Shown here: piece after piece, positions 1-64,000 of the stretch
Layout: the number at the start of each line of letters is the position of its first letter
Position numbering within the stretch: position 1 is the first letter of the stretch
Assembly: GCA_963745025.1 (NCBI GenBank)
Contig: CAVUWD010000010.1
Location: 192,001 to 256,000 of the forward strand
DNA length: 64,000 bases
Origin: an uncultured delta proteobacterium
Lineage (GTDB): Bacteria; Desulfobacterota; Binatia; JACPRU01
Direction of reading: 5' to 3'
Notes under the pieces: model-generated
Seen by the model: the letters and a program-made list of their open reading frames with translations, nothing else
The model's database searches: none
Told to the model about the DNA's origin: nothing
Program-made: the position numbers and the translations under genes

Positions 1-1365
1 CGTCGGCGATCAGCCGCGCGTTCTGCGCCGCATCGAAGTAGCGCTCGCCGTCGCGCTCGGAGTACTCGACCTGCCGTGCCACCATGTCGCGGAGCATCGC
101 CACGGCCTCCTTCTCGCAAACTCTGTAGCGGCCGGTGGTCGCGGCACGACCGTAGGTGGCGGCGTCTCCTTCCCAGGGAGTCAGGCATCCGTAGCGCTCG
201 CGCGCGACGTTCGCCGTCGGCGGATCGACGCGGTCGAGGTAGTCGAGGACCAGGCGGATCGAGGTGTACATGCTGTAGAGGTCTAGGCCGAAGAAGCCCG
301 CCACCCGAGGCCGCCGCACGGCATTCCATTCGCGGAGCCACTCGACGAAGCCGAGAACCTCTTGATTGCGCCACATCCACGTCGGGAATCGCGCGAAGGC
401 GCGCCAGGCGCGGTCTACTTCGGTCATCCCCTGGACGTAGCGGTTGACGCGCATCGCGTCCGGCCAGTCGGCCTCGACGGCGACGATGTTGAATCCGCGC
501 GAGCGGATGAGCTCCCGCGTGAGGCGTGCGCGCAACCGGTAGAACTCCGAGGTCCCGTGCGTGGCCTCGCCGATCAGCACGAGCCGCGCGTTGCCGATGC
601 GCTCGAGGAGCGCTCCGAGATCCGCTTCCTCGAGATCCTGGAAGGGCTCCGCGACCTCGCGGATCAGGCCGGCCACCGTGGCCGGGCGGCTCGGCGGCCG
701 CGGCGATGGCGCCCGTTCCTCGACCTCCCAGCCTTCGGCGCCGATGAGGGGGACGAAGCGGACGGCGCCCAGGTCTTCCTCCGAGAGCTGGCCGTCCAAG
801 CCACGCGTGATTCGAACGAGCGTCTGGGCTTTCTCCTCCCCGACGGGGATGACGAGCCTCCCCCCACCGCGAGCTGGTCGAGAAGCGACGGCGGCACCTT
901 CGGCCCTCCCGCGGCGACCACGATGGCGTCGTAAGGCGCATGCTCCGAGCAGCCGAGAGTTCCGTCGCCGTGTAGGACCGACACGTTGTCGAAGCCGAGG
1001 TCGCGCAGGCGTCGCGAGGCGATCCTCGCGAGCTCCTCGTGGCGCTCCACGGTATAGACCTCGCGCGCCATGCGGCTCAGGACGGCTGCCGCGTAACCCG
1101 AGCCGGTTCCGATCTCGAGCACTCGATCGCCCGGCCCGAGCTCGAGCGCGGCCGCCATCAGCGCGACGATGTAGGGCTGAGAGATCGTCTGCCCGCTCTC
1201 GATCGGTAGCGGCGTGTCCTGGTAGGCAAACTCCGCGAGCTCCGGCGGTACGAAGACCTCGCGCGGAACGGATCGCATCGCCGCGAGCGCCGCCGGGTCG
1301 CGGACACCGCGCGCCGCGATCTGGGTCTCGACCATCTTCTCGCGTTCGGCCTGCTGGTTCTTCAC
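1..1365 (-). CDS. pcm: Protein-L-isoaspartate O-methyltransferase fused to an erythromycin esterase domain; one frameshift at ~860-865; runs off the window start
   Basis: ORF 664-1365 has PCMT motifs (GQTISQPYIVA, VLEIGTGSGY, APYDAIVVAAG). Adding one base to the C6 run at 860-865 gives GGRLVIPVG...VRFVPLIG, then LIGEATHGTSEFY, VAVEADWPDA, FPTWMWRN and GFFGLDLYS (erythromycin esterase family), open to position 1. Confidence 0.9.
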
Positions 1366-1374
1366 GCGAGGTGC

Positions 1375-1935
1375 CTAAGCCGCTCGTCCGCCGATCGGTA
1401 CCAAACTGCTCGCCTGCGGCCCCTTTTCGCCCGCTTCCTCCGCGAAACGTACCTCCGTGCCGATCTCCAGCCGGTCGAAGCTTCCTTCACGGACGCTGCT
1501 CTGGTGAAAGTAGATCTCGCGACCGTCCGGCGTCTCGATGAAGCCGTAACCCGCTTCGGGGAAGAGCTTCGCGACCCGACCCCGCAGCGGCTGGTCGTGT
1601 GTCTTCACGTCCGCCCGCACCTCGCGCGCATAGTCCTCGATCTGGCGCGTCGCCGCCTCGAACGCGTCGCGCAGCGCGACGTAGAGATCCTGGTGCGCGC
1701 CGTGCTCGGCCGGGTCGCGCTTGACGACGATCTCGCGTCCGGGAACCGAAACGTTGATGCGCACGTGATAGACGTTGCCCTTGTGGTGCCGGTGGTGCTG
1801 CGCCTCGACCATGACGCGGCAACTCGTGATGCGCGGGTAGAAGTGGTCGAGCCGATCGGCGTATTCCCGTACGCGAGCCTCTATGGCTTCGGACGAAGGA
1901 ATGCCGCGGAACGAAAGCTGTAGTGGAAGCTGCAT
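1375..1935 (-). CDS. HPF/RaiA (S30AE) ribosome hibernation domain fused to a C-terminal cold-shock domain
   Basis: N-terminal S30AE-like region (RITSCRV, HQDLYVALRDAFEAA) and C-terminal CSD RNP motifs GYGFI and IYFHQS. ATG at 1935 chosen. Confidence 0.88.
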   Translation of the reverse strand: MQLPLQLSFRGIPSSEAIEARVREYADRLDHFYPRITSCRVMVEAQHHRHHKGNVYHVRINVSVPGREIVVKRDPAEHGAHQDLYVALRDAFEAATRQIEDYAREVRADVKTHDQPLRGRVAKLFPEAGYGFIETPDGREIYFHQSSVREGSFDRLEIGTEVRFAEEAGEKGPQASSLVPIGGRAA

Positions 1936-1972
1936 CCGTCTCTCTCCTATGGGCTCGAATGTAAACCGTCCG

Positions 1973-2431
1973 TCACGCCGCGATGTCCGCCACTTGCGGC
2001 CTCGCAAGCCGCTTGAAGTCCAAGTACTTCATGCGAATGCTCTCGGTGTGAGTGCCTGCCTGAAAGGCAATGTTCGTGTCGTCCTCGAGAGTGCGATCGA
2101 CGATCACCGGAAGCCCAAAGAGGTTGCCGAAGGGCGGCATGGCGCCGGTCTCGCACTGCGGGAACATCCGTTCGAACTCCTCCTCGGAGGCGAGACGAGC
2201 TTCTTTCTGTTGCACCGCGGCTGCGAACTTCACGAGATCGACCTTCTTCGGCGCCGGAAGCACCGCCATGAAAAAGCCGTTCGGCACCTTGACGATCGCA
2301 ACCTTCGCGTGCTCCCGGCCCGGCACGTGCTCGGCAGCCGCCACCTCCTGGGCCGTAAAGGCGATCCTGTGCGCGATTGGTTGGTACTGGACTCCGCTCG
2401 TATCGAGGAACTCCTTCAGCTTGGTAATCAT
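1973..2431 (-). CDS. YbaK/EbsC family aminoacyl-tRNA deacylase-like protein
   Basis: HAKVAIVK, CETGAMPPFG and FQAGTHTESI motifs; AGGGAGG RBS upstream of ATG 2431. Confidence 0.88.
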   Translation of the reverse strand: MITKLKEFLDTSGVQYQPIAHRIAFTAQEVAAAEHVPGREHAKVAIVKVPNGFFMAVLPAPKKVDLVKFAAAVQQKEARLASEEEFERMFPQCETGAMPPFGNLFGLPVIVDRTLEDDTNIAFQAGTHTESIRMKYLDFKRLARPQVADIAA

Positions 2432-2461
2432 GACTGTACCTCCCTTTCTCCGAGATATGTA

Positions 2462-2477
2462 AGCAAGGAACATACAA
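2462..2477 (-). promoter_or_regulatory. Sigma-54-like promoter variant upstream of the ybaK-hpf-pcm unit
   Basis: TTGTATGTTCCTTGCT: TTGC at -12 but TG instead of GG at -24; palindrome at 2535-2546. Confidence 0.4.
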
Positions 2478-2661
2478 CGCCCGCGGGATGGATCATTCCG
2501 GTTGCCAATTTACCATCGATGCGAAAGCAGGCATGCTGAATTCCCAGAACTGGGAGCCTCCGTTCTTAGACGGCTGCTGGCGCTCGCGAAATTCGATTGC
2601 GGCGGTTTGGCAAGCGGATTGCGAGGACGGTGGGTAAGGAACGAGAGGCAGGGAGGTCAAG

Positions 2662-3081
2662 ATGGCGATCACGCTTTCGGGAACTTGGTACAACCAGCAC
2701 GGTTCGGAGCTTCGGATCCAAGTCGACCCCGAAGGGAAGATCGATGGCAGCTTTCGCAGCGGGGTGGGATTCCCCGAAGCCGGGGAGGAGTTTCCCGTCA
2801 CCGGGTTCGCCCAAGGCGACCTCTTCGGATTCACGGTCAGTTTCGGGAAGTACGATTCGGTCACGTCGTGGACCGGTCACTCTGGCGTGGAAGACGACGA
2901 GGAGGTTCTTTCCAGCCTCTGGCACATGAGCGTCGGGCTGCTGCCCGGAACCGCCTCCGAAGGTCAGCTCTGGAAGGGCGTCTGGGCCGGAGCCGACGTC
3001 TTTCGCCGCGAGCGGCGTGAAGCGCGTCGCGGCTCGCGAGTGGCCCCATCGCATCCGATGATCCCACCCGCGGGCTGCTGA
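2662..3081 (+). CDS. Avidin/streptavidin family protein with no signal peptide
   Basis: SGTWYNQHGS, FGFTVSF, SVTSWTG, SSLW and LWKGVWAGADVFRR align by eye with the streptavidin barrel; GGGAGG RBS. Confidence 0.85.
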   Translation: MAITLSGTWYNQHGSELRIQVDPEGKIDGSFRSGVGFPEAGEEFPVTGFAQGDLFGFTVSFGKYDSVTSWTGHSGVEDDEEVLSSLWHMSVGLLPGTASEGQLWKGVWAGADVFRRERREARRGSRVAPSHPMIPPAGC

Positions 3082-3226
3082 ACGCGGGCTGGCATCAGGT
3101 ATCAGGCCTCGGGCTTCAGGAAAGGACTTCGCTGAGTCCTTGCTGAAGCCCGAAGCCGGCGACGCGGCCTTTCGATGAGGATGTCCCGCCAGACTTTTCC
3201 GAACCGGGATTAGTGACGCCACTCTC

Positions 3227-4348
3227 GTGGAACGAATGGTGATCTGCGTGCGGGGTGGCAGGTGGAAATACGACGACGGCCGCGTGAGTCCGCGCACTCA
3301 CGTGCGAACCTCCATTTGGGGTGTCGCGACGGCGGTGGCCATTGCATTGTCGATCGCGCTACCGTGTGCGGGGGCAGATAGGCCGTACCACGCGCTGCCC
3401 TCGCTCGACGCGCTAGCCAAACCAACGGGACCCAATCTGTGGCTCGAATCCTACACCGAGGTCACTGGCTCGGTTGAGCCGCTCAACGGAGGGGTTCCCG
3501 AGGTACAGATGTCCGCCGAGCCGCGAGCCGCCGAAACGCGCCCGCATCTTTTCTTGGCCTTGGGTATTTCGGCCGGCGTCGTCGGAGGCATGGTGCTGAA
3601 CTCCCTCACGGATGGCAAGACGCAGCCTTACCACTTCGCGACCGAAGGATGGTTCCGCGAGAACACCTATGTCGGCGGAGGAGACAAGGCCTCGCACTTC
3701 GTTTCATTCGAGATCATCTCCCTTGAGCTGGCCACGACGTTCCAGTATCTCGGTTTCTCGCGATGGCAGTCCGAACTCGGCGGATTCGCCGTGTCGTCGC
3801 TGACCGGCCTGACCAACGAGATCTGTGATGGCGCCAACAAGTACGGATTCTCTTATGAGGATCTTGTGATGGATGTCCTTGGGGCAGGCACGGCCGCGCT
3901 CACCTCCGCCACCGGAACAGGTGATCTCATCGGCTTTCGCGTCGGGCTATTGCCAGGTCCGGTGCCGCCCGCGGATGACGACGGCTTTGGAACTGGACGG
4001 GACTACTCGCACGAGATCTACACCGCCGACTTCAAGCTCCGCGGATTCGCCAGACGTCTCAGCCTAGGGGAGAAGGCTGCCAGGTTCGTGCTGGTATCAA
4101 CCACCTACGGCGTGGAAGGCTACCCATACGGAACGTCAGATCAGCAGAAGCGGCTCGTTGGTTTTGAGGTCGGCGTGAACTTCGAGGAGATCCTGTACGC
4201 ACTGGACGTGGACCAACAGAAGTGGTGGGGGATCGTCGCTCATGCACTGTTGGACAACTTTCGCATTCCGTACACCCAGCTCGGATTCCGATACGATCTC
4301 AACCATGGCAACTGGTACGGGCCGGTTGTTGGCAGCACCACGATGTAG
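3227..4348 (+). CDS. YfiM/DUF2279-like exported or membrane protein
   Basis: GGGDKASHF, EICDG...YGFSYEDLVMD motifs; hydrophobic signal-like segment near the N-terminus. Start uncertain. Confidence 0.6.
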   Translation: MERMVICVRGGRWKYDDGRVSPRTHVRTSIWGVATAVAIALSIALPCAGADRPYHALPSLDALAKPTGPNLWLESYTEVTGSVEPLNGGVPEVQMSAEPRAAETRPHLFLALGISAGVVGGMVLNSLTDGKTQPYHFATEGWFRENTYVGGGDKASHFVSFEIISLELATTFQYLGFSRWQSELGGFAVSSLTGLTNEICDGANKYGFSYEDLVMDVLGAGTAALTSATGTGDLIGFRVGLLPGPVPPADDDGFGTGRDYSHEIYTADFKLRGFARRLSLGEKAARFVLVSTTYGVEGYPYGTSDQQKRLVGFEVGVNFEEILYALDVDQQKWWGIVAHALLDNFRIPYTQLGFRYDLNHGNWYGPVVGSTTM

Positions 4349-4362
4349 TCGAGGCAGTCCAA

Positions 4363-4536
4363 GACCGTTTCGTTCGAGTGGCAGTCGTAGCAGGCGGCTC
4401 GAAATCTCGCTTTGACCTCGGGTGGCGCGGAAAAGTCGCTCTCTACCGGGGGGTTGCTGCGCTCTACGCGCACGAGCTGCGCGATGACCAGAAAGGCGAT
4501 GCTGCCGATCCCGAGCATCCTGAGAACGCGTCGCAC
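4363..4536 (-). pseudogene. Truncated haem-binding domain cytochrome c (N-terminal ~58 codons)
   Basis: Signal/TM then NPPV...RAACYDCHSNETV. The family normally continues WPWY; here similarity stops and the frame runs antisense into the YfiM-like gene. Confidence 0.7.
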
Positions 4537-4576
4537 TCGCGCCTCCTCTCCGAGACTCCGCCAATTGCCGTGGAAG

Positions 4577-5026
4577 CTACTTTTCCTGGATCGATCGGAT
4601 GTAGTCGGCGAGGGTTCGTGACTGAAGCAAGCCGGTATACTCGCGATAGAACTGTGTCTTCAGCTCCTCGTCGAAGACCGCGCCCCACACGGGCATCTCC
4701 CGCGGGCCGTGCTCCTTCACCCATCGTCGCCCGTCTATGAAGGAGAGAAGCTTGGGCTCGTCGAGCTTACCCCCGTCCTTCTTTGCGAGCTGGGTGAGAT
4801 CGGTTGGCCTGCGCTTGAGAGTCTCGGCGAGCGGGCCGTCGCCGCGGCACTGAAGGCCGTGGCACGAAGCACAATAGCGTCGGTAGAGAGCCTCGCCGCT
4901 CGGCGAGGTCGGTTCGCTCGAGCATCGCGCGAACGCGAGAAAGACGGCGCTGGCTAGCGAGAGAGACAACAAGAGCCGTGCCGACACGCGGTGGCCCGAC
5001 GCCCCTCCTTGCCCGTTCGCATCCAT
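4577..5026 (-). CDS. Monoheme cytochrome c, probable lipoprotein
   Basis: GEALYRRYCASCHG, DLTQLA, HGPREMPVWG (axial Met); hydrophobic leader ending in a lipobox-like FARC. Confidence 0.85.
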   Translation of the reverse strand: MDANGQGGASGHRVSARLLLSLSLASAVFLAFARCSSEPTSPSGEALYRRYCASCHGLQCRGDGPLAETLKRRPTDLTQLAKKDGGKLDEPKLLSFIDGRRWVKEHGPREMPVWGAVFDEELKTQFYREYTGLLQSRTLADYIRSIQEK

Positions 5027-5032
5027 CGGGCG

Positions 5033-6646
<1,614 letters not shown>

Positions 6647-6745
6647 GGGACTTCCTCGGCGCCCGCGAACTCAGCGCTTCGTGAGTACCGCCAAGCGCAA
6701 TCGCGCCTCTCTCCTCGGCATCGTCATGACGGGGGCGGAGTCCAG

Positions 6746-7216
6746 CTACTTCTTGCCCTCGATCTGGACAGAAACCTTCTTCGGCGCGAGTTCCTTCGGA
6801 ACCGGCATGCTGATCTCGAGAACGCCCTTGTCGTAGCTCGCCTTGATCTTGTCGGCGTCGACCTTCCCGGGAAGCCGCATGCTGCGCTCGAAGCTGCCGT
6901 AAGCGATCTCCTCGTGTGTGTAGTCTCCCTCTTTCTTCTCCTCCTTGTGCTTGCGCTCGCCCTTCACGGTCAGCACGTCGCCGGTCACACTGACGTCGAC
7001 TTCTTTCGGGGAGACTCCCGGAAGATCCATGCGCACGACGAGGTTGTCGTTCCGCACCAAGCTCTCCATCGCGGGATGGCCTTTCCCCGCGAACGCCGTG
7101 CCTTCGAACGGTGTTCGCCCCATGAATCGGGCGAAGAGGTCATCGAGGTCGTGGTGCCACTCTTCGAGCTCCCGAAAGGGCTCTTCGTGACGTCTCCATG
7201 GGATCAATGAGCGCAT
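6746..7216 (-). CDS. Hsp20/alpha-crystallin small heat shock protein
   Basis: DLPGV, YGSFERSMRLP, ASYDKGVLEI and a C-terminal V-x-I motif. Confidence 0.95.
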   Translation of the reverse strand: MRSLIPWRRHEEPFRELEEWHHDLDDLFARFMGRTPFEGTAFAGKGHPAMESLVRNDNLVVRMDLPGVSPKEVDVSVTGDVLTVKGERKHKEEKKEGDYTHEEIAYGSFERSMRLPGKVDADKIKASYDKGVLEISMPVPKELAPKKVSVQIEGKK

Positions 7217-7269
7217 GTTCTTTTCCTCCTTCTCTTCTCGGATGACCGAGACATCTAATCGCAGCGAGA

Positions 7270-7285
7270 TGCAATCCCCGGACCA
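7270..7285 (-). promoter_or_regulatory. Sigma-54 -24/-12 promoter of hsp20-groEL1-cytochrome c
   Basis: TGGTCCGGGGATTGCA (GG-N10-GC). Confidence 0.7.
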
Positions 7286-7443
7286 CGCGCTGCAGCGCGA
7301 TTCCGTGCGATCCGGCGTTCGATCCGAATTGCGAACATGAGAATTGCTGGCGTGGCTCTCCCGAAAACAGGAAGAACCGAATGGCTAACTTTCGCTTCAA
7401 GGGTAAGCTCCCGATGCACGGCCAACGTCCTCACACTTCACGT

Positions 7444-8394
7444 TCAGGCCGAGTTGCGGCGGTGCTCGAGGGGCCCGATGCCCGGCCGGTAGATATCTTC
7501 GCGAGTGAACGGAATCGCCGTGACGTTGGCCGCAAGCTTGGACGCGACGACCTGGTAGAGGCCGATCGCGCCTTCGGAGAAGAAGACCGAGGAGGCCGTG
7601 AGGTAGAGACGCCAGATTCGATAGGTCTTCTCCGGGACGAGCTGCAGGGCCTCGCTCCGGTGCTGCTCCAGTCGCTCGGCCCACTGGCGACAGGTCCGTG
7701 AGTAGTGTTCGCGTAGCTGCTCGACGTCGCGTATCTCCCAGTTCACATCCTCCATCACGGACAGGATGTGGCTTACGTGGGTGAGTTCCCCGTTCGGGAA
7801 CACGTAGCGGGTGATGAAGTCCCATTGCGGGGTCCACTTCCAGCGGCGTTCGTGTGTGATGCCATGGCTCAGGAACAGGCCGCCGGGCTTCAGGAGCTCG
7901 CGCACCTGAGAAAAATACGCAGGGTAGTTGGCGATTCCCACGTGCTCGATGATCCCCACCGCCGCGATCTTGTCGTAGAGATCCTGGCCGCGGATCTCGC
8001 GGTAGTCGCGGCACTCGACCTGGCAGACTCTTTCGAGGCCACGCTCGCGGATGCGGGCTCGCGCATAGGAGGCCTGCGACGGGCTGAGCGTCACCCCGTG
8101 TGCTTCGACGCCGTAGTGCTCGGCAGCCCACACGAGGAGACTTCCCCAACCGCAGCCGATGTCGAGCAAGCGCTCGCCGGGCTGAAGCCGGAGCTTGCGG
8201 CAGACGAGATCGAGCTTGTCGCACTGCGCCTCGTCCAGACCACCATCCGGACGGCGGTAGTAGGCGCAGGTGTAGACCATGGTGGGGCCGAGGAAGAGCT
8301 CGTAAAACTCGTTCGAGACGTCGTAGTGGTACTGGATCGCCTTGCGATCTCGCTCGATGTCCTTCTCTCGACTGCCCTTCAGAGCCGCGAACAT
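7444..8394 (-). CDS. Cyclopropane-fatty-acyl-phospholipid synthase-like SAM methyltransferase (catalytic part only)
   Basis: IQYHYDVSNEFY, MVYTCAYY, LLDIGCGWG, GIIEHVG, YVFPNGEL, WRLYL. Confidence 0.88.
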   Translation of the reverse strand: MFAALKGSREKDIERDRKAIQYHYDVSNEFYELFLGPTMVYTCAYYRRPDGGLDEAQCDKLDLVCRKLRLQPGERLLDIGCGWGSLLVWAAEHYGVEAHGVTLSPSQASYARARIRERGLERVCQVECRDYREIRGQDLYDKIAAVGIIEHVGIANYPAYFSQVRELLKPGGLFLSHGITHERRWKWTPQWDFITRYVFPNGELTHVSHILSVMEDVNWEIRDVEQLREHYSRTCRQWAERLEQHRSEALQLVPEKTYRIWRLYLTASSVFFSEGAIGLYQVVASKLAANVTAIPFTREDIYRPGIGPLEHRRNSA

Positions 8395-8425
8395 TGCGCG
8401 TCCCTCCTAGCTCGGCATCCGTTCC

Positions 8426-9541
8426 TCAACCCATGCCGAATGCCCCCTCGAATACCAGGCGCCTTCGTAGCCAAGCGTTGCGGCAAATCAGTGAGCCGAG
8501 GGAGAGCAACCAGCGGCGCGGGAGAAGTCCTCCGAGCCGCGTCGCAAAGCCGGGCTCACCGGCTCCGAAGCGGGCGTCGATTGCTGCGCGATACTCGCTC
8601 GCCAGCTCCTCTTCGTCTCTGCCGCCGAGTCGCTGTAACACATGAGCCGCCGCGAGATTTCCGCTCGTCACGGCCGGCGCGATGCCCTCTCCCGAGACGT
8701 CCCTGGCGAGCCCGGCCGCATCCCCGACCAAGAAGAACCCCGGGCCCGCAACTCTTCGTGGCGCCGTGGTGCGGAGGGAGTAGGCGTGGCCGCGAAACGG
8801 CTCGAGCTCGATCCGGTGCGGCAGCCGCCCGCTCTCGACCAGCCGCTCGACGAAGGCCTCCGTCCGGCGGTGAAGACCGCGCCCGTCGTCGAGCGCGCCG
8901 ATCCCCAGGTTGAGAAAATCCCCCTTCGAGAAATACCAGCCGTAGCCGCGCAGATCGGGCTCCGGAAAGAGCTCCGGAACGCCGGGACGAGGGGCGATCG
9001 CGGCGACCCGGCCCTGCCCGATGCGAGTCTCGCTTTCCTGCGTCACTACTACCGATTCTCGCTCGGGGATTTCGCCGAACGCGCGAGCGACCGGGCAGTG
9101 GTGACCGCCGGCGCCGATCAGTAGCGGCGCGACGAAATCACCCCGCGGCGTCTCGACGACGAAGCGGCCGGCGCGCCGCTCCAGGTGCGATACCCGCACG
9201 CCGTCGATCACCTTGGCACCGGCGCCGCGGGCGCGTTCGAGCAAGAAGTGATCGAACTCGCGACGTACGATCCCGAAGCTCACCGTGTGATCCCAAGCCG
9301 TCTCCCACACCGCGCCGGCGAGCTCGAGCGTGGCACGCGCGAAGGGCTGCAGCGTCAACGGATAGCTTGCGGGATCGAGCGCGAGCTCCGCCCACACCCG
9401 ACGTGTCACCCACCCCGCGCAGAGCTTCACACGCGGGAATCGAGCGCAATCGAGAACGAGAGCCCGCACGCCGGACTGAGCAAGCCGCCACGCGGCGGTG
9501 CTGCCGCCAGGTCCACCTCCGACGATGATCGCATCGTACAT
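8426..9541 (-). CDS. FAD-dependent oxidoreductase, geranylgeranyl reductase family
   Basis: GGGPGGS, FPRVKLCAGW, RREFD, GYGWYFSK, LVGDAAG, GEGI. Confidence 0.82.
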   Translation of the reverse strand: MYDAIIVGGGPGGSTAAWRLAQSGVRALVLDCARFPRVKLCAGWVTRRVWAELALDPASYPLTLQPFARATLELAGAVWETAWDHTVSFGIVRREFDHFLLERARGAGAKVIDGVRVSHLERRAGRFVVETPRGDFVAPLLIGAGGHHCPVARAFGEIPERESVVVTQESETRIGQGRVAAIAPRPGVPELFPEPDLRGYGWYFSKGDFLNLGIGALDDGRGLHRRTEAFVERLVESGRLPHRIELEPFRGHAYSLRTTAPRRVAGPGFFLVGDAAGLARDVSGEGIAPAVTSGNLAAAHVLQRLGGRDEEELASEYRAAIDARFGAGEPGFATRLGGLLPRRWLLSLGSLICRNAWLRRRLVFEGAFGMG

Positions 9542-9569
9542 GCGGAGGAGTGCCCTCCTTGGTCGTTAC

Positions 9570-9914
9570 CTAGACGTTGCCGAGCGCGCGCAGGATCGAC
9601 AGACGATCGCGGAGGCCGAGACGAATCGCCTCGATCTGGTTGGCGAGCCCGATCGCCACGAAGAGGTCTCCCTCGACGTCGAGATCCCCTTCGGCATACG
9701 CAACCGCGAAGCGCAACGTGTTCGGCCGCAACACGAGCGCGCGGAAGGTCTCTCGGCGCCGGAATACGAGCGTGAATGGCTCCCCGCTCGGGCCGAGATG
9801 GACGTGCGTCCCATCCCACAGGCGAACGGCGAAGCCAAACGGCACGTTTCCGAAGATACGGCGTAGAATCGCTGCCGCCGCCCCGGCCGATCCTGTCTCC
9901 CCTGCGATCTTCAT
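9570..9914 (-). CDS. Stand-alone protein resembling the N-terminal lipid-binding domain of long CFA synthases
   Basis: AVRLWDGT...FTLVFR...LRFAVAYAEGDLDVEGDL resembles the Cfa N-terminal domain. Confidence 0.7.
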   Translation of the reverse strand: MKIAGETGSAGAAAAILRRIFGNVPFGFAVRLWDGTHVHLGPSGEPFTLVFRRRETFRALVLRPNTLRFAVAYAEGDLDVEGDLFVAIGLANQIEAIRLGLRDRLSILRALGNV

Positions 9915-10013
9915 TCGCTCAAGAGCATCGCTGCCATGCGAACGCCGACACACCGATTGTCCGCCCGCGGCGGGCCGTTATCGAGGCGAAAAGGGCCCAT
10001 CCCATGCGAATCG

Positions 10014-10505
10014 TCACTTTCGCGACCGAGCGTCCGTCTCCGTCTGTCCGTCCGGCGGCGGCTCGAGAGCGGCCAAGTGGGCTTCGAGGAGATCGCTGCG
10101 GGTGAGGATCCCGACGAGTCGGTGATTTTCGACGATCGGCACGGCGCCGATCCGCTCCCGGCGCAGCAAGCGGACCGCTTCGGCGAGGCCAGCGTCGGGG
10201 TGAAGCGTCAACGGGTTCGCGGTCATCACCATCTCGACCGACACCTGCTCCGGGCTCGAGAACGATTTTCGTCCCTTGCGCATGTCCTGCCGCAGGACGT
10301 CGAGGATCGATGGAAACGCATCGCGGAGATCCCGATCGGTGACTATGCCGACGAGCCTGCGATCCTCGACGACCGCCAGCTGGTTGATGCGATTCTCTTC
10401 GAGCAGCTGGCGAGCCCGGGTGACGGGATCGAGCGGCTTCACCGTCTTGACGGGGCTCGTCATCCAGCTACGGACTTTGTCTGCGGGGCCTGAAGGCTTG
10501 CTCAT
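10014..10505 (-). CDS. CBS-pair domain protein (AcuB-like)
   Basis: Two CBS repeats (LVGIVTDRDL, LVGILTRSDL); GAGGAG RBS. Confidence 0.88.
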   Translation of the reverse strand: MSKPSGPADKVRSWMTSPVKTVKPLDPVTRARQLLEENRINQLAVVEDRRLVGIVTDRDLRDAFPSILDVLRQDMRKGRKSFSSPEQVSVEMVMTANPLTLHPDAGLAEAVRLLRRERIGAVPIVENHRLVGILTRSDLLEAHLAALEPPPDGQTETDARSRK

Positions 10506-10564
10506 TCCGATCTCCTCTTCGTAGAGCCCCAACGCGCAGGCTGGGCCAAGCCGCTCACAGAAAA

Positions 10565-10580
10565 TGCAAGGCCCGGGCCA
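10565..10580 (-). promoter_or_regulatory. Sigma-54 promoter of the CBS gene and probably the cfa cluster
   Basis: TGGCCCGGGCCTTGCA (GG-N10-GC). Confidence 0.7.
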
Positions 10581-10710
10581 ATGCGCAATGCTATGGGCCA
10601 GGCGACGAGTACTCGAATCGCTCGGAATCGGCCTTCCAACCATCGAGAAACCGCGTACTAGTTTCTCTCGGAATCGAGAACGGCCCTGGTCGAAGAGCCG
10701 TGCGCACTCG

Positions 10711-10726
10711 TGGCACGGAATTCGCT
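10711..10726 (+). promoter_or_regulatory. Sigma-54 promoter of the CBS-FAAL unit
   Basis: TGGCACGGAATTCGCT (GG-N10-GC), divergent from the 10565 site. Confidence 0.72.
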
Positions 10727-10753
10727 GCCTCATCCTGGCGAGGAAGGCTCAGC

Positions 10754-11290
10754 ATGTCAGGCCGGCGGATCTATCGCGAAGACGTCGAGATAGCGCAGGC
10801 TGGGGAGAGCGTCCAGCAAGCTGCGCGCCGCATGCGCGAACGCCGCGTCGGCACCCTGGTCGTCGTAGACGACCTCAGGCATCCGATCGGGATCATCACC
10901 GATCGCGATCTTGCCGTGCGCGTGCTCGGGGAAGAGCGAGATCCGGTGACTACGCAGGTCGGAGATGTGATGAGTCGACCACCGGTGGTCGTCTCGCAAG
11001 ACACCCCGACCGAGTCTGCGTTGGCGCTCATGAGTACACGAGCCCGAAGCTTTCGCCGCCTTCCCGTCGTCGATGGCAGGGGTCGCCTCGCCGGTATCAT
11101 CACCGTCGACGGCGCTTTGACGCGAATCGCAGCGGAGCTCGCGTCGATCGACCGCGTCATCGAGGGACAGACGCCATTTCTCACGGACGGCCTCGTCCGG
11201 GAAAACGCGCCTCCCCAGGTTAAACGCGGGCCGCGCGCCGTGTCGCGCCGACCCGCCGCTCTGGGCGAGACCAAGGGCCGATCGACGTGA
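10754..11290 (+). CDS. CBS-pair domain protein
   Basis: PIGIITDRDL, FRRLPVVD, LAGIITVD. Confidence 0.85.
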   Translation: MSGRRIYREDVEIAQAGESVQQAARRMRERRVGTLVVVDDLRHPIGIITDRDLAVRVLGEERDPVTTQVGDVMSRPPVVVSQDTPTESALALMSTRARSFRRLPVVDGRGRLAGIITVDGALTRIAAELASIDRVIEGQTPFLTDGLVRENAPPQVKRGPRAVSRRPAALGETKGRST

Positions 11291-11314
11291 TACGGTCGCG
11301 CGAAAGCCGGTGAC

Positions 11315-14113
<2,799 letters not shown>

Positions 14114-14172
14114 GAGAATCGGTGCCCGCGATTCGCCACAGCTTCGCGAGCCACCCGGGCGCAGCCCGGAAT

Positions 14173-14188
14173 GGGTCCGGGGCTTGCA
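14173..14188 (+). promoter_or_regulatory. Sigma-54 promoter of the malic enzyme unit
   Basis: GGGTCCGGGGCTTGCA (GG-N10-GC), nearly identical to the 7270 site. Confidence 0.65.
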
Positions 14189-14252
14189 TGTTCCAACCAC
14201 GGAGAAGCGCGACGATGGAAGATGCCTTCCGGTTTGGATTGGAGGTCGATTA

Positions 14253-15590
14253 GTGCCGACGAAGGAAGATTTGCTCGCCAAGGCGGCGAAGCCCTCGCAA
14301 GACGCTCTTCGCCTCCATCCGTTCTATCGCGGCAAGATTCAAGTGCTGCCGAAGTGCCCGGTCCGCAACCTCGGCGACTTCGCGGTTTGGTACACGCCCG
14401 GCGTGGCCGCGCCGTGCAAGGAGATCCGCAAACATCCCGAGCTCGTCTGGGAGCACACGAACCGCGGCAACTCGATCGCCGTCGTCACCGACGGGACGCG
14501 CATCCTCGGTCTCGGCGACATCGGTCCCGAGGCCGGTCTTCCGGTGATGGAAGGCAAGGCATTGCTCTTCAAGTACCTAGGCGGCGTCGATGCGGTGCCG
14601 ATCTGTCTCGGTACCAAGGATCCCGACGAGATCGTGCGTACCGTGACGCTCCTCGAGCCCTCCTTCGGCGGCATCAATCTCGAAGACATCGCCCAGCCGA
14701 AGTGCTTCCGTGTGCTGGACCGGCTGCGCGCGGTGATGAAGATTCCCGTTTGGCACGACGACCAGCAGGGCACCGGCACCGTCGTGCTCGCGGGGCTTCG
14801 TAACGCGCTTCGCCTGGTGGGAAAGGAGCTTCGCCGGGTGCGCATCGCGATGATCGGCATGGGCGCGGCCAACGTCGCCAACTACCGGATGCTTCTGGCG
14901 TCCGGCGTAGATCCGGGCGCGATCGTCGCGTGCGACAGCCGCGGAATCCTCCACCCGGGCCGAAGCGACGTCGAAGCGGCGCGCGACGAGTTCGCCGACA
15001 AGTGGCGGGCCTGCACCGACACGAACGCGGATCGCATCCGCGGCGGGATTGTCGAGGCGCTCGGCGGCGCGGACGTGTGTCTCGCCTTCTCGTCCGGGGA
15101 AGCGATCCAGCCCGAGTGGGTGAAGGGGATGCGCAAGGACGCGATCCTCTTCGCATGCGCCAATCCAGTGCCTGAGGTCTGGCCCTGGGAAGCGCGCGCA
15201 GCCGGCGCGCGCATCGTCGCAACCGGCCGCAGCGACTTCCCGAACCAAGTGAACAACTCGCTCGGCTTCCCCGGTATCTTCCGCGGCGTCCTCGACGTTC
15301 GCGCGCGTGCGATCAGCGAAGAGATGGCCATCGCGGCCGCCGATGCCCTGGCCGACTTCGCCGTCGAGCGCGGGCTCGGGGAGGACGACATTCTGCCGCG
15401 AATGGACGAGTGGGAGGTCGTTCCGCGCGTCGCGGTGGCGACTGCCGTCGCGGCGGAACGGCAGGGGCTCGCGGCGCTTCACGTCGACGCCGAGCGTCTC
15501 CACGCGGATGCCGTCCGTCGACTGCGCGATGCCCGCGCATCCGTCGACACGCTGTTCCGGGCAGGGCTGATCGCGCCACCGCCAGATTGA
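14253..15590 (+). CDS. NAD(P)-dependent malic enzyme, short form without a PTA domain
   Basis: YTPGVA, GLPVMEGK, INLEDI, HDDQQGT, GMGAA, ATGRSDFPNQVNN; GTG start after GGAGG. Confidence 0.92.
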   Translation: MPTKEDLLAKAAKPSQDALRLHPFYRGKIQVLPKCPVRNLGDFAVWYTPGVAAPCKEIRKHPELVWEHTNRGNSIAVVTDGTRILGLGDIGPEAGLPVMEGKALLFKYLGGVDAVPICLGTKDPDEIVRTVTLLEPSFGGINLEDIAQPKCFRVLDRLRAVMKIPVWHDDQQGTGTVVLAGLRNALRLVGKELRRVRIAMIGMGAANVANYRMLLASGVDPGAIVACDSRGILHPGRSDVEAARDEFADKWRACTDTNADRIRGGIVEALGGADVCLAFSSGEAIQPEWVKGMRKDAILFACANPVPEVWPWEARAAGARIVATGRSDFPNQVNNSLGFPGIFRGVLDVRARAISEEMAIAAADALADFAVERGLGEDDILPRMDEWEVVPRVAVATAVAAERQGLAALHVDAERLHADAVRRLRDARASVDTLFRAGLIAPPPD

Positions 15591-15601
15591 CGGAGGTCTC
15601 G

Positions 15602-15691
15602 ATGAGTCAGACGACGACGGTTGCGCGCGAGACGATCGCGGGGCACGAAGGCGAGGCGCCGCCCGAAGCTCCGCTCGCGGAGAAGAAGTGA
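15602..15691 (+). CDS. Putative 29-aa small peptide
   Basis: GGAGG RBS then ATG; MSQTTTVARETIAGHEGEAPPEAPLAEKK fills the gap between two co-oriented genes. Confidence 0.4.
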   Translation: MSQTTTVARETIAGHEGEAPPEAPLAEKK

Positions 15692-15707
15692 CCCAGCGGA
15701 GGCTCCC

Positions 15708-16190
15708 ATGGAAATCCTGAGCATCTCGATCGCTCTGCCCGAGGGGACCAACATCGTCGTCGGCCAGGCGCACTTCATCAAGACGGTCGAAGACCTGGCG
15801 GAGATCGTCATCACGACCGTCCCGTCGGCGAGATATGGGCTCGCGTTCAACGAATCGTCGGGGCCCTGTCTCGTCCGGTGCGAAGGAAACGATCCCGAGC
15901 TACGGGAGAGCGCCAGCCGAAATGCCCAGGCGATCGGCGCTGGGCACGTGTTCGTGCTCCTGTTGCGCGAGTGTTACCCGCTGAACGTGCTCGGCCGCAT
16001 CAAGGACTGCCCCGAGGTCTGCTCGGTCTTCTGCGCGACCGCGAATCCAGTCGAGGTGGTCGTGGCCGAGTCGGCGCAGGGCCGAGGGATTCTCGGCGTG
16101 ATCGACGGCCAGAGACCAAAGGGCGTCGAGTCGGCGCCAGACGTCGCCGACCGCAAGGGATTTCTCAGAAGGATCGGCTACAAGTTCTGA
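15708..16190 (+). CDS. Adenosine-specific kinase family protein (DUF355)
   Basis: GQAHFIKTVED, AFNESSGPCLVR, CATANP, GRGILGVIDG, LRRIGYK. Confidence 0.88.
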   Translation: MEILSISIALPEGTNIVVGQAHFIKTVEDLAEIVITTVPSARYGLAFNESSGPCLVRCEGNDPELRESASRNAQAIGAGHVFVLLLRECYPLNVLGRIKDCPEVCSVFCATANPVEVVVAESAQGRGILGVIDGQRPKGVESAPDVADRKGFLRRIGYKF

Positions 16191-16203
16191 GCTCGGCGAT
16201 CGG

Positions 16204-16914
16204 TCAGTGCGCAGCCGGAAGTCGCGGTCTACGCCCGACGGACTTTCGATGGTGCGGCGGAAGGCGGAACATCGCGCCGTCGCGGCCGAGCTCTCCGAAC
16301 GACGGCCGTTCGCCACGGTCCACCGCGCGGATCGTCGGCCGCCCGATGTGTGCGAACACGAGGCGGCGAATGCCGTGCTCGCGCGCCTCGCGGGCCACGT
16401 CGAGAGCCGCGGCGTGGCCCCCCGCGCCAGCCGCGAAGCGGATCGGCCGCCGCCAGCCTGCGGCGTCGGCGAACATCAGATCGGCCGCGGCGGCCCACGC
16501 CGGGAACTCGAGGAACTCCGGAGCCCACACGACCTGAGAGCGGCCCGCCTCGATCCGGTAGCCGCAGGTCCGATGTGACGTGTGTACGACCGGGTGGGGT
16601 GTGATGCGAAGACCGGGCGCAGACCATGCAACCAGGCGGGGTACGAGTCCGCGCGCCATCGCGAGCCGACGGATCGCGATGGCGAGCTCGGCCTTCTCGT
16701 CGGTCACGAGCCATGCGTCGAGGCGCCCGCGTGGCACCGCCGCGGAACCGCCGTCGATCATCACGCGGCTACGGCCATGCGTGACGAGCAAGCCCGCCGG
16801 CGCGTAGCGGGGCGAGTTCATCGCGCCCACGCCGAGGAGCCACAATCGAAGCGGCTCGCCACCGGCTCCGAGATGTCGTCTGCGCCCGCCCCGGAGCGGC
16901 CGACTTTGCTTCAC
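16204..16914 (-). CDS. Degenerate metallo-beta-lactamase-fold protein
   Basis: LLGVGAMNSPRYAPAG, VVHTSH, MFADA, GGH, FAHIG; no canonical HxHxDH. GTG overlaps the upstream stop; start uncertain. Confidence 0.65.
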   Translation of the reverse strand: MKQSRPLRGGRRRHLGAGGEPLRLWLLGVGAMNSPRYAPAGLLVTHGRSRVMIDGGSAAVPRGRLDAWLVTDEKAELAIAIRRLAMARGLVPRLVAWSAPGLRITPHPVVHTSHRTCGYRIEAGRSQVVWAPEFLEFPAWAAAADLMFADAAGWRRPIRFAAGAGGHAAALDVAREAREHGIRRLVFAHIGRPTIRAVDRGERPSFGELGRDGAMFRLPPHHRKSVGRRPRLPAAH

Positions 16915-17345
16915 TCCTCCTCTCGGCCCGGCGTGACCGGAGCCTCGGCGGCGCCTGCGATCCCCGAGGCCGCCGTGGTTTCCTTGCGCTGCTTGCAGGC
17001 GAGGCAAAGGCGCGCGGCGGGAATCGCCCGCAACCGCTCGGCATCGATCGGCGCGCGGCACGACTCGCATGCGCCGTAGAGCCCCGCGGCGATCTTACCG
17101 AGCGCGTGTTGGATCTCCTCGAGCTCCGTTCTCTCGCGATCGTCGAGCCGCGCGAGCAACCGCTTCGCGGCCTCTTCCTGCGCGCGCTCTAGCCATTCGC
17201 TCTCCCGGTCCTCTTCGATCGCGTGGAGGTCCGCTTCGACGCCCTCGAAGACGTGGAAGAGCGTGCGCCGGGCCGCGATGAGCCGTGCGCGCAGCTCGTC
17301 GATCGTCCCACGGTCGAGTGAACGGCGGCGGTTGATCCGGTTCAC
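16911..17345 (-). CDS. TraR/DksA C4 zinc-finger protein
   Basis: Coiled coil then YGACESC...ERLRAIP..RLCLAC. Confidence 0.85.
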   Translation of the reverse strand: MNRINRRRSLDRGTIDELRARLIAARRTLFHVFEGVEADLHAIEEDRESEWLERAQEEAAKRLLARLDDRERTELEEIQHALGKIAAGLYGACESCRAPIDAERLRAIPAARLCLACKQRKETTAASGIAGAAEAPVTPGREEE

Positions 17346-17722
17346 GAGTGATACCTCACTCGCGGCAGGGTGATGTGCAGCACGCCGCCGCACAAGGTCA
17401 CCACCCGTTCCTCGGGCGCGACGGGGAAGGGCAGGCACACCCGGCGGCGAAACGTGCCGCTGCGGACGGCGTCCCGATGCAGGCGACCGAAGCCCGGCTC
17501 GCGGATCTTGCCCTCGACGTGCACTTCGTCTTCGGATGCGAGCACTCTGACGTCGCCGACCTCCACCCCGGCAAAGAAGATGCGGATCTCCAACTCCTCG
17601 TCCGACTCGAGGACTTCGAACGGCGGCTCGAGCGCCTCCGCTTCCCCAGTGACGAGCTCGAGCGCCAACTCCAATTGCGAAGCGGCTTCGTCGCGGTCGT
17701 CCTCAAAAGTGTTGTTCGCCAT
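17342..17722 (-). CDS. Divergent Hsp20-like protein
   Basis: GTFRRRVCLP and CGGVLHITLP alpha-crystallin signature. Confidence 0.7.
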   Translation of the reverse strand: MANNTFEDDRDEAASQLELALELVTGEAEALEPPFEVLESDEELEIRIFFAGVEVGDVRVLASEDEVHVEGKIREPGFGRLHRDAVRSGTFRRRVCLPFPVAPEERVVTLCGGVLHITLPRVRYHS

Positions 17723-17750
17723 TCTCCCGACCTCTCTGATCCCTCAATCA

Positions 17751-17766
17751 AGCAGAAGCCGTGCCA
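17751..17766 (-). promoter_or_regulatory. Sigma-54 promoter of the hsp20-like/DksA/MBL unit
   Basis: TGGCACGGCTTCTGCT, near-consensus. Confidence 0.8.
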
Positions 17767-17867
17767 CCGGTGATCGTCTTACCGCCGGCCGCCGTTGCCA
17801 ACAATGAGAAAGGCGACGCCGGCTCATGACCGAAGCCGGGAATTGCGGAGAATCTTCGTGCGCGGCC

Positions 17868-19232
17868 TCAGAGCGTAACGCTCAGCTCCCTCAGGATCCG
17901 CTGGTGCGACGTTTCGAGCGCCGCGCTGACGCGCACGGGATATGCCGGATCGACTGCGTCGAGGGCGCGCAAGCGGGCCGGCAGCTCGGCGATCCCGCGG
18001 CTCGCGCGGCTCCGAGCCGCCGACAGCGTCTCGCTCCCCGCCGCCGTGCGGCGGCCACCTCGCATGACCTGGACGAGGAGCGGGCGGCCGTCGAGCGCCT
18101 CGTCGTGGTGCGCGATCACGTCGCTCACCGCCTCGCCCTGCGTGAACGTGCGAAACACTTGCTTGCGCCCTGGCAGGATCGGCTTCTCGGGCGAGAGCTT
18201 GGTTCGTCCGATTCCGGCATACTCGACGAGCTTGTAAGCCATGTCGAGATACGGCGCATCATCCGAGACACCCATGTGGGTGCCCACCCCGAATCCAGCG
18301 ATGGGCGCGCCCTGCGCGACGAGCTTGGCGATCGTGTACTCGTCGAGGCTCGAGCTCGCGAAGAGGCTGACCCCCTGGAGGCCCGCTTCGTCGAGTATCC
18401 GGCGCGCCGCCTTCGACAGCGCATCGAGATCCCCGGAATCGAGGCGTAGCGCCGAGATGCGGAAGCGCTCGCCCATCTCGCGCGCGAGCGCTACGACCTT
18501 CCGTACCGCCGCGAGCGTGTCGTACGTGTCGACGAGCAGCACCGTCTCGGGATAGAGGCGCACGAACGCTCGGAAGGCTTCGATCTCGTTCGCATGGGCC
18601 TGGACGTAGCTGTGCGCCATCGTTCCCGCGACGGGAATTCCATAGGTCAGTCCCGCCAGCACATTCGACGTCGAGTGGACGCCCGCTACGTAGAAGGCCC
18701 GGGCCGCCTTCATTCCCGCGTCGGTTCCGTGCATTCGCCGAACTCCGAAATCGACGACCGTGCGACCGTTCGCGGCGGTCACCACCCGAGCCGCCTTGGA
18801 CGCTGCGACCGTCTGGAAGTGCAGCTGATTCATGAGAAACGTCTCGGCGAGCTGCGCCTCGGGAAGCGGAGCGACGACCTCGACGAGGGGCTCGCCGCCG
18901 AACACGACCGTTCCCTCGGGCACGGCGAACACGTCTCCGCGGAATCGGAGACGCGCCAGACGCTCGAGAAAGCGGTCCGAGAACAGTCCGATGCGCGACA
19001 GCGCGGCGATCGCCTCCACCGGGAACGACAACGTCTCGAGATAGCGCAGGACATCATCGAGGCCGCAAGCGACGAGATAGTTGCGATGCTCCGGCAGACG
19101 ACGGACGAAGAGATCGAAGACCGACTCTTCCTCCATCCCCTCCTCGAAGTAGGCCTGGAGCATCGTCAGCTCGTAGAGGTCCGTCAGCAAGGCGGCGTTC
19201 GAATCGTTCACCCATCCGCTTGGACCGTTCAC
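17868..19232 (-). CDS. pncB: Nicotinate phosphoribosyltransferase
   Basis: LLTDLYELTM, DFGVRRMHG, GTMAHS, LLVDTYD, RLDSGD, AYKLVEY. Confidence 0.93.
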   Translation of the reverse strand: MNGPSGWVNDSNAALLTDLYELTMLQAYFEEGMEEESVFDLFVRRLPEHRNYLVACGLDDVLRYLETLSFPVEAIAALSRIGLFSDRFLERLARLRFRGDVFAVPEGTVVFGGEPLVEVVAPLPEAQLAETFLMNQLHFQTVAASKAARVVTAANGRTVVDFGVRRMHGTDAGMKAARAFYVAGVHSTSNVLAGLTYGIPVAGTMAHSYVQAHANEIEAFRAFVRLYPETVLLVDTYDTLAAVRKVVALAREMGERFRISALRLDSGDLDALSKAARRILDEAGLQGVSLFASSSLDEYTIAKLVAQGAPIAGFGVGTHMGVSDDAPYLDMAYKLVEYAGIGRTKLSPEKPILPGRKQVFRTFTQGEAVSDVIAHHDEALDGRPLLVQVMRGGRRTAAGSETLSAARSRASRGIAELPARLRALDAVDPAYPVRVSAALETSHQRILRELSVTL

Positions 19233-19287
19233 TGGACTTCTTCCTCGGACGACTGCGATTCGCCGGACCAGACTTCGCAGATCTCCT

Positions 19288-20226
19288 TCAAGTGTGTGCC
19301 AAGAGGTCTGCGACCGACCGGCCGCGGTGCAGGCGCTCGATTGCCGAGGCGAGCAGCCCGCCGATCGCTACGGCGTGGATCGGCACCGAGCTGCGCGGAG
19401 GGGCCGGCAGGCTGTCGCTGACGATCAGCTGCTCGATCCCGGCGGCCGCGAGTCGCTCGAGAGCCGAACCGCAGAAGAGGCCGTGAGTCGCCACGACCGT
19501 GCTGCCGGGCAAAGCGCCCACGGCGCCGAGCGCCCGGACCGCCGCATCGATCGTCGCTCCCGTGCTGATCATGTCGTCGACGACGAGCGCTCTTCGCCCC
19601 CGCACGTTCCCGCTCACCCCATGGACGCTCACCTCGGTGCCGCTCAGGCGAGTCTTGTGAACGACGGCGACCGGAGAGCCGAGAAGTTGGCCATAGCGGT
19701 CGGCGAGCTTGGCGGCGCCCAAATCGGGCGCGACGACGACGCTCTGCTCGCCCGCGAACGGCCGCGCGGCTTCCGCGAGGAGCGGTACCGCCGTCAGGTG
19801 CTCGACGGGCATGGCGAAGAAGCCTTCGAGCGCCGGGCTGTGCAAGTCGACGGCGACCATCCGTTCGAACCGGCCGACTTGGAACAGGTCGGCGATGAGA
19901 CGCGCCCCGATCGCTTCGCGCCCACGCGCGCGGCGATCGTGGCGGGCGTAACCGAGGTAGGGAACCACGGCGGTTAAACGCCGTGCCCCATCGCGTCGGC
20001 ACGCATCGGCGAGCAGCATCAGCTCGAGCAGATTTCCATCCACGGGAGGACCCGTGGGCTGGACGAGATAGACGTCGTCGCCGCATACGCTCTTCTGAAC
20101 CTCGACGTGCATCTCGCCGTCGGGAAAGCGCTCGAGCGTTCGCGGCACGAGCGTGACGGCGAGTCGCTTTGCGATCGCTTCGGCCAAGGGCACGTTCGCA
20201 GAGCCCGTGAGGATCGTCGGTGCCAT
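19288..20226 (-). CDS. prs: Ribose-phosphate pyrophosphokinase
   Basis: FPDGE, PYLGYARHDRR, DLHS, VVAPDLG, VDDMISTGAT. Confidence 0.93.
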   Translation of the reverse strand: MAPTILTGSANVPLAEAIAKRLAVTLVPRTLERFPDGEMHVEVQKSVCGDDVYLVQPTGPPVDGNLLELMLLADACRRDGARRLTAVVPYLGYARHDRRARGREAIGARLIADLFQVGRFERMVAVDLHSPALEGFFAMPVEHLTAVPLLAEAARPFAGEQSVVVAPDLGAAKLADRYGQLLGSPVAVVHKTRLSGTEVSVHGVSGNVRGRRALVVDDMISTGATIDAAVRALGAVGALPGSTVVATHGLFCGSALERLAAAGIEQLIVSDSLPAPPRSSVPIHAVAIGGLLASAIERLHRGRSVADLLAHT

Positions 20227-20245
20227 GACTCGCCCCGTTCCAGTG

Positions 20246-20261
20246 AGCCAGCAGCGTGCCA
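20246..20261 (-). promoter_or_regulatory. Sigma-54 promoter of prs-pncB
   Basis: TGGCACGCTGCTGGCT (GG-N10-GC). Confidence 0.65.
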
Positions 20262-20459
20262 AACATGGTCCTGATGTGCATTTCGTGCCGGCGCCACAAT
20301 GCTACGGATCCCATGATCGTCCCCGCACGCGCTTTTTGCAATTCTGGGAATCCCCGGTAGCCGTCTTCGCAGAATCGAGAGAGGCCGGGGTCATGAGAAT
20401 TCGCGCCGAGGTCGCCTCGCGAGGCTAGAAGTCTCGGGCCTAGCTGCTAAAATATATTT

Positions 20460-20927
20460 GTGCGGATTCGGCGAATCCTCGCTCCGACGGACTTTTCGAC
20501 GATCTCGCTCGCGGCGGTCGATTATGCGTTAGGCCTAGCGCGCGACATTGGGGCGGAACTCGCGCTCCTCTACGTGGAAGACATGGCGTACGCGCTTCCT
20601 GCCGAACTCGTCTCTACGGAAACGGGGACCCGCGTGATGGAACAGGCGCATCGGGCGGCGCAGCATCAGCTGAAACTTCTCGCCAACCGGGTTCGCAAGC
20701 CCGGGCTCAAAGTTCATGCCCTGATTCTCGCCGGACCGGCGGCCACGCGCATCGTCGAGGCGGCATCGAAGCTCCGCGCCGACTGGATCGTGATGGGCAC
20801 GCACGGTCGCACGGGCATGGCGCGCGCATACCTCGGCAGCATTGCCGAGCGCGTCGTCCGGCAGGCCACGTGCCCCGTGCTGATGGTGCCAAGCCGCAAG
20901 GCGCCGGCTCGCCGCGCCCGCCGTTAA
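20460..20927 (+). CDS. Universal stress protein
   Basis: ILAPTDFS; IVMGTHGRTG...LGSIAERVVR..CPVL. Confidence 0.93.
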   Translation: MRIRRILAPTDFSTISLAAVDYALGLARDIGAELALLYVEDMAYALPAELVSTETGTRVMEQAHRAAQHQLKLLANRVRKPGLKVHALILAGPAATRIVEAASKLRADWIVMGTHGRTGMARAYLGSIAERVVRQATCPVLMVPSRKAPARRARR

Positions 20928-21808
20928 CCCGGCGGACTCCCGCCAGCGACGAGCTCGCCGCATTCACTTTCGCGGCCGCGCACGACGCGTCGGCCGCGAA
21001 ACGGGCCGCGGGTCTCCGTCACGACCGTCGCCTGCCGCTCGCCTCGACCATCATCCGCGTAGATGACCACCCAGTCGGCGGTCTTTCCGAGCTCGTGCGC
21101 CCGGAAGCTGTTCGAGAAGAGAGCCGTGTAGTGTCGGCCCCCGCGCTCGGTGTGGAGGATCGGGAGCCACGCTTCGCTCCGCGGATTGAAGCGGCGCGGG
21201 GTGATGCGATGGAGGGTTCCCGCCGCCGCCCGCTCGCGATACTCGCGATCCACGTCGAGAAGCTCGGCAACCGGGGGTTCGGCTCGGCTCGAGACGGGAA
21301 CGCGGGCTCTGCGGCCGAGCCTTCCCGCCAGGGCCTCGATGACGCCACGAAGTCGGCGTGTGCCGAAGCCTCTCACCGTCGCCAGGCGACCCTCGTGCGC
21401 CGCGACTTCGAGCTCCTCGAGCGTCTCGACCCCGAGCTGCTCGTGAATTCTCTTCGCCAGCTCGGCCCCCACGCCCGGAATCGTGGCGAGCAGTGCCTCC
21501 GCGCCGGCCTCGCCTCGGAGACGTTCGAGGAGGGCAAGCCGTCCGGTTTCGACGATCTCTGCGATCACGCGCGCGAGACTCTCGCCGACGCCGGGAAGCT
21601 TCGTGAGCTCGGGGATGCCGCCGGAGGCGAGAATCTCGGCCACGGGCCGCTCTAGCTGCCGCACCGTGGTGGCCGCGCGCCGGTACGCCAGGGTGCGAAA
21701 CGGGTTGGCTTGCTGCGACGCGAGCAGCTCACCGACCTCATCGAGCGCTTGGGCAACGTCCTCGTTCTGCGTGCCTGAAGCGGGCGGGCGCGCGAGAGCG
21801 TGTGGCAC
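20924..21808 (-). CDS. PolX-like helix-hairpin-helix protein lacking the polymerase core
   Basis: NPFRTLAYRRAA and HhH motifs LPGVG, IPGVG, VRGFG, followed by an unrelated C-terminal region (PRRFNP..WLP; TALFSN..AHELGKT.DWVVIY). Confidence 0.75.
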   Translation of the reverse strand: MPHALARPPASGTQNEDVAQALDEVGELLASQQANPFRTLAYRRAATTVRQLERPVAEILASGGIPELTKLPGVGESLARVIAEIVETGRLALLERLRGEAGAEALLATIPGVGAELAKRIHEQLGVETLEELEVAAHEGRLATVRGFGTRRLRGVIEALAGRLGRRARVPVSSRAEPPVAELLDVDREYRERAAAGTLHRITPRRFNPRSEAWLPILHTERGGRHYTALFSNSFRAHELGKTADWVVIYADDGRGERQATVVTETRGPFRGRRVVRGRESECGELVAGGSPPG

Positions 21809-21810
21809 CG

Positions 21811-22071
21811 TTACCCCTTCCCCGCGCGTGCCGCGAGATACGCGACGCAGCGTTCGAGGCTCGAAAGCTTCGGGTAGTCCTCCTCCGGAATGTCGACGCC
21901 GAGCGCCTCGTGGACGCGGACGAAGAAGTTGAGGAGGTCGACCGAGTCGAGGTCGAGCTGGTCCCGCCAATCGACTTTCGGGTCGATCGACGCGGGGTCG
22001 ACTTCCGGGGCGATCGTGCGAAGCACCCGCAGGACCGTTTCACGGATCCCTTGCTCGTAGGCCGCGCTCAC
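21811..22071 (-). CDS. Acyl carrier protein
   Basis: QLDLDSVDLLNF (phosphopantetheine Ser) and VDIPEEDY; GTGA overlap with the E2 stop. Confidence 0.88.
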   Translation of the reverse strand: MSAAYEQGIRETVLRVLRTIAPEVDPASIDPKVDWRDQLDLDSVDLLNFFVRVHEALGVDIPEEDYPKLSSLERCVAYLAARAGKG

Positions 22072-23363
22072 AGCTTCTCCGGCTCCTGCAACAGCGCGTC
22101 GATCGCGGCGAGGAAGCGACCCCCGCGATGGCCGTCGCTCACGCGGTGGTCGGCAGAAAGCGTCGCCGAGATCACCGGACGGACGCCGAGCATGCCGCCC
22201 GAGGCCCACGGTCGCTCCACGACCTTGCCGAAGCCGACGAGCGCAACCTGCGGCGGATGGATGACACCGAACACGCTTTCCACGCCCTGGTCCCCGAGGT
22301 TGGTCACCGTGATCGTCGCGTCGGCGATCTCGGAGCTTCGCAACACGCCCGTCCGTGCTCGGTTGGTGACGTCCAGAATTTCCTTCATGAGCTCGCCGAG
22401 CGGCTTGCGATCTGCATCGTGCAGGGCAGGGGCCACGAGCCCCCCTTTCCGGAGCGAGATCGCCATGCCGACGTGGACGTGCTCGCTCGGGCGAAACTCG
22501 CCGTCGATCCAGAAGCCGTTCATCTCGGGTGCTGCGCGCGCGGCGAGCGCCACCGCTTTGACGAGCAGCAGCGAATGTAGCAGCCGCTCGGTGACCGGCC
22601 GTTTGCGGTTCTCCTCGGCGAGCCACGCGAGCGCCCGCCCGAGGTCGATGTGCGTCTCGAGATAATAGTGCGGGATCTCCCGCTTGGCGCGCGTCATGGC
22701 CGTGGCAATCGCCCGGCGCATCGCGGCCGTGCGCTCCTCGACGGTTTTCTGCGCCGCTCGCTCGGCCGGAGCGGGAGGCGCCGCGGGCGGGGGGACCGCC
22801 GGCAGCGCCGCTTCCCGAGCTGCCGCTGGCTTCGGAACGCCGCGAGCGGCCGCAGTATTCTCAACATCGGCCACGCGGATGACGTTCCCTTCGCCAGCAA
22901 TCACCGTGGCGAGATCGACGTTGAGCTCTGCGGCACGACGCCGCGCGAGCGGCGAGACCCGCGGCCGTGCGCCGCCCCCCGGCGGCTCGACGCCCGGAGG
23001 TGTTCGCGGTGCCCGTGCGGGCGCTGGCGGGGCCGGGCTCGGGGGGGGCGGCGCTTTCTCGCGAGGAATCGGCTCGCGCGGTGCCGGTGGCGCAGCCTTT
23101 GCGGGCGTCTCGGCAGCGGCCGCCTGGCCGTCTCGTCCGATCATCGCCATCACCGCGCCGACGGCGAGCTCCGTCCCCGGCTCGGCGAGGAGTGACTCGA
23201 TCACTCCATCCTCGAACACCTCGATCTCGATCAGCCCCTTGTCCGTCTCGACGAGGGCGATGATGTCGCCGCGGCGCACGCGGTCGCCGGGCTTCACCAT
23301 CCACTCGACGAGGGTGCCGTAGTCCATGTCGGCACCGAGCGAGGGCATGAGGAACTCAGCCAT
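22068..23363 (-). CDS. Dihydrolipoamide acyltransferase E2
   Basis: Lipoyl motif VETDKG, Pro/Ala linkers, SPLARR subunit-binding region, catalytic DHRVSDG. Confidence 0.92.
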
Positions 23364-24378
23364 GCTCTCCCATTACGCGAATGGCCGCAGCGACGATGCG
23401 CGGCACCTGGGGCAGCGCCGCCTCCTCGAGATGCTTGGCGTAGGGCATCGGCACTTCGGCCGAGCAGACTCGCTCGACCGGCGCGTCGAGCTCGTAGAAC
23501 GCGCTCTCGACGATGCGTGCGGTGATTTCGGCGGAAAGGCTGCCGCTCTTCCATCCTTCGTCGACGATGACGGCGCGGTGCGTGCGCGACACCGATTGCA
23601 CGATCGGCTCGACGTCGAGCGGCCGTAGCGTTCGCAGGTCGATCACCTCGGCCTCGATCCCTTCGAGAGCGAGCTCCTCCGCCGCCTTGAGCGTCTTCGG
23701 CAGCGTTCCGCCGTAAGTGATGAGGCTTACGTCCGTTCCCGACCGGCGGATCGCCGCGTGGTCGATTTCGACGGCCCCGGCATCGGCGGCGAGCTCTCCC
23801 TCCATCGCGTACAGCGTGCCGTGCTCGAAAATCAGCACCGGATCGGGGTTCTCGAGCGCCGTCCAGAGCATGCCGCGCGCGTCCTCGAGCGTCGCCGGCG
23901 CGAGCACGCGGATCCCCGGGATGTGCGCGTACCAGCCCTCGAGGCTGTGCGAGTGCTGCGCCGCGAGCTGGCGGCCCGCGCCCGTCGTCATGCGGATCAC
24001 GAGCGGGATGTTGAACTGTCCGCCCGACATGTGGAGGATCGTCGCGGCGTTGTTCACGATCTGGTCGAGGGCGAGCAGGCTGAAGTTCACGGTCATGATC
24101 TCGACGATCGGACGCATGCCGCCGAGCGCCGCGCCGATCCCGGCCCCGACGAACGCCGACTCCGAGAGCGGCGTGTCGCGGATGCGCTCGGGGCCGAACT
24201 CGTCGAGCAGCCCCTTGCTGACGGCGAAGCAGCCGCCGTAGCGGCCCACGTCTTCACCCATGAGAAACACCCGTGGATCGCGCTCGAGGGCCTCGCGAAT
24301 GGCCGCGCGCATTGCCTCGCGATAGGTGACCCGCACTTTGGCGGCGGCTGCGGGCACCGCTCCACCGAGGGCGCTCAT
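23356..24378 (-). CDS. pdhB: 2-oxoacid (pyruvate) dehydrogenase E1 beta
   Basis: [26 protein letters not shown]. Confidence 0.9.
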
Positions 24379-25366
24379 CGCGGCGACACCTCCGAGTAGA
24401 CGAAGCGTTCCAATTCTTCGACGGGCTCGAGGCTCCCTGCCTCGGCGAAGGCCACCGCGTCGGCTACCTCGGCGGCGATCTCCCCTTCCATGCGCTCGAG
24501 ATCCGCTTCCGCGATGAGGTCCGCTTTCTTCAGGGTTGCGGCCAGCGCTGGGATCGGATCCCGCTTCTTCCACTCCTCGACCTCGCGCTTGTCACGGTAG
24601 AGCTCGGGGTCGAACATCGAGTGCGCGCGGAAGCGATAGGTGCGGAGCTCGAGAAAGCACGGGCCGCCGCCCGCGCGCGCCCCTTCCACCGCGCGGCGCG
24701 CGGCACGCTCGACCGCGAGCACGTCCATGCCGTCGACGGGCCAGGCCGGCATTTCGAACGTCGCCGCTTTGAGCACCAGGTCGGTCTCGGACTCCGAGCG
24801 GCCGAGCGCCGTGCCCATGGCGTAGAGGTTGTTCTCGCAGAGGAACAAGACCGGCAGGTCCCAGAGCGCGGCGAGATTCATCGATTCGTGAAACTCGCCT
24901 TCCGCGACGGCGCCCTCGCCGAAGAAGCACGCGGTCACGCGCGAACGCCCCTGCATCTTGTCGGCGAGCGCGAGGCCGACGGCGAGCGGTAGCCCGCCGC
25001 CGACGATGGCGTTGCCGCCGTAGAAGCGCGTCGCCTTGTCGAAGAGGTGCATCGAGCCGCCGCGGCCGCGACTGCAACCTTCGAGCTTGCCGTACATCTC
25101 CGCCATGATCGAGCGCGCCGACAAGCCGCGCGCCAGCGCATGACCGTGCTCCCGATAGGTAGCGACGACGGCATCCTCGGGCGCGAGAGCCTGCATGACA
25201 CCGACCGCGACGGCCTCTTCCCCGATGTAGACGTGGAGGAAGCCGCGGATCTTCGTCGCGCTGTAGAGCTCGACGCACTTCTCCTCGAAGCGGCGGATGC
25301 GCAGCATCTCGCGAAGCAGCCGAAGCGCATGATCGCGCGGCGGCAGCGTGGGCGTGGTCTCGAGAG

Positions 25367-25370
<4 letters not shown>
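24375..25370 (-). CDS. pdhA: Pyruvate dehydrogenase E1 alpha
   Basis: [21 protein letters not shown] motif GEGA...ENN, YRFRAHS. Confidence 0.9.
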
Positions 25371-27140
<1,770 letters not shown>

Positions 27141-27153
27141 GTCGCGAAAAGTC

Positions 27154-27169
27154 CGCAAGAAGCGTGCCC
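27154..27169 (-). promoter_or_regulatory. Sigma-54 promoter of acsA-pdhAB-E2-ACP
   Basis: GGGCACGCTTCTTGCG (GG-N10-GC). Confidence 0.7.
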
Positions 27170-27473
27170 TTAAACTTATAGCCTTTCGAGTAGGGCAGTG
27201 TTCCCGAAACTTGGAATGGAAATTTTCCTCCTTTCCGCTTTCGAGAACGAACTATCATTGAAACGCAGGCATCAGAGAAAGCATAAAGTGACGTTGATGA
27301 GATACTCTAGCGACGAAGATTTGACGCAGGAAACCGAAGTGTCGAATGACAGAGATTAGTCCACTACTAATATTGTTCTTAAAATTCAAGTGCTTGACGC
27401 CAGTTTGCCTTGATTCGGTTGATGTATTTAACCATCTAAAATTTATGGCATGAGTCTTGATAAGTCCTAGTCC

Positions 27474-29198
27474 ATGATTCCAGATAAATCGACTGAACAA
27501 TCGTTTGGCTACTTCTGGACTCGGATCCCTTCACGGCGAGTAAGAGGGGAACTTCACGCCCTTATTTGCTCTCTTCTCTTTGCGGTGGTTGGACTCTTCC
27601 CGAGCCAATCTCATGGTCAGGCTGCGGATCCCGTGGCGCCTCAGGCACGGCGTCCGGCTCATTCGCTTCGGGCATCGGTGAAACTCCGCACCCCGGCCGA
27701 AATGGACGAGGCGGAGCGCATGGTCGTGAGCCCGACATCATCAGGCTCGGTCCCGTTTCGTTCGACCATCAGCGCTGATGAGCTGGTGGCGCTCAAAGCG
27801 GGGCCGGCGTTGCAGGTCTCGGTCGCTCGCCGAGCGTCGAGGTCTAGCGGTGGCATGGCTGCACTCGTGGGCGCCGCCTCGATTAATCTCCCGATTGTTC
27901 AAGGGATAAACGTCGATGGGGTGGATCAAGGAACGGGCGTTTTGATACCGCCGGATACGCATGGCGCGGTGGGCGCGAGCCAGTTCGTCGAGGTCGTGAA
28001 TCAGCGGTTCGTCGTATACAGCAAGGACAATCCGCCCAAACTGCTGAAGAACGTCTCGCTCGCGAACTTTTTCGGGTATGCCGCGCCGTTTCCGGGTCTC
28101 TTCGATCCACGGGTCATCTATGATCCTACGTGGAAGCGCTGGATCGTGACGGCGAACGCGTTCCACGAGTCGCCCGGGGTGCAAAAGCTACTCATCGCCG
28201 TATCGAAGACTTCGAACGCTAAGGGCGCATTCTACGTCTTCCACAACTTCGACACGGACGTCCTCAACAACGGCAACTTCAGTGATTTTCCCCAACTCGG
28301 TATGGATCAGGATGCGATCATCTTGACGACCAACGTCTTCGAAAACGAGGCGGAGACTTCTCCGTATGTACGGAGCGAGGTCATCACGTTTGCGAAGGCC
28401 CGGGCTTATAATGGGTTGGCACTGGAGGCTCAGTTCTTCGACGCGGGCCTATCAGGGACGATCGCTCCGCCGATCGTGTTGGATGAGAACCCGCACACGT
28501 TCCTCGTCGCTGCCGCCCCCGTTGCCTACCCGAATGGAATCTCGCTGGGCCTCTTCACGCTTACTAACGCGAGCCGGGGCTCCGGGGCTTCGCTTGCGGG
28601 ACCGGTGTCGGTGCCCGTCGCGGCCTATGGTGTGCCAGGGGACGCGCAGCAGCTCGGCACGACAGATACCCTGCTCACCAGCGACGCCCGCTTCGCGAAC
28701 GCGAGCACTCAAGTGGACGATACGCTGTGGCAGACCCACTCGGTGGATACTGGGACTGGGTTGCCGACGCCTGTATGGTACAAGATCAACACGGAGGCGC
28801 AGAGCGTCGCCGAGCAAGGCCAATTCTACTCGACCCCGACGTCGTTCGACTTCAACGCATCGATCGTTGCCAACCAGGAAGGCGACATGTTCGTCACATG
28901 GTCTTCGACCGATCCGTTTCCAAATTCTGGGTTTCCGGCCGTGAACGCGCAGGTGCGCTTTTCCGGCAGAACCGTTGGCAATTCCGCGACCGATCTTTCT
29001 CCGGGCAAAGCTCTCTTCACGAGCTCGACGTTCTACAGTCCTGTCGACTTCGGCCTTTCTCCCTGGCCTTGGGGCGACTATTCCTCCATCACGATCGATC
29101 CTGCGGACGATATGCAGGCGTGGCTCGTGAACCAAAAGAATAGCTCGAAGAGCACCTGGGGCTCCCGGATCGGCCGCATCACCTTCCCCTCTCCATGA
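27474..29198 (+). CDS. Secreted hypothetical protein (PPD...GAVG / WGDYS type)
   Basis: Hydrophobic signal ending near SHG-QA; PPDTHGAVG, FDPRVIYD, DFPQLG, WGDYSSITIDP; AT-rich upstream DNA. Start uncertain. Confidence 0.7.
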   Translation: MIPDKSTEQSFGYFWTRIPSRRVRGELHALICSLLFAVVGLFPSQSHGQAADPVAPQARRPAHSLRASVKLRTPAEMDEAERMVVSPTSSGSVPFRSTISADELVALKAGPALQVSVARRASRSSGGMAALVGAASINLPIVQGINVDGVDQGTGVLIPPDTHGAVGASQFVEVVNQRFVVYSKDNPPKLLKNVSLANFFGYAAPFPGLFDPRVIYDPTWKRWIVTANAFHESPGVQKLLIAVSKTSNAKGAFYVFHNFDTDVLNNGNFSDFPQLGMDQDAIILTTNVFENEAETSPYVRSEVITFAKARAYNGLALEAQFFDAGLSGTIAPPIVLDENPHTFLVAAAPVAYPNGISLGLFTLTNASRGSGASLAGPVSVPVAAYGVPGDAQQLGTTDTLLTSDARFANASTQVDDTLWQTHSVDTGTGLPTPVWYKINTEAQSVAEQGQFYSTPTSFDFNASIVANQEGDMFVTWSSTDPFPNSGFPAVNAQVRFSGRTVGNSATDLSPGKALFTSSTFYSPVDFGLSPWPWGDYSSITIDPADDMQAWLVNQKNSSKSTWGSRIGRITFPSP

Positions 29199-29300
29199 CG
29201 ACTCGGCGCTCGCCACGGCAAAGAGAACCTTCAGCGAGTTTTCAAGATTTGCGAGCCTCAGAGGTAGAGCAACGACGCGCTTCGTGATTACCCAGACGCA

Positions 29301-29843
29301 ATGCTTCTCGAGATGTGCCAGGTCCTCTACTGCTTCGGCCCGGCGTACGCGGCCGACGTGGCGCCCGTCCTGGTTCGCGGCATGTTCGAGCCGCTCGCCC
29401 GGCCGCTCGACGCCGGCCGTAGCTTTCGCGGTCGACCGATCTTCGGCAGCCACAAGACTTGGCGGGGTCTCGTCTTCGGACTCATCGCGGGGAGCATCGT
29501 GTTCCAGCTCCAAGCCCTCTTCTACGAGCTCGGATGGCTGCGCGAGCTCGCGCTAGTCGACTATCACCGCCAACCCGTGCTGCCGGGCTTGCTGATGGGG
29601 TTCGGGGCGATCGCGGGCGACTCGATCAAATCGTTCTTCAAGCGACAGGTGGGGATCGCGCCGGGCTCGAGCTGGCTCGTCTTCGATCAGCTCGATTTCT
29701 TCTTCGGGGCGTCGCTGCTCCTGTCGATGGTGCAGCCCCTGCCGCTCCTCCCGTGGATAGCCGTGCTGCCGATCGTATTCGTGTGCGACGTGATCGTGGC
29801 GGCGCTCGCCTACACGTGTGGGCTGAAGGACGCGTGGATCTGA
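29301..29843 (+). CDS. CDP-archaeol synthase (CarS/DUF46)-like membrane cytidylyltransferase
   Basis: PLDAG...IFGSHKTWRG and GDSIKSFFKRQVG..PG....DQLDF with several TM segments. Confidence 0.8.
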   Translation: MLLEMCQVLYCFGPAYAADVAPVLVRGMFEPLARPLDAGRSFRGRPIFGSHKTWRGLVFGLIAGSIVFQLQALFYELGWLRELALVDYHRQPVLPGLLMGFGAIAGDSIKSFFKRQVGIAPGSSWLVFDQLDFFFGASLLLSMVQPLPLLPWIAVLPIVFVCDVIVAALAYTCGLKDAWI

Positions 29844-29861
29844 GGCGTCTCTTCGCTCACC

Positions 29862-30746
29862 CTACGCGACGCGCCTGCTACCCGCCTCGAGCCAAAGAGC
29901 CTTCAGGTCTTTCGGCAGCTGGCTGAATATGTCCCAAGCCTCGCCTTCTTTGCCGGTGGCGCTGCCGAGCAATCGCTGCAGACCACGGAAGACGACGCGC
30001 ACGGCTTTTTCCGCCTGCGCATCGCTCTCCAAGCCGGCCCTCCGGCGCACCCGGCCGATGAATTCCTCCCTGTGAATTCGTCGAACGCGACGGTTGGGCC
30101 GCTCCTGTTCTAGCCAGAGTGGCTTCACCTGCGCGGGAAGCTGCGCCGCGACGTCGGCGGCCTCTTTGGGCGTGAGGCGATCCCGTAGCTCCTGGAGTAC
30201 CGCGAATGCGATGCCCTCCGCTTGCCGGTGCTCGCAACCCAGACGCTGCGCGATCTCGCGGATGAGTGAGGGCTTTCGCGCCCTCGCTCCGCCGCGTCGC
30301 GCCGCGCGGAACGCATCGCCGGCCTCGCTAGCCGCGGCGCACTTGAGCGCCCGGACGACGTCCTCGCGAGAAATGATGCCGACGACCTCCTCGCCCATCA
30401 TGACCGGGAAGCTCTTGAATCGCGTGTCGGCCATCATGCGAATCACCCGCGTGAGCGGCGTGTGGCTGCGGACCGTGATCGGCTCGCGGGTCATCACGGC
30501 CGAAACCTGTTGGCGTAGCATCTGCGGGTACGATTGCACGTCCGAGCGCCGCTCGAAGCCGAAAGCCTTGAGCAGGTCGAGCTTGGTGAGCACGCCGACG
30601 AGGCGACCTTCCTCCACCACGGGAATGCAGTTGAACTCGTTCTCGTCGAAAATCTCTTGGGCTTTCGCGAGCGTGGTACGACTGTCGATCGTGACGACCG
30701 GAAAGGTCATGAAGTCGTCCGCCCGGTACTCGAGGAACTCGAACAT
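29862..30746 (-). CDS. CBS pair fused to a DUF2267-like domain
   Basis: Two CBS repeats, then AVLQELRDRL...DVAAQLP and GEAWDIFSQLPKDLKALW. Confidence 0.78.
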   Translation of the reverse strand: MFEFLEYRADDFMTFPVVTIDSRTTLAKAQEIFDENEFNCIPVVEEGRLVGVLTKLDLLKAFGFERRSDVQSYPQMLRQQVSAVMTREPITVRSHTPLTRVIRMMADTRFKSFPVMMGEEVVGIISREDVVRALKCAAASEAGDAFRAARRGGARARKPSLIREIAQRLGCEHRQAEGIAFAVLQELRDRLTPKEAADVAAQLPAQVKPLWLEQERPNRRVRRIHREEFIGRVRRRAGLESDAQAEKAVRVVFRGLQRLLGSATGKEGEAWDIFSQLPKDLKALWLEAGSRRVA

Positions 30747-30770
30747 GGCGCGGCCTCCCGCTAAGGAGCG

Positions 30771-30786
30771 AGCACAGACCATGCCG
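30771..30786 (-). promoter_or_regulatory. Sigma-54 promoter of CBS-DUF2267
   Basis: CGGCATGGTCTGTGCT (GG-N10-GC). Confidence 0.62.
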
Positions 30787-31090
30787 AGCGGCGTGCGATA
30801 GGAGCGCCGGGTTGATGGCCAGGTTTTCCCGCGGTCGGGAAAGGGGAAGTCATCGAATTCTCGAATGGAGGAACGTCTTCAGCTCGTTGCGGTCCTTTGG
30901 CCGACCTGCCTCGGGCGCTCACGATCTGCCGGCTGGCACGTTCCTTGGGACGCTTGCGCTCCATGGCGACGCGCCATAACGATTTCATCCGACGTTGCAT
31001 TAGCCTCGGGCAACTCGAAAGGAGAGTTCTGTAAAGCAGCCCCTGACATCGACCGATCTGCAACCGCCGCCCGCCTGTCGCCCCCCGGCG

Positions 31091-31849
31091 GTGACGGATT
31101 GCGAGACATCGGCAGGGCAGCTCGTCCTCGAGGCGCGCGACCTTTCGGTGACGATCGGGTCGGAGGAGATCGTCTCGGGTGTGTCACTGACTCTGCGCCG
31201 CGGGGAGGTCCTAGCGCTGATCGGGCCGAACGGGGCGGGGAAGACCGTCCTGCTGCGGGCCCTCCTCGGTCTCGTGCCGTACTCGGGAGAGGTGCATTGG
31301 CGAGAAGGGGTTCGCTGCGGCTATGTCCCGCAGCGGCTCACGGTCGACCGCTCGATACCGCTCACCGTTCGGGAGTTTCTGCTCCTCAAGTCACCGCGCT
31401 TCTGGTTTCCGAGCCGGAGTGCGATCGCGGACCTAAAGCACGAGCTGGACCTCGTGGGCCTCTCCACCGACCTCCTCCGCAAGTCACTCGGCGAGCTCTC
31501 CGGCGGACACTTGCAGCGGATTCTCATTGCCTGGGCGATGCTCGGTCACCCCGACGTGCTTCTATTCGACGAGCCGACGGCGAGCGTCGACCTCGGATTC
31601 CAGGATACCGTTTACAACCTCGTCCGGCGGATGCAGCGGGAACGGGGAACGGCCATCCTTCTCATCTCGCACGACCTGAACGTCGTCTATCGTCATGCCG
31701 ACCACGTAATGTGCCTGAACAAGAAGGTGCTGTGCTACGGCCGCCCGCGCGACGTCCTCAATGCGGAGAGTCTGGCGCGCCTATACGGCGAGGTGGCCTT
31801 CTACGAGCACGATCACGCGAATGCTCCGATGATGCAGTCGCAAACGTGA
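31091..31849 (+). CDS. Zn/Mn ABC transporter ATPase (ZnuC-like)
   Basis: GPNGAGKT, GYVPQ, LSGG, LFDEPT, SHDL, His-rich tail. Confidence 0.88.
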   Translation: MTDCETSAGQLVLEARDLSVTIGSEEIVSGVSLTLRRGEVLALIGPNGAGKTVLLRALLGLVPYSGEVHWREGVRCGYVPQRLTVDRSIPLTVREFLLLKSPRFWFPSRSAIADLKHELDLVGLSTDLLRKSLGELSGGHLQRILIAWAMLGHPDVLLFDEPTASVDLGFQDTVYNLVRRMQRERGTAILLISHDLNVVYRHADHVMCLNKKVLCYGRPRDVLNAESLARLYGEVAFYEHDHANAPMMQSQT

Positions 31850-32637
31850 TGGGACCCGGCCTGGCACAGAGCCTCGTCATGGCGGGCGCCGTCGGCACGG
31901 CGTCGGGAGCGATCGGCGCGTTCGTCATCCTGAGGAGAATGGCACTCGTCGGCGACGCTCTCTCCCATGTGGCGCTGCCTGGGATCGCCGTGGCGATCCT
32001 CTACGGAGTCGATCCCTTCTGGGGCGTCGTCGCGTGTCTCGTCGGTGCGAGCTCGATCGTCTGGTGGCTGGAAGGTAGGACGAACCTGCCGGCCGAGGCG
32101 CTGGTCGGTGTTCTGTTCACGGCCAGCCTGGCCGTCGGTACCTTGCTCATTCCCAGCGAGGCGCTGGTCGACTCCCTCTTCGGCGCATTTCCCAGCCTAT
32201 CCCCGCCAGCGCTGACCGGTCTCGTCGCCCTGGCCGGCGCGACGACCTGCGTCTCGTTCCTTTTCGCCCGAGAATTCCTCCTGCTCAGTCTTTCCCGGGA
32301 GCTGGCGCAAGCGGGTGGAACCGGCCGTCGAACCGACCTCGTGCTGCTGCTGAACTTCGCCTTGGTGGTCGCGCTCGGAATCAAGCTCGTCGGCACGTTG
32401 CTGATGGGCGCGCTCACCATCCTACCCGCCGCGATTGCCAAGGTGACCTGCCGGAGCGTCGTGGGGTACATGGGAACCGCCGTCGCGCTAGGCGCGCTCA
32501 ACGCGGTCGGCGGCACGATCATCGCCAGACGTCTCGAGCTTCTGCCGGGACCGACGATCATCCTGCTCGGCGTAGGCTTCTTCGTCGTGTCGCTCGTGTG
32601 GACGGCCGCGCAAAGGTCGACCGGGGCCACAACATGA
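31849..32637 (+). CDS. Zn/Mn ABC transporter permease (ZnuB-like)
   Basis: RRMALVGDALSHVALPG and GIKLVGTLL; TGATG coupling with the ATPase. Confidence 0.88.
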   Translation: MGPGLAQSLVMAGAVGTASGAIGAFVILRRMALVGDALSHVALPGIAVAILYGVDPFWGVVACLVGASSIVWWLEGRTNLPAEALVGVLFTASLAVGTLLIPSEALVDSLFGAFPSLSPPALTGLVALAGATTCVSFLFAREFLLLSLSRELAQAGGTGRRTDLVLLLNFALVVALGIKLVGTLLMGALTILPAAIAKVTCRSVVGYMGTAVALGALNAVGGTIIARRLELLPGPTIILLGVGFFVVSLVWTAAQRSTGATT

Positions 32638-32725
32638 AGGCGAGCAGGCACCAGGTACCAGGTACTGCCATTGCCCTCCAGCCTGGCAGCGACCGCGATC
32701 GCAGAAAGGACTTGATGCCAAGACC

Positions 32726-35147
32726 ATGAAGCCAGGCGAGCCGCTCCAACCCGAAGAGCTCTACCGAAAAAGCGATCCGGAGAGCATCCCCTTCAAAACC
32801 ACCGCCGAGCTCGAGGCGCCAACCGAGTTCTTCGGGCAACGGCGCGCTCTCGATGCGGTCCGCTTCGGAGTCGGCATCGGGCGCGAGGGTTACAACATCT
32901 TCGCGCTGGGGCCCTCCGGCACGGGCCGCCACTTCCTCGTGCAGCAGCTCCTCGAGCAACGCGCCGAGAAGGGCCCGGCGCCGCGCGATCAGTGCTACGT
33001 TCACAACTTCGACGAGTCGCATCGGCCTCGGTCGATGCGACTCCCCGCCGGGGTTGCGGTCCAATTTCGCAAGGACATGGAGCGGCTCGTCGAAGAGCTT
33101 CGTCCGGCACTGACCGCTGCGCTCGAGAGCGAGGAGTACCGTACCCGGCGCCAGGTCATCGAAGAAGAAATCAAGGAGCGGCAGGAGAAGGCGCTCGCGG
33201 AGCTCGAGGAGCGCGCCAAGCGGCAAGGCTTCGCGCTGCTGCGCACGCCGATGGGCCTCGTCCTCGCCCCGGTGCGGGATAACGAGATCATCACTCCGGA
33301 GCAATTCCAAAAGCTGCCGGATGTCGAACGTCGGCAGAAGGAAGAGCAGCTGCAAACCCTGCAGCGCGAGCTGCAGGAGACCATCCGCAAGATGCCGCAG
33401 TTGGAGCACGAGGCGCGCGAACGGCTGCGCGAGCTCAACCGCGAGATCACCCGGTTCGCAGTCGGCCACCTGATCGTCGCGCTGCGCGAGAAGCACCGTG
33501 AGCTCGTCGACATCGTCGCCTACCTCGACGCCGTCGAGCGCGACCTCGTCGAGAACGCACGGAGCCTGCTCTCGGGCGACGAGATTCCTCCGGCCCTGAT
33601 GCATGGCGGCGCGGCGAGCGTGCTCGGGGAACCGCCGTGGCTGCGGCGCTACCGCGTCAACGTGCTCGTGGATCACGGCGCCTCGAGCGGAGCCCCGGTC
33701 GTCTACGAGGACAATCCGAGCTACGAGAACCTGATCGGCCGCGTGGAGCACCTGGCACAGATGGGCACTCTCGTCACCGATTTCACGCTCATCAAGCCCG
33801 GGGCGCTGCATCGCGCCAACAGCGGCTACCTGGTTCTCGATGCGCTGCGCGTGCTGCTCGAGCCCTTCGCCTGGGAGGCGCTCAAGCGAGCGCTGCAATC
33901 CCGGCAGCTGCGGATCGAGTCGTTGGGACAGCGGCTGAGCCTCGTCAGCACGGTCTCCCTGGAGCCCGAGCCCGTCCCTCTGGACGTCAAGGTGGTCCTG
34001 ATCGGCGACCGGCGCCTGTACTACCTGCTCTGCGACCTGGATCCGGACTTCTCGCGTCTCTTCAAGGTGGCTGCGGACTTCGAGGACGACGCCGAGCGCA
34101 CGGCCGAGAGCGAAGCCGGCTACGCGCGGCTCGTGGCGATGCTCGCCCGCAAGGAGGGGCTTCGCCCGTTCGATCGCGGCGCCGTGGCGCGCGTGATCGA
34201 GCAAGGCGCGCGCTCGGCGGGCGACTCGGAGAAGCTCTCCGCCCGCACGGAGAGCGTTCTCAACCTACTTCGCGAAGCCGACTACTGGGCCGGCGAGGCC
34301 GGCCGCGGCGTTGCCGGCGTCGAGGACGTCGAGCGTGCGATCGAAGCGGAGATCGCTCGCTCCGACCGCATCCGCCGGCGGCTTCTCGACGAGGTGCTAC
34401 GCGGAACTCTCCTGGTCGATACGACGGGCAGTCAGGTCGGGCAGGTGAACGGTCTCTCCGTACTCCAGCTCGGGGGCTTCGCGTTCGGGCATCCGACCCG
34501 AATCACGGCGCGCGTGCGGCCCGGCAAGGGCGAGATCATCGACATCGAGCGCGAGGTCAAGCTCGGCGGGCCGATCCACTCTAAGGGGGTCCTGATCCTT
34601 TCCGGGTTCATCGGCGGGCGCTACGCGCGAGAGCGTCCGCTGTCGCTCTCGGCAAGCCTGGTCTTCGAGCAGTCCTACGGCGGGGTGGAGGGCGACAGTG
34701 CGTCCGCCGCGGAGCTCTTCGCGCTACTCTCCGCCATCGCCGAGATCCCGCTTCGGCAGTCGCTCGCGGTCACCGGCTCGGTGAACCAGCACGGGCGGCT
34801 CCAGGCCATCGGCGGGGTCAACGAGAAGATCGAGGGCTTCTTCGATCTCTGCCGGTCCAGGGGCCTCACCGGCGAGCAGGGGGTGCTCGTTCCCGCACTC
34901 CAACGTCAAGCATCTGATGCTCCGCAGCGACGTCGTCGAGGCGGCACGGGCGGGCCAATTTCGTGTGATTCCGATCGAGACCGTGGATCAGGCGATGGAG
35001 ATCCTCACCGGCCTTCCCGCCGGGGAGCGCGACAGTCGGGGAAGTTATCCCGCGGGGAGCGTCAACCGCCGGGTGGAGATGCGGCTGGCCCGGCTCGCGG
35101 CGATCTGGTCCGCGCCCAGTGAAGAGACCTGGAGAAGGGGACCATGA
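32726..35147 (+). CDS. Lon-family protease (AAA_32 plus Lon_C); frameshift at ~34898
   Basis: GQRRA, IKPGALHRANSGYL, GQVNGLSV, catalytic Ser (EGDSAS) and Lys (NEKIEG). The conserved tail SNVKHLMLRSDVV lies in the 34917-35147 frame. Confidence 0.88.
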
Positions 35148-35983
35148 GCGAGACCGGGGTGTTCAGCCGTGTTCTCGTCGCTCTGGATGCCTCGCCGAAC
35201 AGCCTGACGGCGCTCGACGCGGCGGTGGAATTCGCCGCGCTCTTCGATGCCGAGCTGCTCGGGATCTTCGTGGAGGATGTGGAGCTGCTGCGGCTCGCCG
35301 ATCTGCCGTTCGCGAGCGAGGTGGCCTCGTTCTCGGCGTCCATTCAGCCTCTCGACGCTGAGCGACTGCGGCTCCAGCTCCGGGCGGTCGCCGAGCGCTC
35401 CCGCCGCGCCCTGGCGGTTTCGGCGGAGCGTGCCCGTGTTCGCTGGTCCTTCCGGGTGGCGCGTGGCTCGGTCGCAGCCGCGGTCATGGAAGGGGTGGGC
35501 GGCCGCGACCTGATCAGCTTCGGCCGGCTCGGTTGGTCGCGGCTCGGCAAACCCCTCGGTAGCACCGCGCGGGCAATCTTGTCCGAAGCACGGGCCTCTA
35601 CGCTCGTGCTGCAACTCGGCCGGCGAATCGGCGCACCGCTTTGTGCGCTCTACGACGGCTCGAAGGCCGCACGCCGGGGCCTGGACGCGATTGCCCGCCT
35701 GGCAAGAGGAAGCCCTGCGACGGTCGTGATCGTCGCGGCCGACGAGAGCGTCGCCGAACGCCTCGAGCGCGAAGCGGAAGAGATCCTGCAAGCGCAGGGG
35801 ATCGCGGCCGAGGTACGGCGCGTCAGCGGATCGAATCGCGAGACGATCCGCGCCGCGATTCGCGCCGTGGGGGCCGGGCTGGTCGTGCTGCCGATCGATG
35901 GAGCGATCGCGACGGGCGAGGAAGTCGTCGACCTTCTCGTGGACTTGGACGTTCCGGTCCTTCTCGTGCGTGACGTCGAGTAG
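35144..35983 (+). CDS. Two-domain USP-like protein
   Basis: RVLVALDAS, GIFVED, GSTAR, VPVLLVR; ATGA coupling to the corrected Lon stop. Confidence 0.8.
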   Translation: MSETGVFSRVLVALDASPNSLTALDAAVEFAALFDAELLGIFVEDVELLRLADLPFASEVASFSASIQPLDAERLRLQLRAVAERSRRALAVSAERARVRWSFRVARGSVAAAVMEGVGGRDLISFGRLGWSRLGKPLGSTARAILSEARASTLVLQLGRRIGAPLCALYDGSKAARRGLDAIARLARGSPATVVIVAADESVAERLEREAEEILQAQGIAAEVRRVSGSNRETIRAAIRAVGAGLVVLPIDGAIATGEEVVDLLVDLDVPVLLVRDVE

Positions 35984-35996
35984 GGGAAGGAAACAC

Positions 35997-36434
35997 ATGG
36001 GAGATACCTTCAGGCTTGTCGCCGCCGCGACCGCGCTGCTCACTGCCGCTTGCTGCGGCACCGTCCCGGAGACCCTGCGACGCCATACCTATCCGCCGTC
36101 GTTCAACTACGTGCCGCACGAGGATCTCCACTCCGCAATGTGGCAGCTCGCCCACGATACGTACGAGCTCGACCGGATCCTCCGCGAAAGTGCGAGCGGA
36201 GGCGGTTACCCCCGCGAAGAGATTCTCCGCTTACTCGCCGGCATGGACGAGGCGGCTCGCAGCCTCGGCCCGGGCGGATGGCCTGCGAATCACCCGCAGA
36301 TCGGCGCGAACGTCGACCTGCTGCGGCAGGACATCGAGCGCGCGCGGCAGGCGGCAGAGCGTAATCCGCCGAGCTACTTTTACGCCGGCGCGGTCTCGGG
36401 CGCCTGCCTGTACTGCCACGCCTCGCGACCGTGA
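35997..36434 (+). CDS. Lipoprotein with a C-terminal CxxCH (class II cytochrome c-like)
   Basis: Signal peptide with Cys, helical body, terminal GACLYCH. Confidence 0.72.
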   Translation: MGDTFRLVAAATALLTAACCGTVPETLRRHTYPPSFNYVPHEDLHSAMWQLAHDTYELDRILRESASGGGYPREEILRLLAGMDEAARSLGPGGWPANHPQIGANVDLLRQDIERARQAAERNPPSYFYAGAVSGACLYCHASRP

Positions 36435-36559
36435 GGACCAGGGTCCGCTCTCGCCTCCATGCTCGCCGCCGCTGCCGAGAAAATCGGATGACCCCCGGAG
36501 CCGTGCGCGCGGGGTGCCGACTCGAATTCGCTCGATGGTGCGCGGGACAAGGAAGGTGG

Positions 36560-37467
36560 TCACGGGCAAACCAGCGTGCCCGCACGTCCCCCACAAGCCT
36601 CCTCGAGCTCTACGATCGTCGTGATGAGCGCCGCACGGCCCGTCGCTTCCGTGAAGGCGACGGCGCTCTCGACCTTCGGCGCCATCGAGCCGGCTAGAAA
36701 CGTGCCCGACGCCAGGCGACGACGCGCTTCGGCAACGGTCATCTTGCCGATGGGTCGCGCCTGCGCGCTGCCGAAGGCCTCGAACGCGCACGGCACGTCG
36801 GTGGCGAAGAGGAGCCGCTCCGCATCGAACGCGATCGCCAGCAGCGCCGCCACCCAGTCCTTGTCGATCACGGCGGGCTGCGGCGCGCGGCCGCGCTCGC
36901 GCGCGGCGAGCGCCACGCCTCCGCCTCCGCCTGCGACCACGTGATGGGTCGCGAGCAGCACGCGGATCGCCTGCGATTCCAGTACGGCGATCGGCCGCGG
37001 CGAGGCGACGACGCGCCGAAAGCCGTGCCCGCCGGGAATCGGCACAGACGGAACGCCGAGCGGTGGATGCGCGAGGATCGCGCCGACGGGCTTCGTCGGC
37101 GAGCGAAAGGCCTCGTCGTGCGGATCCACGAGGGCTCGCGTGACGAGCGCTGCGCACGGCTCGTCCGCCAGACGCGTCTCGAGCGCTTCCGCCAAGAGAT
37201 AGCCGAGCTCTCCCTGCGTCTGTGCCACGTGAACGTCGAGGCTCTCGGAGTCCCCGATGCCCTGCGCACAGAGCAAGCGGCCGACCTGCGGTCCGTTGCC
37301 GTGGACAACGAGCAGGCGCGCGCCCTGCACGGCGAGCCGCGCGATCTCGGCGGCTGCTCGCCCGATCACGGCGCGCTCGGCGCGAACGAGAGATCTCCTG
37401 CCGGCGGGCTGATCGCGTTTCCGCCGAGGGCGACGACGACGAGGGGGCGTGACGCGTCCGACGTCAT
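36560..37467 (-). CDS. arcC: Carbamate kinase; frameshift at ~37380
   Basis: N-terminal VVALGGNA in the frame starting at ATG 37467; then HGNGPQVG, PTKPVG, RRVVASP, AVIDKD, GSMAPKV. Confidence 0.88.
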
Positions 37468-38825
37468 GAGCGGCGCCCGAGCCGATCGCCGAGGTGCTCG
37501 AGGAAGCCGTCGACGATCGATCCGAGCGTGGGCTCGCCGGCCTCGGCGAACTCGTAGCGGGCGCGCACGATCGGCTTGCCCACAGCGATCAGCGCGGCGA
37601 GATCGATCGGCGTAGCCGAGACGACGACCTCGGCATCCGAGCGCTCGATGGTCTCACGCAGCGCCTCGAGCTGCGCGGCGCCGTAACCGACCGCGGGCAG
37701 AACCGCGCCGATGTGCGCATGGCGAGCGAAGACCTCGCGGATCGGTGCAGGTGCAGACGCGCGCGGATCGACGATGGCACCCGCTCCGGCTCGAAGGGCG
37801 GCGACCAAGCCCGCGCCGTAAGGCATACCGCCGTGCGTGACGGTGGGACCGTCCTCGACGACCAGCACGCGTCGGCCACGAACCGCCCGAGGCTCGTCGA
37901 GCCGCACCGGCGAAGCGGCACGCACCACGGTCGCGTGCGCGTTCAGCCCACGTACCGCGTCGATCACGCGTTGTACGTCGGCGTCCGCGGCCGCGTCGAC
38001 CTTGTTCACCACGACGACGTCGGCCATGCGCAGCACGGCCTCGCCCGGATGGTAGCCGTCGACCTGGCCCGGCCGGAGTGCGTCGACTACGACGATGTGA
38101 AGATCGGGGCGGACGAAGGAGAAATCGTTGTTGCCGCCGTCCCAGACGATCAGATCGGCGTGCTCGGCCGCCTGCCGGACGATCTCGGCGTAGTCGATTC
38201 CCGCGAACACGACGTTGCCGGCCGCGAGATGCGGCTCGTACTCCTCTCGCTCCTCGATCGTGCAGCGCGCCCGTTCGAGATCCTCCCGCGCGGCGAAGCG
38301 TTGCACGCGCTGCTGCTCGAGGCTGCCATACGGCATCGGGTGGCGAAGCACGGCCACACGCAGCGCCTGCTCACGCAGCCGTCGGCCAAGCCAACGGGCG
38401 ATCTGCGACTTGCCGCATCCGGTGCGCACCGCGCAAACCGCAATCACGGGAATCGCCGCTTCGAGCATCGTGCTGTCCGGTCCGAGGAGCAGAAAGTCGG
38501 CGCCGACCGCCAGGGCCCGGGAGGCGAGGTGCATGACGTGGGCGTGGGAGACGTCGCTGTAGGCGAAAACGACTTGCGTGACACCCTCGCGAGCGCAGAT
38601 CGTCTCGAGATCGGCCTCGCGCTCGATCGGGATCCCCTCTGGATAGAGCGCACCTGCGAGCGACGGCGGATAACGGCGGTCGGTGATGCCGGGGATCTGC
38701 GCCGCCGTGAACGCGACCACGGCGACGTTCGGATCGTCGCGATAGCGCACGTTGAAGTCGTGGAAATCTCGGCCCGCGGCGCCGAGGATCACGATCCGGC
38801 TCTTCGGAGTCTTTTCGTTTTTCAC
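37464..38825 (-). CDS. Cyclic 2,3-diphosphoglycerate synthetase-like P-loop protein, candidate arginine synthetase (ArcE)
   Basis: GAAGRDFHDFN, AFTAAQIP, AVRTGCGKS, RHPMPYG, EREEYEPH, WDGGNND, EDGPTVTHG; coupled to carbamate kinase. Confidence 0.8.
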   Translation of the reverse strand: MKNEKTPKSRIVILGAAGRDFHDFNVRYRDDPNVAVVAFTAAQIPGITDRRYPPSLAGALYPEGIPIEREADLETICAREGVTQVVFAYSDVSHAHVMHLASRALAVGADFLLLGPDSTMLEAAIPVIAVCAVRTGCGKSQIARWLGRRLREQALRVAVLRHPMPYGSLEQQRVQRFAAREDLERARCTIEEREEYEPHLAAGNVVFAGIDYAEIVRQAAEHADLIVWDGGNNDFSFVRPDLHIVVVDALRPGQVDGYHPGEAVLRMADVVVVNKVDAAADADVQRVIDAVRGLNAHATVVRAASPVRLDEPRAVRGRRVLVVEDGPTVTHGGMPYGAGLVAALRAGAGAIVDPRASAPAPIREVFARHAHIGAVLPAVGYGAAQLEALRETIERSDAEVVVSATPIDLAALIAVGKPIVRARYEFAEAGEPTLGSIVDGFLEHLGDRLGRRS

Positions 38826-38893
38826 GCCGTCTTCGGCCGCGTGCCCCCGGAACGTGCGCCCGGGCGCAGGACCGTTCACTCCAAGCGATTTCA

Positions 38894-38909
38894 ACCAATG
38901 ATCGTGCCA
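38894..38909 (-). promoter_or_regulatory. Sigma-54-like promoter with a variant -12 element
   Basis: TGGCACGATCATTGGT: perfect -24, TTGG at -12; 15/16 identical to 44763-44778. Confidence 0.55.
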
Positions 38910-38924
38910 GCGATGCGGTCTTCG

Positions 38925-38940
38925 TGGAGCGGTGCTTGCA
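38925..38940 (+). promoter_or_regulatory. Sigma-54 promoter of the small ORF at 38967
   Basis: TGGAGCGGTGCTTGCA (GG-N10-GC). Confidence 0.6.
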
Positions 38941-38966
38941 TGGCAAGACCTCGGAGGATTCTCGAA

Positions 38967-39212
38967 ATGTCCCTTTCGAAACATCTGGAAGCCGCCGTCG
39001 AGAAGCTGAAGAATGCCGAGTCGCGAATCGGAGCAGCGAGAAACAAAGCTTCGAGCCCCGAGGACTTGCGGCTATGGTTGGTCGCTCTGAGCGACTTCTG
39101 CTTGGCACTATCCGACATCCAGACGTTCAACAACGAGTCGGTGCACGAAAAGCTTCACGAGCTTGCCGAGCGTATCGGGCTCAAGAAATTTTCTTCTCAC
39201 CCGTCGAAATGA
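38967..39212 (+). CDS. Small helical hypothetical protein (81 aa)
   Basis: GGAGG RBS; amphipathic MSLSKHLEAAVEKL...NNESVHEKLHELAE; own candidate promoter. Confidence 0.65.
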   Translation: MSLSKHLEAAVEKLKNAESRIGAARNKASSPEDLRLWLVALSDFCLALSDIQTFNNESVHEKLHELAERIGLKKFSSHPSK

Positions 39213-39300
39213 GGACCCGCCGCGTGTGAGAGCCGGTTGGTTCTCGGTTTCGAGAGAGGGCGGCCCGAGAATTCCCGGCAATCGGAACAATAGAGCGCGA

Positions 39301-39777
39301 ATGAAGATCAAGCGAATACTCGCCCCAACCGATTTCTCGCCGCCGTCGCTCGCGGCAATCGATCACGCCGTCGACCTGGCGCGAACGTTCGACGCCGAAG
39401 TGATCCTGCTGTTCGTCCAGGAGGCTCCCTATTTTGGTCCCGAGCCTGACCCGTACGTAGTCTCGGCGAACTTCCGCCTGCTATTCGCCGAGCATCAGCG
39501 CGTCGTCAGGGAGCAGATGTCGGCGCTCCACGCGAGACTCGGGAAGCGGGGCGCGCGCTGCCGCGCGGTGCTCGGCGAGGGCAACGCGGCGGCGCAGATC
39601 CTGGCCACGGCGCGGAAGGTGAAGGCGGACCTGATCGTCATGGCAACGCATGGACGAACGGGAGCGAAGCGATTCTTCGTCGGAAGTGTCGCGGAAAAGG
39701 TCGTCCGGGGGGCGCGATGTCCCGTTCTGACCCTGCGTCTGGCGCCGGCCGCTCGGCCAAGACGCCGGTCGAAGTAG
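39301..39777 (+). CDS. Universal stress protein
   Basis: ILAPTDFS; IVMATHGRTG...VGSVAEKVVR..CPVL. Confidence 0.93.
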   Translation: MKIKRILAPTDFSPPSLAAIDHAVDLARTFDAEVILLFVQEAPYFGPEPDPYVVSANFRLLFAEHQRVVREQMSALHARLGKRGARCRAVLGEGNAAAQILATARKVKADLIVMATHGRTGAKRFFVGSVAEKVVRGARCPVLTLRLAPAARPRRRSK

Positions 39778-39912
39778 TCAACTCGACCCTGCCGCCTCAG
39801 CAATCCGGCCTCATCGAGGCTCATCGCCGCCCGATCGACGAGGTCTATGCTCACCGACCCCATCCAATCGATCTAGCAGAAATGAATCGCGGAGCGGGTT
39901 ATATGCGCGGCC

Positions 39913-40419
39913 TCATCTACCCCGCCGCGTCCCGATTCGCCGCCCGCTCCGGCTGCTGACGGCTCGGTGGGAACGCGTCGGTGCTGGGCCGGAGCGCACC
40001 GTGAGCACCGGGCATTGAGCCGTGCGTACGACCCGCTCGGCCACACTGCCGATCATGAAGCGTGAAAAGCCGGTTCGCCCATGAGTGCCGATGACGATGA
40101 GATCGGCGCCGAGTTTACGCGCGGCCTCGATGATCGCCGAAGCGGCCATGCCGCCGACGACGAGGCTGCGAACGCGCGACGCTCGCTTGGCGAGGTGAAG
40201 CGCCCGGCGCTCGAGCTCTGCGCGCGCCGCTTTGTCTTGCTCCTGGAGGAACGAAGCCACCTCTGGCGCGGCGAGGATACTGGTCGCGTCGACCGGTTCG
40301 GCACAAAATAGCAACAGGACTTCAGCATCGAGGGTTCGAGCCAAGTCGGCCGCTAGGTCTTCTGCGGGCATCGAAGCTCCGGAGAGATCCGTCGGCACTA
40401 GGATACGCTTGATGCGCAT
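39913..40419 (-). CDS. Universal stress protein
   Basis: ILVPTDLS; IVIGTHGRTG...IGSVAERVVR..CPVL. Confidence 0.93.
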   Translation of the reverse strand: MRIKRILVPTDLSGASMPAEDLAADLARTLDAEVLLLFCAEPVDATSILAAPEVASFLQEQDKAARAELERRALHLAKRASRVRSLVVGGMAASAIIEAARKLGADLIVIGTHGRTGFSRFMIGSVAERVVRTAQCPVLTVRSGPAPTRSHRAVSSRSGRRIGTRRGR

Positions 40420-40605
40420 GGGTGAGTGCTCGCTCTCAAAAGGCCATTGGTTCTGAGTGCTGTGACATCGGGGCTCAGCTCATGATTGGCATATTTTCAA
40501 CCTCACGGTGCGTGCCACAGAGCCATTGGCCGCGTGTATAGAAGCCCATGCCGATTGGCAATGTATCTGACCGCACGTCAGGTAGAAGACGGAGAAGCGC
40601 ACACG

Positions 40606-41640
40606 ATGGTCCACATCGATGGAAGCCAGCGCTCGGGAAGCGGCACGATCGTTCGGTTCGCGACGGTGCTCGCGGTGGCGTACGGGCGGCCGGTCCACGT
40701 CTTCAATGCCCGCGTTCGCCGCCCCAAGCCCGGCCTCCGCCCACAGCACCTGACGACGGTTCGGGCCCTCGCCGAAGTCTGTGACGGGACGGTCACGGGA
40801 GCCGCAGTGGACTCTCGCGAGTTCGTCCTCACGCCCGGGCGGCTCCGCGGCGGTCGCTTCGAGTGGGACATCGGCACGGCGGGATCCGCGACGATGCTCG
40901 CGCTCGGCATTCTTCCTGCCGCGTGCCTCGCGCCCTCGGCGCTGACCGCGCGGATCACCGGAGGCGTCTTCCAGGATTTCGCGCCGTCCCCCTTTCATCT
41001 TCAGCACGTTCTCCTTCCTCTGCTTCGAAGCATGGGCATCGAGGCCGAGCTCGAGGTGATCCGCCCTGGATACCTGCCGTCGGGCGGAGGCGAGATCGAG
41101 CTCCGCACGAGGCCCGTGCGCGGCCCGCTCACGGCGATCCACCTCGGCGAGCCGGGCATCCCCCGAGACGTGGCCGGTATCGCCCTCGCGAGCAGGCTCG
41201 CGGAGCGGCGCGTCGCCGACCGCATGGCCGAAACCTGCGAGACGGCGCTTGCTTCGTCCGGGGTCGGGTCGCGCATCGAGCGGAGGTACGACGAGACCGC
41301 GAGCCACGCCGGAGCGGCGCTCGCGATCTGGGCGACGACGTCGACAGGTTGCCGGCTGGGAGCCGATCGGGCTGGTGCGCCGCGCCGCACTTCCGAGACG
41401 ATCGGGCGTAGCGTCGCGGCGGCATTGCTCGCCGACCTCGCGACCGGTGCGACCGTCGACCGTCACCTCGCCGATCAGCTCGTGCTCTTCGCCGCGCTCG
41501 CGAAGGGCCCGAGTGAATGGATCGTGCCGCAGTGGACCGAGCACGTCGAGTCCAATCTTTGGCTCGCCGAGCGGTTCGGCGCGGTTGTGCGACGTGGCGG
41601 CCACCGGGTGGAGATCGGCGGCGTGCCGCCATCGTCGTGA
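40606..41640 (+). CDS. rtcA: RNA 3'-terminal phosphate cyclase
   Basis: IDGS..SGSGTIVR, RPKPGLRPQH, GYLPSGGG, DRHLADQL (adenylated His). Confidence 0.9.
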   Translation: MVHIDGSQRSGSGTIVRFATVLAVAYGRPVHVFNARVRRPKPGLRPQHLTTVRALAEVCDGTVTGAAVDSREFVLTPGRLRGGRFEWDIGTAGSATMLALGILPAACLAPSALTARITGGVFQDFAPSPFHLQHVLLPLLRSMGIEAELEVIRPGYLPSGGGEIELRTRPVRGPLTAIHLGEPGIPRDVAGIALASRLAERRVADRMAETCETALASSGVGSRIERRYDETASHAGAALAIWATTSTGCRLGADRAGAPRRTSETIGRSVAAALLADLATGATVDRHLADQLVLFAALAKGPSEWIVPQWTEHVESNLWLAERFGAVVRRGGHRVEIGGVPPSS

Positions 41641-41817
41641 AGGCGACCTCGTCGGCGTCGATCGCCCGCGTCGTCGCTCCTCACAGCCGACGAGCGATCA
41701 GGCGGCCATCATTCTCGCGCTCGAAGCGCGTGCCGAACGAGCCGCGACCGAGAGACCCGCGATGTGGCTCGCGAGTCGCAAATCTCGAGCAGTATGCGAG
41801 ATTCGCTGTAACCGAAG

Positions 41818-42612
41818 TCACGCCGCCGTGTTCGATTGCGAGAGCTTGCGATCGCCGATCGCGCTGAGAGTCCGAAGCACTTCCTCGGCCTTGATCGGTC
41901 GCCGGCCCGAAGACATGGAAGACCTGTGAGCCGCTCCCCGTGTGATATCGTTGAGGGAGAGGATCCCCACTAAACGATGATCGTCGTCTACCACAGGCAG
42001 GCGGCGGACCTGCCGCCGGCTCATAATCTCCTCGGCCACCGATAGCGGGTCCTCGGACCGGCAGAAGGCGACGTCCTTCGACATCACGTCTGACACGCGG
42101 AGCTCGGTGAGCGGGCGGTTGCAGAAGTACGCGGCCATGCAGACATCGCGATCGGTCAGCATCCCGAGCACGTGCGACGCGCCATCGAGCACGGGAACGC
42201 AACCGCAGTCGCGCTCCCAGAGAATTCTCGCCGCGGCGTTCAAGGGATCAGCGGCGCCGCAGCTCGCCACGTCGCGCGACATGAGCTCTGCGACCTTGGT
42301 CGCTGCGGCCTTCGACGCAGAGTGCGCGCGAAGCCGGGAAACGGCTCCTTCGAGCCCAACCGCCATCTCCTGCCACGCCTTCTCGGCCGCCTCCCGAAGT
42401 TCCTCCCAGGCGTGCTCTCCCGCCCCTCGCAGCTCGCGAATCTTCTCCGTCGCCTCGTCACGGCGGGACTGCAGGGCGGCGATCTGCTTCGCATATTCGG
42501 CGCGGCGGGCGGACGTCACCTTGCGGACCCGAGCCTTGAGGTCCTCCAACCGCGCGGACCACTCGCGCATCTGTGCCTCGAGCTTTTCGACGAATGCCTC
42601 ACGATCTGGCAT
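41818..42612 (-). CDS. Coiled-coil domain fused to a CBS pair
   Basis: N-terminal KLEAQMREW...AWEELR coiled coil; CBS DCGCVPV, GMLTDRD, VRRLPVVD. Confidence 0.8.
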   Translation of the reverse strand: MPDREAFVEKLEAQMREWSARLEDLKARVRKVTSARRAEYAKQIAALQSRRDEATEKIRELRGAGEHAWEELREAAEKAWQEMAVGLEGAVSRLRAHSASKAAATKVAELMSRDVASCGAADPLNAAARILWERDCGCVPVLDGASHVLGMLTDRDVCMAAYFCNRPLTELRVSDVMSKDVAFCRSEDPLSVAEEIMSRRQVRRLPVVDDDHRLVGILSLNDITRGAAHRSSMSSGRRPIKAEEVLRTLSAIGDRKLSQSNTAA

Positions 42613-43324
42613 GGCTGCTCCTCTCTTTGGCCTGCTGCTTCGGCCGAAGGTGATCGATGAACCACTCGCGAGCGAGCTGGGCCACCGCTTCCAGCGTGCC
42701 TGGCTCCTCGAAGAGATGTGTGGCTCCGGGAACGATCTCGAGCTTCTTTTCGCAGCGGAGCTGCGAGAGTGCTTCGCTGTTCATGAGGATCACCGGCGTA
42801 TCTTCCCCACCGACGATGAGCAGCGTCGGCGCCTGAACCCGCGCCAACGCGGATCCGGCGAGGTCCGGCCGCCCGCCGCGAGACACCACTGCGCCTACGA
42901 CGCGGGGCCGCTCGGCGGCCGCAACCAATGCCGCCCCGCCGCCGGTGCTGGCGCCGAAGTAACCGACCCTGAGATCACGCGTGGCAGGTCGAGAAGCGAG
43001 CCAGTCGGTGGCCCCGACGAGTCGCTGGGTGAGCAAGGGGATGTCGAAGCGAAGCTCCGCCGTTCGCGCATCGATCTGCTCTTCGTCCTCCGTCAGCAAG
43101 TCGAAGAGTAAGGTTCCGAGGCCGCCCTGGTGAAGCACCTCGGCGACGTACCGATTGCGCGGGCTATGCCGGCTGCTGCCGCTTCCGTGCGCGAACAGCA
43201 CGACGCCGCACGTCCCGACGGGCAGGGCCAGGCTGCCATCGAGCACGACCGGAGGTGCCGAGATGCGGACGGGAGACTGCTGGCTGTCCCGCGTGTGCGC
43301 CCTGGTCGCTGCGATGTGCTTCAT
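42599..43324 (-). CDS. Dienelactone hydrolase-like alpha/beta hydrolase
   Basis: FAHGSGSSRHSPRN, nucleophile GYFGASTG, GGED, GATHLFEE. Confidence 0.88.
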   Translation of the reverse strand: MKHIAATRAHTRDSQQSPVRISAPPVVLDGSLALPVGTCGVVLFAHGSGSSRHSPRNRYVAEVLHQGGLGTLLFDLLTEDEEQIDARTAELRFDIPLLTQRLVGATDWLASRPATRDLRVGYFGASTGGGAALVAAAERPRVVGAVVSRGGRPDLAGSALARVQAPTLLIVGGEDTPVILMNSEALSQLRCEKKLEIVPGATHLFEEPGTLEAVAQLAREWFIDHLRPKQQAKERSSHARS

Positions 43325-43381
43325 AGAAGCTCCTCCGCGCTGCACGCCGCTCGTGTGCCCGATCTGCCGTTTCAGGCCAGG

Positions 43382-44125
43382 TCAACGGGCTGCAGGCATC
43401 GTCGGCTCCACGAGCACGTGGTTGATCACGCTTCTGACGCCGAACACGTACCACGCATCTGCCTCCGCCATCTCCTTCTCGGAGTCCGACGCCACGAGCC
43501 CGTCGAGGGTCACGGTCTCGTTCGCACATGTCACCCGGATCTGCGACGCGTTGACGAATGGGTCCTTCTCGAGCGCCAGACGTACCGCGTCGGTGATCTC
43601 GTCGTCGCTGTCCTCTTCAGGAGGGGACACGCCGAGGCCGTTTACGACGTCGCGGCTCCCCGGCACCCACCACGCAAGGACGCCGGCGAGGCGCTTGTGC
43701 TCGAGGCCGGGAACGTCGCCGTCCAGCGTCACCACGCCGTCCTCTACCGAGCATTCGATGGCTCCGCGTGGCGAGCCCGCACCTCTGCGAACCAGTTCCG
43801 AACGGCCTTTGACCCGTTGGTGGATCGCGCATTCGGCGAATGCGGTGTCTTGCGCGAGCGAGTGACAGACGCCATCGCGGATCTCGGCGTCGCTCATGTG
43901 CCGGGCCGGGGCGATCTGCAATCGGTCCACGATCGCGTCGACGCCCGGAACGGCGGCGGCACGAACGAGCGCGAGCTTCTTCATCGATAGGCTTGGAAGC
44001 TCGCCCTCGAGGATGAGGTCGCTGTCGCTGAGGGCGATGGTCATCGGGTGGAGCGACAGGTTGAGCTTGGGCTCGCTCGAGAGGGCGATTCGCACCGCCC
44101 GCAGGATCTCGGCCTTTCGGTTCAT
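43382..44125 (-). CDS. Multi-BON domain protein
   Basis: Repeated DxxI...VTLDG.V BON units. Confidence 0.82.
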   Translation of the reverse strand: MNRKAEILRAVRIALSSEPKLNLSLHPMTIALSDSDLILEGELPSLSMKKLALVRAAAVPGVDAIVDRLQIAPARHMSDAEIRDGVCHSLAQDTAFAECAIHQRVKGRSELVRRGAGSPRGAIECSVEDGVVTLDGDVPGLEHKRLAGVLAWWVPGSRDVVNGLGVSPPEEDSDDEITDAVRLALEKDPFVNASQIRVTCANETVTLDGLVASDSEKEMAEADAWYVFGVRSVINHVLVEPTMPAAR

Positions 44126-44194
44126 GGGGGGTCGTCGGCGCATCCCCGCAATTCCGACCCTAGGTGCAATCTCGGCCGCGGCTCGTGTCCTGCC

Positions 44195-44734
44195 TCACCG
44201 TGCCGCGCCGCGCTTCCAGGTGCCGAGCAAGCATCCGTCTTCCTCGTCCCAGTGGTATCGGACGCGTCCTCCCAGCAGCTTCTCGATCTGCTGACCGATG
44301 CGATGCGCGAGCTTTTGCGAAGTCGTCAAGACCTCGAGCTCGCCATCGACGGCCTCGATCGACACCACTCTGCGTTCGGGTTGAGTAAATCCGGCCCGGC
44401 TGGCGACATTGCGGATGCGGCGGCGTACGAGCGCCTCCTCCTCGGCACCTGCCAAGCCCCGCAGCCGTATCCGCCCGAAGTACTCGTCTCGGCTCACCTG
44501 ACGGCAAGCGGGACAGACGACCCACGTCGGGCCGGTGGCCAAGGCCGCAACCAATTGGCGCCCCTTCCGCCAGGTGCGCTTCTCGTAGACGGAGCCGCAG
44601 CGTTCACAAACCGAGTGATCGCGAATGTGCTCTTCGTCGGCCACGTGCTTGGTCTTCGATTGCAGGCTGCCGCGCCGAACGAGAGCCCGTACGAGTCCTT
44701 TACCCTTGCTGGTAGTCGCGCCTACTCTCTTCAT
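44195..44734 (-). CDS. BCAM0308/NMD3-like zinc-ribbon protein
   Basis: CERC...CPAC; TTSQKLAHRIG. Confidence 0.7.
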   Translation of the reverse strand: MKRVGATTSKGKGLVRALVRRGSLQSKTKHVADEEHIRDHSVCERCGSVYEKRTWRKGRQLVAALATGPTWVVCPACRQVSRDEYFGRIRLRGLAGAEEEALVRRRIRNVASRAGFTQPERRVVSIEAVDGELEVLTTSQKLAHRIGQQIEKLLGGRVRYHWDEEDGCLLGTWKRGAAR

Positions 44735-44762
44735 GGATCGCAATCCTCTCGATGTCAGTTAC

Positions 44763-44778
44763 ACCAACGATCGTGCCA
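44763..44778 (-). promoter_or_regulatory. Sigma-54-like promoter with a variant -12 element
   Basis: TGGCACGATCGTTGGT. Confidence 0.55.
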
Positions 44779-44918
44779 CTTCGAACGCGACGCCGATTGG
44801 CGAGCACCGCATGATGATTTGGCGCGATGATCTTCTCTATCACAGGAAAACTGGCTGCGCCGACTCCCGAATCATAGAAAGTCTGGTCGATCCCCCTCCC
44901 GGTCATTACGTCCCCGCT

Positions 44919-46531
44919 TCATTCGAGGGCGGGTGGCGCTTGCGGCTTCGGCTCCTCCACCTCGGTGAGCGTGGCCTCGCTGAGGAGCAGCACGCTGGCG
45001 ACCGAGACCGCGTTCTCCAGCGCGATTCGCACGACCTTCGTCGGATCGATGATACCGGCCTCGACGAGGTCAACGTAGGTGTTGCGTGCGGCATCGTAGC
45101 CGAAGTTTCCCTTGCCTCCGCGCATGCGATCGACGACCACCCCACCGTCTACCCCGGAGTTCTCCGCGATCTGCCGTGTCGGAGCTTCGAGGGCATGCTT
45201 GAGGATCCGAAGGCCGGTCCGCTCGTCGCCTTCGCTCTTCGCTTCCTCGCGCTCGACGGCATCGATCGCGCGCAAGAGCGCCAGCCCTCCGCCGGGCACG
45301 ATTCCTTCCGCCATCGCCGCCTTCGTCGAGCTGATCGCGTCGTCGAAGGCCTCCTTGCGGCTCTTCATCTCCGCCTCGGACGGCGCGCCGACGCGGATCA
45401 CGGCCACGCCGCCGGCGAGCTTGGCGAGCCGCTCCTGGAGCTTCTCGCGATCGTAGTCGGACGTGGTCTCCTCGATCTGCCTGCGGATCTGCTTCACGCG
45501 GCCCTCGATGTCGGCTTCCTGCCCCCGCCGCCGATGATCGTCGTGTTGTCTTTGTCGATCACCACTCGCTTCGCTCGCCCGAGGTCCGAGAGGCTGACGT
45601 TCTCGAGCTTGATGCCGAGCTCTTCGGCGACGACGTGGCCGCCGGTGAGGATCGCGATGTCCTCGAGCATCGCCTTGCGCCGATCGCCGAAGCCCGGAGC
45701 CTTGACGGCCGCGCAGGGGAGCGTGCCGCGGATCTTGTTCACGACCAGGGTGGCGAGCGCTTCGCCCTCGACGTCCTCGGCGATGATCAGGAGCGGCCGT
45801 GCCGCCTTCAGCACCTGCTCCAGCATCGGCACCAGGTCCTTGAGGCCCGATAGCTTCTTCTCGTACAGCAGGATCAGCACGTCCTCGAGCATCGTCTCCA
45901 TGCGGTCCGGATCGGTGACGAAGTAAGGCGACAGATAGCCGCGGTCGAACTGCATCCCCTCGACGACCTCGAGCGCCGTCTCGGTCGTCTTCGCCTCCTC
46001 GACGGTGATCACGCCTTCGGCGCCGACCTTCTCGACCGCGTCGGCGACGAGCTCGCCGATCGTCGGATCGTTGTGCGCCGAGATCGTGGCGACTTGCGCT
46101 CGCTCCTTGCGACTCTGGACGGGACGCGACAGGCCGCGCAGCGCTTCGACGGCAGTCCGCAGGCCGCGATCGAGACCGCGCTTCAGGTCGACCGCGCTGG
46201 CCCCCGCGGCCACGTTGCGTACGCCTTCGGCGAAGATCGTGTGGGCGAGAATCGTCGCCGTGCTGGTGCCGTCGCCGACCGCGTCGCCGGTTCGGTCGGC
46301 GGCGCCGCGGATCATCCGTGCCCCGAGGTTCTCTTCGGGATCCTTGAGGTCGATCTCCTTGGCGATCGTGACGCCGTCGTTGCACACGAGCGGCTCTCCC
46401 CACTTCTTCTCGATCAGCACGGATTTCGATTTCGGGCCGAGCGTGACGCGTACGGCGTCGGTGAGCATGCTGGAGCCGCGAAGGATCTTCTCGCGAGCTT
46501 CCGAACGGAAGGTGAGTCGTTTGTACGGCAA
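44919..46531 (-). CDS. groL: Chaperonin GroEL, copy 2; frameshift at ~45517
   Basis: The N-part (45494-46531 ORF) and C-part (end of the 44919 ORF) are colinear with copy 1; one base is missing at GRK-ADIE. TTG start with AGGAGG RBS. Confidence 0.92.
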
Positions 46532-46546
46532 GGCTTTCCTCCTAGG

Positions 46547-46790
46547 TCACTGGTCGATGAGAGAAACGCGCGGCAGCAGCGTGCGCTCGATGATCTCGGG
46601 CCACGCGTACTGCTCGGCCGTAAGGCGCGCCGAGCTCCGCAGCGCGGCGTTGGCGGCCGGGTCGGCGCAGACCCTCTTGAAGGAGCCCGATGAATTCCTT
46701 CGGGCTCGTGGTCTGCATCACGAGCGCGTTGCGTCCCGGCACCGCGTAGTCTTCGCCGAGGGAGTATCCGGTGAGAGCGAGCCCGATCCC
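46547..46790 (-). pseudogene. C-terminal remnant of a GT4-type glycosyltransferase
   Basis: Manual translation with one frameshift: GEDYAVPGRNALVMQT...LRSSARLTAEQYAWPEIIERTLLPR-stop; no start or N-terminal part. Confidence 0.55.
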
Positions 46791-46808
46791 CTCGGGCGAC
46801 TGGTCCGA

Positions 46809-47285
46809 CTACTTCTTCGCCTCGATTTGGACAGAAATCTTCTTCGGCTCTAGCTCCTTGGGCATCGGCAGGGTGATCTCGAGGACGCCCTTGTCGTAGC
46901 TGGCCTTGATCTTCTCGGCATCGACCTTGCCCGGAAGCCTCAGGCTCCGCTCCAGGCTTCCGTAGGAGATCTCTCGGCGCGTGTACTCGCCCTCCTTTGT
47001 CTCCTCCTTGTGCTTGCGCTCGGCCTTCACCGTCAGCACGTCGCCGGTCACGCTGATGTCGACTTCCTTCGGATCGACTCCCGGCAAGTCCAGGCGCACC
47101 ACGAGATCGCCGTTCTTCGCGAAGCTCTCCATGGCGGGATGCCTCGCGAACGCCGTGCCCTCGAAGCGGGCACCGGCCGTGAAGCGTGAGAAGAGATCAT
47201 CGATGCTGCGATGCCACTCCTCAAGCTCCCGAAACGGTTCCCATTCGCTCTCCTCACGACGTCTCCAGGGGATCAGTGAACGCAT
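46809..47285 (-). CDS. Hsp20/alpha-crystallin protein, paralog of 6746-7216
   Basis: Same MRSLIPWRR start, YGSLERSLRLP and ASYDKGVLEI. Confidence 0.95.
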   Translation of the reverse strand: MRSLIPWRRREESEWEPFRELEEWHRSIDDLFSRFTAGARFEGTAFARHPAMESFAKNGDLVVRLDLPGVDPKEVDISVTGDVLTVKAERKHKEETKEGEYTRREISYGSLERSLRLPGKVDAEKIKASYDKGVLEITLPMPKELEPKKISVQIEAKK

Positions 47286-47321
47286 TTTGCGCCTCCTTGA
47301 TCGTTGATGCCGAAGTTATGA

Positions 47322-47337
47322 TGCAAAGCACGCACCA
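47322..47337 (-). promoter_or_regulatory. Sigma-54 promoter of hsp20-groEL2
   Basis: TGGTGCGTGCTTTGCA (GG-N10-GC). Confidence 0.7.
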
Positions 47338-47395
47338 CTTGCAGTTACACGCCGGGAGCGGTCCCACTGCGGCTGCTTTGCCAAGAGCAAGAATA

Positions 47396-48484
47396 TCAGC
47401 GGCGCGAATTCCCAGAGATTGGAAGATGCTCGAGCTTCGGGGGCGGCCGAAGTCCGGCGGCGATTCGCAAGCCGACGGAAGACAGGGGAATCCCGTCGAG
47501 CTCCCTGTGGCGGAACCATCGCGCTCCCGGCCGGCGCTCGCGCACGCGGCGTTCGAGGCGGGCGTGGAAAACGAACGTTTCGATCCGCCGGTTGGTGATC
47601 GTGTGGAGGATCCGAACGCCTTCACGCAGCGCCCGGCAGCGGATGCCGAGCCGCGCGAGCTCTCGTTGCGCCGCGGCTTCGAGCGCCTCACCGCGTCTCG
47701 GCTCGGCGGTCGGGAACTCCCAGAGCCCACGAAGCAGGGGCCCGCGATCGTGACGGGTCATCAACACCCGACCGTCGCCTTCGAGCACCAGGCAGGCCCG
47801 CCGGACGCGCCGCGGCGAACGCCGAGACGGCGGATCGGGAAGGCGCTCGACCCAGCCCGTGTGGTAGGCGGCGCAGCTCGGGCGCAGCGGACACCGCGGG
47901 CAAGCCGGCGCTCGCGGCGTACAGAGCCTGGCGCCGAGCTCCATCAGCGCCTGGTTCCAGTCTCCCGGAGAGGATCGATCGACGAGATCCTCGGCGATCC
48001 GCCAGAGCCTGGCGGCCACCGCTGGTCGGCGAATGGGTCCGCGGACCTTGAAGTGGCGCGCGAAGACTCTCGCGACGTTGCCATCGAGGACGGGCGTGGG
48101 GATGCCGAAGGCGATGCTGGCGACGGCGCCCGCCGTGTAGCGGCCGATGCCCGGCAATGAGCGCAGCGCTCGCGGATCGCCCGGTAGCTCTCCCCCGTGC
48201 CGCGCGACGATTTGTCGTGCGGCAAGACGCAGGTGGCGGGCGCGAGCGTAGTAGCCGAGGCCCGACCACGCCGCGAGCACGGCGCTCTCCGGCGCCTGCG
48301 CGAGCGTCGACACGTTCGGAAAGCGGCGGAGGAAGCGCGGGTAGTAGCGCAGAACGGTCTCGGAGCGTGTCTGCTGCAGCATGGTCTCGGCGACCCAGAT
48401 CGCGTACGGGTCACGGGTTTGCCGCCACGGAAGCTCGCGGCGGTGCCGCCGGTACCAGCGAAGCAGCGAGGCGCGGGTGTTCAC
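47396..48484 (-). CDS. mutY: A/G-specific adenine glycosylase
   Basis: ETMLQQT, GLGYYARA, LPGIGRYTAGA, DGNVARV, FCL CxxxxxxCxxCxxxxxC, GLWEFP NUDIX-like tail. Confidence 0.93.
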   Translation of the reverse strand: MNTRASLLRWYRRHRRELPWRQTRDPYAIWVAETMLQQTRSETVLRYYPRFLRRFPNVSTLAQAPESAVLAAWSGLGYYARARHLRLAARQIVARHGGELPGDPRALRSLPGIGRYTAGAVASIAFGIPTPVLDGNVARVFARHFKVRGPIRRPAVAARLWRIAEDLVDRSSPGDWNQALMELGARLCTPRAPACPRCPLRPSCAAYHTGWVERLPDPPSRRSPRRVRRACLVLEGDGRVLMTRHDRGPLLRGLWEFPTAEPRRGEALEAAAQRELARLGIRCRALREGVRILHTITNRRIETFVFHARLERRVRERRPGARWFRHRELDGIPLSSVGLRIAAGLRPPPKLEHLPISGNSRR

Positions 48485-48668
48485 GCCGGGGCGATCACCA
48501 GCACGCGTGGCTCCGTCGTGGATTCCATGGCGGAGCGCACGCCTTCGCGCCCGAAGCCCGAGTCCTTGCCGTGTCATGGCTTGGATTCGCGCTTCATGCC
48601 TCTCGAGCATGGCACCGCTCGTGTGCTCGAGAAAGAGGCGCAGCGGTGAAGCGAAATCGATCGAAGGC

Positions 48669-48807
48669 TCGGAACGCGTCGAGTCCGCGCCTGGCGTAGC
48701 CGCGTCGCGAGCGCCAAGTTCTTCGCGATACCGTCTTTGGACGCATTGACGGGCCCGTGAAGGAAGCTCGTGGCGGCCTAGTCAGGTGCGGACTCGACGC
48801 GTTCCGA
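48669..48807. repeat. 25-bp inverted repeat (24/25 identical) with an 89-bp spacer
   Basis: TCGGAACGCGTCGAGTCCGCGCCTG at 48669-48693 versus its reverse complement at 48783-48807. Confidence 0.8.
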
Positions 48808-50973
48808 TGCGCGAACATGCGTCGCTTCGAGCGCCGCCTGTTCGCCGAGCTCTGCCGACGCTCGCATCGCCGGAAGGTAGAGCTGCTCGACGTATTCCTT
48901 GACCATGCGACGTGCCGAGAATCTCGTGGCTGCCGACCGCATGGCCTCCTTCATCAGCTCGACCCAGCCGCGCGGTACGTTGTCCGAGTCGCGAGCGTAG
49001 TAGAGTGGGATGACTTCTTCGGAAAGCACACGGTAGAGATCTTGCGCGTCGAGCGCGTCGTCGCTCTCCATCGTCTGCTCACGCTTCCGTCCGAACGCCC
49101 AGCCGTTGCCGCCGCGGTAACCCTCGTACCACCAACCGTCGAGCACGGAGAGATGCGGTGCGCCGTTCAGCCCCGCCTTCTGTCCGCTCGTTCCGCATGC
49201 TTCCATCGGTGGGCGCGGCGTGTTCAGCCACAGGTCCACTCCCGAGACCATGAATTTGGAGACGTGCAAGTCATAGTCGTCGACGAAGGCGATGCGTGCC
49301 CCGAGCCTTCGGTCGAGCGCCTTCTCGTACACCTCGCGGATGAGATGCTTGCCCGGGTCATCCGCGGGGTGGGCCTTGCCGGCGAAGACGATCTGCAGCG
49401 GGCGCCAGGGGTCCTCGAGCATGCGGAAGAGCCGCTCGATGTCGTGGAAGATCAGCGTGGCCCGCTTGTACGTCGCAAAGCGTCGCGCGAAGCCGATGGT
49501 GAGCGCCTCGGGGTCGAGCAGCGTGCCCGCTGCGAGAAGCTGCGCCGCTTCGGTGAGCCCGCGCATCCAGCGAAGGCGGGCGCGCTCGCGAATGAGCCCG
49601 ACGAAGCCGCGCTTCAGCTGGAGATGGACGCGCCAGAGCTCGTCGTCGCGAACGCTCACCAGATCTTCCCAGAGCGCCGGCTCGTCGTGGCGTGTGAGCC
49701 AGTCGGGGCCGAGCGTTCGGGAGAGCAGCGCCGACAGACGCGGCGCCACCCACGTCGGGACGTGGACGCCGTTGGTCACCGAGGTGATCGGCACTTGATC
49801 CTCGTTGCGGTCGGGAAACACGCCGCGCCACATCCGCCGAGAGACTTTGCCGTGTAGCTCGCTCACCGCGTTGCACCGTCCCGACGCCCGCAGCGAGAAC
49901 ACGGTCATGTTGAAGCTCTTGCCCCAGCTCTCCTGATGCTCGCCGAGCGCGAAGCAGCGGTCCTTCAGCGGCTCGAGACCATCCCAGTAGCCACGGAACG
50001 AATCCTCGAGGAGCGAGAAGGGAAAGGCGTCGTGTCCCGCCGGCACGGGGGTATGCGTCGTGAAGACCGTGGCGGCGCGAACACGCTCGAGCGCCGCTTC
50101 GAAGGGGACCCCGGCGGCGAGCTGCTCGCGAAGCCGCTCGAGCATCATGAAGGCCACGTGGCCTTCGTTGGCATGCCAGACGGTGGGCTCGATCGAGAGA
50201 GCCCGGAGCAGCCGCACGCCGCCGATCCCGAGTAGGATCTCCTGCGCGATCCGCGTGCGCTGGTCGCCGCCATACAGCCGAGCGGGAATGTCGCGATCCC
50301 AGGAATCGTTGGCCTCGAGATCGGTGTCGAGGAGGAGGAGGCGGCCTCGGCCGAGATGCACTTCATAGGCCGCGACCGTCACCGAGCGTGCCGCGAACGC
50401 GACCGAGACCTGCACGCGCTCGCCCGCAGCGGTCGTGATGGGGCGGATCGGTGCGTGACCCCAATTGATGACTTCGATCGCCTGCTCCTGCCATCCCGAG
50501 CTCGAGATCCGCTGATGGAAATAGCCGCGCGGGTACATGAACCCCACCCCGACGATGGACACGCCGAGGTCACTTGCTTCCTTGCAGTGGTCGCCGGCGA
50601 GCACGCCGAGACCGCCGCTGTAAATCGGCAGCGAGTTGTGCAGACCGAACTCCGCCGAGAAATAGGCGATGCGCTTCGGCGCGAGCTCCGGGCGCTCGAG
50701 GGCCGCCCAAGACCCCTCCCCGGCGAGCATCTCGTCGAAGGCGAGCAGCACGGCGTCGAAACGCCTCACGAACGCCGGATCCGCCGCCGCCTTGACGAGA
50801 CGCTCTTCGGGGACTTCGTGCAGTAGCTTGACGGGATTGTGCTCGGTATCGTTCCAGAGGGTCGCATCGATGGCCTCGAAGAGCGCCCTCGTCTCCTCGT
50901 TCCAACTCCACCAGAGGTTGTAGGCGAGCTCTTCGATGCGCGCGATGCGGGGCGGGATGCGGCGTTTCAGCAT
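48778..50973 (-). CDS. glgP: Alpha-glucan phosphorylase
   Basis: AYFSAEFG, YSGGLG, NEGH, FARRFATYKR, PLP site EACGTSGQK. Confidence 0.95.
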   Translation of the reverse strand: MLKRRIPPRIARIEELAYNLWWSWNEETRALFEAIDATLWNDTEHNPVKLLHEVPEERLVKAAADPAFVRRFDAVLLAFDEMLAGEGSWAALERPELAPKRIAYFSAEFGLHNSLPIYSGGLGVLAGDHCKEASDLGVSIVGVGFMYPRGYFHQRISSSGWQEQAIEVINWGHAPIRPITTAAGERVQVSVAFAARSVTVAAYEVHLGRGRLLLLDTDLEANDSWDRDIPARLYGGDQRTRIAQEILLGIGGVRLLRALSIEPTVWHANEGHVAFMMLERLREQLAAGVPFEAALERVRAATVFTTHTPVPAGHDAFPFSLLEDSFRGYWDGLEPLKDRCFALGEHQESWGKSFNMTVFSLRASGRCNAVSELHGKVSRRMWRGVFPDRNEDQVPITSVTNGVHVPTWVAPRLSALLSRTLGPDWLTRHDEPALWEDLVSVRDDELWRVHLQLKRGFVGLIRERARLRWMRGLTEAAQLLAAGTLLDPEALTIGFARRFATYKRATLIFHDIERLFRMLEDPWRPLQIVFAGKAHPADDPGKHLIREVYEKALDRRLGARIAFVDDYDLHVSKFMVSGVDLWLNTPRPPMEACGTSGQKAGLNGAPHLSVLDGWWYEGYRGGNGWAFGRKREQTMESDDALDAQDLYRVLSEEVIPLYYARDSDNVPRGWVELMKEAMRSAATRFSARRMVKEYVEQLYLPAMRASAELGEQAALEATHVRASERVESAPD

Positions 50974-51120
50974 CGATTCGGCGATCGGCTCTCAGCTATG
51001 GCAATCGGCAACGACGGGGTCGGGCGGCTCCGAACGGACGAGACTCGCGAGCTCGGTGACGAAGTCGGCGCTCGCCGGGGTGCGTCGTGAGATGGCACCG
51101 GGCCCCGTTAGCATCGCCGC

Positions 51121-51177
51121 CGGCTACCGGCAACCGGCCACCGGCAAAGACTCCGCTGTCTTCCATAGCCGGTTGCC
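51121..51177. repeat. Intergenic heptamer tandem repeats plus a 10-bp hairpin (possible terminator/REP-like element)
   Basis: CGGCTAC-CGGCAAC-CGGCCAC-CGGCAAA; GGCAACCGGC pairs with GCCGGTTGCC just downstream of the hemW stop. Confidence 0.5.
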
Positions 51178-51180
51178 GCC

Positions 51181-52335
51181 CTACACGAAGGTCGCGAACA
51201 CCGAGTCGGCGAGCAGAAGCCCGCGCGGGGAGAGCGCCAAACGTCGGTCGGCATGCCGCTCGAGGAGCCCATCGCCGAGCAATTGCTCCACCTCGGGGAA
51301 CGTCTCCTCGAGCGGCGATCCGAACCGGGCACGAAACGCTTCCTCGCCAACTCCTTCGCTCGTACGCAGGTGGAGGAACACGAACTCGCCGGCCGTCTTC
51401 CTCGGCCCGAGCGTCTCTTGGCGGACGACGGCTCCGCCGCCTCGGAGCGCGCGACTCGCGTAGAGGGCCGGGTCCTTTTCGTTCGACCAGCGACGCGCGC
51501 AGCTCCCGCGCGGCTCGTGGGAATGCGCCCCCGCGCCGATTCCCAGGTAGGGTCCGGCGTGCCAGTAGTTCCGGTTGTGCCGCGCTTCGAAGCCGGGCCG
51601 GGCGAAGTTCGAGACTTCGTACGCCCGGTAACCGGCGTTCCCCAGGCGACTGCGCGCTTCCTCGAACATCGCGGCTTCGATCTCGTCTTCGAGCGGGTCG
51701 AGCCTTCCCGCGCGCTTCAGGTCGAAGAACGGTGTTCCTTCCTCGTAGGTCAAGTTGTACGCGGAGATGTGCTCGGGGGCGTGCGAGATCGCGGTGTCGA
51801 GGTCGGTGCGCCAGTCGGCGACACTTTGCCCCGGCACGGCGAACATCAGGTCGAGACTGACGTTGGCGAAACCGGCCTCGCGCGCCATCGCCACGGCCAG
51901 GCGTGTCTCGGCCGCGGTCTGCAAGCGGCCGAGTCGCTTCAGGACGTGAGGGTGAAACGACTCGATGCCGAAGGAGAGCCGATTCACGCCCGCCCGGCGG
52001 TAGCCGGCGAGCTTCGCGACCCCGACGGACTCGGGGGTCGCTTCGAGCGATATTTCGACCGTCGTCTCGACGGCAAACGCGCGGCGCGCTTGGTCGAGCA
52101 AGCGGGCGATCGATTCGGCGGCGAACAACGAGGGCGTGCCGCCGCCGAGAAAGATCGTCGCCAGTCGCTTGCCGCCGAACGGCGGAGCGCTCGCGTGTAG
52201 CAGGAGCTCGGCGATCAGCGCGTCGACGTAGCGCGCCTCGGGCCAGGTGGCCGCCGCCTCGACGTTGAAGTCGCAGTACGGGCACTTCGTCCGGCAGTAG
52301 GGGATGTGTACGTAGAGGCCGAAGGTCTCAAACAC
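51181..52335 (-). CDS. hemW: Radical SAM heme chaperone HemW
   Basis: YVHIPYCRTKCPYCDF, GGGTPS, YEVSNF, HNRNYW. Confidence 0.9.
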   Translation of the reverse strand: MFETFGLYVHIPYCRTKCPYCDFNVEAAATWPEARYVDALIAELLLHASAPPFGGKRLATIFLGGGTPSLFAAESIARLLDQARRAFAVETTVEISLEATPESVGVAKLAGYRRAGVNRLSFGIESFHPHVLKRLGRLQTAAETRLAVAMAREAGFANVSLDLMFAVPGQSVADWRTDLDTAISHAPEHISAYNLTYEEGTPFFDLKRAGRLDPLEDEIEAAMFEEARSRLGNAGYRAYEVSNFARPGFEARHNRNYWHAGPYLGIGAGAHSHEPRGSCARRWSNEKDPALYASRALRGGGAVVRQETLGPRKTAGEFVFLHLRTSEGVGEEAFRARFGSPLEETFPEVEQLLGDGLLERHADRRLALSPRGLLLADSVFATFV

Positions 52336-52978
52336 CGAGGCCTGACGCTCCGACGAGGATGCGCTCGATCTCGCGCACGTTGACGATCACGTGATCGATC
52401 GTCTCGTCCGCGCGATCGCTCGTTGCTTCCGCGACCCAGATCGTACGCATGCCGAGTCGCTTCGCCGCCGCGAGATTCGCGCGCAGGTCGTCGATCAAAG
52501 AGCAACGCTCGGCCGGTGCTCCGAGGCGCTCGAGCGCCGATCGGAACGCGCCCGGGCTCGGCTTCGGCACGTAGCCGAGGTCTTCGAGCCCGATCACGCT
52601 CTCGAATGGCTTCTCGAGGCGGAGCAGGGCGAGCACACGCTCTGCATGCGCCCGCGACGCATTGCTGAACACCACCTTTCGGCCTGGCAGCCGTTCGAGC
52701 AAGGCCCCGAGCGTCGGGTCGGGCTCGAGGAGATCGGCGAGCTCGATGTCGTGCACGTATTCCAAGTAATCGTCGGCGTCGACGGAGTATTGGGCCGTGA
52801 GACCGCGGAGCGTCGTGCCGTGCTCGGCCCAGAAGCGCCGCCGCACGCCGTCGACCTCGGAAGCGGGGATTCCGATCCGCGCGTGAAGATAATCGTTGAT
52901 GCGCTGGTCGATGCGCGCGACCACGCCGAGGCTCTGCGGGTAGAGCGTATTGTCCAGGTCGAAGAGAAGAACGGGCAC
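52328..52978 (-). CDS. HAD-superfamily pyrimidine 5'-nucleotidase-like hydrolase
   Basis: FDLDNTLY, GTTLRGL, FSNA, PKP, IDD...NL; alternative start at 53005. Confidence 0.85.
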   Translation of the reverse strand: MPVLLFDLDNTLYPQSLGVVARIDQRINDYLHARIGIPASEVDGVRRRFWAEHGTTLRGLTAQYSVDADDYLEYVHDIELADLLEPDPTLGALLERLPGRKVVFSNASRAHAERVLALLRLEKPFESVIGLEDLGYVPKPSPGAFRSALERLGAPAERCSLIDDLRANLAAAKRLGMRTIWVAEATSDRADETIDHVIVNVREIERILVGASGLGV

Positions 52979-53030
52979 CGGGCGATCGTAGCAGAGGCTC
53001 CGCATGCGATCGACCGGCGGCTCGACGGGT

Positions 53031-53639
53031 TCAGCGATACTTCCGCAGGATCGCGACGACGCGTCCGCGGCTCGTGAAGTCCTTCTCCTTGACGAAGATC
53101 GGCTGTATTCGCTCGTTGGCGGGCTGCAGTCGGATCCTTCCACCCTTCTCGCGAAAGAATCGCTTCACCGTTGCGTCACCGTTCACCATCGCAACGATCG
53201 TATCTCCATTCTCGGGAACGGAACGCTCCTCGACCACGATGAAGTCGCCGTCGAGAATGCCATCCTCGATCATCGAGTCGCCTTTGACGCGGAGCACGTA
53301 GCTGTTGTCGCGTCGCACCAGCTCTTCGGGCACGGCGATCGATCCCGGTGTCTCGATGGCCTCGATCGGCGCGCCGGCGGCGACTTGTCCGAGCAGCGGC
53401 AGCTCCACGGCGGCGACCTTGCGCTTTTGCGGGACGAGCTCGAGCGCGCGGCTGTGGTTCCACTTACGCCGGACGATGCCCTTGGCCGCGAGGTTCGTGA
53501 GGTGCTTGTGAACGGTAGCGGGTGACGAGAGGCTGAACTTCGCACCGATCTCTTCGAGCGTCGGCGCGTAGCCGTGCTCGCCGATGTAGTCGTCGAGGTA
53601 GTCGACGATCTCCTTTTGACGCTTGGTGAGCGTAGCCAC
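53031..53639 (-). CDS. lexA: SOS repressor LexA
   Basis: wHTH LTKRQ...PTLEEI; cleavage site VAAG; GDSM Ser; TVKRF Lys. Confidence 0.95.
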   Translation of the reverse strand: MATLTKRQKEIVDYLDDYIGEHGYAPTLEEIGAKFSLSSPATVHKHLTNLAAKGIVRRKWNHSRALELVPQKRKVAAVELPLLGQVAAGAPIEAIETPGSIAVPEELVRRDNSYVLRVKGDSMIEDGILDGDFIVVEERSVPENGDTIVAMVNGDATVKRFFREKGGRIRLQPANERIQPIFVKEKDFTSRGRVVAILRKYR

Positions 53640-53648
53640 TGATTCGAG

Positions 53649-53677
53649 AGCCTAGGCGAAAATAAGGCGAAGTGCAA
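53649..53677 (-). promoter_or_regulatory. lexA sigma-70 promoter with an 11-bp-period direct repeat (candidate SOS box)
   Basis: TTGCAC-N17-TAGGCT; contains TTCGCCT-N4-TTCGCCT (AGGCGAA at 53654-60 and 53665-71). Confidence 0.65.
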
Positions 53678-53730
53678 GCGATCGACGCAACGCGGGCGAG
53701 CGCGCCATCCCACGTCGTCGTCGTGTCCGG

Positions 53731-56700
53731 TCAACCTCCTCGAGCCGCCTCGCCTCGCAGCCTGCGCAGGACGAGTTCCAGCAGGAAAACCCCCATCGCC
53801 GCGGGCAGCAGAAACGGCGCCAAGGGCACCTTTTCTTCCGGCGTCGGCGCCGGCTTGATCCGATCGAGCGTCGGGTTCACCTCGCCGCCGGTCGAACGGG
53901 CAATCTCCTCGAGCAGCTGCCAATTGGGCTCGCGGCGCGGCCGCTCCACCGTCGCGGATTTCGGGATCGTGTAACCGAGCGGCGATTCGGTCGCCGATCC
54001 GCGCGCCGCGCGGATGTCGATACGATAGTCGCCGGCAACGCGCGTCGCGAACGAGCCGCGGTAGTGACCCGGAGCGACTCGTTCGAGGGGGAGCTCTTCC
54101 GTTCGCCCGTCGGGCGAGGAGATCTTCGCGCTCACCGCTCCGGCCGGGTCCTGGTCGAAGCGGCTGTAGTCGATCTCGAGGGCGCCGTCGCGATACGCGA
54201 GGGCGAACCGCGGCTGCGCCCCGCGGCCCTCCGGAGCGAGCCAACCGACGAGATCGCCCCACAGCCGGCTCCACTCCTTCCAGCGAAGCCAGCGATCCGA
54301 CCATCGACCATCGGCGTCGGTCGTGACCGCCAGAGCGCGTCCGCGCCCGTACTCCCAGGAGGCGATCAGCGGCGCCGACGATTCGGCCACACCGACGTCG
54401 CGCCGCGCGAGCGGCTTGAGCTCGGTCTCGACGAGCCCCAGCACGGCCGGCCAGCGTGAATCGCTCGCGGCGAGCGCACCGACGACCGGCGAGTCGCGCA
54501 TCGGCAATGGGCGGAACTCTCGCTCGGCGAGCGTCTTTTCCCGGCCGTGCTCCTCGAACTCGCCGAGCACGAGCTCCGGCAGGCTCGCGGCATCGGCGGT
54601 CTCGTGAAACGCGCCGCGCCCGTAGGAGGCGATTCGCTCGAGGAACACGGTGTCCGCATCGTGGCCGAGCGCGATCGTCGAGATCGTCACGCCCTGCTCC
54701 GCGAGTGCGAGCGCGAGATCGTAGTAATTGCGGCGGCCGGCGGCGCTTTCGGCGTCTTCGCTGAGACCGTCGGAAAGCACGATGATGTGGCGCCGCTTCG
54801 CTTCCTCGCCGAGGAGCTGGCGTCGCGCCTCCTCGAGCGCAGGGAACAGCCGCGTTCCTCCGGAGGGCTTCAGACGGTCGATCCGATACGCGAAGTCCTC
54901 GCGGATCTCGCCCACGTCGGAGAGCGGCACGACGGTGAACGGCTCGCGATCGAAGCCGATCACGGCGATGCGGTCGCGGTCCTTCAGGTGCTCCACGAGC
55001 TGACGCGCCGCCTCGCGAGCGAACGAGATCCGGTGCTCGTCGCGCATGCTCCCCGACTTGTCGATGACGAGCGCCACGGCATTGCGCGGCTCGTCTCGGG
55101 AGCGTTCCTTCATCCGCACCGGCAAGGCTTCCTCGACCGGCGAACCCTGGTATCCGCCGAGCCCGAAGCTCCTCGGCCCGCCTACCATGGCGAGGCCGGC
55201 GCCGCCGCGAACCTGCTCGCGCAGCGCCGCGGGGTAGCCTCCCGGAAGATCGCCACTCGGTACGTCGTTCAAGACGACCGCCGCGAAGCCGCCGGGATCG
55301 GGGAGCGGATCGCCGCTGCCGCGGGCCACCGACGTCACGCGAAAACCGCGTTGCTCGAGGGCGGACGCGAGGTCTCGGTTGTCGCGCGCATCGTGCCCGA
55401 CGAGCAAGATCCTCCGTCCGCCACCGACGGCGACCCAGGCCTTGGCGACATCGTTCGCGCGATCGAGGTCCGTCGCTGGATCCGTCGGCTGGAACTCCGC
55501 GACGAACTCGAGGAGTCCCGCGCCCGTGAAGAGAATCGGCCGGGTGATCACGCTGTCCCCGGGCGGCACCTTGACCTCGTCGCGGACGAGCGTCTTGGTT
55601 CCCTGGCGCACCAGCAGCCGTCCCGACACGGTGGTCGGGTTGTCGCTCCGAAACCAAACCTCCGCGCGGGCCGCCTTGCCGGCCGGGCTCTCTGCGGGGA
55701 GCGAGAGCGAGTGGAGCGCGACGTCCTTGCCGAGCAATTGCGTTTCCGCGATCGGATAGACCCGCACGTCTCGCTTCGTCAGCGCGTCGAGCGCGTGCTT
55801 CGCCTCGCCTCGCGTCTGCCAACCGTCGGTTACGAGGAAGACCGCCGCCGCGGAACCTCGGTTCGCCGCCTCGAGGAGGGCCGCTTCGAGATCGGTATCG
55901 TTGTCGTCGGCTGCCCGCGCCGACGATCCGAGCTCGGCGACAGTCGTCGAGAACGGATGGCCGGCGAAGGCGATCACCGGATCGGCGGGATGGAGACCGA
56001 TCGCGTCGAGCGCATGCGCGCGCGCGGCGTCGAGCACGCTCTTCGAGACGTCGATCAAGGCGAGCGGCTTCGGCGCCACGCCGGCGATGGCGCGCATCGG
56101 ATCGAGCCAGGCGGCGATCAGCAGCGCCGTGACAAGGACGCGGAGGCCCCAGGCAAAGCCCCCGCTCGCGCCGTGAAACCATGCCTCGAGGGCGAGGAGC
56201 AGGAGCGCCGCCAGCGTCAGCGCCGGCCACAGGGGGTGCGATTTCGTAGCGGGCTTCGCAGGCGGGCTCTCGCGGGTCGGCAACGGCAGGGTGGCCGGAC
56301 GCTCGAGATTGGACTCCGTTCGCCCGATCGGAATGCATTGCCCCGCACCTGCGGTCTCGCCCCCGCCGCCATGGAGCATCCACGACAGGAGGTTCAACGT
56401 GAGGATCGACACCGGGCGATTGCGATCGCCGAGATAGGGCAGGAGATCGATGCCGCTGACCACGGCCGGCGTCGCGCCGGCTCGGCCGAGGATCACCGCG
56501 CCGCCGTTGGCCAACGCGAGCGGCTGCCAGCCGGACGACTCCTTCAGCGTCAGTGCCCGGCGCGGTTGAAGGGCGGCCGGATTCAGGTATCGCGCGACCG
56601 GGTGCGTGACGACCGGGAACGCGATCGTCGGGCGATCGACGCGTCCGGACGTGGGGGGCAGGAAGGGCGCATCGGGCGGCAAGAGGTAGAGCGCGGGCGA

Positions 56701-57789
56701 CTCGGGAGGAGCCGCGGGCGCGGCGAGATGGAAGATCACGAGGTCGCGCCCGCGCGCGAGCTCGGGGCGGTAACGCTCGGGCTCGACCACCTCGAGGTGG
56801 AAGCCGAGAATCCTCTCGAGCGCCGAGAACCCGCTCGCATCCGCCGCGACGAGCAGCACGCTGCCGCCGGTCGTCGCTCGGGGCACGATCGAAGCCTCAT
56901 CGTCGAGCGGCAACGCGTCCTTGCCCTCGATCTTTACACGCAGCTCCGCCGTCGCGGGTGCGTCTGCCGTGAAGCTCGCGGCGCCCTCGGCGCCGAGCTC
57001 CAACTCGCCGCTTCGGATCAACGTCCGCCGCGTCGTGTCCTCGACCCGGATCGGCACGCGTGCGGGCCGCGGCGAGAAGTTCTCGACGACGACGTTCAGG
57101 GAAGCGGGACGATCGGCGACCGAGGAGGGGACCAAGCTGAGATCGGTGATCGCCCGGTTCGACGTGGGAGAGCCGATGCGGGCGAGCTCGAAGGGGCCGA
57201 TCGAGGTGCCGGGCCGGTCGGTGACGACGTGGATCCTGGCGTACCCCTGGCGCGAGAGCCGGTCGAAGAAAGAGAGGAGCACCGTCTCGTCGGGGTGGGC
57301 GCAGCTCGCGGGAGAGAGCTCGGCGAGGCGACTTCTCGCCTGACGCGGCGAAAGGCCCTGCGCGAGGTCGTGCGGCATCGGCGACAGCACGAACAGATCC
57401 CAGTTGCCGGCCGGGTCTCGCGCGACCTCCCGGTCGGCCGCCCGCACCGCGGCGGCGAAGCGCGTCTCTCCCGACCCTTCGATCGCCGAGAGGCTCGCCG
57501 AGTTGTCGAGGACGAGGGCCGAGCGGACGTCGTTCGAGCGCAGCGCCGGCCGGCAGAGTGCCGCGATCGCCACGATCAGCAGAAGGAGCTGCAGCAGGAA
57601 GAGCGGACGGAGGCGGAGCGAGCCGCCGAGGCGCAGTCGCTGCGCGGGCTCGACGCCGTTGAACAGAAAGAGAGCGGGCACCGTCCTTCGGCGCGGTCGC
57701 TGGCGGAGCAGGTAGGGCACGAAGAGGAGCGGAACGAGCGAGAGCCAGAGAAGGCCCGCCGGGTTGAGGAGCTCGGGCACCAGTGACAC
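53731..57789 (-). CDS. BatA-like, multi-vWA membrane protein with a glutamine amidotransferase-like domain
   Basis: N-terminal LLNP..L TM; MIDAS-like motifs DNSAS, DVSKS, DKSGS; GG..SFGLGGY..SPVE..LPV. Confidence 0.8.
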   Translation of the reverse strand: MSLVPELLNPAGLLWLSLVPLLFVPYLLRQRPRRRTVPALFLFNGVEPAQRLRLGGSLRLRPLFLLQLLLLIVAIAALCRPALRSNDVRSALVLDNSASLSAIEGSGETRFAAAVRAADREVARDPAGNWDLFVLSPMPHDLAQGLSPRQARSRLAELSPASCAHPDETVLLSFFDRLSRQGYARIHVVTDRPGTSIGPFELARIGSPTSNRAITDLSLVPSSVADRPASLNVVVENFSPRPARVPIRVEDTTRRTLIRSGELELGAEGAASFTADAPATAELRVKIEGKDALPLDDEASIVPRATTGGSVLLVAADASGFSALERILGFHLEVVEPERYRPELARGRDLVIFHLAAPAAPPESPALYLLPPDAPFLPPTSGRVDRPTIAFPVVTHPVARYLNPAALQPRRALTLKESSGWQPLALANGGAVILGRAGATPAVVSGIDLLPYLGDRNRPVSILTLNLLSWMLHGGGGETAGAGQCIPIGRTESNLERPATLPLPTRESPPAKPATKSHPLWPALTLAALLLLALEAWFHGASGGFAWGLRVLVTALLIAAWLDPMRAIAGVAPKPLALIDVSKSVLDAARAHALDAIGLHPADPVIAFAGHPFSTTVAELGSSARAADDNDTDLEAALLEAANRGSAAAVFLVTDGWQTRGEAKHALDALTKRDVRVYPIAETQLLGKDVALHSLSLPAESPAGKAARAEVWFRSDNPTTVSGRLLVRQGTKTLVRDEVKVPPGDSVITRPILFTGAGLLEFVAEFQPTDPATDLDRANDVAKAWVAVGGGRRILLVGHDARDNRDLASALEQRGFRVTSVARGSGDPLPDPGGFAAVVLNDVPSGDLPGGYPAALREQVRGGAGLAMVGGPRSFGLGGYQGSPVEEALPVRMKERSRDEPRNAVALVIDKSGSMRDEHRISFAREAARQLVEHLKDRDRIAVIGFDREPFTVVPLSDVGEIREDFAYRIDRLKPSGGTRLFPALEEARRQLLGEEAKRRHIIVLSDGLSEDAESAAGRRNYYDLALALAEQGVTISTIALGHDADTVFLERIASYGRGAFHETADAASLPELVLGEFEEHGREKTLAEREFRPLPMRDSPVVGALAASDSRWPAVLGLVETELKPLARRDVGVAESSAPLIASWEYGRGRALAVTTDADGRWSDRWLRWKEWSRLWGDLVGWLAPEGRGAQPRFALAYRDGALEIDYSRFDQDPAGAVSAKISSPDGRTEELPLERVAPGHYRGSFATRVAGDYRIDIRAARGSATESPLGYTIPKSATVERPRREPNWQLLEEIARSTGGEVNPTLDRIKPAPTPEEKVPLAPFLLPAAMGVFLLELVLRRLRGEAARGG

Positions 57790-57793
57790 TTCG

Positions 57794-58705
57794 TCACTCC
57801 CGCAAGAGCCCGAGGGCGGGAAGCTCCGTCAGCACGAAGTCCTCGAGGTCGCTCGAGGTGTCGTAGAAGGCGTACTGCACTCCTGCGCGATGACAGAAGT
57901 TGCGCAGGTCGCGCCGGTGGCGGGTCAGGTTCTGAAGATAGATCGCTCGGCCACGATCGTCGAATCGCAGATCGCTCTCTTGGCCGCTCTCGGCATCGAC
58001 CAGACGCTCGACGCCCAAAGCCGCGGGAGCGAGCTCCTGCGGCCCGAGGGTCTGGATGACGAGCAGGTCGAGCTTCGCCGCGCGAAGCAGATTCACGCCA
58101 GCCTGGAACTCCTCGATCGGGATCAGCAGATCGGAAATCAGAATCCCCTTGCCGGGGCGTCGCAGGGAGGCGAGGTGGGGGGCGAGCGAACGCCTCAGGT
58201 CGAGCGCTCCGCCCGGGGACTCTCGCTCGAAGAACTCGCGGGCGTCGAGCATGCGGCGGCGGCCGAAGTAGAACGGGCTCGCGTCGCTTCGGCCCGTCTT
58301 CAATCGGTGCAGGCGCACGGAGTCGCCCGACGAAAGAATGACGTAGCAGAGCGCGAGCGCCAGCGCCGTAGCCGCCCGGTACTTCGTGTCTTCCTCCGGG
58401 TGCGCCATCGAGGCGCTCGCATCGATGAAGAGATAGCCGAAGAGATCCTCTTCCTCCTGGAACACCTTCACGTAAAGGCGATCGGTGCGCGCGTAGAGTC
58501 CCCAGTCGACGGCTCGCGGGTCGTCGCCCGCGGCGTAGCTGCGATAGTCGGCGAACTCGAGGCTCGTGCCGCGGCGCGGGGAGAGGTGCATGCCCTTGCG
58601 CTTGCCGAGAAAGCGGCGGCGCGCGCGCAGGCGCAGCGTCTCCAGCCGGTTCAGAAAGTCCTGCGAGAAGTCGAGGCTAGGAGACTGCGTCACAGATCGC
58701 GTCAC
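57794..58705 (-). CDS. DUF58 protein
   Basis: EFADYRSYAAGDD...DW; IDASASM; ISD. Confidence 0.88.
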   Translation of the reverse strand: MTRSVTQSPSLDFSQDFLNRLETLRLRARRRFLGKRKGMHLSPRRGTSLEFADYRSYAAGDDPRAVDWGLYARTDRLYVKVFQEEEDLFGYLFIDASASMAHPEEDTKYRAATALALALCYVILSSGDSVRLHRLKTGRSDASPFYFGRRRMLDAREFFERESPGGALDLRRSLAPHLASLRRPGKGILISDLLIPIEEFQAGVNLLRAAKLDLLVIQTLGPQELAPAALGVERLVDAESGQESDLRFDDRGRAIYLQNLTRHRRDLRNFCHRAGVQYAFYDTSSDLEDFVLTELPALGLLRE

Positions 58706-58708
58706 GTG

Positions 58709-58772
58709 TCGCTTCCGTTGGTCGCGAGAGCTCCGCCGTGAGTGCTACCTCGATCGCTCCCGTTGGTCGCGA
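58709..58772. repeat. 19-bp direct repeat (18/19) between moxR and DUF58
   Basis: TCGCTTCCGTTGGTCGCGA (58709-27) and TCGCTCCCGTTGGTCGCGA (58754-72). Confidence 0.7.
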
Positions 58773-58808
58773 TCCCGTCTCCGGTCGAGCATTCTACCGA
58801 GCTAGCAG

Positions 58809-59826
58809 TCACGGCCGAGGCAGGCTCCGCAGAACCTCGGTGAGCAGGCTATCCTCGGTGACGTTCTCCGCCTCGGCCTGGAAGTTGAGGATCAGTCGGT
58901 GGCGCATCGCCGGCAGCACCGCGTCGGTGATGTCGTCGAGGCTCGTGTGTGCACGACCGTCGAGCAGCGCGTTCACCTTGGCGCCGAGCACGACCGCCTG
59001 AGCGGCACGCGGACCCGGACCGAACCGCACGTAGTTGCGGACGGCCGCGACCGAGCCGCCGCCGTTCGGCGCCGAGGCCGCGATGAGCGACACCACGAAA
59101 TTCTGCAGCGGCGGCGCGATCAGCACTTGGCGGACGAGCCGGCGCATGTCCGCGATCGCCTGCTGCCCGGCTTCACCCGCGAACACGACCGCGACGTCCG
59201 GCCGGTACTCCGTCGTGGTGCGATTGAGAATCTCGTTCAGCTCGGCGGCGTTCGGCGACTCCACCAGCAGCTTGAAGAGAAAGCGATCGAGCTGCGCTTC
59301 CGGAAGCGGGTAGGTGCCCTCGAGCTCGATCGGATTCTGCGTGGCGAGCACGAAGAAAGGGTCGAGCAACGGGTACGTCTCGCCGAACGACGGTGACCTG
59401 CCGCTCCTCCATCGCCTCGAGGAGCGCCGACTGCGTCTTCGGCGAGGCGCGGTTGATCTCGTCGGCGAGCACGATGTGCGCGAAGATCGGACCCGGCCGG
59501 AACCGGAACTCCCGGGTCGCTTTCTCCTCCGTCAGGATCTGCGCGCCGATGATGTCGGAAGGCATGAGATCCGGCGTGAACTGGATGCGCTTGAACGACA
59601 GGCCGAGGGCCTTGGTCACCGAGCGGACGATCAGCGTCTTGCCGAGCCCGGGAACGCCCTCGAGGAGCACGTGGCCGCCGGCGAAGAAGGCGGCGAGCAC
59701 CTTGCGGAGCACCGCTCGGTGGCCGACGATCACCTTGCCGACTTCCTGCTCGATCGCCCGGAAACGCTCGCGGAAGTCTTCGATGCGCTGCGCGGCATCG
59801 CTCTGCGACTCGGAAACGGCGCTCAT
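58809..59826 (-). CDS. moxR: MoxR-family AAA+ ATPase; frameshift at ~59389
   Basis: GVPGLGKT, RIQFTPDLMPSD, DEINRA in one frame; ATQNPIE.EGTYPLPEAQLDRF in the next. Confidence 0.88.
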
Positions 59827-59836
59827 TCGATCTCCT

Positions 59837-61324
59837 TCATGGCGGAGGAGGCTTGAGGGCGTCGCGATACTCGAGCGGTATCGGCTGTTCGGCTCCGACC
59901 TCGCCGGGGGAGCCGGCCACAGGAAGCGGGGCGTTACCGTATGGAACTTCGAGGTTCACGTCGCCGGGCTTGGCGACTTCCTCGGTGCCGGCGAGCGGCC
60001 GATCCTCGTCCGGGACGCGGACCCGCACGTATTGGCCGCCGACGATGCTTCCGCCGGGGCCTTCCCCGGGCTTGTAGTAACGCTCGGTGGGCTTGGCGTC
60101 GCCTCGCTGGGAGGGCTTCTGGCTCGCACCTTCGGCGCTAGCTCCCGGACCGCTTTGAGATGAGGGATTTTGCGCGTTCGGTCGTTGCTGTTCGCCGCCG
60201 CGCTCCGCCTTCGCCTCTCCCTGCTCGCCGCCCGGCTTCTCGTTGCCACCCGACTTGTCGGGAGCCTTTCCCGGTTGATTGCCGCTCGCCTCCCGCTCGC
60301 CGGGCTTGCGCTCCTTGGCGCCGCTCTCGGGACCCTGGATGCCTCCACCGGAGGGTTGCGGCTTCGCTTGCGTGTTCTTGCCCGGATCGGCCTTGGCCCC
60401 CTGGGATTCGCCGGCGAGCTCGCCGGCGATCCTCTCGAGCTCCTGCTTGGCCTGGCCGCGAGCGTTGCCTTCGCCGTTGCCGGCTCCGCCTGCTTGCTGC
60501 TGTTTCTCCTGGCCACTCCCTTGCGCGCCGGCACCGCCATCCTGCCGCTTGCCGTCCGCCTGCTGCTGTGGGCCTTGGTCTCCCTTCCCGCTGGCGCCGC
60601 CGGAGGAGCCTGCGGCGGAGATCTGCCGCTTCCGCTCTGCCTGATCGAGCTTGGCGAGCGCCTCCGCGATCTTCGCGCGCTTCTCCTCCTTCGACCGGCG
60701 TGGATCGTGAAGCGTCTTGGAGACGTCGCGCAGCACCTGGGCGAGCTCCCGGTCGGCCGCATCACCCGCGGCGAGCTCCGCCGCGATGCGATCGAGCCCG
60801 CCGCCGCCCGCCCCCGCGAGAGAAGTCAGCTGGGGAATCACCCACAGGAAGAGAAGCCCCGCGGCCGAGAGCGCGACGCTGGCGACGAGCGGTTGCTTCC
60901 GGCGCGGGGGAAGTGGCAGGTCTCCGGCGCTCGCGGCGAGCGCCGTCGCACCGGACTCGACGACCGGGAGAAGGCTTGCCGTTCGCTCGATCGTGGCGAG
61001 CGTCAGGAAGCGATCCTTGGCGCCGAGCGAGCGATCGAGGAAGCGTGCCGCCCGCGGCTTCGAGGCGACGAGTCCCGTGACGTGGAAGCCGAGGATCGCG
61101 AGCGCGATCGCCCCGGCGACGCCGATCTCGAGCGGAAGACGGCCGGCGGCGAGCGCCGTTGCGAGCGCAAGGAGGGGCGGGACGGCCGGCAGCAGGAGCT
61201 CGGACAGACGCCGGCGGTACCAGCGGAGCGCCGTCTCCTCGATCAGCCGATACGGGGGCGCCGTCTCGCCGGTCGGCGCCTCCGTTTTCAACCCGTTCGC
61301 ATCCATCGAAGCCTCGAAGATCAA
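59837..61324 (-). CDS. Membrane-anchored protein with a Gly/Gln-rich tail (MoxR cluster)
   Basis: Three TM segments, low-complexity tail, terminal IPLEYRD. Confidence 0.7.
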   Translation of the reverse strand: MIFEASMDANGLKTEAPTGETAPPYRLIEETALRWYRRRLSELLLPAVPPLLALATALAAGRLPLEIGVAGAIALAILGFHVTGLVASKPRAARFLDRSLGAKDRFLTLATIERTASLLPVVESGATALAASAGDLPLPPRRKQPLVASVALSAAGLLFLWVIPQLTSLAGAGGGGLDRIAAELAAGDAADRELAQVLRDVSKTLHDPRRSKEEKRAKIAEALAKLDQAERKRQISAAGSSGGASGKGDQGPQQQADGKRQDGGAGAQGSGQEKQQQAGGAGNGEGNARGQAKQELERIAGELAGESQGAKADPGKNTQAKPQPSGGGIQGPESGAKERKPGEREASGNQPGKAPDKSGGNEKPGGEQGEAKAERGGEQQRPNAQNPSSQSGPGASAEGASQKPSQRGDAKPTERYYKPGEGPGGSIVGGQYVRVRVPDEDRPLAGTEEVAKPGDVNLEVPYGNAPLPVAGSPGEVGAEQPIPLEYRDALKPPPP

Positions 61325-62337
61325 CGTGTCTCAAGCCTCGCATGGCGCGAGCGCTGATAGCGGTTCACCGCGCGGTTGTGGTCTGCGAGGCTCGTGCTGA
61401 ACTCGTGCGAGCCGTCCTCTCGGGCGACGAAATACAGATACGGCACGTCGGCCGGATGAATCGCGGCGAGCAACGAAGACCGTCCCGGGTTGGCGATCGG
61501 CCCCGGCGGCAGTCCCGGCTCGGTGTAGGTGTTGTAGGGCGTGCGCGTCTCCAGGTCCTTGCGCGTCAGGTTGCCGTTGAAGTTCTCGATCCCGTAGATC
61601 ACCGTCGGATCCGCCTGCAGTGGCATGCCGAGCCGCAGCCGGTTGCGGAACACCGCGGACACCAGCGGACGTTCCTCTTCGCGCGCGGTCTCCTTCTCGG
61701 TCACCGACGCGAGCGTCACGATCTGATGCACCGAGAAGCCGGCCTTCCGTGCTTCCGCAGCCATCTCCGGGGTGAAGACTTTGTGGAAACGGCCGACGAA
61801 CGCGGCGAGAACTTTCTCGGCACCGTCGAGCGGCGAGAAGAAGTAGGTGTCGGGGAAGAGGTAGCCCTCGAGACCGTCGGCGTCGATGGCCAAGGAACGC
61901 GCGAACGCGGCATCGTGCGCGAGCGCGACGAACCGTTCGGCGGGTCCGAGGCCGCTGTGCTCGAGAGTGAGCGCGAGGTCATGTACGGTCGCACCCTCGG
62001 CCAGCAGCACGTGGACCATCATCGCCTCGCCCGAGCGCATCTTGTCGACGAGCGCGATCGGCGAGAGCGCTTCGGCAAACTGATAGGCGCCGTGCTGGAT
62101 CGCGCGGTCGACGCCCTCGAAACGCGCCCAAAGCGTCAGCGCTAGCGCGCTCGGAACGAGCCCTGCGGCCTCGAGCCTCCTGGCGGTCGTGCGAAACGGC
62201 TCGCCCACGCCGACGTCGATGCGGATCGGAGCGGGGGGCGGCGGCCCGGGGCGCTCGAGCAAGAGAGCGAAGACGTAACGTGCGGCCGCGCTCCCGGCGA
62301 CCGCGATTACGAGGAGCACAAGGAGCGCGCGCTTCAT
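61321..62337 (-). CDS. mltG: Endolytic transglycosylase MltG
   Basis: LEGYLFPDTY, ASVTEKE, LQADPT, PYNTY..PGLPPGPI, YLYFVA. Confidence 0.92.
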   Translation of the reverse strand: MKRALLVLLVIAVAGSAAARYVFALLLERPGPPPPAPIRIDVGVGEPFRTTARRLEAAGLVPSALALTLWARFEGVDRAIQHGAYQFAEALSPIALVDKMRSGEAMMVHVLLAEGATVHDLALTLEHSGLGPAERFVALAHDAAFARSLAIDADGLEGYLFPDTYFFSPLDGAEKVLAAFVGRFHKVFTPEMAAEARKAGFSVHQIVTLASVTEKETAREEERPLVSAVFRNRLRLGMPLQADPTVIYGIENFNGNLTRKDLETRTPYNTYTEPGLPPGPIANPGRSSLLAAIHPADVPYLYFVAREDGSHEFSTSLADHNRAVNRYQRSRHARLETR

Positions 62338-62495
62338 TCCCTTCGGTCCGAGAACTAACACCCGCCGGAAGGGGCCGCAATGCGCACGGTCACCACGATT
62401 GACCAATAGGTCAGCGAAACGCCGTCTTTTTTCTTGACAAAAAATGTCAGTGTGGGAAACGTCTGCGAACCTTTTGATCCCGAAGCTGGGTTGGC

Positions 62496-63920
62496 ATGCG
62501 GAGGATGTGGAGAAACGCTCCCACGGAGCGAGATCGAAGGACGTATTTGCGTGTCGCCTTATTCGTGGCGCCCTTCGTCCTCCTCTTCGTGGTCCTGCTC
62601 GCCGTCAAATCGGCGGACTCTTCCGCTGCCTTCCGAATCGACAACCAGCTCGTGCTGGAGAATCTGAAGCGGCAGATCGCCGCGACGGCGCCGCAGACCG
62701 AGCTGGCGGTGACTCCCGAGGCGGTCGCTGTCCTGAACACCGAGGTTGCTGCCGCCACGACGACCACCTCTGCGTCAGAGCTTCGCGAGATCCGCGAGGT
62801 GGTGCACAAAGGCGACACGCTCGGTAGCATCCTTCGTCGCATCGGATTGAGCGCCGACGAGGTGACCCGTTGGTCGGGGACGACTCGTCGGCACGTGAGC
62901 CTCGGGCATTTGCAGCCCGGCCGTCGCTTCGCGTTTCTGCTGCCGAGCGGAACGGACCAACTCGCCGGTCTCCAGTACGAGGTGTCTCCAGAGGCCACGC
63001 TGGTGATGCGCAAGGACGGCGACGAGATCACGGCGCAAGTGGAGCGGCTGCCGCGGATGGTCGACACGCGCGTCGTCTCGGGCGTGATCGAATCGAGCCT
63101 CTACGCCGCCGCCGCGCGCCGCGGCGTGCCCGACTCGGTGATCTCGAGTCTCGTCGACATCTTCAGCTGGGAGATCGATTTCTCCTCGGACCTCGAGTCG
63201 GGTGACACGTTCCGCGTCGCCTACGAAGAGACGCGCGACGCGGTCGGAAGGGCCCAAGGCGGGCGGGTGATCGCTGCGGAGGTCGTCGTCGGCGGCAAGC
63301 GGTGGGACGCGGTCTATTTCGAGGACGCCGACGACGGCGGCAGCTACTATACACCGGAGGGGAAACCCTTCGGGCGCGCCTTCCTGCGATATCCGCTCGA
63401 GTTCACTCGGATCACGTCGCAGTTCACCTCGTCCCGCTTCCATCCGTTACTTGGCATCAACCGGCCCCATCTCGCCGTGGACTTCGCCGCGCCGATAGGC
63501 ACGCCGGTGCGGGCCATCGCCTCGGGACGAGTCGTGTACGCGGGCTGGAATGGCGGCTCCGGGCGCTACATCCGTATCGACCATGGGTCGGGAATCGAAA
63601 CCTCGTACTCGCATCTGCGGTCGATTTCGGCATCGGTACGCACCGGCATGCGGGTGCAGGTCGGGCAGATGATCGGCGCGGTCGGCGCAAGCGGGCTGAC
63701 GACCGGTCCCCACCTCCACTTCGCGCTCTATCGCAACGGAGTGTACGTCAACCCGATGACGGTGAAGCTGCCGGCCTCCCCGCCACTGCCGGCGCAGTAC
63801 ATGAGCGAGTTCGCCCGCACCCGCGACCAGGCGATGCGTCAGCTCGCGTCGGCCGGGACCGGGGAAACGCCCGGCGAGGTACGCATGGCGGGCGCCCCGG
63901 CAGCGTCGCGGACGAATTGA
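62496..63920 (+). CDS. M23 family murein endopeptidase (MepM-like)
   Basis: TM anchor, LysM-like VHKGDTL, RFHP...HLAVD (HxxxD), YSHL, TGPHLHF. Start uncertain. Confidence 0.88.
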   Translation: MRRMWRNAPTERDRRTYLRVALFVAPFVLLFVVLLAVKSADSSAAFRIDNQLVLENLKRQIAATAPQTELAVTPEAVAVLNTEVAAATTTTSASELREIREVVHKGDTLGSILRRIGLSADEVTRWSGTTRRHVSLGHLQPGRRFAFLLPSGTDQLAGLQYEVSPEATLVMRKDGDEITAQVERLPRMVDTRVVSGVIESSLYAAAARRGVPDSVISSLVDIFSWEIDFSSDLESGDTFRVAYEETRDAVGRAQGGRVIAAEVVVGGKRWDAVYFEDADDGGSYYTPEGKPFGRAFLRYPLEFTRITSQFTSSRFHPLLGINRPHLAVDFAAPIGTPVRAIASGRVVYAGWNGGSGRYIRIDHGSGIETSYSHLRSISASVRTGMRVQVGQMIGAVGASGLTTGPHLHFALYRNGVYVNPMTVKLPASPPLPAQYMSEFARTRDQAMRQLASAGTGETPGEVRMAGAPAASRTN

Positions 63921-64000
63921 CCGCGTCCTCCCGTTCCTCTCTACTCTGACGGTGATGGGTCGCGGCTATTTCACCCGCCCGCTGCCACGCCTGTTCGGCC

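What the first reader, a model, noticed from the sequence alone, without database searches (positions are those of the whole stretch)
1..47414. A ~47-kb DosR-like dormancy island apparently wired to sigma-54
Seen: GG-N10-GC sites about 15-65 bp upstream of start codons at 7270, 10565, 10711, 14173, 17751, 20246, 27154, 30771, 38925 and 47322, with near-matches at 2462, 38894 and 44763. All are intergenic and point toward the downstream gene. I found none in front of the core genes beyond 47.4 kb. Knowledge: the gene types (USPs, Hsp20, CBS, HPF-like, PncB, erythromycin esterase domain, dienelactone hydrolase-like) parallel the M. tuberculosis DosR regulon, and mycobacteria lack sigma-54. Inference: this is a hypoxia/dormancy programme run by RpoN and an enhancer-binding protein encoded outside the window.
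Basis: partly seen in the sequence, partly recalled or inferred. Interest (0 to 1): 0.82.

Follow-up and report, generated by a model that had tools for sequence, protein, structure and literature searches.

The report
Sigma-54 stress-survival regulon island
An uncultured wetland or sediment bacterium keeps dozens of stress-survival genes, much like the tuberculosis dormancy set, behind sigma-54 promoters that share one enhancer site, a design so far shown experimentally only on a small scale in Myxococcus.

Summary
All 13 listed positions carry the described motif, in intergenic DNA, and 12 of them point at a nearby gene start. The bare GG-N10-GC pattern is at chance level (175 vs 170). A sigma-54 weight matrix trained with the island left out finds 8 intergenic sites where 1.5 are expected (P 2e-4; shuffles 0.7).

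Two new results strengthen the interpretation:
- A 16-bp palindrome, TTCYC-N6-GRGAA, occurs as tandem pairs exactly 31-32 bp apart. There are 28 intergenic pairs against 0-3 at any other spacing. Seven lie in the window, and most are 19-73 bp upstream of the -24/-12 elements.
- Only one of 23 enhancer-binding proteins has this element beside it. It is an NtrC-type regulator (C13:259586-261016) in a second, similar island.

In relatives, orthologues of this regulator sit next to, or share an open frame with, a protoglobin (haem) histidine kinase. The regulon also includes NosZ, [NiFe] hydrogenase and haem-copper oxidases.

The island extends about 18 kb beyond the window's left edge. The organism is probably a Binatia member. 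The closest known system is Myxococcus NmpRSTU; this one uses a different DNA site and is far larger. Low oxygen as the signal is inferred, not shown. The scan noted a similar case before in a Rokubacteria genome.

The parts
1..2431 (-). Operon: tRNA_edit-domain protein (1973-2431), HPF/S30AE-cold-shock-domain fusion (1375-1935), PCMT isoaspartyl methyltransferase (664-1365), erythromycin-esterase-like protein (1-941, runs off the window)
   Evidence: Pfam
2462..2477 (-). Doubtful -24/-12 near-match (TTGTAT..TTGC, no GG at -24), 30 nt upstream of the tRNA_edit start
2510..2556 (.). Tandem UAS pair (halves at 2510 and 2541, 31 bp apart) shared by two divergent units
2608..2623 (+).
   Evidence: 8.2 / 6.5 bits
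2662..4348 (+). Avidin-family protein (2662-3081) and DUF2279 lipoprotein (3227 or 3509-4348)
4577..7216 (-). Operon: Hsp20-A (6746-7216), GroEL paralogue A (5033-6646), cytochrome c (4577-5026)
   Evidence: Pfam; GroEL identity
7270..7285 (-). Sigma-54-type promoter TGGTCCGGGGATTGCA, 53 nt upstream of Hsp20-A
   Evidence: 13.2 / 12.6 bits; a similar TGGTCC-N4-TTTGCA lies upstream of the G001 GroEL orthologue
7358..7406 (.). Weaker UAS-like pair (7358 and 7391, 33 bp apart, 2 mismatches each)
7444..10505 (-). Operon: CBS-1 (10014-10505), DUF7884, FAD oxidoreductase, CMAS-type lipid methyltransferase (7444-8394)
10565..10580 (-). Strong sigma-54-type promoter TGGCCCGGGCCTTGCA, 59 nt upstream of CBS-1
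   Evidence: 18.7 / 17.4 bits
10634..10680 (.). Tandem UAS pair (10634 and 10665) between two divergent sigma-54 promoters
10711..10726 (+). Strong sigma-54-type promoter TGGCACGGAATTCGCT, 27 nt upstream of CBS-2
   Evidence: 17.9 / 18.0 bits
10754..14113 (+). CBS-2 (10754-11290) and an ACP/AMP-ligase/acyltransferase protein (11321-14113)
14173..14188 (+). Weak site GGGTCCGGGGCTTGCA, 64 nt upstream of the malic enzyme gene
   Evidence: 8.0 / 7.9 bits
14253..16190 (+). Malic enzyme (14253-15590) and adenosine-specific kinase PF04008 (15708-16190)
16204..17722 (-). Operon: Hsp20-B, DksA/TraR-type zinc-finger protein, metallo-beta-lactamase-fold protein
17751..17766 (-). Strong sigma-54-type promoter TGGCACGGCTTCTGCT, 28 nt upstream of Hsp20-B
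   Evidence: 17.6 / 14.3 bits
17795..17842 (.). UAS-like pair (17795 and 17827, 32 bp apart; 1 and 2 mismatches)
17868..20226 (-). Operon: Prs (PRPP synthetase) and PncB (nicotinate phosphoribosyltransferase)
20246..20261 (-). Strong sigma-54-type promoter TGGCACGCTGCTGGCT, 19 nt upstream of Prs
   Evidence: 17.5 / 15.6 bits
20335..20381 (.). Tandem UAS pair (20335 and 20366)
20460..20927 (+). USP-1; no sigma-54-type site found upstream
20924..27140 (-). Operon: AMP-ligase, 2-oxoacid dehydrogenase E1 alpha, E1 beta and E2, ACP, PolX-like HhH protein
27154..27169 (-). Sigma-54-type site GGGCACGCTTCTTGCG, 13 nt upstream of the called start
   Evidence: 10.1 / 8.6 bits
27201..27247 (.). Tandem UAS pair (27201 and 27232)
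27474..29843 (+). Unknown 574-aa ORF and a CarS-like protein; no sigma-54-type site found
29862..30746 (-). CBS-DUF2267 protein
30771..30786 (-). Sigma-54-type promoter CGGCATGGTCTGTGCT, 24 nt upstream of CBS-DUF2267
   Evidence: 11.1 / 14.6 bits
30826..30873 (.). Tandem UAS pair (30826, a perfect TTCCCGCGGTCGGGAA, and 30858) between divergent promoters
30934..30949 (+).
31091..36434 (+). Operon: ABC ATPase, ABC-3 permease, LonC-like protease, USP-2, unknown 145-aa ORF
36560..38879 (-). Operon: cobW-like GTPase and an amino-acid-kinase family protein
38894..38909 (-). Variant promoter TGGCACGATCATTGGT (-12 TTGG), 14 nt upstream of the cobW-like gene
   Evidence: 16.2 bits with relaxed scoring
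38925..38940 (+). GG-N10-GC site TGGAGCGGTGCTTGCA; its target is ambiguous (360 nt from USP-3)
   Evidence: 8.7 bits with relaxed scoring
39241..39287 (.). Tandem UAS pair ending 13 nt before the USP-3 start codon
39301..39777 (+). USP-3
39913..40419 (-). USP-4 (start corrected to 40419)
40502..40517 (-). -24 element TGGCACG with a poor -12 element (GTGAG), 82 nt upstream of USP-4
40606..41640 (+). RtcA RNA 3'-phosphate cyclase; no convincing sigma-54-type site
41818..44734 (-). Operon: NMD3-like zinc-finger protein, BON protein, dienelactone-hydrolase-like protein, CBS-3
44763..44778 (-). Variant promoter TGGCACGATCGTTGGT (-12 TTGG), 28 nt upstream of the operon
44833..44879 (.). Tandem UAS pair (44833 and 44864)
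44919..47285 (-). Operon: Hsp20-C (46809-47285) and GroEL paralogue B (46531-44919, split into two frames near 45495)
47322..47337 (-). Sigma-54-type promoter TGGTGCGTGCTTTGCA, 36 nt upstream of Hsp20-C
   Evidence: 9.8 / 10.4 bits; the promoter module is conserved in G001

Best explanation
The window holds about 47 kb of a roughly 65-kb gene cluster (C10:~174-239.4 kb). This cluster is the largest block of a genome-wide sigma-54 regulon.

Most transcription units in it start from a -24/-12 promoter. These are either the canonical GG-N10-GC form or a regulon-specific TGGCACG-N4-TTGG variant. Such promoters cannot fire without an enhancer-binding protein. The enhancer is a pair of 16-bp palindromes, TTCYC-N6-GRGAA, set 31-32 bp apart (three helical turns). 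It usually lies 19-73 bp upstream of the -24 element and often serves two divergent promoters.

The proposed activator is an NtrC-type response regulator (REC, AAA+ with a GSFTGA loop, HTH_8). It is encoded at C13:259586-261016, behind a CBS gene, in a second island of the same kind. When phosphorylated, it would oligomerise on the tandem sites and remodel the sigma-54 holoenzyme.

The programme it switches on covers:
- protein and ribosome preservation: 3 Hsp20, 2 GroEL paralogues, an HPF-CSD fusion, PCMT, Lon;
- nucleotide-sensing CBS and USP proteins;
- NAD and PRPP supply: PncB, Prs, NadE;
- RNA repair: RtcA, archease-RtcB;
- lipid remodelling;
- elsewhere in the genome, N2O reductase, [NiFe] hydrogenase, haem-copper oxidases and cytochromes.

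Shown by computation: the motif enrichment, the spacing rule, conservation in relatives, and the unique association of one activator with the element. Inferred: that this activator binds the element, that the sites are used as promoters, and that the input is low oxygen or a related redox or gas signal.
For: rpoN is present once and there are 23 activator genes.

Promoters:
- A genome-trained PWM separates intergenic from genic DNA: 46 vs 5 sites at >=16 bits.
- With the island left out of training, enrichment is 8 vs 1.51 in the window and 13 vs 2.29 over the full island (P 9e-7).
- Of 19 units in the window: 11 have a GG-N10-GC site (6.5-18 bits), 3 have the TTGG variant, 2 have doubtful sites and 3 have none.

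Enhancer element:
- Spacing test: 17 and 11 intergenic pairs at 31 and 32 bp, against 0-3 at each other spacing from 17 to 60.
- Strict pattern: 9 and 8 hits at 31 and 32 bp, against 0-1 at the control spacings.
- 7 of the 28 pairs are in the window, 10 are on C10:147-237 kb and 5 on C13:227-255 kb.
- 18 of 28 have a sigma-54-like site of >=8 bits within 170 nt.
- Conservation: the tandem pattern gives 7, 5, 3, 3, 3 and 3 hits in G001, G003, G002, G006, G008 and G018, and 0 in those genomes at a 35-bp control spacing.
- The same-genus genome G001 has the same genes in shuffled order with sigma-54 and UAS modules retained.

Activator:
- Only 1 of 23 activator genes has a tandem pair within 10 kb. 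It has three, the nearest 16 bp from its start.
- The same flanking arrangement occurs in G001, G002 and G006.
- It has the expected domains and motifs.
- Orthologues are adjacent to a protoglobin kinase in L073, L172 and L174, and share an open frame with one in L170. L072 has a PAS kinase instead.

Regulon content outside the islands: cyt c-NosZ-NosD, HypA-HypB-hydrogenase small subunit, a BON protein, a USP.

The Myxococcus NmpR precedent has experimental proof of sigma-54 dependence and hypoxic induction (sections read in PMC11841059).
Against: - No transcript start, binding assay or expression data exist for this organism. RNA contigs from one sediment metatranscriptome cover parts of six island genes but cannot show starts. 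One contig runs to 7287, past the start predicted for the 7270 site.
- 3 of 19 units lack a site, and several sites are weak (6.5-8.7 bits).
- 10 of 28 tandem elements have no sigma-54-like site of >=8 bits within 170 nt.
- The tandem elements in front of the activator gene and of USP-3 abut the start codon, a position that does not fit simple activation.
- G000 has no protoglobin domain, and no kinase in it stands out as the partner: all kinase cores are about 30% identical.
- G004, G005 and G007 have the activator orthologue but no strict tandem hit at 31 bp. These genomes are 65-84% complete.
- One of the two named Binatia loci (L072) has no tandem element within 21 kb.
- The k-mer enrichments do not survive multiple-test correction on their own.
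Confidence: 0.72

Rival explanations
1. The regulon is sigma-54/EBP-driven as described, but the signal is not oxygen limitation. It would instead be a general energy-starvation, stationary-phase or desiccation signal, or a nitrogen-oxide (NO/N2O) or CO signal.
For: G000 lacks a protoglobin sensor, and its candidate kinases carry only generic PAS and GAF domains. The many CBS and USP proteins are nucleotide/energy sensors, as discussed in PMC11841059 section 22. NosZ and haem-copper oxidases that could be NOR-type belong to the regulon. Protoglobin haem can bind several gases (recalled).
Against: Orthologues of the activator pair with a protoglobin kinase in 4 of 6 loci examined. The homologous Myxococcus and Anaeromyxobacter kinases need haem and respond to O2, per PMC11841059 (sections read) and the abstract of PMC8697598. 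Hemerythrin, hydrogenase and alternative oxidases are typical low-oxygen equipment.
Confidence: 0.22
2. The tandem palindrome is bound by a different protein from the C13 NtrC-type regulator, either another of the 23 activators or a non-EBP regulator. The C13 regulator would then be a regulon member and not its master.
For: The association is by position only. The element in front of the regulator's start codon could simply mean that the gene is a target. Three family members have the orthologue without strict tandem hits.
Against: None of the other 22 activator genes has a pair within 10 kb. The flanking arrangement is conserved in four genomes. Autoregulation through its own sites is shown for NmpR (PMC11841059). 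All six relatives with >=3 tandem hits carry the orthologue.
Confidence: 0.15
3. The GG-N10-GC matches are chance products of GC-rich DNA, and the genes are a loose collection of sigma-70 stress genes.
For: The bare pattern is at chance level. Some listed sites score low (14173, 27154, 38925). Three units have no site.
Against: The leave-island-out PWM enrichment and the shuffle control. The intergenic-to-genic contrast. The unbiased k-mer ranking. The 31-32 bp spacing peak of the linked enhancer. Conservation in relatives.
Confidence: 0.03

Closest known systems
NmpRSTU of Myxococcus xanthus (NtrC-like NmpR; McAllister et al., J Bacteriol 2025, PMC11841059; Bretl et al., PLoS Genet 2018, PMC6211767)
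   Same: An NtrC-type response regulator activates sigma-54 promoters through two dyad sites about three helical turns apart. A CBS gene sits at the head of the regulator's operon. A protoglobin (haem) kinase is linked to the regulator, here in orthologous loci. The targets include CBS, USP, hemerythrin and haem-copper oxidase genes. The regulator gene carries its own sites.
   Different: The DNA site is TTCYC-N6-GRGAA, not GCGCA-N5-TGCGC. There are about 28 control regions and two large islands, against 7 promoters and 23 genes. The gene set adds chaperones, ribosome hibernation, NAD salvage, RNA repair, N2O reductase and hydrogenase. G000 has no protoglobin kinase. Where the kinase is present it abuts the regulator with no NmpS/NmpT genes between them. 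Orthology to NmpR was not tested, because I did not obtain its sequence. The organism is a different phylum (probably Binatia).
DosR/DevR dormancy regulon of Mycobacterium tuberculosis (and Streptomyces OsdR)
   Same: The kinds of genes match: Hsp20 (hspX), several USPs, CBS proteins, an S30AE/HPF protein (Rv0079/RafH), an erythromycin-esterase-domain protein with PRT chemistry nearby (Rv2030c), PncB and PfkB. The sensors are haem-based. These genes form a clustered island. Sources: the abstract of PMC3390679, and recall for the remainder.
   Different: The regulator there is a NarL/LuxR-type response regulator acting with sigma-70-family holoenzyme, and actinobacteria lack sigma-54 (recalled; the Corynebacterium control shows no Sigma54_DBD match). 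Here the promoters are -24/-12 and need an AAA+ activator. The resemblance is functional convergence, not family membership.
Burkholderia cenocepacia lxa (low-oxygen-activated) locus
   Same: A roughly 50-gene cluster with six USPs and stress proteins that is induced by low oxygen. It is mentioned in the search listings (PMC9733578 abstract); the rest is recalled.
   Different: Its regulation has not been reported as sigma-54-dependent (recalled, not checked). The phylum differs.
E. coli RtcR-rtcBA
   Same: RNA-repair genes (RtcA; archease-RtcB) under sigma-54 control (recalled for E. coli). Here archease-rtcB follows a tandem UAS and a TGGCACG-N4-TTGG promoter at C13:227914.
   Different: No dedicated CARF-type RtcR is involved here. 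The genes are recruited into the larger regulon, and RtcA in the window shows no convincing site.

Membership tests
Sigma-54 (-24/-12) promoter class | GG and GC dinucleotides exactly 10 nt apart within the TGGCAC-N5-TTGC consensus | tested here: met
   Met for 11 of 19 units in the window (6.5-18 bits). Three further units have GG at the -12 position (TTGG), a departure from the definition.
Sigma-54 (-24/-12) promoter class | Located upstream of a gene and oriented towards it | tested here: met
Genome-wide, sites >=16 bits are 46 intergenic and 5 genic.
Sigma-54 (-24/-12) promoter class | rpoN and an AAA+ activator present in the genome | tested here: met
   One Sigma54_DBD match at 208.5 bits; 23 activator genes.
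Sigma-54 (-24/-12) promoter class | Transcription starts about 12 nt downstream of the -12 element and depends on rpoN | not testable with these tools
   Only contigs of an RNA library were available, and these cannot show starts.
NtrC-family bacterial enhancer-binding protein | REC, sigma-54-interaction AAA+ and HTH_8 domains | tested here: met
   PF00072 at 103 bits, PF00158 at 240 bits, PF02954 at 37 bits.
NtrC-family bacterial enhancer-binding protein | GAFTGA sigma-54 contact loop, Walker A and B motifs, receiver aspartate | tested here: met
   GSFTGA (one substitution), GESGVGKE, IFLDEIGD and ...VVITDLRMPG... are read in the translation. The motif definitions are recalled.
NtrC-family bacterial enhancer-binding protein | Binds paired dyad sites upstream of its target promoters | tested here: inconclusive
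   The tandem dyads exist and flank only this activator's gene. Binding itself is not testable here.
NmpRSTU-type oxygen-responsive system | CBS gene at the head of the regulator's operon | tested here: met
   A CBS gene (C13:261082-261516) lies directly upstream of the regulator on the same strand. It is also present in L175, and beside the regulator in L072.
NmpRSTU-type oxygen-responsive system | Protoglobin histidine kinase (NmpU) in the system | tested here: not met
   G000 has no PF11563 match at 92.65% completeness. The feature is met in orthologous loci L073, L172, L174 and L170.
NmpRSTU-type oxygen-responsive system | Hybrid RR-SK (NmpS) and REC-REC protein (NmpT) | tested here: inconclusive
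   A REC-PAS-HisKA-HATPase-REC kinase sits at the island's left edge, but no specific link to the regulator was found. An NmpT-like protein was not searched for.
NmpRSTU-type oxygen-responsive system | NmpR binding site GCGCA-N5-TGCGC | tested here: not met
   The shared element here is TTCYC-N6-GRGAA.
NmpRSTU-type oxygen-responsive system | Orthology of the regulator to NmpR | not tested
   The NmpR sequence was not obtained. The myxobacterial loci returned (L098, L090; 41-42% identity) are not the nmp locus.
DosR/DevR regulon | NarL/LuxR-type DosR regulator with DosS/DosT kinases and a DosR box | tested here: not met
   The promoters are -24/-12 and the associated regulator is NtrC-type. No search for a DosR box or a DosR homologue was made.
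DosR/DevR regulon | Characteristic gene content (Hsp20, USPs, CBS, S30AE, PncB, erythromycin-esterase domain) | tested here: met
   Pfam, compared with passages in PMC7387457.

The most novel reading that the evidence does not exclude
Uncultured soil and sediment phyla have assembled, around sigma-54 and a haem-sensor-linked NtrC-type activator, a survival regulon of more than 100 genes. It converges gene for gene on the actinobacterial DosR dormancy set. The evidence is this Binatia-like genome and its class relatives, plus an earlier unchecked scan note for a Rokubacteria genome. The regulon carries its own promoter dialect (-12 TTGG) and a strict two-dyad enhancer with 31-32 bp phasing. This would make it a widespread and so far unrecognised way of entering low-oxygen persistence, linked to trace-gas (H2, N2O) respiration.
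Probability: 0.4. Interest if true: 0.72.

Novelty: new variant of a known kind. Interest (0 to 1): 0.6.

Why it matters
Binatia and similar uncultured lineages are common in wetlands, sediments and soils where oxygen fluctuates, yet how they persist there is unknown. This locus offers a concrete and testable regulatory code: a promoter, a phased enhancer and a named regulator. With it, the whole survival programme can be read from a genome sequence alone and followed in metatranscriptomes.

It also shows that the dormancy toolkit known from tuberculosis research is not tied to DosR. The same kinds of genes can be run by the tightly switched sigma-54 system. That extends the small Myxococcus NmpR regulon to a genome-scale programme that includes N2O reduction and hydrogen oxidation, two processes relevant to greenhouse-gas budgets.

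Tried and rejected
- Bare TGG-N10-GC count: no enrichment. I replaced it with weighted scoring.
- My first reading of PF00118 as a thermosome-like group II chaperonin was wrong. All 41 genomes searched have ~60% identical homologues, so these are GroEL paralogues.
- The first enhancer formula, TTCC-N8-GGAA, was refined to TTCYC-N6-GRGAA with a fixed spacing.
- Search for a protoglobin domain in G000: none found.
- tblastn of the kinases linked to the activator's orthologues against G000: all hits are about 28-34% identical over long stretches, so no partner could be named.
- Myxobacterial loci L098 and L090: not the nmp locus, so orthology to NmpR stays open.
- Upstream region of the CBS-EBP operon: no sigma-54 site or UAS seen.
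- Named Binatia locus L072: no tandem element. Across the 80 loci (1.18 Mb) there were 4 tandem hits, and only L073 pairs one with a sigma-54-like site.
- Public runs: 19 DNA holders (share 0.20-0.47) and one RNA run (share 0.07). Laying X20, X1, X2 and X13 gave contigs only, so no starts, strands or levels. Depth peaks at 5.7-6.3 kb and 23.7-25 kb reflect conserved GroEL and E1 genes of other organisms.
- Paper searches for Binatota or Binatia together with sigma-54, RpoN, NtrC, dormancy, hypoxia or universal stress: none of the 22 listed papers contains Binatota or Binatia. Only the top of 544 and 357 hits was seen, so this is not proof of absence.
- Complex prediction, structure prediction and the large protein-database searches were not used.

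Full report
**Material.** The window is G000:C10:192001-256000 in a 5.65-Mb, 20-contig assembly with 66% GC, 92.65% completeness and 7.6% contamination. I called genes with a codon-usage model trained on the genome and annotated them with Pfam. The gene caller covers 82% of the genome, so some starts and small genes are uncertain.

**The observation.** The bare pattern TGG-N10-GC is at chance level: 175 matches against 170.35 +/- 12.9 in shuffles. The signal lies in the flanking consensus and in where the sites sit. Ten of the 11 window sites matching at least 10 of 12 consensus positions are intergenic. Genome-wide, sites scoring 11 are 43 intergenic and 7 genic.

A weight matrix learned iteratively from the genome gives 46 intergenic and 5 genic sites at >=16 bits. 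To avoid circularity I retrained it with C10:140-240 kb excluded (46 training sites). The results, all:
- Window island (5,869 nt intergenic): 8 sites >=8 bits against 1.51 expected from the rest of the genome's intergenic DNA (P 1.8e-4), and 5 at >=14 bits against 0.39 (P 5.5e-5).
- 300 dinucleotide shuffles of the island's intergenic segments: mean 0.70, maximum 4.
- The core part of the window has only 866 nt of intergenic DNA (0.22 expected), so finding no sites there carries no weight.

An unbiased k-mer comparison puts TTGGCA, TTGCAT and TGGCACG at the top for island intergenic DNA. None is individually significant after correction.

**Gene content.** The window's island holds about 50 genes in 19 transcription units:
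- three Hsp20 genes, two of them heading operons with GroEL paralogues;
- four CBS proteins and four USPs;
- an HPF(S30AE)-cold-shock-domain fusion, followed by PCMT and an erythromycin-esterase-like protein;
- Prs-PncB, malic enzyme, and a 2-oxoacid dehydrogenase operon with an AMP-ligase and ACP;
- a CMAS-type lipid methyltransferase operon, and a LonC-like protease with an ABC transporter;
- BON, a dienelactone-hydrolase-like protein, RtcA, an avidin-family protein, and others.

I first misread the PF00118 proteins as thermosome-like. One search shows about 60% identity to chaperonins in all 41 genomes searched, so they are GroEL paralogues. Only G001, G007 and G034 have close (78-87%) orthologues of the island type.

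**Per-unit promoters.**
- 11 units have a GG-N10-GC site (6.5-18.0 bits).
- 3 have TGGCACG-N4-TTGG (30934, 38894, 44763).
- 2 have doubtful elements (2462 lacks the GG; 40502 has a poor -12).
- 3 have nothing convincing (USP 20460, ORF 27474, RtcA 40606).

The TTGG form occurs in 6 of 102 intergenic sites seeded only on the -24 element. From base composition I estimate about 0.35 expected; this is my own arithmetic, not a tool output. Three of the six are in the window.

**Extent.** Strong sites continue to the left of the window at C10:180461 (hemerythrin), 184211 (CBS-cytochrome c) and 186299. That flank encodes two more USPs, NadE, a CBS protein, a glucan-phosphorylase-like protein and two sensor kinases. 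The kinases are a GAF-PAS kinase and a REC-PAS-HisKA-HATPase-REC hybrid. The cluster therefore spans about C10:174-239.4 kb. Over this span the matrix finds 13 sites >=8 bits against 2.29 expected (P 9e-7). GC content is like the rest of the genome, and I saw nothing that marks it as mobile.

**A shared enhancer.** Gibbs sampling on the 200 nt upstream of 16 candidate promoters converged on a 16-bp palindrome. Since a sampler always returns something, I tested the motif in three ways.
- Enrichment: exact TTCC-N8-GGAA occurs 3 times in island intergenic DNA against 0.14 expected. With one mismatch allowed it occurs 10 times against 2.49.
- Spacing: pairs of half-palindromes show a sharp peak at 31 and 32 bp start-to-start (18 and 13 pairs, of which 17 and 11 are intergenic). 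Every other spacing from 17 to 60 gives 0-6 pairs, of which 0-3 are intergenic. With the stricter pattern TTCYC-N6-GRGAA and at most 2 mismatches per pair, there are 9 and 8 hits at 31 and 32 bp against 0-1 at 27-30 and 33-36 bp.
- Linkage to promoters: 18 of the 28 intergenic pairs have a sigma-54-like site of >=8 bits within 170 nt, typically 19-73 nt away and sometimes on both sides. The other 10 do not.

Seven pairs lie in the window, 10 on C10:147-237 kb, 5 on C13:227-255 kb and 13 elsewhere.

**Conservation.** The same-genus genome G001 holds the same genes at 70-86% nucleotide identity, but in a different order. Sigma-54-type sites and tandem palindromes occur there too. The Hsp20-C promoter region of G000 is recognisable in G001 as a module (UAS-like element, TTGGCAAAGC, then AAGTGG[T/C]GC[G/A]TGCTTTGCA) in front of different genes. 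G001's GroEL orthologue has TGGTCC-N4-TTTGCA.

Across 41 genomes, the tandem pattern at 31 bp gives 9 hits in G000, 7 in G001, 5 in G003, and 3 each in G002, G006, G008 and G018. G017, G021 and G040 have single hits, and the other 31 genomes have none. At a control spacing of 35 bp only G027 and G032 have one hit each.

**The rest of the regulon.** A second cluster at C13:225-262 kb carries five tandem pairs. It encodes five CBS proteins, two USPs, a BON protein, a DksA/TraR-type zinc-finger protein, a phosphoribosyltransferase, archease-RtcB, a TrkA-type K+ channel, cytochromes c and two haem-copper oxidase operons. Other tandem pairs precede:
- cytochrome c-NosZ-NosD;
- HypA-HypB-[NiFe] hydrogenase small subunit;
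- a four-BON protein and VIT1;
- a USP;
- PfkB-YHS;
- an M48 peptidase;
- the multihaem cytochrome genes at C10:147-150 kb.

**The activator.** The C13 cluster encodes an NtrC-type regulator of 476 aa (REC, sigma-54 AAA+, HTH_8). It has an intact receiver aspartate context, Walker motifs and a GSFTGA loop.

Of the 23 activator genes in the genome, only this one has tandem pairs within 10 kb. It has three, the nearest 16 bp from its start codon. The nearest pair to any other activator gene is 10.8 kb away.

In G000, G001, G002 and G006, a tandem pair lies directly in front of the regulator's start codon. In G002 and G006 a second pair with a sigma-54 site follows the gene. G001 has one half-site with a sigma-54 site there. 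G000 has one half-site and no site of >=9 bits. The next genes in G000 are a haem-copper oxidase operon.

Orthologues (60-95% identity) are clearly separated from paralogues (<=50%). They occur in all six relatives that have three or more tandem hits. They also occur in many genomes without strict hits, including G004, G005 and G007 of the same family.

The best named relatives are two Candidatus Binatia MAGs at 68-69% identity; everything else is <=50%. On this basis I infer that the organism belongs to Binatia.

**The sensor.** In orthologous loci the regulator abuts a Protoglobin-HisKA-HATPase kinase (L073, L172, L174). In G007 (L170) it lies with such a kinase in a single 892-aa open frame. 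L072 has a PAS kinase instead, and L175 shows only a CBS gene. G000 has no protoglobin match, and tblastn with these kinases singles out no partner in G000. The kinases at the island's left edge are candidates only.

**Comparison with the literature.** Searches led to the Myxococcus xanthus NmpRSTU papers. For PMC11841059 I read the abstract, results sections 12 (part 1) and 16, and discussion section 22. For PMC6211767 I read passages only.

In that system a protoglobin kinase (NmpU) signals through a hybrid RR-SK (NmpS) to the NtrC-like NmpR. NmpR binds two GCGCA-N5-TGCGC sites, mostly 14-15 bp apart, and activates sigma-54 promoters of seven operons (23 genes). The targets include a CBS gene at the head of its own operon, a USP, cbb3 oxidase and HemN-hemerythrin, and hypoxic induction has been shown.

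The present system shares this logic and several target families. It differs in DNA site, scale and gene content, and in G000 it lacks the protoglobin kinase. Orthology to NmpR is untested.

The DosR parallels are documented for Rv2030c, Rv0079, hspX, Rv2623 and Rv2626c as regulon members, and for RafH (abstract). The remainder is recalled.

Two searches combining Binatota or Binatia with sigma-54, RpoN, NtrC, dormancy, hypoxia or universal stress listed no Binatia paper among the 22 shown.

**Field data.** Closely related DNA occurs in wetland, bog and sediment metagenomes. Long pieces of X13 differ at 0-6 positions, and pieces of X1 and X2 are about 96-99% identical. Contigs of one sediment RNA library, about 96% identical, cover parts of Hsp20-A, CBS-1, the Hsp20-B operon, Prs and E2. 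Contigs cannot show starts or levels, and DNA carry-over is possible.

**Earlier scan notes.** One note on another genome (Rokubacteria, e1-3094655) describes a similar set of sigma-54-wired, DosR-like operons. I did not test it. Two notes on this contig describe a sigma-54-controlled PKS operon near the strong site I see at C10:102985, and the porin-NHL-multihaem operon that my tandem pairs at C10:147009 and 150489 flank.

**Verdict.** It is extended by a defined enhancer, a named candidate activator, a sensor lead and a genome-wide regulon. The physiological trigger remains inferred. Because the principle is already established in Myxococcus, I rate this a new variant of a known kind, of moderate to high interest.

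Noticed in passing
window 664-1365(-) and 1-941(-): The PCMT (isoaspartyl methyltransferase) ORF overlaps the erythromycin-esterase-like ORF in another frame, near a G-run around 880. This could be an assembly frameshift in a fusion protein or a genuine overlap.
   Followed up: no
window 44919-46531(-): GroEL paralogue B is split into two frames near 45495. The G001 orthologue of the island-type GroEL is split at a different place. Either these are MAG sequencing errors or the genes are decaying.
   Followed up: partly
window 1375-1935(-): A single protein fuses a ribosome-hibernation S30AE/HPF domain to a cold-shock (CSD) domain.
   Followed up: no
window 39241-39287, and C13:261032 (L165:2944-2989): Tandem enhancer pairs end only 13-16 nt before the start codons of USP-3 and of the activator gene. 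That leaves no room for a promoter. The position is conserved for the activator in G001, G002 and G006. It may reflect autorepression or an enhancer acting from downstream.
   Followed up: partly
L170:211-2889 (G007): One 892-aa open frame contains Protoglobin-HisKA-HATPase-REC-AAA+-HTH_8. This is a sensor kinase and its sigma-54 activator in one reading frame, either a fusion or a lost stop codon.
   Followed up: no
window 30934, 38894, 44763; C13:227914; C6:212533: A promoter variant with TTGG instead of TTGC at -12 (TGGCACG-N4-TTGG) occurs almost only next to the tandem enhancer.
   Followed up: partly
window 29301-29843, 44195-44734, 15708-16190: Genes of families better known from archaea sit inside the regulon: a CarS-like CDP-archaeol-synthase family protein, an NMD3-like zinc-finger protein, and adenosine-specific kinase PF04008.
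   Followed up: no
C13:261778-264444(-) (L071:5778-8444): An 888-aa protein with an N-terminal GNAT domain and an ADP-forming acyl-CoA-synthetase-like body lies next to the CBS-activator operon. The earlier Rokubacteria note also lists an ADP-forming acetyl-CoA synthetase in its operon.
   Followed up: no
C10:147009 and 150489 (L152): Tandem enhancer pairs flank the porin-NHL-multihaem cytochrome operon that an earlier scan note described as an extracellular-electron-transfer module. That operon may therefore belong to the same regulon.
   Followed up: partly
window 2662-3081(+): An avidin-family (biotin-binding) protein is encoded behind a weak sigma-54-type site and shares a tandem enhancer with the HPF operon.
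   Followed up: no
window 53031-59351(-): The core part of the window carries LexA and a BatA/VWA-DUF58-MoxR (aerotolerance-type) operon. The MoxR ORF looks truncated at its N-terminus in my gene call.
   Followed up: no
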